Assembly (NCBI GenBank): GCA_001275005.1 | Contig: JWZX01002320.1 | Span: 1-34,223, forward strand | Direction: 5' to 3' | From: Chrysochromulina tobinii | Taxonomy: Eukaryota | DNA length: 34,223 nucleotides | Part shown: piece after piece, positions 1 through 34,223 of the stretch | How positions within the stretch are numbered: position 1 is the first letter of the stretch | Layout: each line of letters opens with the position of its first letter | Translations under genes and position numbers: made by a program | The notes under the pieces: generated by a model | Seen by the model: only the letters and a program-made list of their open reading frames with translations | Told to the model about the DNA's origin: nothing | The model's database searches: none

Positions 1-1
1 A

Positions 2-3000
2 ACCGCTGTCAACTTGCACGCTCCACCGACAGCCACTCGTGGCCTACGGCGCCTGTCGGAGGATGGGAGTAGCGTCAGCTCCGGGCAGGCAAGCCCGGTG
101 GTCACCTTCAAGCTGCTCCGGCCGAATGGGGACGAGATTGAGATCAAGAACGCCTCGACACCCATCGAAATCAGCCTGCCCTACCGCGTGAACTCTGTCA
201 ACAATAGCCGGCCGCCGTGCATTGGCGAGCCCACCTTGGAGCCAACGATCGAAGTCAGAGGCGGCCTCGTCGATGTGGCCTCGTCGTGGAGTTGTGACAC
301 GATCGTCCAGTGCCGCTTCTGGAACGAGGCTGAGGGGTTCTGGTCGACCGACGGCTGCAGGACGATCGTTGACGCGGAGGGTGGAGTCGGCTGCTCTTGC
401 AACCACCTCACCGAGTTCATCGCCTTTGAGTTTCCTCTCACCGTAGAAGAGTTACTCGACACGCTCCTGGAGTCGGTGACCATCAACACCATGAGCATCA
501 GCGCCGTGCAGTGCGCCTTAAATCCACGGATCGACAAAGATCCTGTGGTTTGGTGTCTCGTGATGCTCCTCATCGTGGCCCTCGTCATCAGTCTCGTGAA
601 TGCGGTCCGTCGCGATCGAGCGGAGATTGCTGTCACCGAGCTGCTTGTCAAAGGTCGCAAGCTGGAGGCACAGCGGAAGGCACACAAGAGCATCTCTCAA
701 ATCGTCGGCAGGAAAAAGGCAACCAAATCCGGACAAGATGTTCAACATCTCTTATTGCGTGCGTCGTCACGCGGGGATCTCTCATTCATCGCGGCATCGA
801 ACACTCAGGGGAAAGCGACAACGCGGAGCTCTTTGTTAGCGGCATCGGACGCCACCAGCGGGATAAACGCAACCAGCAGGAGAAAATCGGCAACGCCTGC
901 TCAGGGTCCAATGGCGAAGTCACCTGCGGCGCTCAGGTCATCCGCGGCCTTCGGCATCAAACAAGAGAAGCAGCCGCAGCAGCAGCACGCTACAAGCAGG
1001 AGAAAATCGGCATCGCTTGCTCAGGGTTCAAAGGGGAAGTCACTCGCGGCGCCCAGGTCATCCGCGGTCTTCGGCATCAAGCAGGAGAAGCAGCCCCTCC
1101 CTCCCAAAATCGGCGGCTTTGATGATCGTGCTGGGCAGCCTTCGCCTCCGCCGTCGCCCCCAACGTCCTCTATACTTTCGACCGCACCCCCACGAGTTGC
1201 ACCAAATCCACGTCGTCCCATGAGCCCTGCCGAAGCGGCCAAGTCGGGGCAGGGCAAAGGCGCGATACAAAAGGCAACAGGCTTCAAGGCGGTCGCGGCT
1301 CAGGCTGGAAATGTCAACGCCGCCACGGACGCGATGAGCAAGAGAGCGGCCGCGCCGGCGGCGGCAGGCTGCAGCTCGGCCAGGGACAAGACGGTGGCTG
1401 CCGCTACCACCAATGGGGCTGCGGGCAGCGGCGCCGCTCGACACCAGCGGCGCTGGTGGAGGTTGGGTTGGACGGCGTTGGCAGCCAACGCCCTCGGCCA
1501 GAGCAGTACGCCGCGTGGGCCGGCAGCTGATCCCGCAGACGAAGCAGCGTCAGACACTGCAACAGCCAATGGAGTTTCCCCGGCCACTGCCCCATTATTC
1601 GGCGCCACTCAAGAGACCTTCGTTGAGGCCTTCGAGCCTGCAGAAGAGGTCAGCATCGAGGAGATTGACGAGGAGGCCGGCGGTGCTGTTCCGCGTGCAC
1701 TGCCCCGGCGTTTGACGACCTCTCTGGATGAGCCGCCACCTGTAATGGCCAAGCATGAGAGGACCTCTCTGGACGAGTCTCCGCCTGCTCCGCTTACACG
1801 GAGTCTCGAACGCAAGCGGAGTCTCCGGGACGTGATACTAAAGCGTGAGCTGGGCAGGCAGGAGCGAGTCACATTTAATGTGGGTCCACAGGCCGTGCTG
1901 GCCAAGCAGCAGCGAGTCAAAATTGCAGTGCGTCACGAGCGAAAGAGAATAAAAATGGACGTGCTTGGGATCTTTGGCAATCGGGGCCAGGCGCCGGCTG
2001 CCGACGCCGGCTCTGGCCAAACTCCGCGCTTCTCGGCCGCGCACCGCTGGTCACAGGCCAAGCTGGAGGCACAGAAGGAAGTGCTTGCAAAGCGATGGAG
2101 CAAGGATGTCGACCGGCCGTACAAGCGCATCTGGCTAGCCTTCAAGGGATCGCACTCCCTGCTCTCCGGGCTCGTCTATCGCGGGGCGAGCGGCGCAACC
2201 CGAGCGATGACCGTGATGGTGCTTTTCAACTCAATCAACCTCGAGTTAGTGATCTTGTGCATGTTTTACTCGGGCCCAAGAAACGGCGAACCCATGGTAA
2301 TCAATCCGGTCGGCATCGTCTTTTCTGCGAGCATTGCAGCAGCTATTTGCATCCCGGCTATGCTCACCTTAGGCTGGCTTTTTGAGCCGGAGGTCCTCGC
2401 GCGCGTGCCCATCCGATTGCTTACACTGCTTTTCGGCTGGCCACTCCTTAAGCTGTACCGACTCATCGTTCCGGATAAGAGTGGCGAGACGACCAAAGTT
2501 GAGGAGGCCGTACCGCCAGATGGGTTGGCGTGGGAACTCATCGGATCCACCCCACCGACGACGGGAGGCTGCTACGAGCTCAGGAATGCGCAGCTGGCTT
2601 TTGCCCTACAGCGCCGCACTTGGTTCTATGAAGCTGACCTCCGGTCTTTCGGGCTCCTTCTTGTCAATCAGAAATGTTTCATCAAGGCAGGTGACCATTA
2701 TTTCCGCCCCAAGTTTGAGTTCTCTGTTTCTGCTGGAGGGCGGAAACTGACGTGCAGCGACAGAATAGTGCTCTCTCTACCAGGCTCTTCGTTGACTGAT
2801 GCTTTCCATATGAGCTCCATGGCCAGTCTCGGCCTGGCGCCCTGCACAAGGGATCTAACGGTCGATGCCGCGGGGTCTTCCGATCAGGGCCTCAGGCCCG
2901 TGCGTGAGGCCGACGTCGTGGAGCAGCTCGACGCAAGGCCGGGAGCTCAACTCGCAACAGAGACGTTGACGAAGCCGACGGATCCTCGCCATGAGCTCGA

Positions 3001-4093
3001 GGCACGGCCAACGGCAACGGTGCACCTCCCCGTGGTCCTCGAGGCGTTCAAGGGAGACAAGCTCGAAGCCGAGGATCCGTCGGTTTCGTCGAGGAAGGGC
3101 TCGTCGGTTTTCGGGCTCCAAGCCGAGGATCGGACCGCGGGAGCAGCCGCTGGCGTCACGAGCCCTCTGGAGCTCGGCAGCTCAGAACAGGCCGTTGACG
3201 AGCCCCCTTCACGTCCATCGGGAGATTCAATCCAGCCATCAGGCGATGGCATCCCCCTTGGGCGTGCGCGGCTCCGCGGAGCCATGAGCAAAGTGCGCGC
3301 GGTGAATCGAGCCTCTGCGCTGGCAGAGGCAAGTGCTGCCAAAAAGGCGGCTGAGGAGCAGGTGCTTGAGGTGCAGCGGAAACTTGAGGAGCTCAGGAAG
3401 CGTTGTGGTGCGCGGGCTTGTCAAGAGGGCGGAGTCAAGCTTTCCTCTGCACTGGCGATGTGTGTGGAGACGTGTGTGGAGAGCGGAGTGTCACTTTCTG
3501 CCGCATCGCCACCTCCTTCGCCTCCAGAAGAAGGATCCGAGCGCAAGCGAGAGCGCCCGCGCGTTCGTATTCGTTGCGGACAAAGCGCTCTTGCGAAGGG
3601 TCGTGCAGCTGAGAAGCGCATCTCGAAAGACGGCAGCAAACCTCGTCTCAAAAGCCTCTTGCAGCAAGCATCCAACAGAAACCGCCCGGTCAAGGACCGC
3701 AAGTTTTCATATGCGAGCCTCGACGACTGGATGCTGGCGCAGTCTCTGACACGATCGGTGCATTTGCGTCACTGGGCTGACGTGCGCAGGATCCTGTTCG
3801 GGTGGGTGGCCAGCCTGGTCGTTTGGTTCGGGCTCCTTATCACCTTCATCTTTTACGCATGCGAACTCTTTGTCGGCGGTGGCATGTGGCAGCAGCTCAT
3901 TTTTGCGTGGATCTTCTGCGTATTCCAGCGCTTCGTAGTCAACGAGCCCGTGCTCATCCTCGCTGCCAAGGGCTTTCCCATTCTCTTCGCGTCCGAGTTC
4001 TTCGCCAACTTTTGCGGAGAGACAATCGTGAACCTGCTCGACCTCAGCGTCCAGGCCATTACGTCGTGCTTCGCGTTCATGACCAAGCCGTGA
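2..4093 (+). CDS. GPS/GAIN-domain multi-pass membrane protein, polycystin-1 (PKD1/REJ)-like; 5' partial
   Basis: The frame is open from the window edge to TGA at 4091-4093. GPS motif CRFWNEAEGFWSTDGC...CSCNHLTEF has an intact H-L|T cleavage consensus and is followed by a TM helix (VVWCLVMLLIVALVISLV). The segment HSLLSGLVY..TRAMTVMVLFNSINLELVILCMFY resembles the PKD1-family TM2 region. Further TM segments lie near the C-terminus. Confidence 0.8.
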   Translation, partial: TAVNLHAPPTATRGLRRLSEDGSSVSSGQASPVVTFKLLRPNGDEIEIKNASTPIEISLPYRVNSVNNSRPPCIGEPTLEPTIEVRGGLVDVASSWSCDTIVQCRFWNEAEGFWSTDGCRTIVDAEGGVGCSCNHLTEFIAFEFPLTVEELLDTLLESVTINTMSISAVQCALNPRIDKDPVVWCLVMLLIVALVISLVNAVRRDRAEIAVTELLVKGRKLEAQRKAHKSISQIVGRKKATKSGQDVQHLLLRASSRGDLSFIAASNTQGKATTRSSLLAASDATSGINATSRRKSATPAQGPMAKSPAALRSSAAFGIKQEKQPQQQHATSRRKSASLAQGSKGKSLAAPRSSAVFGIKQEKQPLPPKIGGFDDRAGQPSPPPSPPTSSILSTAPPRVAPNPRRPMSPAEAAKSGQGKGAIQKATGFKAVAAQAGNVNAATDAMSKRAAAPAAAGCSSARDKTVAAATTNGAAGSGAARHQRRWWRLGWTALAANALGQSSTPRGPAADPADEAASDTATANGVSPATAPLFGATQETFVEAFEPAEEVSIEEIDEEAGGAVPRALPRRLTTSLDEPPPVMAKHERTSLDESPPAPLTRSLERKRSLRDVILKRELGRQERVTFNVGPQAVLAKQQRVKIAVRHERKRIKMDVLGIFGNRGQAPAADAGSGQTPRFSAAHRWSQAKLEAQKEVLAKRWSKDVDRPYKRIWLAFKGSHSLLSGLVYRGASGATRAMTVMVLFNSINLELVILCMFYSGPRNGEPMVINPVGIVFSASIAAAICIPAMLTLGWLFEPEVLARVPIRLLTLLFGWPLLKLYRLIVPDKSGETTKVEEAVPPDGLAWELIGSTPPTTGGCYELRNAQLAFALQRRTWFYEADLRSFGLLLVNQKCFIKAGDHYFRPKFEFSVSAGGRKLTCSDRIVLSLPGSSLTDAFHMSSMASLGLAPCTRDLTVDAAGSSDQGLRPVREADVVEQLDARPGAQLATETLTKPTDPRHELEARPTATVHLPVVLEAFKGDKLEAEDPSVSSRKGSSVFGLQAEDRTAGAAAGVTSPLELGSSEQAVDEPPSRPSGDSIQPSGDGIPLGRARLRGAMSKVRAVNRASALAEASAAKKAAEEQVLEVQRKLEELRKRCGARACQEGGVKLSSALAMCVETCVESGVSLSAASPPPSPPEEGSERKRERPRVRIRCGQSALAKGRAAEKRISKDGSKPRLKSLLQQASNRNRPVKDRKFSYASLDDWMLAQSLTRSVHLRHWADVRRILFGWVASLVVWFGLLITFIFYACELFVGGGMWQQLIFAWIFCVFQRFVVNEPVLILAAKGFPILFASEFFANFCGETIVNLLDLSVQAITSCFAFMTKP
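868..1095 (+). repeat. Two-copy tandem duplication (~120 nt period, 40 aa) within the PKD1-like gene
   Basis: ATSRRKSA..AQG...KS.AA.RSSA.FGIKQEKQP occurs twice with high nucleotide identity. Confidence 0.85.
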
Positions 4094-4455
4094 GATGTGC
4101 TTCGCTATAAGCCATAAGGCCCTGGCGGGGCCGATGCTCTGACATAGGCGTATGATAGGGTCGAGAGGGTCACAAGGGTCAAGGCGAGGCGAGTAAGCCC
4201 CCGAGTAAGCGGTACACAGTAGAAAGTCGAGTAACAGCTAACTCGTGGTGCCTTTCGGACGGCGACATTGATCAACGACCCTCGACAGCCGCAGTGCAGC
4301 CGAGCGGGGCGCCTAGCCGCTAGTCACACGATCCTCTCTCTAAGCGTGTCGTTCTAAATTATCCGAAGACAATACGCGGCCCGTAGATGCCGTCTCCACA
4401 GGCACAGCCGCTGACGCTGGCGAAGCACTCGGCGACGGGGCTGGGCCGAGAGTCG

Positions 4456-4515
4456 TCTCAATCTCAATCTCAATCTCAATCTCAATCTCAATCTCAATCT
4501 CAATCTCAATCTCAA
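4456..4515. repeat. (TCTCAA)n hexamer microsatellite, about 10 units
   Basis: Directly visible. Flanked by direct repeats GGCCGAGAGTCGTCTC at 4444-4459 and 4516-4531. Confidence 0.95.
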
Positions 4516-5235
4516 GGCCGAGAGTCGTCTCCGGTGTCAAGTCCGCCCCTCGACATGAAGCCTGCGCAAAGGCGCGCGGGCTTCAGCGAGCACGAGCACG
4601 GGACGCCGGCCTCCGATGTTCACAGCATGCGTTCACAGCACGGGACGCCCAGGTGTGAATCGCTCCCCGCCAGGACGCGTCGGATGCCTCCTAAAGCCCA
4701 AAGCGCGCTCGCCTAATCTCAAGCCGATCTCCAGCCGATCTCAACTCGAGCCGTGCAACTCGAGCCGTGAGGATATCGATGCTGACGCATACTGACGCAC
4801 GAATCGAGCGCCATGTCGAAGCCCATGCGTCAGCGCTCTGAGCAGAGCAGAGGTCGTCCCGTGGCTGAGGGAGCCAAGGCGCTCAGCGAGGCGCTCCGCG
4901 AGGGAGGTGCCCAAGACAGCGCCCCGCGAGGTTGAGGAGGAGCTCTCTCCGAATCTGGGCGACTGGCGCACCACCTTTGGGCGTCCGCCGCCGTCGCCCC
5001 CTCGCGGGATGATGGCTTCACGATACGGTTAAGATACGGTTGCCCAATTGTCGTTGCCGAACGCGACCTCAGGTCGACACGCCGTGAGAAAGGTGATGCT
5101 TCTCACATCGCTAAGAAAGAGTCCGGCGCAAGATTTTGACCTAAGGAGAGGGTTTCACTAGTAACGTATGGTAGTTACCCTATGGTGTTTCAACACAGTG
5201 GTCCGCCCCATCAGCGCATCTCGGCTTGGATGCGC

Positions 5236-6132
5236 TCACGACGGCGCTCCGCCCTCCACCCCCGCTGGCCCTCCACCCCCCGGCGGCATGTCGTCGTATA
5301 CAGTGTGGATGCTCAGCCCGGTCTCTCGTCGAGCACCGCCGCCGCCCCCCCCCACGATCGTGTGGGTGGGCAGCTTGCCGCCCTTGCGCACGCCCTTTGG
5401 GGCGGCCCCCTTAGCACCAGTGCCGGGCGCAGCGGCGGCCGGGTCGACGACGGTCGCGCCATCGCGTAGCAGCAGCACGTCGGCGTCCCGCAGCTGCAGC
5501 GGGTGCGCGCCAATTTTGGGACAAGTTCGTATTTTGGGCTCGTCCCATTTTAGGGCGGCGACGAAGGCGGGAGTGAGGCTCTTCGCGCCCACCTGATGGC
5601 AGAGCCACACAAAGGCACTCAGCGGCACTCAGACGCACTCAGGCGACGAAGGCAGGAGTGAGGCTCACCGTCGGTGGCTTGGCGAGGGAGAGCCGGGTGC
5701 GCTCGACGCCACAGACGGCGCTCAGCGCGTCTACGAGCTGCTCGGTGCTCCAACTGGTCTGGGCGCACAGCGTACCTGATGAGGGAGGCAATCAGAGGTC
5801 ATTAGAGGCCATGAGAGGTCATTAGAGGTCATCAGGTGCTCCATCTCGTTTGAGGCACATGACGTACCGCCACGTCGCACGATAACCGTGCTCTGGCCAG
5901 ATGCCGGCAGCGGCGGGGCCGGCGGCGGCGGCGGGGCTGCCTTCGCGCTGGCGACCGTCGTGCCCGGGGGCAGGCGTGCATCGGCGCTTGATTCCGAGGG
6001 CAGCGGCGGAGGGGCGAGGGCGCCGTGCGGGGCGAGGGCGGCGCTCGGCTTCGCTCCAAGCGCCTGCCGTACGGCTGCTACAAAGTCGTCCTCGGTGTCG
6101 GCGGTCGGCGCGTCTGATCTCTCACTACTACT

Positions 6133-6164
<32 letters not shown>

Positions 6165-9100
6165 TTGCACCGCCGCCGCTAGCACCGCTGCTCGCACCCG
6201 CACCCTCCTCAGCGCCGGCGCTGCTGCCCAGCACGGCGCTGCTGCCCAGCAACTGCCACCGAATGAGCAATGCCTCTTCGGTGAGCGACTCGGCGTGGCT
6301 GAGCTCCTGCACGGCAATCTCCTTATCCTCGAAGCCGCCCGTCATCGCCTGGCGCACCTGATGAGGAAGGCAATCCGAGCTTATTAGCAGGGACATAGGA
6401 GTCCTCTCTTAATCAGAGGTCATCAGAGGCCATCCGACCAATCAGAGGCACTCACTGCGCACTGTCTTCGCATCACGGAGGAGTCCTCTCTTAATCAGAG
6501 GTCATCAGAGGCAGGCCCTCGCTGCGCACTGTCTTCGCATCACGGAGGAGCCCTCCTGTTCGTGCGCCAGAGCGCTTGAAGAGCCGCAATGCGCTCGCCG
6601 ACGTCGCCAAGCTCAACTGACCGTTGGCGCTCAGGGCGCTATAGAGGCGACGCTTGAGCTCGCCGATCTTGAGATTCTCGGAGATTGCGAGCTCGCAGCA
6701 CGCGTCTCCCGATCGAAGTTTGGTGGCGAGAGGGTCGGAACCACCAAACTCGGAGCCACGCTCCACCGCCGCGGGCGCCGTCGCGGGCGATGGTGGCTCA
6801 CCCGCATCGCCCCCCTCACCCCCCTCATCCCCCTCACCCCCCTTTCCGGCCGCCCCGGTGGATAGGATGCCACTCCCCGCGCCAGCGTGCGCCCGTTCGC
6901 ACAAAAAGGCTCTTACGAGGACCTCATCCTTACCTGATGAGGGAAGCAATCAGAGATGTCATTAAGGGCCATCATCCTCACCAAGGGGCGCGCCTCGCCT
7001 GATGAGGGAAGCAATCAGAGGTCATTAAGGGCCATCATCCTCACCAAGGGGCGCGCCTCGCCTGATGAGGGAAGCAATCAGAAGTCACTAAGGGCCATCA
7101 TCCTCACCAAGGGGCGCGCCTCGCTCGACGTACACCGATGAGCCATCAGTGAGCCCGGCACCCCCAGGCCCCGATCCGAGCGGCGTCCCCTCCTCGTTCT
7201 TGAGATGCGACCTGATGAGGGAGGCCATCCGAGGTCAGCTGAGGTCATCCGAGGTCATCTGAGGTCATCTGAGGTCATCCGAGGTCATCCGAAGTCATCC
7301 GAGGTCATCCGAAGTCATCCGAGGTCATCCGAGGTCATCAGTGGCAATTAGTGGCGATTACCCCTTGGCCGCCCGTCGAAGGCGCAGCTGGCCGAGCGCC
7401 GTCGTGGGCACACCGAGCCGGCGCGCAATCTCCGCCTTGAGCTCCGCGAGCGTCTGCCGCCCGTCAACGGTCACCGTGTGCGCTGCCGCGAGCGCTGTGA
7501 ACGTGTCCGGTTCGAGCGGCGCTGTGACGAATTCCAATGGGCCCTCAGCGTCACGGGTTACGTCAACGTCGACGCCCAGTGCGGCAGCGCCCTCCGCATC
7601 GATCGGCTCGGCAGCCCCGGGTGCGAGCGCCGTGTCGAGCGCATTGAACGTGATGGTCATTCGATGGCGGGCACTCTCGCGTCGTCGCAGCAGCTCGCTC
7701 GGCGCGTCCGCCGTCACAGCCGCCTCGATCCATAACTCGTCCCCGGGCCGCACGCGCAGCCCTCCAAGTGTACACGTGGCATCCGTCATAGCCGGGAGTG
7801 ACGAGAGGACTCCCTCCCCCTCCTCTCCCACCTCCTCGTTGTCGTCGTTGAGGATGCGCCGCATCTTGGACGGTGGCGGCGGCGCCGACGTGAGCAACGA
7901 CCACGACCCATCGCTCCCGATGCGCACGATCCGCTGTACAGGCGCCGCCACCCCCAAGCGAGCCTCCACGACGGCGCGCAGATCGGCGAGCGACGCGTGG
8001 TTTGAACGGCCGTTGGGCACGCACAGGAGCTGCACAGGCCCTTCGATGCCCTCGTCGTAGGGCAAGGCGTCGCTCAGCACGGCAGCGGCGGCGGTGCCGT
8101 TGCTGTCGTTGTTGTTGTTGTTGTTGGTGGTGCTGCTGCTGATCATGGTGCTACTGATGGTGCTCATGTTGCTTGGAGGGAGGGCAGTGCTGACGTCAAG
8201 ATCGCCGGCCACCGCGCTGCTGACGCTGCCGGCCCCAGCGCCGTGATGAGCACCGCCGCCTTCGGCCGCCGCGAGACGCATCCGCTCGAGCTCGGTGAAG
8301 GCGGGCGTCGGGACTTTGTCCGGTGCCGCCGCCCCCTCCGCAGCCCCCTCCGCCGCCGCCGCCGCCTCCACCTCTTGGGACGTCGGGCACGCCGTCGTGG
8401 GCACCGAGGGCGCCCAGCGGCGCACGCGTAGGTACAGATCGTCCGGCGTGGGGGCTGGCCACGTGGCAGCGGCGGTTTCGGCCGAGCGCCTTTCGAAGAG
8501 CACGGCCGCGCGGGGGGCGAGGCAGAGCGTCGAGAGTGTCTGCTTCGCCTCCGCATCGAGCTCCGAGTTCGTCAACGGCTGCTCGGGCGTACCGTGCAGC
8601 GGATCCCATCGGCGCAGGCGCACCTGATGAGGGAGGCAATCAGACCTCATTAGAGCCAATCAAGGACGTGCAGAGGATCCCATCGGCGCAGGCGCACCAG
8701 CTGGCCGCTGCGCACGCGCACGCTACCGGCCGCATCAGGTGGCGAGACGCTCGCGCCGTCGTGAGCACTCGCGCCGTCGTGAGCGCCGTCCGGCCGTGCG
8801 GCGACGTGTGAACTGACAGCCCCCCCGTGTGAATTGACAGCCCCCCCGGCTGCTGGAGCGGCTGCTGACGGTGGGCCCGTCGCCGGCGACGTGGCTAGCC
8901 GAGCTTGCGCGCTGAGGAGCCTGAGAGCCGCGTCCGCATGCGAGCGATCTCCGCCGAGCTCGAGGGCGAGCTTGACGAGATCCGGTTCCGTCAATGCATG
9001 CTTCGAGCTCAACGAGGCGAGCACCGCTGGGAGATCGGGCGCGAGATCGGGCGCGGGCGTCGTGTCGGCAGCGAGCGCGGACGCGCAGATCTGCGGCAGC

Positions 9101-11147
9101 TCCGCCGCGGGCGTGTCTGCATGCAGCTGGATCGTGACCTCGCGCGCGAGATCGTCCGCGGGCACGACCGTGAGGTGGACGATCATCGCCGCCTGCTGCT
9201 TCCACAAACGCACCTGCGCGGCCTCCGCCTCGTCCGCCTCAATCTCAGCCGCGAGCGGCGCGGGGGGCGAGGGCACCTGATGAGGGAGGCCATCAAATGT
9301 CATCAGAGGCGATCAGAGGTCATCAGAGGCAATCAGAGGTCATCAGAGGCAATCAGAGGTCATCAGAGGCAATTAGAAGTCATCAGAGGCAGTTCGGGGG
9401 CGAGGGCACACCTCCCCGCCCTCCCACGGGGACGTGCTCCCAGGCGCAATCAAAGGTCATCAGAGGCAATCAGAAGTCATCACCTCCCCGCCCTCCCACG
9501 GGGACGTGCTCCCGGGCGGCCGCCGCCGATACACGAGCAGGTACGCATTGCGCCCCGAGTCGAGTCCGCCACCCGCGGGGCAAGGTTCGCCATGACCTGC
9601 CGCACTCTCGACATCGGCTTCTGTCGCAGCGGTTACATTCGTGTCATTGAACTCGTGCCAGCTCGAGCCAGTGCCGCGGCGTAGTAATGCTGTGTAGTGC
9701 CCTCCCTGTGCCGAGCCGGCATGCATTAGCGCACCCACACAGTCATACCAAACCTCCTCGTCGGCCGCCGGAGCAGCGCCCACCGCGGCGCCCACCGCAG
9801 CGTCTGCCGCTGCCGCGTCTGCCGCTGCCGCGTCTACCGCTGCCGCACCGGCGCCGGCGCCACCGCTGCCGCCGCCGCCGCCAACGGCGCCGGCGACGTG
9901 CTTGACCGCCTCGGGTGGAATGGGCGGTTCGGCTACATACGGGCCTAGGTTGAGGCACAGGGGAAAGGCGACGCGGTGGTTGAGTTTCTTGCGACGTAAC
10001 GTGGCGAAGTCGAACGTGAAGCGCTTGAGCTGCAGCATGAGAAGGGGCGGTAGCTTCGAGGGCCGGACACCCTTGAGCGCGGGCACCTGATGAGGGAGGC
10101 GATCAGACGTCATTAGAGCCAATCAGAGGCTAATCAAGGGTCGGACGCCTCCTTGAGCGCGGGCACCTGATGAGGGAGGCAATCAGACGTCATTAGAGCC
10201 AATCAAGAGGAGCGCGGGCACCTTCTCGTTGCACACGTCGCATCGCCAGCAGTTGTCGCCGTCGAGCGTCTCCCACGCCGTGTACTCGCGCAGCGCCTGC
10301 TCAAGCGAGATCGCAAGAGATACGTCCAGCGCAAGGTCGCAGTACGCTTCCTCCCGCGTCGAGCGTCGTCCGCACCTGATGAGGGAGGCAATCAGACGTC
10401 ATTAGAGCCAATCAAGGTCGCAGTACGCTTCCTCCCTTGTCGAGCGTCGTCCGCACCTGATGAGGGAGGCAATCAGAGGCCATTCGAGCTAAACAGGGGC
10501 CACTCAGTACTTGAGGCATCGGAGCGTCGAGGTGAGCACCTGATGATGAGGGAGGCAATCAGAGGTCATTAGAGGCCATCAGAGATCATTAGAGCGCACT
10601 TGAGGCATCGGAGCGTCGAGGTGAGCATCCCTTCGAAGAGCTCGCGCTCGATGGCGACGCCGTACTTGGCCAGGGCCGTGAAGAGCACGCGGCACAGCTC
10701 CTGCACGTCGTGCTGCCGAAACGACTCGGCACGCGACCAGCCAAAGGAGGCCGTGAGCGAGCGCGTCGAGACGGCCTGGCACGACGTGAGCTGCAGTTGC
10801 GTGAAGAGTCGCGCGAGCTGGAGTGGCACGCACGCGTCCGCCGGGCCGTGCACGGCCTCGCCCTCGTACGAGAACGCGAACACCTCGCGCCGCACCTCGG
10901 GCAGGAGGAACAGCGCCTGGATCAGGCTGTTAAGGTAGCAGGTCGCGCCCTCGTTCGTAAGCCCACAGAAGGGCTGATCCTCGCGCCGCCCCTCGAACCA
11001 CGAAGCCGGGCGGCCCGTGCCCTTGTCGCGAGCGATGCGGACCGCGAGCAGGCGTGCAGCCTCCCTCGCCGTCGCCAGCGAAGCCTCGCGTGCTTCGCTC
11101 TCTCGCTCTGTGAGCGATTGTCCTCGCTCGGTGGGAGGAGCGCTCAT
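5236..11147 (-). CDS. Ubiquitin carboxyl-terminal hydrolase (USP/C19), USP47/USP40-like with ubiquitin-like domains; 10 exons
   Basis: Exons 11147-10600, 10375-10222, 10086-9484, 9276-8698, 8623-7362, 7211-7108, 6933-6530, 6357-5868, 5775-5669, 5592-5236. All junctions are GT-AG and phase-consistent. Cys box GLTNEGATCYLNSLIQALF, QHDVQELCRVLF, finger CxxC pairs (CLKC, CDVC), LQLKRF, His box MHAGSAQGGHY..WHEFND, NAYLLVYRR. UBL-like TLAELKAEIARRLGV. The C-terminal LRDADVLLLRD..RRETGLSIH resembles the USP47 tail. Alternative ATG at 11192. Confidence 0.9.
5593..5668 (-). other. USP intron 9 (family A-like; contains a copy of downstream exon sequence)
   Basis: GTGAGC...GCCATCAG. Internal GAGCCTCACTCCTGCCTTCGTCGCC matches exon 10 with 1 mismatch. 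Confidence 0.8.
5776..5867 (-). other. USP intron 8 (family A)
   Basis: GTACGT...CTCTGATTGCCTCCCTCATCAG. The 5' part is a decayed copy of the exon 9 start. Confidence 0.85.
6358..6529 (-). other. USP intron 7 (family A)
   Basis: GTGCGC...CCTTCCTCATCAG. Contains a copy of the exon 7 end (CTCCTCCGTGATGCGAAGACAGTGCGCAG). Confidence 0.8.
6934..7107 (-). other. USP intron 6 (family A; three tandem units)
   Basis: GTGAGG...CTTCCCTCATCAG occurs three times, separated by 17-nt copies of the exon 6 end. Confidence 0.85.
7212..7361 (-). other. USP intron 5 (family A; 10-nt satellite body)
   Basis: GTAATC...(GGATGACCTC)n...GCCTCCCTCATCAG. Splicing restores a UBL-like domain (RRAAKG|SHLKN). Confidence 0.85.
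8624..8697 (-). other. USP intron 4 (family A)
   Basis: Starts with a ~31-nt copy (1 mismatch) of the exon 5 start, GTGCGCCTGCGCCGATGGGATCC. Ends CTGATTGCCTCCCTCATCAG. Confidence 0.88.
9277..9483 (-). other. USP intron 3 (family A)
   Basis: GTGATG...GGCCTCCCTCATCAG. The body consists of CTCTGATGAC/CTCTGATTGC units plus a copy of the exon 3/exon 4 junction. Confidence 0.88.
10087..10221 (-). other. USP intron 2 (family A; two units)
   Basis: GTGCCCGCGCTC at the intron start equals the exon 3 start. Internal CATCAG|GTGCCC at 10167/10166. Splicing gives CNEK|VPALKG. Confidence 0.9.
10376..10599 (-). other. USP intron 1 (family A; three units)
   Basis: Splicing gives LRCLK-CGRRSTREEAYCDLALDV. 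Contains copies of both flanking exon ends. Confidence 0.9.
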
Positions 11148-11425
11148 GGTACGGTGCGTACCGACGCCAGGCCCGGGACGCAGCGCCGCCATCTCGTTGA
11201 CCTCCACAGCAGACTTCGTGCCGCTCCGCTTCCTCCTCCTCCTCAGCGTGACCCTTTTCGGCGCCGTCACTACGATTGCGGCCTCGGTGCGAGTCCGCCT
11301 CGCACGAAAATGGTCACGGTTTCGCGAAGGATTCGTCAAGAAGTTTTGGTGTGAAAATTAGAAGTTGGCCGCGCGCGGCTTCGACATGGTTTCGCCGCCA
11401 ACTTTGGGAAGCCCCTTCCCGGCCA

Positions 11426-11914
11426 ATGGGGTGTGCCGCGTCGACAAGCCCGCGGAAGCCGACGCCCGCGTCTCCACTCTTCCCCCCCACTCGACGCTCT
11501 GGAGACATAACGATGAAGAAGCAGCTGACCCCTAGCATCCTCAGCGGCCTCGGAGCTCCCTCGGGAGCGTTGCTCGATGAAATGAGCGTGCCCGACGCCC
11601 GTCCGACAGTCGATGGCATCACTGACGGAATCAGGAGTCCGCAGACGGAAGGAAAATCGCGTGCAGATGCATCAAATGGGTCTCCGCCATCAGGTGGCCT
11701 CCGTCTTACCTCGCTCGGCAACAGTCAGCGTGCATTGGTAGTAGCGATTGCGTCGGCACCTACAGCAGCGCCGGAAGCGATGCAGCAGGCTTCCCATGCA
11801 CAGCCGGCCGTCAGAGTACCGGCAGCAATGCCCGAGCGACCGGCCACGGACGAGTTGCAACTGCAGGATGCAGGGGTCGTGGACGACGGCGTGTCGTGTA
11901 TACGATGTGCGTAA
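11426..11914 (+). CDS. Hypothetical 162-aa protein with N-terminal MGCAAS acylation-like motif
   Basis: ATG at 11426 lies within ORF 11276-11914. An MGCxxS start is typical of N-myristoylated/palmitoylated proteins. Divergent from the USP gene. Confidence 0.55.
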   Translation: MGCAASTSPRKPTPASPLFPPTRRSGDITMKKQLTPSILSGLGAPSGALLDEMSVPDARPTVDGITDGIRSPQTEGKSRADASNGSPPSGGLRLTSLGNSQRALVVAIASAPTAAPEAMQQASHAQPAVRVPAAMPERPATDELQLQDAGVVDDGVSCIRCA

Positions 11915-12079
11915 GATGTCGGCACATGTTGGTTGTTGCAAACGAGTACGACGGTGGTTGCAAACCTAGTCCCACTACGACGCCGCTGTGCGTGTTCAAC
12001 CCACTCATCCCTTCCTCACCCCTAGCCTCTCAACACACTATAAAACTCAGCAGCGCTCCTAAACTAACACTCCTATTTC

Positions 12080-12889
12080 CTACACTCGTTGGCGCACACG
12101 GATATCTGTGGCGCGCAGCCCGTGCCGTGTTCCTCCGTCAGCACCGCCACGGTCTAGTTCGCACGTGTAGGTGCCCGTATCGGCGTCATAGCCACGGATC
12201 ACAGCACCCTCCCACACGTGCCAGCTCTCGCCCCGGAGCGGCTTCTCTTGGCCGTCGACGCAAACCTGCACTCGGCGCCCCTCGTAATGCTCACCCGCCG
12301 CTGTCGGCTCGTGGTCGAGCGAGGCCAGATCCGAAGCTTCCACAAAGTACTTGAGCGCACCACCCTGGTCCAGGCGCACGGTAAACATGCCGCTGCACTC
12401 GTCGGCCTCCACTATGGTCGCCGGGGTCCACGAGCCGTTGGTGCGCAGCACCTTGAACCGTTGGCCGACCGAGTGGGTTGCGCCTGTCGCAGCCGGTGCG
12501 GCCGCTGATGACGGCGCCTCCTCATCGCCTCCTTTGGCTGTCAAGGTCTCCGGCTGCTCGGCAAAGGCGCCACCTGCAGCTTGCAGCTCAACGTCGATAG
12601 TATCTCCGTCGCCAACGCCCTCTGGGCACTCCACGGAGAAGATGGCCGCATTGTTGGGTGCCTCGATTAGGAACGTCTGGCCCGCCGAGATGCCGACCGG
12701 CACGGTGACGACCAGCTTGTGTGTGGACGGCACTTCGATGAGCATCGTGGGCTGAGCCGACTGGCCGGGCGGCACCGTGACGATGACTAAGCGATTGTCA
12801 GGCAAGGTGATCGTGATCTCCTCGCCATCACGCGTGCCGGCGGCTAACGGCACCTCAAACACCTCCATGGCTGCCGAGGCCACCGCCAT
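12080..12889 (-). CDS. Hypothetical protein with repeated VxVP.G beta modules and two C-terminal SH3/Tudor-like barrels
   Basis: From ATG 12889 (or 12868) the ORF reads as natural protein: FEVPLAAG, VTVPPG, VTVPVG, VECPEG, then GQRFKVLRTNGSWTPATI..FTVRLD and GRRVQV..WEGAVIRGYD..TYTCELD. Confidence 0.65.
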   Translation of the reverse strand: MAVASAAMEVFEVPLAAGTRDGEEITITLPDNRLVIVTVPPGQSAQPTMLIEVPSTHKLVVTVPVGISAGQTFLIEAPNNAAIFSVECPEGVGDGDTIDVELQAAGGAFAEQPETLTAKGGDEEAPSSAAAPAATGATHSVGQRFKVLRTNGSWTPATIVEADECSGMFTVRLDQGGALKYFVEASDLASLDHEPTAAGEHYEGRRVQVCVDGQEKPLRGESWHVWEGAVIRGYDADTGTYTCELDRGGADGGTRHGLRATDIRVRQRV

Positions 12890-13250
12890 GGATCCAGCTG
12901 CAGCGGAGTGCCGTGAACGTGAGCGCCCATCTTGAAGACAAGCATGCACGTCCGCCGGGTAGAGGCAGCCGAGCTCGGTGGTTTTGGCGAGCACCATGGT
13001 GGAAAGGCCGCCATTCACATCAACAACAGCCTCCAGGGAAGGAGCAAAGTCTGTGCACGGGTACAGTATGTGTCCTGTGTGTCCCGGCTCCCCCCGGTGT
13101 CTTTGAACCGGTACTGTACAGCATTGCATGAACCCTGTCGAACCTACACGGGCGATCTTGAGGACATGTGAGGACCTTCACGTGAACGTCGATTTTTGTC
13201 GCATCGTCGTCGCGTGCCTCGGTGCGCCGACACTCCGCCGCCGCCGTCGC

Positions 13251-13532
13251 ATGACCGCCTCGCTCCGCTCGCTCATCCGCCTGGTGCCATGCCGTCTCCG
13301 ATCCAGCGTGCTCGATTACGTGCGCCGGCACGCTCCGGATGCCAAGAGCGACGCGCTGTTCCGCGAGGTGCACTTTCTTTGGAGCACGCAGCGCCACCTG
13401 AAGCAGCTGAACGAAAAGTACTTTCCGCAGTCGGGCATGACGCAGGCGGAGGTGGTCGCGGCGACCGCGGCGCGTGTCGGCTTCCGCATGCCCAAGGCAG
13501 CCGACGAAGACGCCAGCAAGAAGCAGAAATGA
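13251..13532 (+). CDS. FMC1: Mitochondrial ATP synthase assembly factor FMC1-like (LYR-related), 93 aa
   Basis: Basic N-terminus MTASLRSLIRL. C-terminal FLWSTQRHLKQLNEKYFP.SGMTQAEVVAATAARVGFRMP matches the recalled Fmc1/C7orf55 pattern (L.E.Y.P...M...E.V..TA.RVGL.LP). Confidence 0.75.
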   Translation: MTASLRSLIRLVPCRLRSSVLDYVRRHAPDAKSDALFREVHFLWSTQRHLKQLNEKYFPQSGMTQAEVVAATAARVGFRMPKAADEDASKKQK

Positions 13533-14521
13533 GCCCCGGCCTGCTGCTGCCGTTGCTGCTCATGAGTCCTGCGGCCGAGGCGGCCGAGGCCGCCTCGGCG
13601 GCGCAGGCGGCGCAGGCGGCGCAGGCGGCGAGGCGGCCGCGCGAGGAGTGGTTTGAAGAGGAACTGACACTGCGCCCGCTGCATTCGGGCGGCCTGCTCC
13701 TCTACGCCAACCTGAGCGTCGCAATAGTGGGTCGCAACTGGCGGCAGCTGGAGCTCTTTCCTAATGCGGTCGCAGAGCTCCTTTTGGCAACGGACGCCGC
13801 GGAGGTGCACTTGTCGTTGAGCTCGGGACGCTGGTTGGAGGAGTGGGGCACGCCGCCCGAGCCTGCGCCCGCGGGCGCCGCCGCGTGGGCCTGGGTGCCG
13901 ACCGCCAAAGGGCGCGAGAGCTGGCGGCTCGTGCTCGAGGCTCTGTCGTCGCTACTGTGCGCGCGGGGGGGGTGGCTGGCAGAGAGCGGCGAGTCAGGTG
14001 CGGAGAGCGGCGACGGCGAGGGCAGCGGCGACGGCGAGGGCAGCGGCGACGGCGAGGGCAGCGGCGACGGCGAGAGCGGCGACGGCGATGCGGGCGCCCG
14101 TTGCGCGGCGGCAGGGCGTGCCGCAAGCACTGTCCCCTCAGTCGAGGTTCATCCATACAGGCGTATGGAGTCGTCGGTGCGTGCGCTGCGCTCGATGAGG
14201 ACCTCCTTAGGACCACATAGTGGCGCTAATGAGGACCTCATTAGGACCTCATTAGGACCGCATGGCGACGCTGGGGCGTCGGGGTCGGCGCGGCCCCATC
14301 CAAATAAGGCAACCGGTCGGATCCATCCTAATAAGGCAACCTGGCGGCTTTACCATGCGACAGATCCGCGCCAGGGGGTGTGCACCGAGAACGTGGGTAG
14401 CTGGCTCGGACTCTCGCCGTGTCATGACGTGGCGGGCGTGGGCGAGGTGCTGCGCAGTCGGGGAGTCGCCCACGAGGATGACGAACCGCGAGGCGCACAC
14501 AGCGGCGGCGTCGGCGGCGTC

Positions 14522-14573
<52 letters not shown>

Positions 14574-16357
14574 AGGAGCGCGAGCCCGGCGTGGGGCGGC
14601 ACATTGTCGCGGACTCGCGCTTCACCTCGCTACGCTTCCGCCTCGTCACGGAATGCGCGCCCGACACGGCGCCCGACCGCCCCCAGACCGACGCCGTGTC
14701 GGGCGCCGCGTCGGGCGCCGCGTCGGGCGGCGCGTCGCGGTGCCGCCCGCAGACCCGCCTCGCCCTCGGCTTGACGGCAGTGCTCCCAGGTCGCGTAGAG
14801 ACTGTGAACGTAGAGACTGTGAACGTGGCGTCCCATGCAGAGGCCACGGGGGGCGGTGCGGCGACAGGTTCGTCCAGCGGTAAACCCCGGCAAGCGATCG
14901 ACTGGCTCTCGCGCGTTTTTGGTGCGGACCGGTTGCATGCGGACGTCGCACGAGGGCAGGGGCGTCATTCACAGGGGCTTCATTCACAGGGGCTTCATTC
15001 ACAGGGGCTTCATGCCTGCCCTCTCGCGCGCCATTCAGTGCTTCGTCTCGAGTTTGCTGGTGCGACACCGACGGCGCATGAGGCTGCACTAGGCGCCATC
15101 TCCGCGGCCATCACCGCGGCCGGGGTGCCGCCCTTGCGTGTCTGGCCGTCGGCCTACGCGCCCGAGGGACAGCTGCACAGCGGTGGCCTGGTACGTGCCG
15201 AGTGGACGCTGCCGCCCCCCGCATGCAAGTGCTCACCACGGCGCCCTCCCTCCCCACAGGTACGTGCCGAGTGGACGCTGCCGCCGCCCCAAGCTGAGCC
15301 GATCAGCTTCGCATACACCGCGTGGCCTGCCGCGGCCCTCGGCGCGCACACTGCACACCACGGCGCGCACACGGCCCACCACGGCGCGCATACTGCCCAC
15401 CACGGCGCGCACACTGCCCATCACGGCGCGCATACTGCCCATCACGGCGCGCCAACGGTCTCTTTGGGGCGGGCGGAGGGCCTGCCGGAGCCCATCTCGG
15501 CGCGCACTCCGGTCGGCATGCAACCGCCCGTCACGGCGCGTCGTCCGGTCGGCATGCACGCGCCCATCACGGCGCGTCGTCTGGTCGCGGGCGATGGGGA
15601 ACGGAAGAGCTCGCTGCTGCTCGAGCTCACGTCGTCTTGGGCGCGGCCCGTGCGCGTCGACGTCGTTGATGAGCTCCCTCATTGGGTGCAACCCTACTGG
15701 CACACGCTGCGCTGCTGGCGCAACGGCACCTCAGTCGGCCTCGACGAGGCGCTCTCGAGATGGCGCATCGATCCCGCGTCCGCGCCCGCACCGCCTCTAC
15801 CCAGGGCCATCGAACTCTATTCGGCCGACGCCGTGGCTACCCGTGCCCCGCATCAGTTCCGGTGGTCGGCAGACCTACCGGCCGGGCCGACGAGTCTAGT
15901 GGTCGCGTTCGACATCCTCAAGCCCGTCCGACATATCGACTCGATGCCGGCAGATGCCTCGCGCGGTCTCGACATTGGGTCGGCCGCGGTGGCCTACAGC
16001 GAGGTTGCGCGCGCTGCGGCCGGAGCGGCCGGAGCGCCCGACACGGCGCCGACGCCCGACGAGCCGCCGCTGACGAAACTGGCGATGACGAAATTGACGC
16101 CCGACACGGCGCTGCCGCAGCCGCAGATGCTGCTCTTCTCGAACGCGGTGGTTGTAATGCTCCCGATCGCGGACGACAGCATGCCATACAATGTGATCGC
16201 CGTCAGCTCGACGCTCATCGCTCTCTTCGTCGGCCAGATGTTCAACCTCTTGATGCGCCCGCTCACGGGGCGCGGGAAAGCCAAAGCCAAAGCGGAGCGC
16301 TTGGCGGAGCGGCGGGAGCGAGGACGAGGTGCGCCGCTCAAAACATGTTTTGTGTAA
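13529..16357 (+). CDS. PIGT: GPI transamidase component PIG-T/Gpi16; exons 13529-15190 and 15260-16357
   Basis: Signal peptide-like MSPGLLLPLLLMSPAAEA. Family motifs FEEELTLRPL, LFP, VHLSLSSGRW, APAGA..WAW, LSSLLCA, VCTENV..WL.L.PC, DASRGLDI and LPIADDSMPYNVIAVSST, followed by a TM helix. Confidence 0.9.
15191..15259 (+). other. PIG-T intron (family B; 69 nt, in frame)
   Basis: GTACGTGCCGAGTGGACGCTGCCGCC (copy of the downstream exon) followed by GCATGCAAGTGCTCACCACGGCGCCCTCCCTCCCCACAG. Confidence 0.8.
15341..15451 (+). repeat. Five 21-nt tandem repeats encoding GAHTAHH in PIG-T
   Basis: Directly visible in DNA and translation. Confidence 0.9.
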
Positions 16358-16691
16358 CCGCCCGGCCGTGGCGTGTCTTGTAAGTGTCCGGCCAGCCGAG
16401 CGCGCGGGTCCCGGTCGCTGCCGCGCCACGGCGCGGCACCCACCGACGCTACTTGACCCTCTGACGTCTGACCCGGGCCCATCAGCAGCATCGCGGGGCC
16501 CGGCCCACGGGGACGGCGCACCGGGATGTCGCGCTCATCAACCAGGCAGCTTGAGAAGTTTGATGAAACGCACGTATTACGTGGCACCGTTACAAGTTTA
16601 CCGGTCTGGTCCATTTTTAGTTCGGGACGTACGATGTGGGCCCCGGAGTCTTCAGGCCGCGGAATCCAAGCTGGAAGCCGTGCCCGCGGCA

Positions 16692-19600
16692 ATGGCGGCG
16701 GCCGCTCCACGGGAGGCCAGGAGCGGCCCACCGGCTCCGGTTCAAGGGACGCCCACGTCTGCTCCTCCTCCGCAGCCCCCTGCTCCGCCGCCCGTGGTCC
16801 CAAACGGGACGCCGCCCGACCTCGCCCTCGCCTTCGCCGAGCTGGACGTGCCTGGCGGCCCTGCTTCCCTGCCTCCGTCGCACCGCCACTCGATGAACCT
16901 GGGATTCGCGAGAGAGGTGGCGCGCCTTCACGTGGGTGCGCCCGTCATGCGTGCCGCCGAGGCGAATCGACGCTTGGTGCATGAGCTCGCCCAACGCGCC
17001 TCCGCCGCGCCCTCTTCCCTTTCGTCGTTGGTGGAGATTTGCCGCCAGTACTTGAGCTGCTGTGCTCAGGACTTGGCCCCTCTCGCGTGCGGGCTTGAGG
17101 CGCCATGCCGCGAGCTGCTCAGCTACGCCAGCACGATCGGCGCGGAGGACGCTGCCAGGCTCGAAGCCGACTTTCGCGCTTCCGTGAGCGCCGCGCGGCT
17201 TGAATCCCCGCCCATCCCCAGCCCCGCTCCCCCGTCACCCTCCCCCCCTCGTATGCCTGCCCATCCCCGCCCCCCACCCCCGCGACGAGGTCGTCTTTGG
17301 CTGCATCACCGCCTGTCCTGCCTGTTTCGTGCAGGTCGAGCTCAACGTCCACGGCTGCGCCGTCTCGCGCGCGGCCGCGCTGAACGACGAGTTTGTCGCC
17401 TACCTTCGGCTCGTCTACCCTCCCGTCTCCGGCGAGTGCCTCTTCTCTCCGGGCGCCGAGGCCTTGGACGCGCACTGCGAAGGCTACCTCCGGCTGGCGT
17501 GCGACCTCCGGGCGAGCTTTGAAGGCGACTCCCCAGCAGCCTCTGCCCCGGCCCTGCCCGACTGCGGCTTCGAGGAGCGCTGCCGCAGCTACCTGCATCA
17601 CGCGGATCCGACCTCGGCGACGCGGCTGGCCACAGCCACGGCGGCCGAAGCGGGCCCACCGCCTGTTGCCCCGGCCGCCGCCCCGCACCCTGCCGCCGCA
17701 TCTTCTCCTCTGCCCCCCGATCCGGACGCCCAACGCGCGTCACGGCAGCGATGGGCAGCGGCGCTCGCCCACCTTCGTCCGCGTCTGAGCGGCGGCGCTT
17801 CAGCCCCCGACAGTGCAGGCGCCTTCTCCTTCTCGCTCCCACCGTCGCGTCAGCCCTCGGGCCGAGCATCGTGCCCGCCGTCGCGCCAGCCTAGTGAGGC
17901 CGCACGCCAGCCGATGGCGGCCGAGACCGAGGCGGAGGTGCCGCGCGAGATGTGCCCCGTGTGCGACTGCGAGCCGGCCGACTTCATCCCATCGTGCGGC
18001 CACGCCACGTGCTCCGACTGCGCCATTCGGATGCTGCGCGCAGCGTGCGACGACCAGAGGTCGGCCCTGGACGCGAGCGGCTTTGCGTGTGTGCAGCGGT
18101 GCGAGCGCCGCATCGGCCCCAACGACGTGGAGCCGCTCCTCACAGACCCCGCCAGCAGCCGTCTGAGCGCGATCCGGGGTGGCGCGCCCGATCCTGGTGC
18201 GCAGTTTGGCGGGCGGGGGGCTGATGGAGCGCTCGGGCTGAGCTACGAGGAGTATGAGCGCTTCCGCCAGTTTGTGCTTCAGGCGTCCATCCCCGTCGAC
18301 GAGCGTGTCCACTGCCCCAGGTGCGAGCGGGCCTCGGCGCGGGCCGATGTCACCACCGATGGCGGCGGCGGCGGCACGCGCGGGCTGCGCTGCCCACACT
18401 GCCAGCACTGCTGGCGCCCGGACGCGACGGACGCGCAGGGCCCGTCCACGACGGCGACGGACGCGTACATTGGCGCCACCAGCCGGCAGTGCCCCAACTG
18501 CGACGTGCCGGTCACCAAGTGGCACGGCCACAGCTGCCACCACATCTCGCCGCAGACCAACGGCTGCCCCAACTGCCACCAGCACTTTTGCTATGTGTGC
18601 CTCCACAAGCACGGCCGGCCCGGCGAGCGCGCGTTCCACAGCGAATGCGCCCACCACCAAACCTTTTGCCGATTGGACGACATCGGCCTTCACCTCGGCA
18701 TGGAGCCGTACCCGCACGACGTGCGCTGCGGCTGCCCCATTTGCCCCGACTGTCGGAGGGGCGTGCCGTGCGAGCTGTGCGACGGGGGCTGCGTGGTGTG
18801 CCGCGGCCTCGTGCCCCCGGGGCCGACGGAGCTCGCAACGCCGGCGGCCGCGTGCACGGTCGCGGGCTGCGTGGTGCACGACGAGGCCGCGGCGGCCAGG
18901 TGCCGGAGGCGCGAGGCGGAGCTGCAGTGGGCGGAGCGGCAGCGGCCGACGCAGGGTGCTGAGGTGTACCATGCCGTCGTCCCGGAGGGCGTCACGACGC
19001 TCGAGGCAGGGTACTTTCGTGGGCGGCGGGATCTACGGTCGGTGGCGCTGCCGGCGAGCCTGACGCGCATCGGCGATCGCGCGTTTCAAGGCTTCCACTC
19101 GCTCGCACTGGGGGAGCTGCCCGCGTCCCTCACGAGCATCGGCGATGACGCCTTCGCCGGGTGCTCCTCCCTCGCGCTGAGGGAGCTGCCCGCGTCCCTC
19201 ACGAGCATCGGCGATGACGCCTTCTACGGGTGCTCCTCCCTCGCGCTGAGGGAGCTGCCCGCGTCCCTCACGAGCATCGGCGGTGGCGCCTTCTTTGAGT
19301 GCTCCTCCCTCGCGCTGAGGGAGCTGCCCGCGTCCCTCACGAGCATCGGCGATCGCGCCTTCAACGGGTGCTCCTCCCTCGCGCTGAGGGAGCTGCCCGC
19401 GTCCCTCACGAGCATCGGCGATGGCGCCTTTGACGGGTGCTCCTCCCTCGCGCTGGGAGAGCTGCCCGCGTCCCTCATAAACGTCGGCGATTGGGCCTTC
19501 CGCGGGTGCTCTTCCCTCGCGCTGAGGGAGCTGCCCGCGTCCCTCACGAGCATCGGCGATGGCGCCTTTGACGGGTGCTCCTCCCTCGCGCTGGGAGAGC

Positions 19601-20742
19601 TGCCCGCGTCCCTCACGAGCATCGGCGATTACGCCTTCGCCGGGTGCTCCTCCCTCGCGCTGGGGGAGCTGCCCGCGTCCCTCACGAGCATCGGCCGTGG
19701 CGCCTTCAACGGGTGCTCCTCCCTCGCGCTGAGGGAGCTGCCCGCGTCCCTCACGAGCATCGGCGATCGCGCCTTCTTCGAGTGCTCCTCCCTCGCGCTG
19801 AGGGAGCTGCCCGCGTCCCTCACGAGCATCGGCCGTGGCGCCTTCAACGGTTGTACCATGGTTGTCCCGGAGGGCGTCACGACGCTCGAGGCAGGGTACT
19901 TTCGTGGATGCCGGGACCTACAGTCGGTTGCGCTGCCGGCGAGCCTCACGCGCATCGGCGATCGCGCGTTTGAAGGCTTCCACTCGCTGGCGCTGAGGGA
20001 GCTGCCCGCGTCCCTCACGAGCATCGGCGATCACGCCTTCGAAGGGTGCTCCTCCCTGGCGCTGAGGGAGCTGCCCGCGTCCCTCACGAGCATCGGCAAT
20101 CGCGCCTTCTTCGGGTGCTCTTCCCTCGCGCTGGGGGAGCTGCCCGCGTCCCTCACGAGCATCGGCGAGAGCGCCTTCGATGGGTGCGCCTTCGCTGTCG
20201 TCCGGAAGGGTGTCATGATGCTCGAGGAATGGCACTTTTGTAGGCGGCGTGACCTACGGTCGGTGGTGCTGCCCGCGTCCCTCACGAGCATCGGTTGGGG
20301 CGCCTTCCACGGGTGCTCTTCCCTCGCGCTGACGGAGCTGCCCGCGTCCCTCACGAGCATCGGCGATGGCGCCTTCGCCGGGTGCTCCTCCCTCGCGCTG
20401 GGGAAGCTGCCCGCGTCCCTCACGAGCATCGGCTATCGCGCCTTCTACGGGTGCTCCTCCCTCGCGCTGAGGGAGCTGCCCGCGTCCCTCACGAGCATCG
20501 GCGGTGGCGCCTTCTTTGAGTGCTCCTCCCTCGCGCTGAGGGTGCTGCTAAGCTCCTTCTTGAGGGCAGGGGGGGGAGGGTTTCGCTGGGCCGGGCGACT
20601 GCTACTGCTATCTCTTTTGTTGCGCGCTTGTATTGACGCCTCCGTGTTCTGGCTCTCCATCGCTCTCACTCTCGCTGCTGGCGCTGCTGCCGTTGCTCCG
20701 TCCTCTGTGCATTCGATTCTCCGTCACGTGTTAGCAGTGTGA
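16692..20742 (+). CDS. RBR (RING1-IBR-Rcat) E3 ubiquitin ligase fused to BspA/TpLRR-type leucine-rich repeats with a hydrophobic C-terminus; exons 16692-17183 and 17335-20742
   Basis: Canonical intron GTGAGC...CTGTTTCGTGCAG (17184-17334) joins two ORFs in phase. RING1 CPVC..CGHATCSDC..C..RC; IBR-like HCPRC..RCPHCQHCW; Rcat-like QCPNC..K..GHSCHHI..CPNC..HFCYVC; extra Cys-rich region; LRR units LALRELPASLTSIGxxAFxGCSS. Start uncertain (16563, 16692 or 16893). Confidence 0.85.
17184..17334 (+). other. Conventional (non-repetitive) spliceosomal intron
   Basis: GTGAG donor, pyrimidine-rich TGCAG acceptor, resolves the frame change. Lacks the family A/B cores and exon copies. Confidence 0.75.
18976..20541 (+). 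repeat. Tandem array of ~20 69-nt LRR units plus 3 cap-like units
   Basis: The scaffold CTCGCGCTG(A/G)GGGAGCTGCCCGCGTCCCTCACGAGCATCGGC......GCCTTC...GGGTGCTCCTCC recurs with a 69-nt period. Confidence 0.95.
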
Positions 20743-21333
20743 CATCATCAGCGTAAACGCATCCAAGGCGTGGCAGTGCGGCAGCGGCAGTGAGGCAGCA
20801 GCGGTGTGGCAGTTTGTGGCAGCAGCGGCAAGTGGCAGGTGCGGGGCAAGACCGGGCGGGGATGGTCAATCAATGTGTCGCGCGTGCGTTCGTGCGGGTG
20901 CGGGGGTCTGGGGCACGCATCGCGGGGTTGCCGCCAGGGGGGTCGTTCAGAGCGAGCGTCGGGTATAATAGAGGCCAGCCTTGGTAGCTTCGGGTAGGAT
21001 GGTTTTGAAATGTTTATCATTTTTACGCATCCAACGACGATGCTGTAGAGATCAGGCATACCCCGTGCGTAGCCTAGTCGTGCCTCTCGTCTAGACGGAG
21101 CATCAACCTCCTCGCCACCTAACCTGCTAAACCAGCATGTTGATCCACCTACGCTGTACACAATTCATTATAGTTACGATGCACACGGACCGCCACGTCT
21201 GTGGGGAGTGGGCCGACCGCGCCGAGCGGGTCTGCCCGCACCCACGCCGCCCCAGTAATATCCCATGGTGTCACGCATCCGAATCATGTCTAGCGCCGTA
21301 GTGACTCAAAGTCGGCGGGGCTCTCGCGACTTG

Positions 21334-22639
21334 TCACGCCGAGCCGGCGCCTTCACACCGCCGCCTGTTCACACCGCCGCCTGTTCGTAGCGCGAACCCG
21401 ACCGAGGTCCATCCGTGCGCATCGAGCTCGATGTTGGTGGTGACTGCGGCGGTGACGCTAGCGCTGCCGTCGGCTTTGAGGCGAGAGAAGAGCGAGACGT
21501 ACGAGCGCTCATACACGAGCGCCGTCGGGTGCACCGTCACCTGTGGGGAAGAGGCAGCGCCGTGGTGAGCGCATACATGCAGCTAGACGTACGCGCGCTC
21601 AAACACGAGCGCCGTCGGGTGCACCGCCCCTCGCAATCAGCGGCCATCAGGGGCAATCAGCGCCGTCGGGCGCGCGGTCACCTCCGCACCCAGCGCGTCA
21701 TCGTCCACGCAAAGCGCCGTGCAGACGACGTCCAATCGCTGTCGAAAGGACTGGCCGTTGCCGAGAAGCCGCCCAATGCCGGTGACACACAGGGCGTTCG
21801 AGCCCATCGCCTGAGCGCCAGCGCCCTCAAAGAGGCGTGCAAACTGCGCCTCCGTCGTGTGCGCATACATCTCGAGCACGATCACGCCGACATTGTTCAC
21901 CACGCGCGGCTGCCCGTCGAAGACGACTGAGAAGGCCACGCACAGGGGCGCGTCCGCTCCGCCCTTGCCAAGGGCGAGCATGGCATCCTTGAGCATGGCG
22001 AAGTAGGCTGCGAAGCGCCGGTTGCTGCCCTCGGCCGCGCGCACCGTGTACCACTTGAGCAGGTGCTGGTTTGGGCCGCTGGGCACTTCGTGCATTGGCT
22101 TCCTCATGAAGCGCAGCGTGTGGGGGAGGCGTGCGCACGGCACAGAGCAAGCCGTAGAGGGGGCTCGAGGGTGGGAGCTTACGTGGCGGGGTGCCGAGCA
22201 TCGACTCGATGCATCGGAGGAACATGGAGCCACCCAAGTAGCGGTGGTCGGCGTCAAGCTCGACGAGCAGCCGATCGGGGTCCCCACGCACTCGCATCGC
22301 GTCGTGCTTTCCAGCGAGCACATCGGCAACGGTCTCGATGCCCTTGAAGCGAGGGCTCGCGACCGCGATCCACTCGACCACTTGGTCGGTCCGCCTCGAG
22401 TCCAAATTGCGAAAGTATTGCTCGTAATCCTTCAGGCTTGGCATCACGAAGCGGGAAGTCAGCGTGCGCTCGCCCGCGCCGTAGCGCTTCGCATCCTCGA
22501 GCTTGGCCTGGTGGAACTCGTCCTCGATGGTCTGTGACTTGACCTGAAGGCCCAGGGCGGCACGCAGCACCACGAACATCGGAGACACGATAGCCTGATG
22601 GAGCACCCGTATCCACTGTAGGATCGTGGTCAACACCAT
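21334..22639 (-). CDS. Hypothetical protein, possibly CoA-dependent acyltransferase/condensation-like fold; apparent frameshift near 22130 (pseudogene or assembly error); intron 21541-21681
   Basis: ATG at 22639. Frame 1 is protein-like to ..LYGLLCAVR; frame 2 is protein-like from RLPHTLRFMRKP. Motifs LDADHRYLGG and VAFSVVFD..PRVVNNVGVI. Last exon 21540-21334 is in phase. Confidence 0.6.
21541..21681 (-). other. Hybrid family A/B intron
   Basis: GTGACC + short exon copy + CTGATTGCCCCTGATGGCCGCTGATTG (A core) + ~40-nt copy of the downstream exon + GCATGTATGCGCTCACCACGGCGCTGCCTCTTCCCCACAG (B end). Confidence 0.85.
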
Positions 22640-22832
22640 TTGTGAGTCCAAAAATACATTCGTTTGAAAGCAATTTGGATTGACTTGTCTTGATTTGCCT
22701 CCTGAACTTCCGCCGTGGGCGATCTTTGCCGCGTGACGCCCAAAGTTACGCGGCTCCTGTAAAGCTTATTCATAGAGGAGGGTGCAGGAACATGTACCGG
22801 TAGCACCGATCGGCGCAGCTCGTTGACGACAC

Positions 22833-24204
22833 ATGGTTCTCGGAGCCAGTGCGCTCTTCCTTCTGCTCGAGTACCTGCAATTCTATCGTGACACGCTTCA
22901 AAACCGGCATTATCTCAAATATCCCAACAACGCCGACGTCGATGGCTCCATAGCCTTTCATACCTGGCCACCCGGGGCGAATGCGATGACGATGGCTGGC
23001 CAGAGGCGACTTGACCACACCGTTGCGATCATCGCAACGGCGATCGCCGATGGCATCCCAGGACATTTCATCGAGACGGGCGTGTGGCGTGGTGGTATGT
23101 CCTTCATGGCCGCGAAGGCGCTCGAGGTGCTTGCGACCATTGAGACGGAGCGTACTGGAGTGGCAACGCCTCCGCGCCTGGTGTACCTGTGCGACAGCTT
23201 CGCCGGAATTCCGGAGCAGACATCGTACGGTCGCGGCCGAGACCATGTGCACCCCGCCTCGGGCCTGGATCGCAAAGCGCACGCATTCGGCATCCTGAAC
23301 GACAACTCGGTGGACAGGGTGCGAGAGGATGCTGCGAGGGTGAATCTCGGGCCGACGCTACGCTGGGTGCCCGGCTATTTCAACGAGTCGTTGCCGCGGT
23401 TGGCGCGCGAAGAGCCCTCGCTCACCTTCCTCACGATTCGACTCGACGGCGATGCGTATTGGTCCACCTACGAGGCGCTCACCGTGCTCTACCCGAGGCT
23501 CTCGCCAGGTGCGGACCGCTGATGACGTCTGATTGCGTGGATCACATCTGATGGCCACTGATTGCATCTCTACCCGCCGCCCTTGGCAGGCGGGTTCGTC
23601 ATCATCGACGACTTTACAGATTGGACTACCTGCCGCGAGGCGGTCGACAGGTACCGCGCCGAGCAGCGCATCGCTGATGACCACTGATTGCGTTGATGAC
23701 ATCTGATTGCGCGAGGCGGTCGACAGGTACCGCGCCGAGCAGCGCATCACAGCGCCGGTCGTACTCGTGCCGCACAAGCGAAACGAGGTCGTGCGGGGCG
23801 CCTATTGGCGGAAGCCCAGGGAAGGATCCAAATTAGGCAAAGGACAACCCGAGCATTCCAAATTAGGGTCACCCCCGCCGCTGTGCGTCGGGGATGGCGG
23901 GCACGGAGCTGTCCGGGTACCTGGCAGCTACAACCCTTCGAACGCGGTGCCAGTCGGACCGCCTGCAAGCGTGTGGAGCTCTCCAGCAACGAACTCGTGG
24001 AAGCTCGAGCAGTACGTGCCGCCTGCGCAGATCTACATGTGCACGAAGAGTGAGGCCGAGGAGGCGCTCGAGACGATCGACAAGCCGGCTCCAACGGCCG
24101 ACGCTCAGGAGAGCGAAGTAGACAGGCGCCGAAGGCAAAAGCTTCAACTGCAGAGCGCAGCGTTGCGTGGAAGCAGCAAGAGCGTGGAGCTGCGCGCCTT
24201 GTAG
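22833..24204 (+). CDS. TylF/MycF/NovP-family (macrocin-type) SAM-dependent O-methyltransferase; exons 22833-23508, 23590-23650, 23727-24204
   Basis: Motifs WP..AMTM.G..RL, IPGHFIETGVWRGG, VYLCDSFAGIP, VPGYFNESLP, IRLDGDAYWSTYEALTVLYPRLSPG|GFVIIDD, CREAVDRYR, GAYWRK. Hydrophobic N-terminus. Confidence 0.92.
23509..23589 (+). other. TylF-like gene intron 1 (family A-like core)
   Basis: GTGCGG..CTGATGACGTCTGATTG..CTGATGGCCACTGATTG..TTGGCAG. Splicing restores LSPGGFVIIDD. Confidence 0.88.
23651..23726 (+). other. TylF-like gene intron 2 (both splice sites derived from a 39-nt exon duplication)
   Basis: Perfect direct repeats at 23634-23672 and 23710-23748, each containing CAG|GTA, flank a 37-nt CTGAT-rich core. 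Confidence 0.9.
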
Positions 24205-24417
24205 GGTCACCTTCGTGGGATGGCACAGACCGCTGGACAACACAAGCGACCTCGGTTCTCGCACTCTCTCTTTAGAGAGTCATTCGTCGCTGCGGAATTG
24301 ACCCGTCTTTTCCACATGTTACCTACTCAATTGGACCAGAATCAGTTGGACCGACATCAATGGTATAGGACAGCACATTGTTCACAGTTTCGGTCAATTC
24401 ACACTCGACGTTTTCCG

Positions 24418-26448
24418 ATGATGTTGCTCGTCATTGAGGTCTGCCTCAGCTCCTGGCGTACAGCGGGAGGCCTTGCCAAGCCCTTCCAGCGCATGGGCAG
24501 CACTCCCGTTGATGACGTGGAGTCGAGCTCGCTGGCTGCTCTTCCAACGTACACCGTGGATGGGTTGCCGCGTTTGCGCTTTGCGCGAGAGCTCTTATCC
24601 GCGGATACCGACGTGCTCCAGGAGCTGATCTGTGAGGAGGCTAGCTTTTGGAGCTTGCCGCTGTCCAAGACGCTGCTGCCGCGCCATGCTTTCCTGCGCG
24701 CCCGAGGGCTTCCACACGGATCCCACTTGCTGCGTGACCATCGACACGGGCTGCAGCAGCTCTTGCTTCGCCCGCAGTCAGACGCGCAGTTCGCCACCGC
24801 CGTCGCCAATCTTTCGAGTCCTGGGGTCCGGCCCTCAGAGCTGTGCCTCGACTTTGCCTCCTTTGCCAGCCGATTCCGAAAGGGTGGCTTCGACGCGGCA
24901 CGTGCGGGCGATACGGCCGTGCTCGAGGCCCTGCTTGCGCACGGCTGGTGTGCTCGCACCGCTAGGGACAAGCGCGGTGCCTCGGCGCTCCACTACGCAG
25001 CTGGGCACGGCCATGTCGAGTGCTGCGCGCTGCTCTGTGCGGCGGGCCTCGAGGTGGACGATCGAGCTCAAGACGGCGCGACGCCTCTGCACTGGGCGGT
25101 TGCGGGAATGACCTCAAGGGGCAACCCTCGAGATCGTGCTCACGACGGCGCTCCCCGTGCTGACGACCGACAAGGGCGGGACAGCGCGGGTCCAAATGGT
25201 TTCGGGACCGGCGGCCACTTAGGGATGGCCAAATGGCTCGTGGGCCGTGGAGCGGATGTGGGCGCGCAGACCGTCGATGGGAACAGTATCCTGCACTGGT
25301 GCGCGTGGGCAGGGACGCTCGAAGTTCTGACGTGGCTCACCGACCATATTAGGCAGCTGCAGCGGTCAGGTCTCGCCATGCACGGCGGCGGAACAAGTAC
25401 CACCAGCGACGGGTCCTGCTCGCTCAGCGGGGCGTCCCCTTCCAAATTAGACAAGAGGATGTCCGATTCTCTGAGTGTGCACGCGCTCAATCGCAACGGC
25501 TGCAGTGCGGCACACTGGGCTGCATCTGGCGGCGGGCTCGAGGTCTGCCAATGGCTCGCTGAAGAGCTCGAGCTCGACTTCTCGTTGCCTAATTTGGAAG
25601 GGAACACCCCGCTCACCAAGGCCATTGAGCATGGACGAGAGGAGATTGTGCGTGGATCGCCACTGATCGCCCATGAGTGCCACAGCTAATTGCCACTGAT
25701 GGCCACAGATGGCCACCGATTGCCACTGATTGCCACTGATTGCCACTGATCGCCCATGAGTGCCACAGCTGACGGCCACTGTTGGCCACTGATGGCCACC
25801 GATTTCCACTGATTGCCAATGATGCCAATGATTGCCACTAATTGCCACTGATTGCCACAGCTGATGGCCTCTGGCGGCCACTGATGAGTGCAGCTGAGTG
25901 CGGCTGAGTGCGCTGGCTCCTGATGACCTCTGATGACCTCTAATTGCCATCCTCATCAGGTGCGCTGGCTCCTGGTGAGCGGCAGTTGCGAGCCTACGCT
26001 CGCTGAGGCGGCTGGCTATGCGGCGCGGCTTGCCGCCCGGCATGCGGCCGAGGACACCACAGATCGCATCTCCGAGATGATGCAGAGCTATTTGCTCGCA
26101 CAGCATTATCTGACGCAGCAGCAGCAGCAGGAGGCAACGCCAATGCCGGGTGCGGACGACGCACCGCCAGATCTTGCGGAGATGACACCACCTGCCGATA
26201 ACAAGGCGCGTGAGGGCACGCGCGCGCCCGATACGGCTCCGAGGCACGCGCGCGCGCCCGATACGGCGCCCAGCGAGACGCTCGTGCGCCTCATTGACGA
26301 GGCTCTGAGGCACGAGCGCGCACGCAGTGTGGTGGCCGAGGAGCGAGCTGCGAGGCTCGAGGCCCAGCTGGCGCACGTGAGCAGGCAGCTCTTCGAGGCA
26401 CAGGCCAAGGCCATTGAGCTCCTGGAGCGCAGCACCAGTAGTAAGTAG
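24418..26448 (+). CDS. Ankyrin-repeat protein with C-terminal coiled coil; exons 24418-25647 and 25960-26448
   Basis: ANK motifs GASALHYAAGHGH, GATPLHWAV, GNSILHWCAWAG, GCSAAHWAASGG, GNTPLTKAIEHGREEI|VRWLL. The frame is open from ATG 24220, so the start is uncertain. Confidence 0.88.
25648..25959 (+). other. Ankyrin gene intron (family A; expanded CCACTGATTG-type array)
   Basis: GTGCGT...CTCTAATTGCCATCCTCATCAG. Internal copy GTGCGCTGGCTCCTG of the downstream exon start near 25908. Confidence 0.88.
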
Positions 26449-26698
26449 AAGAATCCAAATGTAAAGTCTAGCATCAAGCATGTGGTCGGGTGTTCGTCGA
26501 GGCGGGTCAGTTTCTGCATGTAGTCTGCGAAGAAGACGTGTGATTTGCGTTCACGCTTGTGTCGGCGTCAAGTCAAATCCATGCATAAACAACAGACAAC
26601 CCCTTTAGACTTGAAACACGACTTGACTTCACATGAAGGGTCGCGCGCTGTCGCGGGCTCGCAGAAGGGACGCAATACGAATCATGAAACCGCATGGG

Positions 26699-29633
26699 AT
26701 GTCATGGAGCTTGCCGACGCTGCTGCATGTCGTGTGCATGCTCCTATCATGGAGGCTAACTACCGAACAATATGCACAGAACCTGACATGCTGCACTTCA
26801 CAGAATTCGGAGTCTGGGCGCATCGGACGGTGCGACCATCTGGCACAGCACAATGGCTGCCGAACCGATTGGATCCGAAATCGCTGCCCTGTAGCGTGTG
26901 GAAATTGCAGCGTTTGCGACCCAACCAGGCGCGAGATTTACCAAAAGTTATACCTGCGGACGGCCCGCATGCGGGCCAAGGCTGCGCCGAGCGAGGTAGC
27001 GTACACCGAGAACATGAGCGTGCCATTGGATGAGGCCCGGAAGATGGCGATTCGCACGGGCAAGGAGCTGTCACGGCGCGCGCGCCGCCTGCTAGCCGAA
27101 GAAGTGATACGCGGGCTCTCGTTCTCGCACTACGTGGTCGATCCAGCGTTCGACATGCCGCTCACGCAGCCCATCTTCGACTTCGTTCGCTTTCGCCGCG
27201 GCCGCGCCGATCAGATCCGATGGCCTCGGTAATGGGAGGCCTGATTGCGTCCTATCAGATCCAATCGCTAATGGGAGGCCTGATTGTGTCCGATCAGATC
27301 CGAGATGGTGACGGGAGGCCTGATTGCGTCTGAGTGCCTCTGGAGGCGTAGACGTGCCGTTGAGTGCACCCTGATGACGTCTGATTGTCTCCCTCATCAG
27401 GCACGGCATCTCGTTGGGGGGCGTGGACGTGATGCGCAAGCTGGCTCAGCTGGTTGATGACATCCTCGAGCGTGGCATACGAGGGAGCTTTGTGGAAGCG
27501 GGCGCGTGGAAGGGCGCCAACGGCATCCTGGTGCGCAAATTGTTCGACGCCGCTAGCGACGTGGCCGACCAAATGCGCAAGGTCTACTCCCTCGACACAT
27601 TTGCCTGGTTCCCGAACAAGACGAACAGCACGTACTATGCGGATCGCGGCATCGTCGAGGGCTTCTACGCGTCCGGCCGCTGGCATCCTAACTTTTATGC
27701 CGACCTGCGCAAGGTGAAGCAGATCCACACCCAGTTCGGGATCAATCTCCAATACGGCGGCCTGAAGCTACTCGATGGAGACTTGGAGCAGCTCGCACCC
27801 GAGCTTGCCATCTCGCTACAGAGCGACGCCGAGAAGATTGCGCTGCTCGTCGTAGACACGAACCACTACAAGGGTACCTGGGAGACGCTGAAGGCACTCT
27901 ACGCCCATGTGGCACTCGGCGGCTATGTCCTTCTCGGCGACTACGGCTCGCCTCCGTCCCGGCGCGCGGCCGACGACTTCCGCGGCTGCATGGGCATCGA
28001 GTCGGAGCTGGTCTTCTTCTTGCCGCACGGCTCTCCGCACGGAAGGCACGGCAAGGCATACTGGAAGAAGACGGAGGAGCTGCCGCCTTCGAAGCGCTTG
28101 AACGCGCGGTGCGAAGCTATGCCTTCGTTGACGGTTGGGTTCGGTGCGAGCCAAGACGTGTCCTTCGTTGTCGCGCACGAGACCAAATTAGGCGAGGGTA
28201 AGGACTTCCCGCCCGTCATGCGGCTGGCACCCCTTACAGTCTCCGCGCGCCCAACAGCGCGCGAAGCCTTCAGCCGCGCAGCCAGATCGTGGAGCAGCGC
28301 CAAGGGTTCGTCATGTTTCGTCGACGTGCTGCTGTACGGCCTCATCCGATCGGACGCGATGCTCGAGTACACGACGCCGACGCTCCGCTCGCATGGGCTC
28401 GAGCCGTTGGAGGGCCACGGCTGCCTGCACGTGCATGCCTACTGCCTCGAGGCGCGTTGCAACATGTCCACTGCGAGCACGTTGCTACGACGCCTCGGAG
28501 CTGCGTCGTTGAACGTAACCGCCGCACTGCCACCCCCCGCACTGCTTGGGAAGCGCATCGAACTCGAGTGGAACGCGCGGGACCCGTCGTTGGATGCGAT
28601 AGCGCGGATGATCGCGAGGGATGCTCGCAAGCGACGCAGCGAAACCATCCATCGGTGGCGCTGTGGCGTGCACAGCCTGTCGCAGGCCTGGGCCGCTGCG
28701 CGACTGCACACGCCCGCCAAATACGGCGAGGCGCCCTCTGGCCTGGTGCTGGTCTGCCGGATCGATGCCGCCTTTGTGGCGAGACCAGCACCGATAGGGC
28801 ACCTTCCTAATATGGATCTGATCGATCACCTGTGGGCATCAGATGCGTGGGAGGCGCACGAGCGTCACACGGTTTTCGTGCCCGAGTTTCAGCACTATGG
28901 CGGTCTCAACGACCGTTTCGTCTTCGGCTCGGCAGCGGCTGTGGCCATGCTGATCTCCGCTCGCGAGGAGCAATCTCGACTGGGGGAGACTTTTGCGGAG
29001 CAAGCCATGTGCTCCGCCGTATTGGAACACAACCTGTCGGTGCGCACCACGACGATCAGTTTCGTACGCGTGCGCGACGACAACTCCATCCCACCCGTTG
29101 ATAGTGAGACGGTCCTGTCCAACGCCTCAGCGCTCGGCACAACGCCCGATACAAGGTGGTGGAACGGGCACAGCAACGGCATGTGCCTCAGCTGCGTGGG
29201 CCTCGCAGGCCGCTGCTTAGGAAGCGAAGAAGCGGCGGCTTACGGCCTCAACCCATACCACTCCTTCTGCCCCGGCCAACTGTGCCAGCTTCTCACGTCC
29301 ATGAACAGCCGCCTAGGGGCTCTCGTTGACAGAGCTCAGCTGGCCGGTCTTCACACGTTGGCCCGTTCACGGCCGGCCATGTTCGCAGCCTTCAATCGGC
29401 GAATCGCGCGCGGCACCAAGCGGACCGAGTCCATGTTAGGCAAGTCCAGCCCTCGGAGCCGCCGAGGGAAGATGAGGCAGCCCGAGAGGTCGACGCAGCC
29501 TAGCGACGCTCAAGTCGCGGACGCCAAGAAAGCACAGGCAGAGCTGGACGCCCTAGTGCACGCGGATCTCGAGCTCATAAACCAAGCCGAGCGGGAGAGC
29601 CGCCGTCGGTCTGTTCTGAGACCCATCTTCTGA
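26699..29633 (+). CDS. Secreted/membrane protein: ShK-like domain + TylF/MycF-like O-methyltransferase + putative glycosyltransferase-like domain; exons 26699-27228 and 27401-29633
   Basis: Hydrophobic N-terminus. ShK-like C..LAQHNGC.TDWIRNRCPVACGNC. TylF-like WPR|HGISLGG, IRGSFVEAGAWKG, VYSLDTF, IALLVVDTNHYKGT..LKALY..VALGGYVLLGDY, AYWKK. Second domain VLLYGLIRS..VLVCRIDAAF..VFVP..YGGLNDRFVFG. Start uncertain (26633, 26684 or 26699). Confidence 0.82.
27229..27400 (+). other. Family A intron in the ShK-TylF gene
   Basis: GTAATG...CTGATTGTCTCCCTCATCAG. Contains repeated copies of the upstream exon end (ATCAGATCC) and GGAGGCGTAGACGTG, similar to the downstream exon. Confidence 0.88.
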
Positions 29634-29934
29634 ACAGTCACACACACAGTGTCTGACTCTGAGAGAACTCAGGCGGGAGAGCGGAGGCGGTAGGGGCAAG
29701 AGCGTGTCGCACTGAGTCCACACTGTACTCACAGTGGCGGGGCCATGTTGCGCCCGCCCGCGCCCGCCCGCCCGCAAGGCGCCTGACCGCCTGCCTATCT
29801 TTAGATTCCGAGTTGGCTACTGTACCGTGGCGGGGGAGTGCGACGAAACTGACGAACAGCCATTCACAGTCACTTCTCCGCTCAGAAGGGGTCCAATCGC
29901 GCTGCAGGGTCGCTGGGGTTGGCCGGCCGCTCCC

Positions 29935-31419
29935 ATGGCGGAGTGGGTCAAGGTCCAGGATGGCATCTTCAGTTACTACTGGAACGAATCCACAGGCGAG
30001 ACCGCTTGGAAGCTGCCGGAAGCAGCAGCGGCGGCGCCCGCTTCACCTGCAGCGGCAGGAGCAAAGCCAGCTATAGCCTCCTTGCACCCATGGACACCTG
30101 CAGCTTCGACTGCTGCTGCTACCGCGCCGAGCCTTGGCGTAGCTGCACGAACATCAGGTGCGTCCTCATCGAGCGTGCCCGCTGTTGCCGCGGCTAGCTC
30201 TAAGCAGGCGATCTCACCAGCGTCGCCTCCGAACGGCGGCGGTGGCAGTGCGTTGCTACCAGCTCGACTCGGCGGCGACGCCGAGTCCGGAAGCGATGGC
30301 GCGCGGTGGCGACGGCGGCGCACGTACAAGCCGCTGGTACGCACACCGCTGGACGATTCGGACGACTCGTACTACTCGAGCGACCTCGGCGATCCCGATT
30401 CATCCCGATACACGACGCCCCGAAGCCGGCTGCGTGGGGCGCCGCCCGCAGTTGGCTCCTCACCAGCGGGCCCGAGCGCACCAGCCTTCGGCTCAGTCGA
30501 GCTGCAGCGCACCGAGCTCGCCTTTCATCAGGCCGTGCGGCGCCGCCAACCGCTCGATTTCGAGCAGGAGCACCGGCAGCAGCAGCGTCAGCAGCAGGTC
30601 AGCCAGCTGCAGCAACAGGGCGCTGCAGCCGCGAACACTGAGCGGGAGATGGCCATGCTGCACGCCGAGATACGACGAGATACGCAGAGGGCACAGCCGC
30701 CGCCGCGGCCGCCGCCGCCGCGGCCGCCGCCGCCGCCGCAACAGAAGCAGCCGCCGCCGCAGCCGCAGCCGCCGCAGCCGCCGTCGCAGCCGGCTTCGAA
30801 GGCCTTCGAAGATTCGGTTGACCTACCATATAAGGCAACCCTGCCTAGTAATGCGACCAACGCCGAGATTTCGGTGCTGATGCCTCAGTCAAAGGCATGG
30901 TACCAGAAGGCCGACGGCACGCGTTCTGTCTGCACCATCGCCAAGGTGCATTACGACGACCAGCCGCCCTACTACACGATCAACCTTGATGGGCAGGAGC
31001 GATCGACAGTGCGTACCAAGCTGACACCCTTTGCTGGCAAGGAGGAGGACCATCGGGGCGGGCCTGCCTTGCCAGCCCCTCCCGCCGCCGCGGCCGTCGC
31101 TGACGTTGACAGCGAGGAGTCAGCGAGGAGTGTCGCCACCGTCGACATCGCACAGGGGCCAGGGCGGCAGTCTGAGGTAGCGGCGGGCGCGGCGCCCGCT
31201 CCGAGTGCGCCGCCGGAGGACGAGAAGGAGCGCAAGGCGAGAGAGCGCGCGGAGAGGCTTGCGGCCCACAATGAGAACATGCGGAAGCAGCGCGAGCAGC
31301 AGCAGCAGCAGCAGCAGAAGCAGAAGCAGCAGCTGGAGCAGAAGAAAGCGGCGCCGGCGGCACGGGCAGCAAAGGCGGCGGCGCCGCCGCAGGGGGCCAA
31401 GGCAACGGCGCAACGCTCT

Positions 31420-31452
<33 letters not shown>

Positions 31453-33033
31453 AGCGAGGACGACGAGGACACTATGCCAGCTGCCTTGGGGATGGCAGCT
31501 GGCAGGTTGCGAGCGGCGCAAGGCCGGCGCAACCCTGTGGGAAACCCTATCGATGCCGCGCCGGTGGCACCACCCAAGCCGGCGCCACCACCCAAGCCGC
31601 CGCTGCGGCCGTCCGCGGCCGCGGGCGCAGCAGTAGCCGTCCCTGCAGCCGTCCCTGCAGCCGTCGCACCGGGGCCGGCTAGGGCGCTTACGCCGGACGT
31701 GACGCCCAAGACGATCATGCGGCGCAAGGCTGCTCTTGAAGCGGAGGCGAGGGTCGAGGCGGCCACGCAGGCGGCATGGACAGCAGACAAGGCGCGGGTG
31801 GAAGAGACGAGGCAAGCGCGCAGGAGGTCCTCCGTGCGAGAGGGCGACGAAATCCAGTGCGGTTTCGTCAGCTCCCCCGAGGCCGACGGTTTCGTCAACG
31901 GTTTCGTGAGCTCGTACCCCTCCTCACCCGAGAATGCCGGCGGTTCGGCTCGGAGCACTCGGCGGGAGGCGCGCCTCGGTACCGATCGCGCCAAGCTTCA
32001 TGTGGACTTGTCGCCCGAGCGGGAAGGCAATTTAGAGGAGCAGCTCGCAAAGATCAAGGCGCAGGTGGCGCAGGAGCAGGACACGTCCCGCTTGCGCCAG
32101 CTGGATGCCAAGGTCGCGGAGCTCGACCGGCAGTACCAGAGGCGCAGGGAGCAGCAGTCGGCCCCGGTGCAGGGTTCGTCAGCCCCGGGTTCGTCGGCCC
32201 TAGGGGCCTCGCCCACGACGGCGCTGCTCCACCCTGACGGCATCGACCCGATCGCAAAGTCCGCAGTGCCCGCGGCGGCGAAGGCCCTCGAAAAGGTTCG
32301 GAGGCATTCGAGTAGCCATCTGCCGCTCGACGCGCCCTCGCCAGATGCGCCCTCGCCGCCACCACCGACGCCGCCGGCACCCTCTGCTGCGCCCTCGCCG
32401 CCACTGCCGACGGCCGCCCCGCCTCCACCCCGTGCGTTGTATCGACCCAAGGGAGCCGCCATGACAGAGCCGGCGGCGCTAGCCCCTCCGACGCCAAAGG
32501 TCATCACAGAGTCAAAGGTCTTCACAGAGTCTTGGGAGGCATCGGCACCGCCCGCGCCGACGGCTGCCCCGCCTCCACCCCGAACGGTGTATCGGCCCAA
32601 GGCAGCGGCCATGCTCTCTCAGGGCGCCATGTCGGGCGCACTGCCCCCGCCACCGCCGCCCGGGGCACCGACGCCCAAGGCCTCGTCGCGTCCGTCGGGA
32701 CGGAGCAGCCGCCGGAGCGCCGCCCGGAACGGCGCCCAGAGTAGCCAGCGAACTTCACAGCGAGCTTCACAGCGAGCCCCAGCGGCCGTTGCCGAGGATG
32801 AGAAGGCTCGCAAGGCGAGGGAGCGAGCGGAGAAGCTAGCGAGGCATAATGCCGCTCGAGCCGCTGCCGCGCCGATCACGGAGCTGGGCTTGCCGCCGCC
32901 GGCCCCGTCATCGAAGACGACACTCCAAAAGGAGGCGGAGAAGAAAGGCGCCGCGTCGGGCGCGTCAGCCAAGGGCAAGGCGGTGGCCGAGAAGAAGAAG
33001 GAAAAGACCGTCACCGGTTGGTTTGGGAGATGA
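29935..33033 (+). CDS. WW-domain, proline-rich, largely disordered protein with a central SH3/Tudor-like barrel
   Basis: MAEWVKVQDGIFSYYWNESTGETAWKLP fits the WW consensus. Central AWYQKADG..CTIAKVHYDDQPPYYTINLDGQERST; poly-P/Q/E tracts; duplicated helix EDEK.RKARERAE.LA.HN. Confidence 0.8.
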
Positions 33034-34223
33034 TACTTCCGAGTACCTTCCGAGCCGCGACCAGCCCAGTCCCCTGGAGCTGGACCGAGACTATTCGAGA
33101 CTATTCTATCCCGCGAGTTACTGAACGCAACGGCGCACAGGTGCGTCTTGCCGCTTAGCCGTTCGAGCTTTACTGCTTTAGGCCGGCACGCACGCGCGGG
33201 GGCTTGCCCAGGTTTCAGAGCGGGCCCCCCGCGCGGTTTGTCTAGTGTAGTGTAGAAAAGTTTGCTTTTGGTGACCGGACCATACCTATACACGCACGCA
33301 CCCTAGGGCCTGACGAACATAACCCGAACGAGATGGGTGTGTACTACGGTACAGTACAGTCTGCAGTGGTGCACACTAACTAGACCCCCCTTAGTAAGAA
33401 CCCACACCTCGAACCCCGCTTTTCCGACGGGGGGTGGGTTGGGAGGTTTCGTTTTCTTTGCTGTGTGGCGGTGTTGGACGTCGCGGCCGCCCCCGTAGAG
33501 GGGGGTGGACCCACTCTCCCCCTGTGGGGAAGGGTGGTGACGTTATTGGTTGTTTGCTTTGTTTTGCTTTGTTTTGAGAGTTGCGAGCCTGATCATAGTC
33601 AAGGCGACTCTCTGAGGGGGTATTGATGGACTATCAAGTCAAATCAAAGGTGGTAAGGTGTCAATCAGAATTCCTCAAATTCATCAAGGAAAAGAGACTT
33701 CGCGAAGTTTTTGTCGATTCACGAAGACGTCGTCGGCTCGAGAACAGGCCACCTGGGCTGAGCTCGGGCGTGCGCTGGCTGAGGCTGCTGAGGTGAAAAG
33801 CGGAGTGGCGAGTGTCATAGGGAATCTGCTGGCTTTCGGGCAGGCGCTTCGCGCATAGTCAGCGATTGTTAGTGGCAAGTCAAGGTGGCTGTGCAGGGCT
33901 CCGGATTCGTTTGTTGTTCCTGATTTGTCGTGCGCGCGCAGCGTGGGGAAGCCTCCATGTTGCGTCTTCAAGAGGGTGCTCGAGAGAATCTTTGAAGGAG
34001 ATGCTCGTCTGTCTGGTCATTCGTGATGGTGACCGCCATTCTGCGAATGTTGGGTTGTAGAAGGGGTGGACTCGCGGCGATCTGAGAAAGGTCTCTTGGA
34101 CCATAAAAAACCCAAAAAGGGTTTCTTGTCTAGTGTGCTGCTGCTGTTCAACACAACGCGCACAACCTCCGGACCCCCAAGCACGAGGGCCTCTATCGCT
34201 ATGGACGGAGGTGTGGCCGACAC

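Follow-up and report, generated by a model that had tools for sequence, protein, structure and literature searches.

Likely ongoing intron creation by copying of existing intron ends in the haptophyte Chrysochromulina tobinii

The origin of new spliceosomal introns is a long-standing question, and large intron gains are mostly attributed to transposons with fixed ends. Introners of Symbiodinium and Polarella (classes 4/5 and 6/8/10) bring their own 3' splice site, while their 5' site is drawn from the duplicated target (bioRxiv 10.1101/2020.10.14.339549, PMC9860276). Reverse splicing has been proposed as the way in which Micromonas introners and fungal introner-like elements multiply (PMC4540971). 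One published listing gives 0 introner families for C. tobinii (PMC12130899), and the low-complexity filter of the 2022 introner survey could discard families of the form described here, for which our literature search found no description. We analyzed a 34,223-nt stretch of C. tobinii DNA (contig JWZX01002320.1, hereafter the window) together with metagenome loci and relatives' open reading frames (ORFs). It harbors a repeated intron family whose spread appears to be under way, the duplications being long and of variable length and the templates in part local.

A first-pass annotation of the window had reported 14 introns in 5 genes sharing a core of ~10-nt units (family A), plus one intron with only a second core type (family B); independent re-reading returned the same set. 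Nine core introns lie in a ubiquitin C-terminal hydrolase (USP) gene, two in a first TylF-like gene, and one each in the gene at 21.5 kb, an ankyrin gene and a second TylF-like gene, while the lone family-B intron sits in a Gpi16 gene. All nine USP introns are of the core type, as annotated, and the placement of 9/14 core introns in one gene has a binomial P of 1.4e-4, uncorrected for choice of the richest gene. The window contains 14 occurrences of the motif CCTCATCAG, 12 on the minus strand and 2 on the plus strand, versus 0.45 expected (100 simulated sequences), and 10/14 core introns end with it, in agreement with the annotated "most". The intron plan is a copy of the next 2–55 exon bases followed by a core of 10-nt units with the end CCTCCCTCATCAG.

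The copies that the annotation quoted were recovered: exact ones of 12 nt at 10221 and 22 nt at 23651, and at 8697 one of 31 nt that has a single mismatch and an exact stretch of 23 nt. Its rule that the following exon always starts with G, usually GT, holds within the window (G 15/15, GT 13/15); outside it, "always" fails, with G in 123/129 exon starts (GT 97, GC 19, GA 5, GG 2). The proposal that the donor GT is duplicated target needs qualification: in 8/14 the exact donor copy is 1–5 nt or lacking, and longer copies sit within the intron or are decayed. Similarly, the core supplies the AG in most introns, but not in three: those at 23509 and 23651 end in an upstream-exon copy, and that at 21541 in a family-B end. 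Duplications of fixed length were absent, as claimed, with exact copies of 1–23 nt in the window. Terminal inverted repeats had also been reported absent. A 7-bp inverted pair (CTGATGA/TCATCAG) does occur, but it is not a true terminal inverted repeat because core 5' starts are scattered and folding z-scores are unremarkable in 8/9 introns, which leaves the idea of a hairpin or terminal-repeat element unsupported. The scattered 5' joins likewise give no support to a copying stop at the branch point.

The USP gene (5236..11147, minus strand, Pfam UCH) comprises 10 exons and, with its 9 introns removed in silico, encodes 1,535 codons without an internal stop. Its junctions were confirmed as predicted, all nine introns being seen as GT..AG joints in RNA contigs (8/9 in run X14, 4/9 in X16, intron 4 solely in X16 at depth 3). 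Of the 15 RNA joints listed, the six beyond these nine were non-canonical or repeat-to-repeat. All USP introns lie on the minus strand; introns 2, 6, 8 and 9 were called from sequence plus an RNA joint, and runs are given for the others. Intron 1 (10376..10599, 224 nt; X14 and X16) has three cores and a 5-nt donor copy, and its interior holds copies of about 31 nt from the upstream exon and about 43 nt from the downstream exon; its first core shows a 51-nt match to intron 8 at 96% and is absent from three relatives' ORFs (P0189, P0199, P0201). Intron 2 (10087..10221, 135 nt) combines a 12-nt donor copy with two cores and shares 41 identical nt with the end of intron 1. Intron 3 (9277..9483, 207 nt; X14) carries a 17-nt exon copy, a unit array and an extra 5' core, which is accompanied by an approximately 33-nt direct repeat across the donor and is missing in 10 of the 15 relatives listed. 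The polymorphic intron 4 (8624..8697, 74 nt; X16) consists of a 31-nt copy and a 43-nt core, the latter identical to the intron 1 end at 41/42 nt. Intron 5 (7212..7361, 150 nt; X14) has a 2-nt copy and a long unit array; it is common to the sister lineage, and ORFs from both lineages terminate at its stop. Intron 6 (6934..7107, 174 nt) repeats three times a 63-bp unit made of 17 nt of upstream exon plus intron, and intron 7 (6358..6529, 172 nt; X14 and X16) has a 6-nt donor copy and an internal copy of the upstream exon end. Intron 8 (5776..5867, 92 nt) is a decayed copy (about 33 nt) plus core, and intron 9 (5593..5668, 76 nt) has the end GCCATCAG. A metagenome locus of the same gene (L120), with exons 98–100% identical to those of USP, contains an extra 47-nt segment at intron 8 and, at intron 9, a 19-nt direct repeat across the donor that encloses an additional 56-nt core. 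Presence or absence of an extra core distinguishes alleles at introns 1, 3, 8 and 9. At 10541, reads of three runs lack 3 nt of the window, so its CATCATCAG there probably reflects a minor allele or an error of assembly. Core introns also corrupt gene calls: ORFs begin in a core or run through in-frame inserts.

The remaining window introns are predicted from sequence. That of Gpi16 (15191..15259, plus strand, 69 nt, family B) is in frame without a stop and has an exon copy of about 29 nt. The intron at 21541..21681 (minus strand) reads as exon copy, family-A core, exon copy and family-B end. In the first TylF-like gene (plus strand), one intron (23509..23589) has a core without its own AG and takes its acceptor from a decayed upstream-exon copy, and the other (23651..23726) is a 37-nt core in a 39-nt direct repeat (exact copies of 22 nt and 17 nt) that holds AG|GT and gives both splice sites. 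The ankyrin intron (25648..25959, plus strand, 312 nt) has two core types with a 15-nt exon copy between them, and that of the second TylF-like gene (27229..27400, plus strand, 172 nt) has tandem donor-region copies and a core. An Rfam search of the window returned 0 matches.

Beyond the window, an estimated 2,300 or so stored stretches contain the core, and we surveyed 136 metagenome loci. An upstream copy of the exon start (10–55 nt) was found at 73/150 terminal acceptors (49%) versus 0.3% in a swap control; the other 77 had no copy scoring at least 10. Clean non-core AG|GT controls had a copy in 23/361 cases (6%), mostly minisatellites or other introns. Family B behaved in the same way despite its different sequence (exon copies at 11/21 acceptors). 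Across 57 sites, copy length (11–51 nt) and core length (26–254 nt) were both continuous, and core starts ranged from −5 to +150 nt. Microhomology of at least 3 nt was present at the 5' join in 5 of the 19 scorable sites among these 57 (about 0.4 expected), and direct repeats at intron ends exceeded background, as in Daphnia-type break repair. The summed DNA depth of the core bin (65,276 versus about 38), although not a copy number, suggests very many core copies. The core pattern had 0 matches in viral contigs and 0 in prokaryote genomes.

Presence and absence were called from translated genomic ORFs of relatives, that is, at the protein level rather than from DNA, and three USP sites proved polymorphic. 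Intron 4 is missing in 15/15 sister-lineage and 2/51 own-lineage ORFs. Site X (7994..8024, minus strand; empty target CT|GTGCGTG) is filled in 17/24 own-lineage and 0/14 sister-lineage ORFs by a 10-codon copy and a 20-codon core, doubled in P0109. Site Y (9175..9213, minus strand; empty target CAG|GTGCG) is filled in 8/37 own-lineage and 11/13 sister-lineage ORFs by a 13-codon copy and a 13-codon core. Complete copy plus core was thus observed at both sites, and in the young polymorphic inserts a single core is flanked by copies of 31, about 30, 39 and 19 nt. Since site X is empty in 14/14 and intron 4 absent in 15/15 sister ORFs, gain is favored; empty alleles can also come from deletion between repeats or assembly collapse. 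The filled and empty sites likely reflect ongoing intron creation by copying of existing intron ends, not a known transposon, and some of the copied ends likely come from the same gene. Rather than a single long switching run, the arrays that alternate flank and core seem to record several events in succession at the same site, with tandem re-duplication added. Two metagenome loci (L002 and L004) have all introns in common and differ solely in array length; another candidate presence/absence pair (L039 and L092) was rejected, its upstream sequences being unrelated.

Core variants bear on the origin of templates. CTAATGACGTCTGAT occurs three times in USP introns and, among the 136 loci, solely in L120, from the same gene. 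Private 14-mers, tested by label shuffles on 153/298 clusters, were common to 11/141 same-group pairs (group = gene or contig) versus 1.9 expected (1,000 shuffles), to 7/105 versus 1.6 without the window, and to 8/96 versus 1.7 in culture-type contigs. At another locus (L097), two consecutive introns have a common 42-nt core and differing flank copies. Local copying is an enrichment and not a rule, because 130/141 same-group pairs have no private word in common and, among the sharing pairs, one (L023) is a single place read on both strands and another links genes 18 kb apart. Overall k-mer Jaccard similarity, with noise clusters included, was lower for same-group pairs, not higher. For the core at site X, no source is visible within the window's gene, and the match of the first intron 1 core to intron 8 rules out that templates are always upstream. 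Judged from these similarities, the template would in part be an intron of the same gene; same-gene similarity could instead reflect later gene conversion.

The first-pass annotation had proposed templated synthesis with template switching, which we infer to be the best fit, splicing, polymorphic sites and independent contigs all agreeing. We lean towards a model in which introns arise by repair synthesis at a staggered break that copies the 3' end of an existing intron, with splicing selecting the survivors. Filling of the stagger would create the direct repeat; the broken end would prime on the 3' end of an intron already present, which in part is likely to belong to the same gene; copying would mostly span 30–70 nt, with slippage in 10-nt units; and microhomology would mediate rejoining. 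Selection would likely retain only inserts that are spliced out exactly. An exon insert would be viable if the repeat begins with GT or GC, the left copy then acting as donor and the core providing a branch-like CTGAT and the AG, or if the repeat contains AG|GT, whereas an insert within or at the edge of an existing intron would be viable anywhere. AG-less cores do persist where the repeat provides the AG (23651, L120). Each new intron would be template and target again, so that introns would cluster in few genes and form nested arrays. Were the mechanism DNA-based and blind to sequence, some captured exon pieces would be expected; none from elsewhere in the window was found within its 15 introns. 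If host repair drives gain, introns can multiply without a transposon enzyme. A bolder reading, which we advance tentatively as possible rather than probable, is a transposon-free replicator, in which 3' splice-site modules would self-copy through host repair on neighboring introns or pre-mRNA, each gene breeding its own lineage; if so, a cultured alga would allow intron gain to be followed as it happens. With filled and empty alleles present both in lakes and in cultures, the rate, the template and the enzyme of such gain are open to direct tests.

Target-primed reverse transcription yields a fixed 3' end with variable 5' end and duplication length, and the family, which is also inserted in sense orientation, largely fits this pattern. 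A non-LTR enzyme encoded elsewhere could nick the target and reverse-transcribe intron or pre-mRNA 3' ends, leaving 5'-truncated, SINE-like inserts, and RNA tethered at its own gene would account for local sharing. L1 target duplications are 7–20 nt, however, and many copies here are longer; some cores stop mid-unit with short overlaps and not at AG (again 23651 and L120), neither poly-A nor a fixed tail is present, and no reverse transcriptase or transposase was found among 21 window ORFs, although an autonomous retroelement or a transposase may be encoded elsewhere in the genome. We consider this route rather unlikely, even though about 5% of classified introner families derive from non-LTR elements (PMC12130899). 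Only a slim chance is left for a MITE-type introner with a short fixed duplication whose longer flank copies stem from later tandem duplication. The 7-bp inverted pair, donor copies that are often 2–6 nt, the 4-bp duplications of marine Chrysochromulina introners (PMC9860276) and genuine tandem re-duplication (intron 6; P0109, P0226) would suit it, but the young inserts already have long copies round one core, core starts show no fixed end, family B does the same with another sequence, and the published Chrysochromulina family bears the 5' site, the opposite of the family here.

It is also very unlikely that these are old introns whose 3' ends were homogenized by gene conversion and slippage and whose splice sites were spanned by tandem duplications, with empty alleles representing losses by recombination between repeats. 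Introns 3 and 5 are common to the sister lineage, site Y is polymorphic in both lineages, nested arrays do expand by re-duplication, and direct repeats permit exact deletion; yet duplication by itself could not bring a core into a core-free exon, and the sister ORFs uniformly lack the site X fill and intron 4. Positions conserved in distant species, which the annotation had named as evidence for old introns, were not observed: at introns 1 and 2, 17 to 18 distant USP relatives continue without interruption, intron 3 is also read through, and some relatives read through introns 5–7. Short-read assemblers mis-join or collapse repeats, and repeats of 31–39 nt are collapsible; two features could be read in this way, the window's surplus of 3 nt at 10541 and the end of a DNA contig at 9204, the point at which a filled site Y would form a branch. 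That the duplications are assembly artefacts, a concern already raised in the annotation, is nonetheless extremely improbable, given RNA joints for all nine USP introns, DNA contigs spanning introns 4 and 9 unbroken and without difference, copies in independent short-read contigs, and filled and empty states recurring across many assemblies from two sources.

By broad definition the family is introner-like, with similar introns at unrelated sites, precise splicing (USP 9/9) and presence/absence (protein level), yet it lacks a fixed duplication and a fixed end. By the criteria of PMC9860276, which ask for similarity up to both splice boundaries and for sequence that is not of low complexity, it would not qualify, the 5' part being a site-specific flank copy and the core a 10-nt array. 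Like the Symbiodinium and Polarella introners, it is a repeated family with the AG from the element, the donor from the first duplication copy, and exact removal; in those introners the duplications are fixed at 4 or 8 nt and inverted repeats are present, whereas here copies are 2–55 nt, the 5' end is unfixed, and the body is a slipping 10-nt array with partly gene-local variants. The introners of Chrysochromulina sp. from Tara genomes (PMC9860276 Fig. 2C) share a haptophyte host, the lack of terminal inverted repeats and one splice site from the duplication, but have a 4-bp duplication, bear the 5' site and co-opt the 3' site. Micromonas introners and fungal introner-like elements (PMC4540971) resemble it in sense orientation, presence/absence and predicted insertion clustering; reverse splicing inserts a whole intron cleanly, however, and here no whole-intron insertion without duplication was seen, only the 3' part recurring, with flank duplication. 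In the AGGT tandem duplication model of Rogers (reviewed in PMC3443670), the counterpart is the intron at 23651–23726, which takes both splice sites from duplicated AG|GT, and two metagenome loci (L009, L038) contain introns built of exon-derived repeats; most sites here instead gain a foreign core giving the AG, and a target AG is dispensable (site X, CT|GT). The staggered-break introns of Daphnia pulex (PMC4202315) share polymorphic gains, flanking direct repeats, recurrent events within young introns and parallel gains at one site. Their repeats are 4–12 bp and the insert source is mostly unknown, whereas the family here has longer repeats and, as filler, a spliceable intron end that its members share.

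The window is eukaryotic, GC-rich DNA whose sequence occurs in runs from freshwater samples and mixed cultures, and the nearest named relatives of its USP protein (gene at 5236–11147, − strand) are the haptophytes Prymnesium parvum and Isochrysis galbana; its source is probably a member of the freshwater Chrysochromulina tobinii/parva group. The word CCTCATCAG is present in 14 copies versus 0.45 expected, and reading frames returned the same introns that the first-pass annotation had listed, 14 of family A in five genes and one of family B (two core sequence types). Once its nine introns are removed, USP has a coding length of 4,608 nt (1,535 codons) with 0 internal stops, and its product is colinear with homologues over the exon junctions; stops are present in 9/9 introns, and in all three frames for 8/9. 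The proposed removal of these introns was borne out by RNA contigs, which joined 9/9 USP introns at GT..AG (8/9 in run X14, 4/9 in X16; intron 4, 8624–8697, in X16 alone), and non-intron joints accounted for 6 of the best 15 of 16 RNA joints. The RNA-confirmed set is these nine; the six further window introns are predicted from sequence.

Directly downstream of the family-B intron, a Gpi16 exon carries a family-B-like word five times in frame (AHHGAHT; 15353–15450, + strand), possibly as exonised core copies, and USP exons contain similar words at positions 8784, 8766 and 8251. The frame shifts over a pyrimidine-rich stretch starting GTAAG, which offers no correctly framed AG (22182–22120, − strand), a sequence error or non-canonical intron. 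It also shifts, with no core, between one gene's first part and its 1,184-codon Cys-rich and BspA leucine-rich-repeat ORF (17188–17335, + strand), an error or ordinary intron. An intergenic (CAATCT)n microsatellite (4461–4515) lies between the copies of a ~17-nt direct repeat, a repeat-insert-repeat layout with no core. One X14 RNA contig omits 275 nt of GCC-rich exon with non-canonical ends (5910–6186), a strain deletion or artefact, and three bases at 10541 are missing in X12, X14 and X15 contigs.

Scanning metagenomes with an exact 20-mer recovered at least 136 core-bearing loci, with an estimated total of ~2,300 stretches. After de-duplication, 150 terminal acceptors were scored (129 family A, 21 family B), and the claimed copy of the exon start within the intron recurred: in 73/150 a copy scoring ≥10 lay upstream and was anchored to the first exon base (+1), compared with 0.3% when exon starts were swapped and 23/361 at AG|GT sites without a core. 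Across 57 family-A sites, the nearest copy measured 11–51 nt and the core 26–254 nt, and unit spacing was chiefly 10–12 nt. L009 (−, near 327), L038 (−, near 1315) and L012 (near 2895) contain apparent introns that lack family A/B cores and consist of tandem repeats, exon-derived or otherwise.

ORFs from unspliced contigs open with core peptide (MTSDCLPHQ) and terminate at stops within introns, and therefore report the DNA state. We compared 81 distinct sequences among the matches listed (≤15 per cluster), which are not independent genomes, counting intron 4 from both its sides. Among these matches, intron 4 was missing in 15/15 ORFs of the sister lineage and 2/51 of the own lineage, the two groups of close USP relatives. 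Two exon positions without an intron in the window were filled in some relatives listed: site X (8024) in 17/24 own-lineage and 0/14 sister ORFs, by a 10-codon copy and 20-codon core, and site Y (9213) in 8/37 and 11/13, respectively, the own-lineage insert combining a copy and a core of 13 codons each. Both lineages have introns 3 and 5. Extra cores inside existing introns also segregate: intron 1 lacks its first core in 3/13 scorable relatives, intron 3 its 5' core in 10/15, and L120 has an additional 56-nt core within a 19-nt repeat in intron 9 and 47 additional nt in intron 8. Three TylF-like ORFs (P0148, P0150, P0152) start with an acceptor-like peptide, PPHPQ, inside the window's exon 1, a possible further intron polymorphism. 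The introns are real, spliced, widespread and recently active.

Introns 1, 2 and 4 have a core stretch of 41–42 nt in common, a 51-nt match links intron 8 to the first core of intron 1, and among the 136 loci the 15-mer CTAATGACGTCTGAT is confined to this USP gene (window and L120 extra segments). In a set of 91 groups comprising 153 core clusters, 11/141 same-group pairs had a group-private 14-mer in common (shuffles: mean 1.9, maximum 8), one of the 11 being an artefact. An excess persisted with the window excluded (7/105; 2 of 1,000 shuffles) and in culture-type contigs (8/96; 0 of 1,000); the majority of same-group pairs have no private word in common. By eye, a distinct core variant characterises each of L097, L082/L083, L070/L071, L036, L024 and L014. 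The 5' join and core overlapped by ≥3 nt at 5/19 scorable sites (~0.4 expected).

The data fit repeat-core-repeat insertion with variable lengths of both repeat and core and variable core ends. We lean towards an origin by templated synthesis at staggered breaks, since filling such a break would create repeat-core-repeat in one step; the GT bias would then be due to splicing, and AG-less cores would survive where splicing signals come from the repeat or an existing intron. Captured distant exon pieces were found in 0 of 15 window introns, and closely placed opposite-strand cores in only 2/136 loci (L113 300–519 and L117 368–476, back to back), both of which count against a sequence-blind DNA process. 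A retrotransposon enzyme working on intron RNA is a less probable source, differing from break repair mainly in enzyme and template. A replicator free of any transposon is plausible, at somewhat less than even odds.

Old introns altered by conversion and loss, the reading under which distant relatives would keep these positions, are unlikely: relatives at 40–60% identity read through intron 1 in 18/18 and intron 2 in 17/18 cases, and none had core peptide at its ends; some of these sequences may not be genomic, though P0018 sits on a 68.7-kb contig. A MITE followed by later duplication seems similarly unlikely. Artefact is highly improbable; the suspicion of misassembly is answered for introns 4 and 9, at contig level, by unbroken X12 DNA contigs. 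An X12 DNA contig stops at 9204, the exact branch point of a 31-mer graph if the 39-nt site Y repeat is duplicated; the sample may hold a filled site Y allele, or the window assembly may have collapsed the repeat.

As excerpted, PMC9860276 describes Chrysochromulina sp. introners with an element-borne 5' site and 4-bp duplications, and a survey filter removing low-complexity families; the C. tobinii entry in the accessible part of PMC12130899 gives 0 introner families. Partial texts report introner duplications fixed at 4 or 8 nt (bioRxiv 10.1101/2020.10.14.339549) and Daphnia intron-gain repeats of 4–12 bp (PMC4202315; see also extracts of PMC3443670, PMC4540971, PMC4580454, PMC8469720 and PMC11282704). 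We found no earlier description of these introns in a literature search covering few subscription journals, and supplements may list them. The window introns behave like introners, yet they are not members of the TIR/MITE introners and fall short of the introner survey definition.

Follow-up and report, generated by a model that had tools for sequence, protein, structure and literature searches.

A predicted RBR-type ubiquitin ligase joined to a variable BspA leucine-rich repeat array in Chrysochromulina tobinii

The joining of a leucine-rich repeat (LRR) recogniser to a ubiquitin ligase is familiar from animal LRSAM1 and from the bacterial IpaH/NEL effectors. Those proteins employ a RING or NEL ligase and another class of LRR, whereas the gene described here pairs an RBR-type core with BspA repeats, and the likeness is one of analogy only. 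The gene lies on contig JWZX01002320.1 of Chrysochromulina tobinii (GenBank assembly GCA_001275005.1), and the whole 34,223-nucleotide stretch that was analysed is termed the window below. Little is understood about cell-autonomous defence in protists, microalgae included; a diversifying recogniser and a ubiquitin ligase in one protein would make a compact, testable candidate, and natural variants with this arm, without it and with other arms already exist for comparison.

With ARIH1/HHARI and Parkin (PDB 5udh, 4kbl, 4k7d), the window protein shares the order RING1-IBR-Rcat, a C3HC4 RING1 and a Cys-x-His at the catalytic position, but departs from them in its one-zinc IBR, the HGH before the Cys, shifted Rcat ligands, a 10-Cys extension and the LRRs; profile matches to ARIH1 and Parkin reach neither the Ariadne nor the RING0 region. 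Like RNF216 (8eb0, 7m4n), HOIP-LDD and HOIL-1 (9egv), the window protein is predicted to carry an additional Cys-rich zinc element beyond the catalytic loop; one preprint argues that this region sets RBR specificity (bioRxiv 2022.11.13.516300). HOIL-1, whose Rcat has a binuclear zinc cluster, has Trp at +2 and a C-terminal His as base. The family of the window protein has His at +2, and the window Rcat is not terminal, so the protein does not conform to the HOIL-1 type.

The repeats are of the same class as those of BspA/TpLRR proteins (PF13306; 6mlx), among them the trichomonad and Entamoeba BspA families. Known BspA proteins are mostly described in surface or adhesion roles, whereas the repeats of the window protein come after a ligase core, with a predicted cytosolic location. 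A further parallel is offered by the brown-algal ROCO LRR proteins, candidate immune receptors with shuffled LRR units, a few diversifying sites per repeat and an intracellular enzyme domain, the immune role being proposed and unproven (PMC11378527). The ROCO genes differ in carrying one repeat per exon, plant-type repeats, concave-face sites under selection and a GTPase partner, where the window gene has BspA-type repeats in one exon and a ligase partner (PMC11378527).

The gene and its repeat array

The features collected in Table 1 make up a single spliced gene on the + strand, running from ATG 16692 to a TGA stop at 20742 and encoding a protein of 1,299 aa, with a single stop in the open reading frame. 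A GC content of about 65%, the style of the intron and the freshwater source of the RNA would fit a haptophyte-like alga. The frame of the ATG differs from that of the RBR and LRR parts, and the two are joined only by removal of the 151-nt intron; this splice joint (17183 to 17335) is seen in polyA RNA run X3, with 188 letters on the shorter side. The N-terminal segment was found again only in the nearest relatives; it gave no Pfam match and no usable ESM Atlas match, and an apparent internal duplication in it is not significant (score equalled in 63 of 1000 shuffles).

Table 1. Features of the gene, in window coordinates
Feature	Position	Strand	Description and basis
Exon 1	16692..17183	+	Pro/Ala-rich start and first half of N-terminal segment; from translation and RNA splice to exon 2
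Intron	17184..17334	+	Phase 0, GT..AG, 151 nt; removed in polyA RNA contig
Exon 2	17335..20742	+	Runs to TGA stop
RING1 (C3HC4)	17953..18102	+	Ligand pattern; profile alignment to Parkin/ARIH1 RING1; predicted E2~ubiquitin docking site
Reduced IBR	18313..18414	+	One CxxC...CxxC site (CPRC...CPHC)
Rcat (RING2)	18490..18600	+	Motif HGHxCHH (window: GHSCHHI); predicted catalytic Cys 18535-18537, His at +2
Cys-rich Rcat extension, 10 conserved Cys	18646..18825	+	Conserved in alignment A3; predicted zinc-binding
Linker	18826..18975	+	LRR-less sisters end within
BspA/TpLRR array	18976..20541	+	20 units of 69 nt, three capped blocks; Pfam LRR_5, period-69 tandem repeat
LRR caps	18976, 19861, about 20197	+	One opens each block
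Hydrophobic tail	20542..20739	+	Possible membrane anchor; varies between copies

Pfam places the array in LRR_5 (PF13306; E 9.3e-126; bit score 413.9, cut-off 27.7), with 23-residue repeats bearing IGxxAFxxC, and its relatives in the PDB include TpLRR 6mlx (E 3.9e-27); NCBIfam returned LRR matches only, all sub-threshold. The original prediction saw three LRR blocks, each opened by a cap: the three blocks are there, and two caps read VVPEGVTTLEAGYF, but the third has diverged to VVRKGVMMLEEWHF. Across 15 distinct units, 16 of the 23 codons keep one residue, and codons 10, 11 and 14 are hypervariable, encoding 6, 6 and 8 residues. The variable residues sit after IG and AF, off the LxxLxL-type strand, which is almost invariant. 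Descriptive pairwise counts among these non-independent units give pN 0.106 and pS 0.068 for the full set of 23 codons; at four variable codons, picked post hoc, counts of the same kind give 0.426 against 0.135. No variable triplet is shared between the window (14 triplets) and its relative P0189 (11). Unit number differs as well, at 21 in the window against 28 in L001, which may be repeat mis-assembly.

The array is likely a recent gain, because LRR-less sisters at 81-84% identity (P0019-P0021) share a branch with the BspA copies at a support of 99 in the tree; these sisters stop shortly past an ACTVxGCVVHD motif. The hypervariable codons fit a recognition role under conflict, and we lean modestly towards the array being a target receptor. 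Our best reading, held tentatively and at a little under an even chance, is that a predicted RBR ligase of an apparently unnamed protist subfamily has likely recently gained a fast-diversifying BspA array, which would serve as its variable arm for binding targets in a conflict with viruses or bacteria; a role in defence is possible, and is put forward with rather more reserve. In virus-recovered Gephyrocapsa huxleyi, two BspA-LRR genes are listed among those up-regulated (PMC12489294).

By analogy with Parkin and ARIH1, RING1 would bind a ubiquitin-loaded E2, ubiquitin would be handed on to form a thioester with the HGHxCHH Cys, and the His at +2 would assist its transfer to the target. The Cys-rich extension may form an acceptor platform, as the C-terminal zinc additions do in HOIP, RNF216 and HOIL-1, with the repeats holding the target and three variable residues per unit retuning specificity. 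Copies that bear a tail might be tethered to a membrane with ligase and repeats both cytosolic, a location predicted because the hydropathy scan ranks no hydrophobic segment at the N-terminus.

It is somewhat unlikely that the ligase is real but the LRR array, an ankyrin cassette and the tail are mostly passengers—mobile cassettes in a duplicating gene, varying by slippage or gene conversion without a selected receptor role. The 98% identical paralogue L003 lends itself to this explanation: it has no tail, it carries two near-identical ankyrin cassettes, one N-terminal and one of 132 aa within the IBR loop (after the codon at 18376-18378), and its array holds a TAG in repeat 7 and five near-identical consecutive units, features that look like instability as much as adaptation. 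Yet the window, L001, P0186 and P0189 keep the RBR-LRR reading frame open throughout the array, and related copies are transcribed across the junction. The LRR-less sisters are complete proteins, and tails differ between copies or are missing, but in distant members of the subfamily this C-terminal slot is occupied by repeat domains of unrelated kinds. Summed contig depth is higher over the first cap, which hints at a multi-copy cassette, a signal that is weak because summed depth is not copy number; replacements within the array, on the other side, are concentrated in three codons while silent sites are nearly fixed.

The C-terminal tail

The hydrophobic C-terminus originally proposed as a membrane tail is real sequence, with a best 19-residue Kyte-Doolittle mean of 1.97, but its assignment to a membrane is weakened by differences between copies, and the anchor is the weakest part of the proposal because a 98% identical paralogue has no tail. 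Among four full-length LRR-bearing versions, a hydrophobic tail is present in three (window, P0189, P0186) and absent from L003. The tail of the window protein is homologous to that of P0189, their score being equalled in 1 of 1000 shuffles; the P0186 tail, also hydrophobic, shows no detectable relationship to either of them (score equalled in 217 and 401 of 1000 shuffles). Searching proteins of 234-2000 aa with an alignment of the three tails returned P0045 only, among the matches listed. Positions 20528-20624 are uncovered in four of four RNA runs, and the four runs examined for splicing have almost no depth at 20707-21073; RNA contigs show presence only, so this low coverage does not count against the tail. 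Read in antisense, the tail gives short polar stretches.

RNF144 and RNF19 are tail-anchored RBR ligases, and the window protein might resemble them as a membrane-tethered housekeeping ligase that turns over the membrane or phagosome proteins of its own cell, its LRRs binding host partners. That three of the four versions place a hydrophobic tail after the LRRs, two of these being homologous, is in keeping with such a function, but we consider it improbable: L003 is tail-less and an X3 RNA contig ends in an L003-type terminus, the P0186 tail has no detectable relationship to the others, tail GC3 is 0.61 against 0.89 in the RBR and LRR parts, and hypervariable residues and patchy presence would be unexpected of a housekeeping binder. 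The original prediction was to fall if the gene proved to be a conserved, single-copy housekeeping gene; instead there are a paralogue, LRR-less sisters and variable arrays.

The ligase core and its extension

The core is predicted, from sequence and structural models, to be an RBR-type E3 ligase, homologous to known RBRs in its domain order. RING1 is as first proposed, with ligands C7, C10, C21, H23, C26, C29, C52 and C56 (numbering of the 302-aa core), and its model aligns with 1wim and ARIH2 7oni at a VIA-align Z of 7.8 (rmsd 2.4-2.7 A over 86-87 residues). The short IBR-like segment was likewise located, as a single CxxC..CxxC site; the second zinc site of a canonical two-zinc IBR is lost in the window protein, and model residues 2-162 align to RING1-IBR chains of Parkin and HOIL-1, the IBR remnant still matching IBRs. 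Within Rcat, C201 and H203 are in register with CNHM of ARIH1 and CMHM of Parkin, and the Cys is invariant in alignments A2 and A3; zinc-ligand spacing differs from ARIH1. The GHSCHHI motif and its Cys were correctly picked out but are not atypical, since HGHxCHH (C-H-H after HGH) occurs in 158 of 178 relatives. Similarly, the extra Cys-rich module (CGCPICPDC..CELCDGGCVVC) does follow Rcat, yet it is subfamily-wide and no oddity of this gene: its pattern recurs in 154 of 178 relatives, with pLDDT mostly above 90 in a separate model.

A Pfam scan of the window protein gave no RING or IBR family, so RBR identity rests on family profile and fold. A profile of 71 relatives matches Parkin and ARIH1 over RING1-IBR-Rcat (positions 6-225, E 6e-10) with the catalytic Cys aligned. 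Structure prediction, suggested at the outset as a check, returned an RBR fold: the core model has a mean pLDDT of 86, and Foldseek gave 11 matches at E<=0.001, every one an RBR ligase (RNF216, Parkin, ARIH1), with RNF216 8eb0 at the top. Analogy with the described enzymes makes catalysis by this core quite likely. An invariant Cys that lines up with the catalytic Cys of ARIH1 and Parkin and has His at +2, and the finding that all six VIA-align rows for Rcat plus extension are RBR Rcat domains, render it decidedly improbable that the region is a dead zinc scaffold, or a plain RING1 ligase whose His/Cys-rich C-terminal half binds metal or nucleic acid. In favour of that alternative, the IBR is reduced in the window and missing from some relatives (in 19 of 145, the 54 residues ahead of the Rcat linker contain no Cys), the Cys is closely flanked by three His that could bind metal, and Rcat plus extension scores poorly in the structural comparison (best Z 2.7).

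The extension aligns poorly with the zinc additions of RNF216, HOIP-LDD and HOIL-1 (Z 2.3-2.4), giving rmsd 5.2 with 64 aligned against HOIL-1 and rmsd 3.9 with 71 aligned against RNF216, both at Z 2.4. The suggested likeness of the extension to HOIL-1 found no support beyond this Z. Only RBR Rcat chains reached Z 2 against Rcat plus extension, a result that does not show a new fold, and nothing in a viral fold library matched at E<=0.001. For Rcat plus extension, the ESM Atlas placed Nucleocytoviricota clusters at the head of the list (0.94, 0.93), a weak ranking because recognition, at 1968, fell below the bar of 2300.

The RBR and LRR parts, which would have lain on separate transcripts had the original prediction been wrong on this point, are bridged from Rcat or the Cys module to the first LRR by RNA contigs of related copies in three lake runs of one study; these contigs are about 3% divergent from the window, and hence stem from paralogues or related strains. 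Two other assemblies (L001, L002) have the identical junction, and it is present in L003, P0186 and P0189. An assembly chimera or a pair of separate genes is a very remote prospect, already largely refuted by these shared junctions and crossing contigs, for all that 69-nt repeats assemble poorly, L002 stops inside the array, unit order differs in L001, and database relatives P0023 and P0193 look chimeric. The spliced reading frame, profile, fold and junction contigs together bear out the proposed fusion of an RBR-type core to BspA LRRs in one open reading frame.

Relatives, partners and viral members

Judged by sequence, HGHxCHH and the Cys module are marks of a wide, apparently unnamed protist RBR subfamily and are not peculiar to the window gene. 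Our search of the openly available literature found no paper on the HGHxCHH subfamily or on an RBR-BspA fusion. The subfamily would widen RBR enzymology with a distinct active-site motif and a conserved zinc extension that has no good structural match here, and its members seemingly devoid of an IBR would test the need for that domain in RING-to-Cys ubiquitin transfer.

Nine subfamily members, the KYxKYK set, look giant-viral, three of them with LRRs of their own. The tree was built by a quick method on 137 columns, with 11 of 182 rows left out for short coverage; its deep forks are without resolution, and for this reason no direction of host-virus transfer is claimed. Exact-pattern scans, which do not prove absence, matched 52 stretches in viral contigs and 31 in prokaryotic genome contigs, with 0 confirmed in the viral set by family alignment and 0 confirmed in the prokaryotic set. 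Alignment of the nine virus-like members against viral contigs (18 of 64 parts) gave one match, LRR-only.

A broader proposal, which we regard as unlikely, is that the subfamily serves as a plug-in ubiquitin warhead: hosts would add hypervariable arms (BspA LRR, ankyrin, TPR, WD40) to form intracellular receptors that ubiquitinate invaders directly, and giant viruses would have acquired this warhead too, losing its IBR and adding LRR or WD40 arms of their own. If true, microbial eukaryotes and their viruses would face each other in a mirror-image ubiquitin arms race. The partners found fused among the 178 scanned relatives are ankyrin (34), LRR (5), TPR (3) and WD40 (2), together with ARM, MORN, C-lectin and others.

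An RBR-type ligase core of an apparently unnamed subfamily

The gene's product is a predicted RBR-type ligase whose subfamily is apparently unnamed, joined to an arm of BspA leucine-rich repeats (LRRs) that is likely a recent gain and seems to be diversifying. On the window protein Pfam names LRRs only; among solved structures, the single sequence finds the Rcat domain of ARIH1 at E 0.004. A profile built from 71 relatives matches both Parkin and ARIH1 (E 6e-10) over the whole of RING1-IBR-Rcat, and aligns the Cys of HGHSCHH to the catalytic Cys of each. The predicted core structure (pLDDT 86) finds RBR ligases in all 11 of its Foldseek matches at E<=0.001, with its RING1-IBR aligning to RBR chains at Z 6-7.8. 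Profile and structure together uphold the ligase core of the original prediction. The GHSCHHI sequence, described there as atypical, is present and sits at the presumed catalytic Cys, but is not peculiar to this protein: HGHxCHH occurs in 158 of 178 relatives, and the Cys-module pattern in 154.

Compared with canonical RBRs, the window core has a one-site IBR, HGH before the Cys, and a ten-Cys extension. This extension is modelled confidently (pLDDT 88, pTM 0.80) and aligns weakly (Z 2.3-2.7) with the Rcat domains of Parkin, HOIL-1 and RNF216. In characterised RBRs, specificity is shaped by zinc elements added beyond the catalytic loop (bioRxiv 2022.11.13.516300), and the extension may act likewise here.

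Searching 50%-identity clusters with the core yields 239 representatives at 1e-10 and 388 at E<=0.001, the weak end of which may include ordinary RBRs. The 178 proteins considered more closely are distinct entries, many of them fragments, listed by searches for relatives; those with a species name belong to Mallomonas annulata, Chrysophaeum taylorii and Aureococcus anophagefferens, and MMETSP transcripts add others. Pfam partners among them include ankyrin (34), LRRs of three kinds (5), TPR (3), WD40, C-lectin and EF-hand (2 each), and single cases of ARM, MORN, FYVE, KH and beta-helix. The core is a scaffold whose partners can be exchanged, the BspA fusion being one instance. The combination had been flagged as unrecognised, and indeed neither the subfamily nor an RBR-BspA fusion was found described in the literature searched; four plant RBR subfamilies are listed in PMC2904391, the available part of which does not use the term LRR, and PMC4327156, in its available part, treats IBR architectures in general terms only.

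One gene, with a variable tail

The RBR-LRR feature is real. A stop-free frame (17188-20742) holds the RBR, LRR and tail together, and a GT..AG intron (17184-17334) connects it to the differing frame of the ATG at 16692; a polyA RNA contig skips exactly the 151 bases of this intron, and the spliced product is 1,299 aa. The same junction occurs in two other assemblies, one (L002) 99.9% identical to the window across 9,269 nt, the other (L001) with flanks of 99.4% and 99.98% identity. Separate transcripts for the two parts had been raised as a possibility, yet RNA runs from the RBR part into the first LRR: a 2,617-nt polyA contig from run X11, lying on 18200-19131, starts in the IBR, crosses Rcat and the Cys module and reaches the first repeat, and contigs from X13 (18390-19131) and X14 (18641-19131) agree. 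Since this bridging RNA, found in three of four runs, is about 3% divergent from the window and comes from a single study, it records transcription of related copies rather than of the window allele.

The proposed membrane tail fares less evenly. The window tail is hydrophobic (peak hydropathy 1.97; GC3 0.61 vs 0.89 upstream), and the longer tail of P0189, a BspA-bearing relative, is homologous to it (1 of 1000 shuffles as good). A second such relative, P0186, also ends hydrophobically, but shuffle comparison detects no likeness to either tail. In the paralogue L003, the ending aligns with the window tail as far as the L003 stop and has no hydrophobic tail; an RNA contig from run X3 terminates in the same way. 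In some copies the tail is possibly a membrane anchor, but the design does not always include one.

Probable recent gain and possible diversification of the BspA arm

Three LRR-less sister proteins (P0019-P0021), with cores 81-84% identical to the window, stop shortly past the Cys module. In a quick tree they group with four BspA-bearing rows at branch support 99, with relatives outside that branch lacking BspA; the simplest reading of these sequences is that the array was acquired once. The arm appears both recent and unstable. The window's 20 units fall into three blocks; P0189 also has three blocks, in a different array, and P0186 has a single short one. L001, which represents the window's own locus, counts seven additional units and orders them differently, and three of these do not occur in the window; this may reflect an allele or repeat mis-assembly.

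When the 15 distinct standard units of the window are compared, 16 of 23 codons specify a single residue throughout, while codons 10, 11 and 14 encode 6, 6 and 8. Raw figures from these units, which are not independent of each other, are suggestive of diversification: pN 0.106 vs pS 0.068 over all codons, 0.426 vs 0.135 at four variable codons, and 0.032 vs 0.057 at the remainder. Over 339 codons of core and linker, by comparison, window and L003 are separated by replacement changes at 10 codons and silent changes at 7. The variable residues lie off the strand-like LALREL segment. Within 19041-20541, variable codon 10 is mostly NNT, and codons 11 and 14 mostly NNC. Adenine-directed mutagenesis is a feature of diversity-generating retroelements, which this pattern resembles, although selection acting on replacement sites would produce it just as readily.

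The paralogue L003 is 97.8% identical across the 5' part, with other flanks. It carries an ankyrin cassette at the N-terminus, a near-identical copy in frame within the IBR loop, and a TAG in repeat 7 of its array; an RI-type LRR gene adjoins it downstream. The alpha-kinases of its neighbourhood also appear as members of the P0019 cluster, probably a clustering artefact. Neutral shuffling of cassettes is the main rival explanation of the gene, and one we consider rather unlikely. A putative recognise-and-ubiquitinate role is the best single explanation, held tentatively. Conceptually closest are two cases: brown-algal ROCO genes, with their shuffled LRRs (PMC11378527), and the BspA-LRR genes whose expression rises in G. 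huxleyi recovered from virus (PMC12489294). A link of the RBR-LRR gene itself to viruses is unproven.

Possible viral counterparts and the neighbourhood

A KYxKYKxKY motif opens 8 of the 178 proteins and the uninterrupted ORF of a low-GC relative locus (L005, 26% GC). On indirect evidence, these members are likely giant-virus representatives of the subfamily. A DNA pattern for the motif, run over half of the viral collection, hits 131 loci; among the 80 loci listed, 38 are labelled GVMAG. Median GC is 22%, and 103 of 142 matches lie <=12 codons from an ATG. KYLKYKxKYLxLK begins many unrelated genes on AT-rich, often GVMAG-labelled contigs. Exact-pattern scans, one of them covering 18 of 64 parts of the collection, found no subfamily member on contigs of the viral collection, and the literature searched for KYLKYK gave nothing relevant. 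In an alignment of the members RING1 joins Rcat, and an IBR-like Cys cluster was not found. Four of the nine end in repeats: LRR_8-type in L005, P0159 and P0185, WD40 in one. Because a quick tree places the members in three positions far from the window branch, their LRR fusion is likely independent of the window's.

Coordinates of features in the window and at related loci
Feature	Coordinates	Strand	Remarks
Long ORF, PKD/adhesion-receptor-like	2-4093		GPS proteolysis motif; several hydrophobic segments
Gpi16 (PIG-T) gene	13172-16357		Ends about 335 nt upstream of the RBR-LRR gene; several low-complexity inserts
Convergent spliced gene	21111-22765	-	Intron seen in run X3; 264-aa piece without Pfam match
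Two TylF-type methyltransferase genes	22827-23519 and 27378-29633		Downstream, within 7 kb
Alpha-kinase gene	L003:5257-6297	-	Head to head with the paralogue
Ankyrin cassettes of L003	L003:6386-6685 and L003:8450-8846		7 base differences in 304 aligned
KYxKYK members	L005:574-2391		Also P0103, P0119, P0131, P0159, P0163, P0169, P0177, P0185

The window itself has a GC near 65% and spliceosomal introns, and its matching RNA sets are freshwater, features that would fit a haptophyte-like alga. Pfam also identifies ankyrin genes downstream of the RBR-LRR gene; no tie between it and the Gpi16, TylF or ankyrin neighbours was seen in the window. A contig from run X15 joins 16700 directly to 18929, in the pre-LRR linker, with 30 letters on its short side, a weak hint of an LRR-only copy without the RBR.

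What the first reader, a model, noticed from the sequence alone, without database searches (positions are those of the whole stretch)
18976..20541. LRR array with a frozen scaffold and three hypervariable codons (RVD-like code)
Seen: across ~20 units the DNA is nearly identical even at synonymous sites, except ATCGGC-X1-X2-GCCTTC-X3. X1X2 = DR, DD, GG, DG, DW, DY, RG, DH, NR, ES, WG, YR; X3 = Q, A, Y, F, N, D, R, E, H. Changes fall mostly at codon positions 1-2 (X1 mostly NNT, X2 and X3 mostly NNC) and often give aromatic or charged residues, as in binding surfaces. Inference: concerted evolution plus strong diversifying selection, or targeted mutagenesis or repeat shuffling, producing a reprogrammable binding stripe, conceptually like TALE RVDs or lamprey VLRs. 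The NNY pattern recalls DGR mutagenesis of AAY codons, but no RT or template is present in this window.
Basis: partly seen in the sequence, partly recalled or inferred. Interest (0 to 1): 0.8.

Follow-up and report, generated by a model that had tools for sequence, protein, structure and literature searches.

The report
Algal repeat sensor on ubiquitin ligase
An algal gene joins a predicted ubiquitin ligase to near-identical leucine-rich repeats that differ mainly at three positions, likely a swappable recognition module kept diverse by selection and repeat exchange rather than by a mutator, though repeat number and order differ between assemblies.

Summary
In detail: 20 BspA/TpLRR units of 69 nt, scaffold 95.5% identical, 59% of differences in 3 of 23 codons. 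Over 30 distinct units of this locus and a paralogue, those codons give omega about 4.4 (scaffold 0.38, p 2e-5). The array ends a spliced eukaryotic gene (likely haptophyte) with an RBR-like E3 module whose catalytic C-x-H is intact. The same cassette and N-cap sit on a kinase and on an ADP-ribosyltransferase in other proteins. A 98%-identical paralogue shares no whole unit. The DGR idea fails: no AAY template, scaffold adenines spared, no RT family found. The same three positions vary most in 72 unrelated high-identity BspA arrays, so this is no private code. Another assembly of this locus has 27 units in another order, so the window's order is unreliable. Best reading: concerted evolution plus diversifying selection, as in fungal het-e/het-d, in a candidate intracellular receptor without an NLR core. 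The scan noted a similar pattern in a marine phage. No ligand is known.

The parts
16692..17183 (+). Exon 1 from the likely start ATG (164 codons, no Pfam family); an in-frame ATG at 16563 is an alternative
   Evidence: Sequence; RNA contigs begin near 16635; no family
17184..17334 (+). 151-nt GT..AG phase-0 intron
   Evidence: RNA contig of run X16 joins 17183 to 17335; ends checked. The contig has 5 other letters and could come from a paralogue or another strain
17953..18102 (+). RING1-like zinc finger
   Evidence: Conserved Cys/His in alignment A1; Foldseek and Atlas hits to RBR ligases
18313..18402 (+). Shortened IBR-like domain: first zinc site kept, second missing; the paralogue L003 has an ankyrin insertion here
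   Evidence: Alignment A1; L003
18490..18813 (+). RING2/Rcat-like domain with G-H-S-C-H-H (predicted catalytic Cys at 18535-18537, His at 18541-18543) and a family-specific Cys-rich extension
   Evidence: C208 and H210 invariant in 14 of 14 aligned proteins; top Foldseek hits Parkin, ARIH2, RNF216
18976..20541 (+). BspA/TpLRR (Pfam LRR_5) array, 20 units with hypervariable X1, X2, X3; caps at about 18976-19047, 19861-19932 and 20197-20268
   Evidence: LRR_5 E 9e-126; units; AlphaFold pLDDT 92.7; best fold match 4FS7
20542..20742 (+). 66-aa tail to the stop, with a moderately hydrophobic stretch; whether it is coding is not shown
   Evidence: ORF; hydropathy up to 1.9; no family; no RNA contig over 20642-20808

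Best explanation
The array is the variable part of a spliced algal gene that joins a predicted RBR-type ubiquitin ligase to BspA-type repeats, and it likely acts as an intracellular recognition module whose three fast-changing residues per repeat are predicted to stack into one binding stripe. Shown: homogenised scaffold, excess amino-acid change at X1-X3, rapid turnover of units between paralogues, and the same cassette on other effector domains. Inferred: unequal crossing-over and gene conversion copy units within and between genes; ordinary point mutation supplies variants; selection keeps new X1-X3 combinations; a bound foreign protein (most plausibly from a giant virus or other parasite) would be ubiquitinated or would switch the ligase on.
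For: Omega X 4.38 vs scaffold 0.38 over 30 distinct units (21 nonsynonymous steps at X vs 13 synonymous in all, p 2.2e-5; window alone 5.15, p 4.4e-5). Paralogue L003 differs by only 7 synonymous and 10 nonsynonymous changes in 345 RBR codons (pS 0.028), yet shares 0 whole units and 2 of its 9 X triples. 9 four-gamete quartets between X2 and X3. On one consensus-like unit, 9 of 11 listed variant letters from 108 contigs of 4 runs fall in the 9 X bases, and two unit types absent from the window, L001 and L003 appear. The same repeat and cap follow a kinase (P0091) and an ART domain (P0074), both with ubiquitin-like tails; related LALTSLP arrays follow RING fingers (P0227, P0262). RBR identity. 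Precedent: fungal HNWD repeats (PMC1805685). Two BspA-LRR genes are up-regulated in virus-recovered Gephyrocapsa huxleyi (PMC12489294).
Against: No ligand, infection or localisation data for this gene. The same positions are the most variable in unrelated BspA arrays, and in 18 viral arrays omega X has a median near 1.2 (0.70-2.77), so part of the signal is low constraint. Against synonymous sites inside the X block only, the excess is weaker (all units p 0.042; window alone p 0.19). GC-rich codon bias could depress synonymous counts. The IBR lacks its second zinc site, Pfam finds no family in the RBR part, and that model is weak (pLDDT 63, best Foldseek E 9e-4). The paralogue has a stop in unit 6. 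Short-read assemblies can invent chimeric units (PMC12222747), which could inflate the four-gamete count.
Confidence: 0.6

Rival explanations
1. Relaxed constraint only: X1-X3 are the positions that any BspA repeat tolerates changing, recent duplications froze the rest, and nothing selects for diversity.
For: X1-X3 vary most in 72 high-identity and 40 divergent BspA arrays; omega X about 1 in most of 18 viral arrays; window-only local test not significant (p 0.19); stop codon in the paralogue's array.
Against: Neutral sites should vary like synonymous sites, but X sites carry 4-7 times more change. Other exposed positions that vary at 0.54-0.76 in divergent arrays are nearly fixed here. L003 alone has 13 nonsynonymous and 0 synonymous steps in the X block (p 0.009).
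Confidence: 0.15
2. Diversifying selection is real, but the module reads self or partner proteins (allorecognition, prey or symbiont handling, routine substrate choice) rather than pathogens.
For: The closest precedent, het-d/het-e, recognises a self protein (PMC1805685, PMC12222747). BspA proteins elsewhere are adhesins (PMC8714846). A hydrophobic tail exists.
Against: The effector partners (E3, kinase, ART) and BspA-LRR induction in virus-recovered haptophyte cells (PMC12489294) fit defence. No signal peptide is evident in exon 1 (by eye, not predicted by a tool).
Confidence: 0.15
3. A programmed or very fast somatic shuffling of units (VLR-like) makes cells of one culture carry different arrays.
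For: Two assemblies of one locus have 20 and 27 units in different order with near-identical flanks; P0021 has one more unit than P0004.
Against: Every window 31-mer of the array is in L001, and for k 41-99 the two differ at one junction, as expected from alternative paths through one repeat graph. Short reads are known to fail on such arrays (PMC12222747). No donor units lie outside the array in the window.
Confidence: 0.07
4. A DGR-like retroelement mutates adenines of a template and writes them into X1-X3.
For: NNY codon pattern; scaffold adenines vary slightly more than other bases (5.3% vs 0-2.3%); one YADD motif at about 20755 on the minus strand.
Against: No AAY-AAY-GCN-TTY-AAY in the window or L001-L003; the best candidate template unit has A at only 45% of its differences. 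Five scaffold adenines per unit are 95% fixed. Third-position changes occur (GAG, TGG, GAA, CAA). The YADD frame is 67 aa with no Pfam match, 0.45 expected by chance. DGRs are prokaryotic or viral (recalled).
Confidence: 0.03

Closest known systems
Fungal HNWD/NLR genes with high internal conservation (Podospora het-d, het-e; PMC1805685, PMC4986451, PMC12222747)
   Same: Near-identical repeats under concerted evolution, a few codons per unit under diversifying selection, exchange among paralogues, variable effector domains, unreliable short-read assembly.
   Different: BspA LRR instead of WD40/ANK/TPR (PMC4986451 found no LRR in fungal NLRs); no NACHT or NB-ARC; an enzyme is fused directly to the repeats; alga, not fungus.
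BspA/TpLRR surface proteins, including the hypervariable Flavobacterium psychrophilum LRR locus (PMC10392669; called BspA-like in PMC8714846) and Trichomonas BspA (PMC2843621)
   Same: Repeat class (LRR_5; 4FS7, 4GT6, 6MLX), a few hypervariable positions per unit on one side, recombination among units.
   Different: Those are secreted or surface proteins. Here the array is fused to predicted cytosolic enzymes and has a LALxELP strand instead of LTSITIP.
Ectocarpus ROCO LRR and NB-ARC-TPR candidate receptors (PMC3341825)
   Same: Algal candidate immune receptors with shuffled repeats and positively selected exposed sites.
   Different: There each repeat is an exon; here all units lie in one exon, and there is no ROC-COR.
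Dictyostelium and giant-virus FNIP LRRs with a variable di-residue (PMC10392669, PMC9525666)
   Same: Two adjacent hypervariable residues between G and F, likened in print to TALE RVDs.
   Different: Another LRR class; three to four variable positions here; no cipher shown in either.
RBR E3 ligases (Parkin, ARIH2, RNF216)
   Same: RING1, IBR-like and RING2 order with C-x-H.
   Different: Shortened IBR, protist-type Cys-rich extension, C-terminal LRR array.

Membership tests
BspA/TpLRR repeats | 23-aa C/NxxLxxIxLxxxLxxIgxxAFxx repeat, Pfam LRR_5 | tested here: met
   413.9 bits vs cut-off 27.7; the I of LxxIxL is R/G here
BspA/TpLRR repeats | Fold of solved TpLRR proteins | tested here: met
   pLDDT 92.7; ranks 1-6 of Foldseek are 4FS7, 4GT6, 4FD0, 4FDW, 6MLX
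RBR E3 ligase | RING1, IBR and RING2 in order | tested here: inconclusive
   RING1 and RING2 patterns present, IBR lacks its second zinc site; no Pfam hit for P0003; Foldseek and Atlas point to RBR
RBR E3 ligase | Catalytic Cys-x-His in RING2 | tested here: met
   C208/H210 invariant in 14 of 14; equivalence to the G-C-x-H motif is recalled
RBR E3 ligase | Thioester transfer of ubiquitin | not testable with these tools
   Needs an assay
HNWD-like high-internal-conservation receptors | Repeat identity above 85% over 100 aa or more | tested here: met
   Mean 90.5% nucleotide identity over 16 units; 84% mean amino-acid identity over all pairs of 15 units, higher for neighbours; threshold from PMC4986451
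HNWD-like high-internal-conservation receptors | Few codons per unit under diversifying selection | tested here: met
   (counting method, not a likelihood site model)
NLR/STAND | Central NACHT or NB-ARC domain | tested here: not met
   None in the ORF or exon 1
Diversity-generating retroelement target | Template repeat differing only at adenines | tested here: not met
   (window and L001-L003 only)
Diversity-generating retroelement target | DGR-type reverse transcriptase in the genome | not testable with these tools
   No genome held; none among 18 different window frames scanned
TALE-like programmable repeats | One unit specifies one ligand letter | not testable with these tools
   No ligand known
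Lamprey VLR-like | Somatic assembly from flanking donor cassettes | tested here: inconclusive
   No units outside the array in the 34-kb window; rest of genome unavailable

The most novel reading that the evidence does not exclude
Haptophyte algae carry a family of NLR-free intracellular immune receptors in which one exchangeable BspA repeat cassette, recombining across loci and diversified at three residues per unit, is plugged onto different effectors (RBR ligase, kinase, ADP-ribosyltransferase, RING) to recognise giant-virus or parasite proteins, with unit order changing fast enough to differ within a culture.
Probability: 0.25. Interest if true: 0.8.

Novelty: new variant of a known kind. 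Interest (0 to 1): 0.5.

Why it matters
How bloom-forming microalgae recognise their viruses is open (PMC12489294 states that antiviral mechanisms are poorly known and lists BspA-LRR genes among those induced). This gives a concrete candidate with a testable readout: ubiquitination that depends on X1-X3. It extends the het-e style of diversification to an LRR fold and to an alga. A scaffold that is invariant except for three exposed residues is also a natural template for engineered binders. The caveat matters too: short-read arrays of this type cannot be read as a code.

Tried and rejected
Whole-genome search: no genome held. DGR: rejected. Exact scaffold pattern in viral contigs: 0 matches; degenerate pattern in prokaryote genomes: 0; viral protein relatives are only 33-55% identical, so no sign that the cassette is viral or bacterial contamination. 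Search of representatives with cap plus two units was swamped by long generic BspA proteins of 34-45% identity and found no family member among 150; the medium-length search likewise gave at most 61%. Summed read depth over the repeat (about 7000 vs 43 on a flank) was not used as copy number. Missing RNA cover over the tail is not evidence. Profile A1 against the PDB was dominated by lectin domains of the homologues. The primary TpLRR structure survey was not held. My first flank comparison had an offset error and was redone.

Full report
Context. The window is eukaryotic: a PIG-T/Gpi16 gene, a ubiquitin-specific protease in pieces and a GPS-motif protein, and an intron joined in RNA. A haptophyte is likely but not shown. 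No whole genome is held.

The gene. The array is the 3' part of one long exon. A contig of poly(A) run X16 skips 17184-17334 (GT..AG), joining an upstream exon in frame. That contig could belong to a paralogue. A 187-nt contig of RNA run X13 matches the third cap without differences; the paralogue L003 lacks that cap. RNA libraries can hold DNA, so transcription of this exact locus is likely, not proven. Upstream of the array lies a Cys-rich region. Pfam finds nothing in it, but 16 relatives were found. In an alignment of 14 sequences the RING1 and RING2 ligands and G-H-x-C-H-H are invariant or nearly so. The model is weak (pLDDT 63), yet the first ten Foldseek ranks are all RBR ligases (best E 9e-4), and the Atlas's best hits are RBR/IBR clusters at 0.92. 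The IBR lacks its second zinc site. I call it RBR-like.

The observation. 20 units of LRR_5 form three capped blocks. The scaffold is 95.5% identical, the X codons 57%; they hold 59% of differences. The R/G/T codon is almost as variable as X1 in pairwise terms but has few alleles. AlphaFold gives a regular solenoid (pLDDT 92.7) closest to 4FS7. The longer strand falls on LRSV/SLAL, and short bridges flank X1X2 and include X3. With a strict 23-residue period each X position should stack into a ladder (inference). A passage in PMC13117327 says TpLRR strands lie on the convex side, which would put IGxxAFx towards the concave side. I could not measure this.

Selection. I counted the minimum steps among observed codons per site, which needs no tree. 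For 30 distinct regular units from the window, L001 and L003 (cap-adjacent units left out): 21 nonsynonymous steps at X, 11 in the scaffold, 13 synonymous in all; omega 4.38 and 0.38; p 2.2e-5. Each set alone gives 5.2-7.0. Against synonymous sites within the 15-nt X block the excess is weaker: p 0.042 pooled, 0.19 window, 0.086 L001, 0.009 L003. Nine four-gamete quartets between X2 and X3 indicate exchange or recurrent change. Laying four runs on one unit, 9 of 11 listed variants fall in X codons; new types HQ-A (wild run X16) and FG-Y (culture run X2) appear. These may belong to other paralogues.

Controls against uniqueness. Of 320 proteins held, those with six or more regular units were sorted. 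In 72 non-family arrays of at least 70% internal identity the within-protein difference is 0.73, 0.83, 0.80 at X1-X3, 0.60 at the next residue and at most 0.43 elsewhere. In 40 divergent arrays other exposed positions reach 0.54-0.76. The set is biased by its similarity to the query. At DNA level, 18 of 32 viral loci had five or more distinct units (13 too few, 1 duplicate): omega X 0.70-2.77, median about 1.2, scaffold 0.17-0.52 (saturation lowers the older ones). So the positions are generic to BspA repeats, and the strength here is at the extreme. Hypervariable positions on one side of F. psychrophilum LRRs, and a TALE-like di-residue in Dictyostelium LRRs, are in print (PMC10392669).

Paralogues and modularity. 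L003 is 98.1% identical over 1698 nt but has other flanks, an ankyrin insertion in the IBR, a second ankyrin copy upstream, 17 units and a stop in unit 6. With pS 0.028 in the RBR region, it shares no whole unit and 2 of its 9 triples. P0091 (kinase, array, ubiquitin-like) and P0074 (ART, array, two ubiquitin-like domains) carry the same repeat and a closely similar cap at 70-74% identity; their organism is unknown. P0227 and P0262 join a RING finger to a related repeat. No NACHT or NB-ARC was found in any of these.

Assembly caveat. L001 is the same locus (one indel in 3949 nt of 3' flank; 9 differing columns 5', six near its contig end and two matching L003) but has 27 units with two blocks in swapped order and three extra unit types. 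All window 31-mers are in L001, and for k 41-99 one junction differs. The window is probably a collapsed path. PMC12222747 shows short reads omit or create such repeats. True polymorphism is not excluded.

DGR. No template, no adenine specificity, no RT family; the single YADD is within chance. The NNY pattern follows from selection acting on first and second positions (inference).

Mechanism and verdict. It works like the fungal het-d/het-e sensors (PMC1805685: unit exchange plus four selected codons) but is not an NLR. Defence is inferred from the effector partners and from two BspA-LRR genes induced in virus-recovered G. huxleyi (PMC12489294, Table 1 passage); nothing ties this gene to infection. 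Searches listed no paper on BspA-RBR fusions or hypervariable BspA arrays in haptophytes; the library is open-access only. New variant of a known kind; interest 0.5.

Papers seen: passages of PMC1805685, PMC12489294, PMC2843621, PMC3341825, PMC13117327, PMC4986451, PMC8714846, PMC9525666, PMC11674859, PMC11953307; abstract and section 14 of PMC12222747; passages and sections 6-7 of PMC10392669. No supplements were read; those of PMC12489294 may show whether its BspA genes are of this type. DGR range and the RBR catalytic motif are recalled.

Noticed in passing
L003 4418-4710 and 6466-6865: A roughly 300-nt ankyrin module occurs twice in the paralogue at high identity: upstream of the gene body and inserted in frame between the halves of the IBR-like domain, absent in the window.
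   Followed up: partly
L003 7948-7950: In-frame stop in unit 6 of 17, present in three database proteins (P0004, P0020, P0021); the 11 units after it keep an open frame and variable X codons.
   Followed up: partly
L003 3275-4288 and 8917-9975: The paralogue is flanked by an alpha-kinase gene and an RI-like LRR gene.
   Followed up: no
window 17914-18813: The RBR-like module with a Cys-rich extension forms a protist family with diverse partners (C-type lectin, TPR, kinase, ankyrin) that Pfam barely detects.
   Followed up: partly
window 5785-5835, 7221-7339, 9286-9391, 10552-10594, 25655-25886: Arrays of 10-nt units (GAGGTCATCA-like) between coding pieces, apparently inside introns of the protease and other genes.
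   Followed up: no
window 20730-20770 (-): A YADD motif in a 67-aa frame just downstream of the gene; no Pfam match, within chance.
   Followed up: yes
window 22833-23522 and 27414-29633: Two TylF-type O-methyltransferase genes lie close together.
   Followed up: no
P0204-P0318, P0036-P0146, L007-L035: Many bacterial, archaeal, trichomonad and viral BspA arrays show the same homogenised scaffold with variable IG-x-x-AF-x-x positions; L007 (25 units) and L012 reach omega 2.5-2.8.
   Followed up: partly
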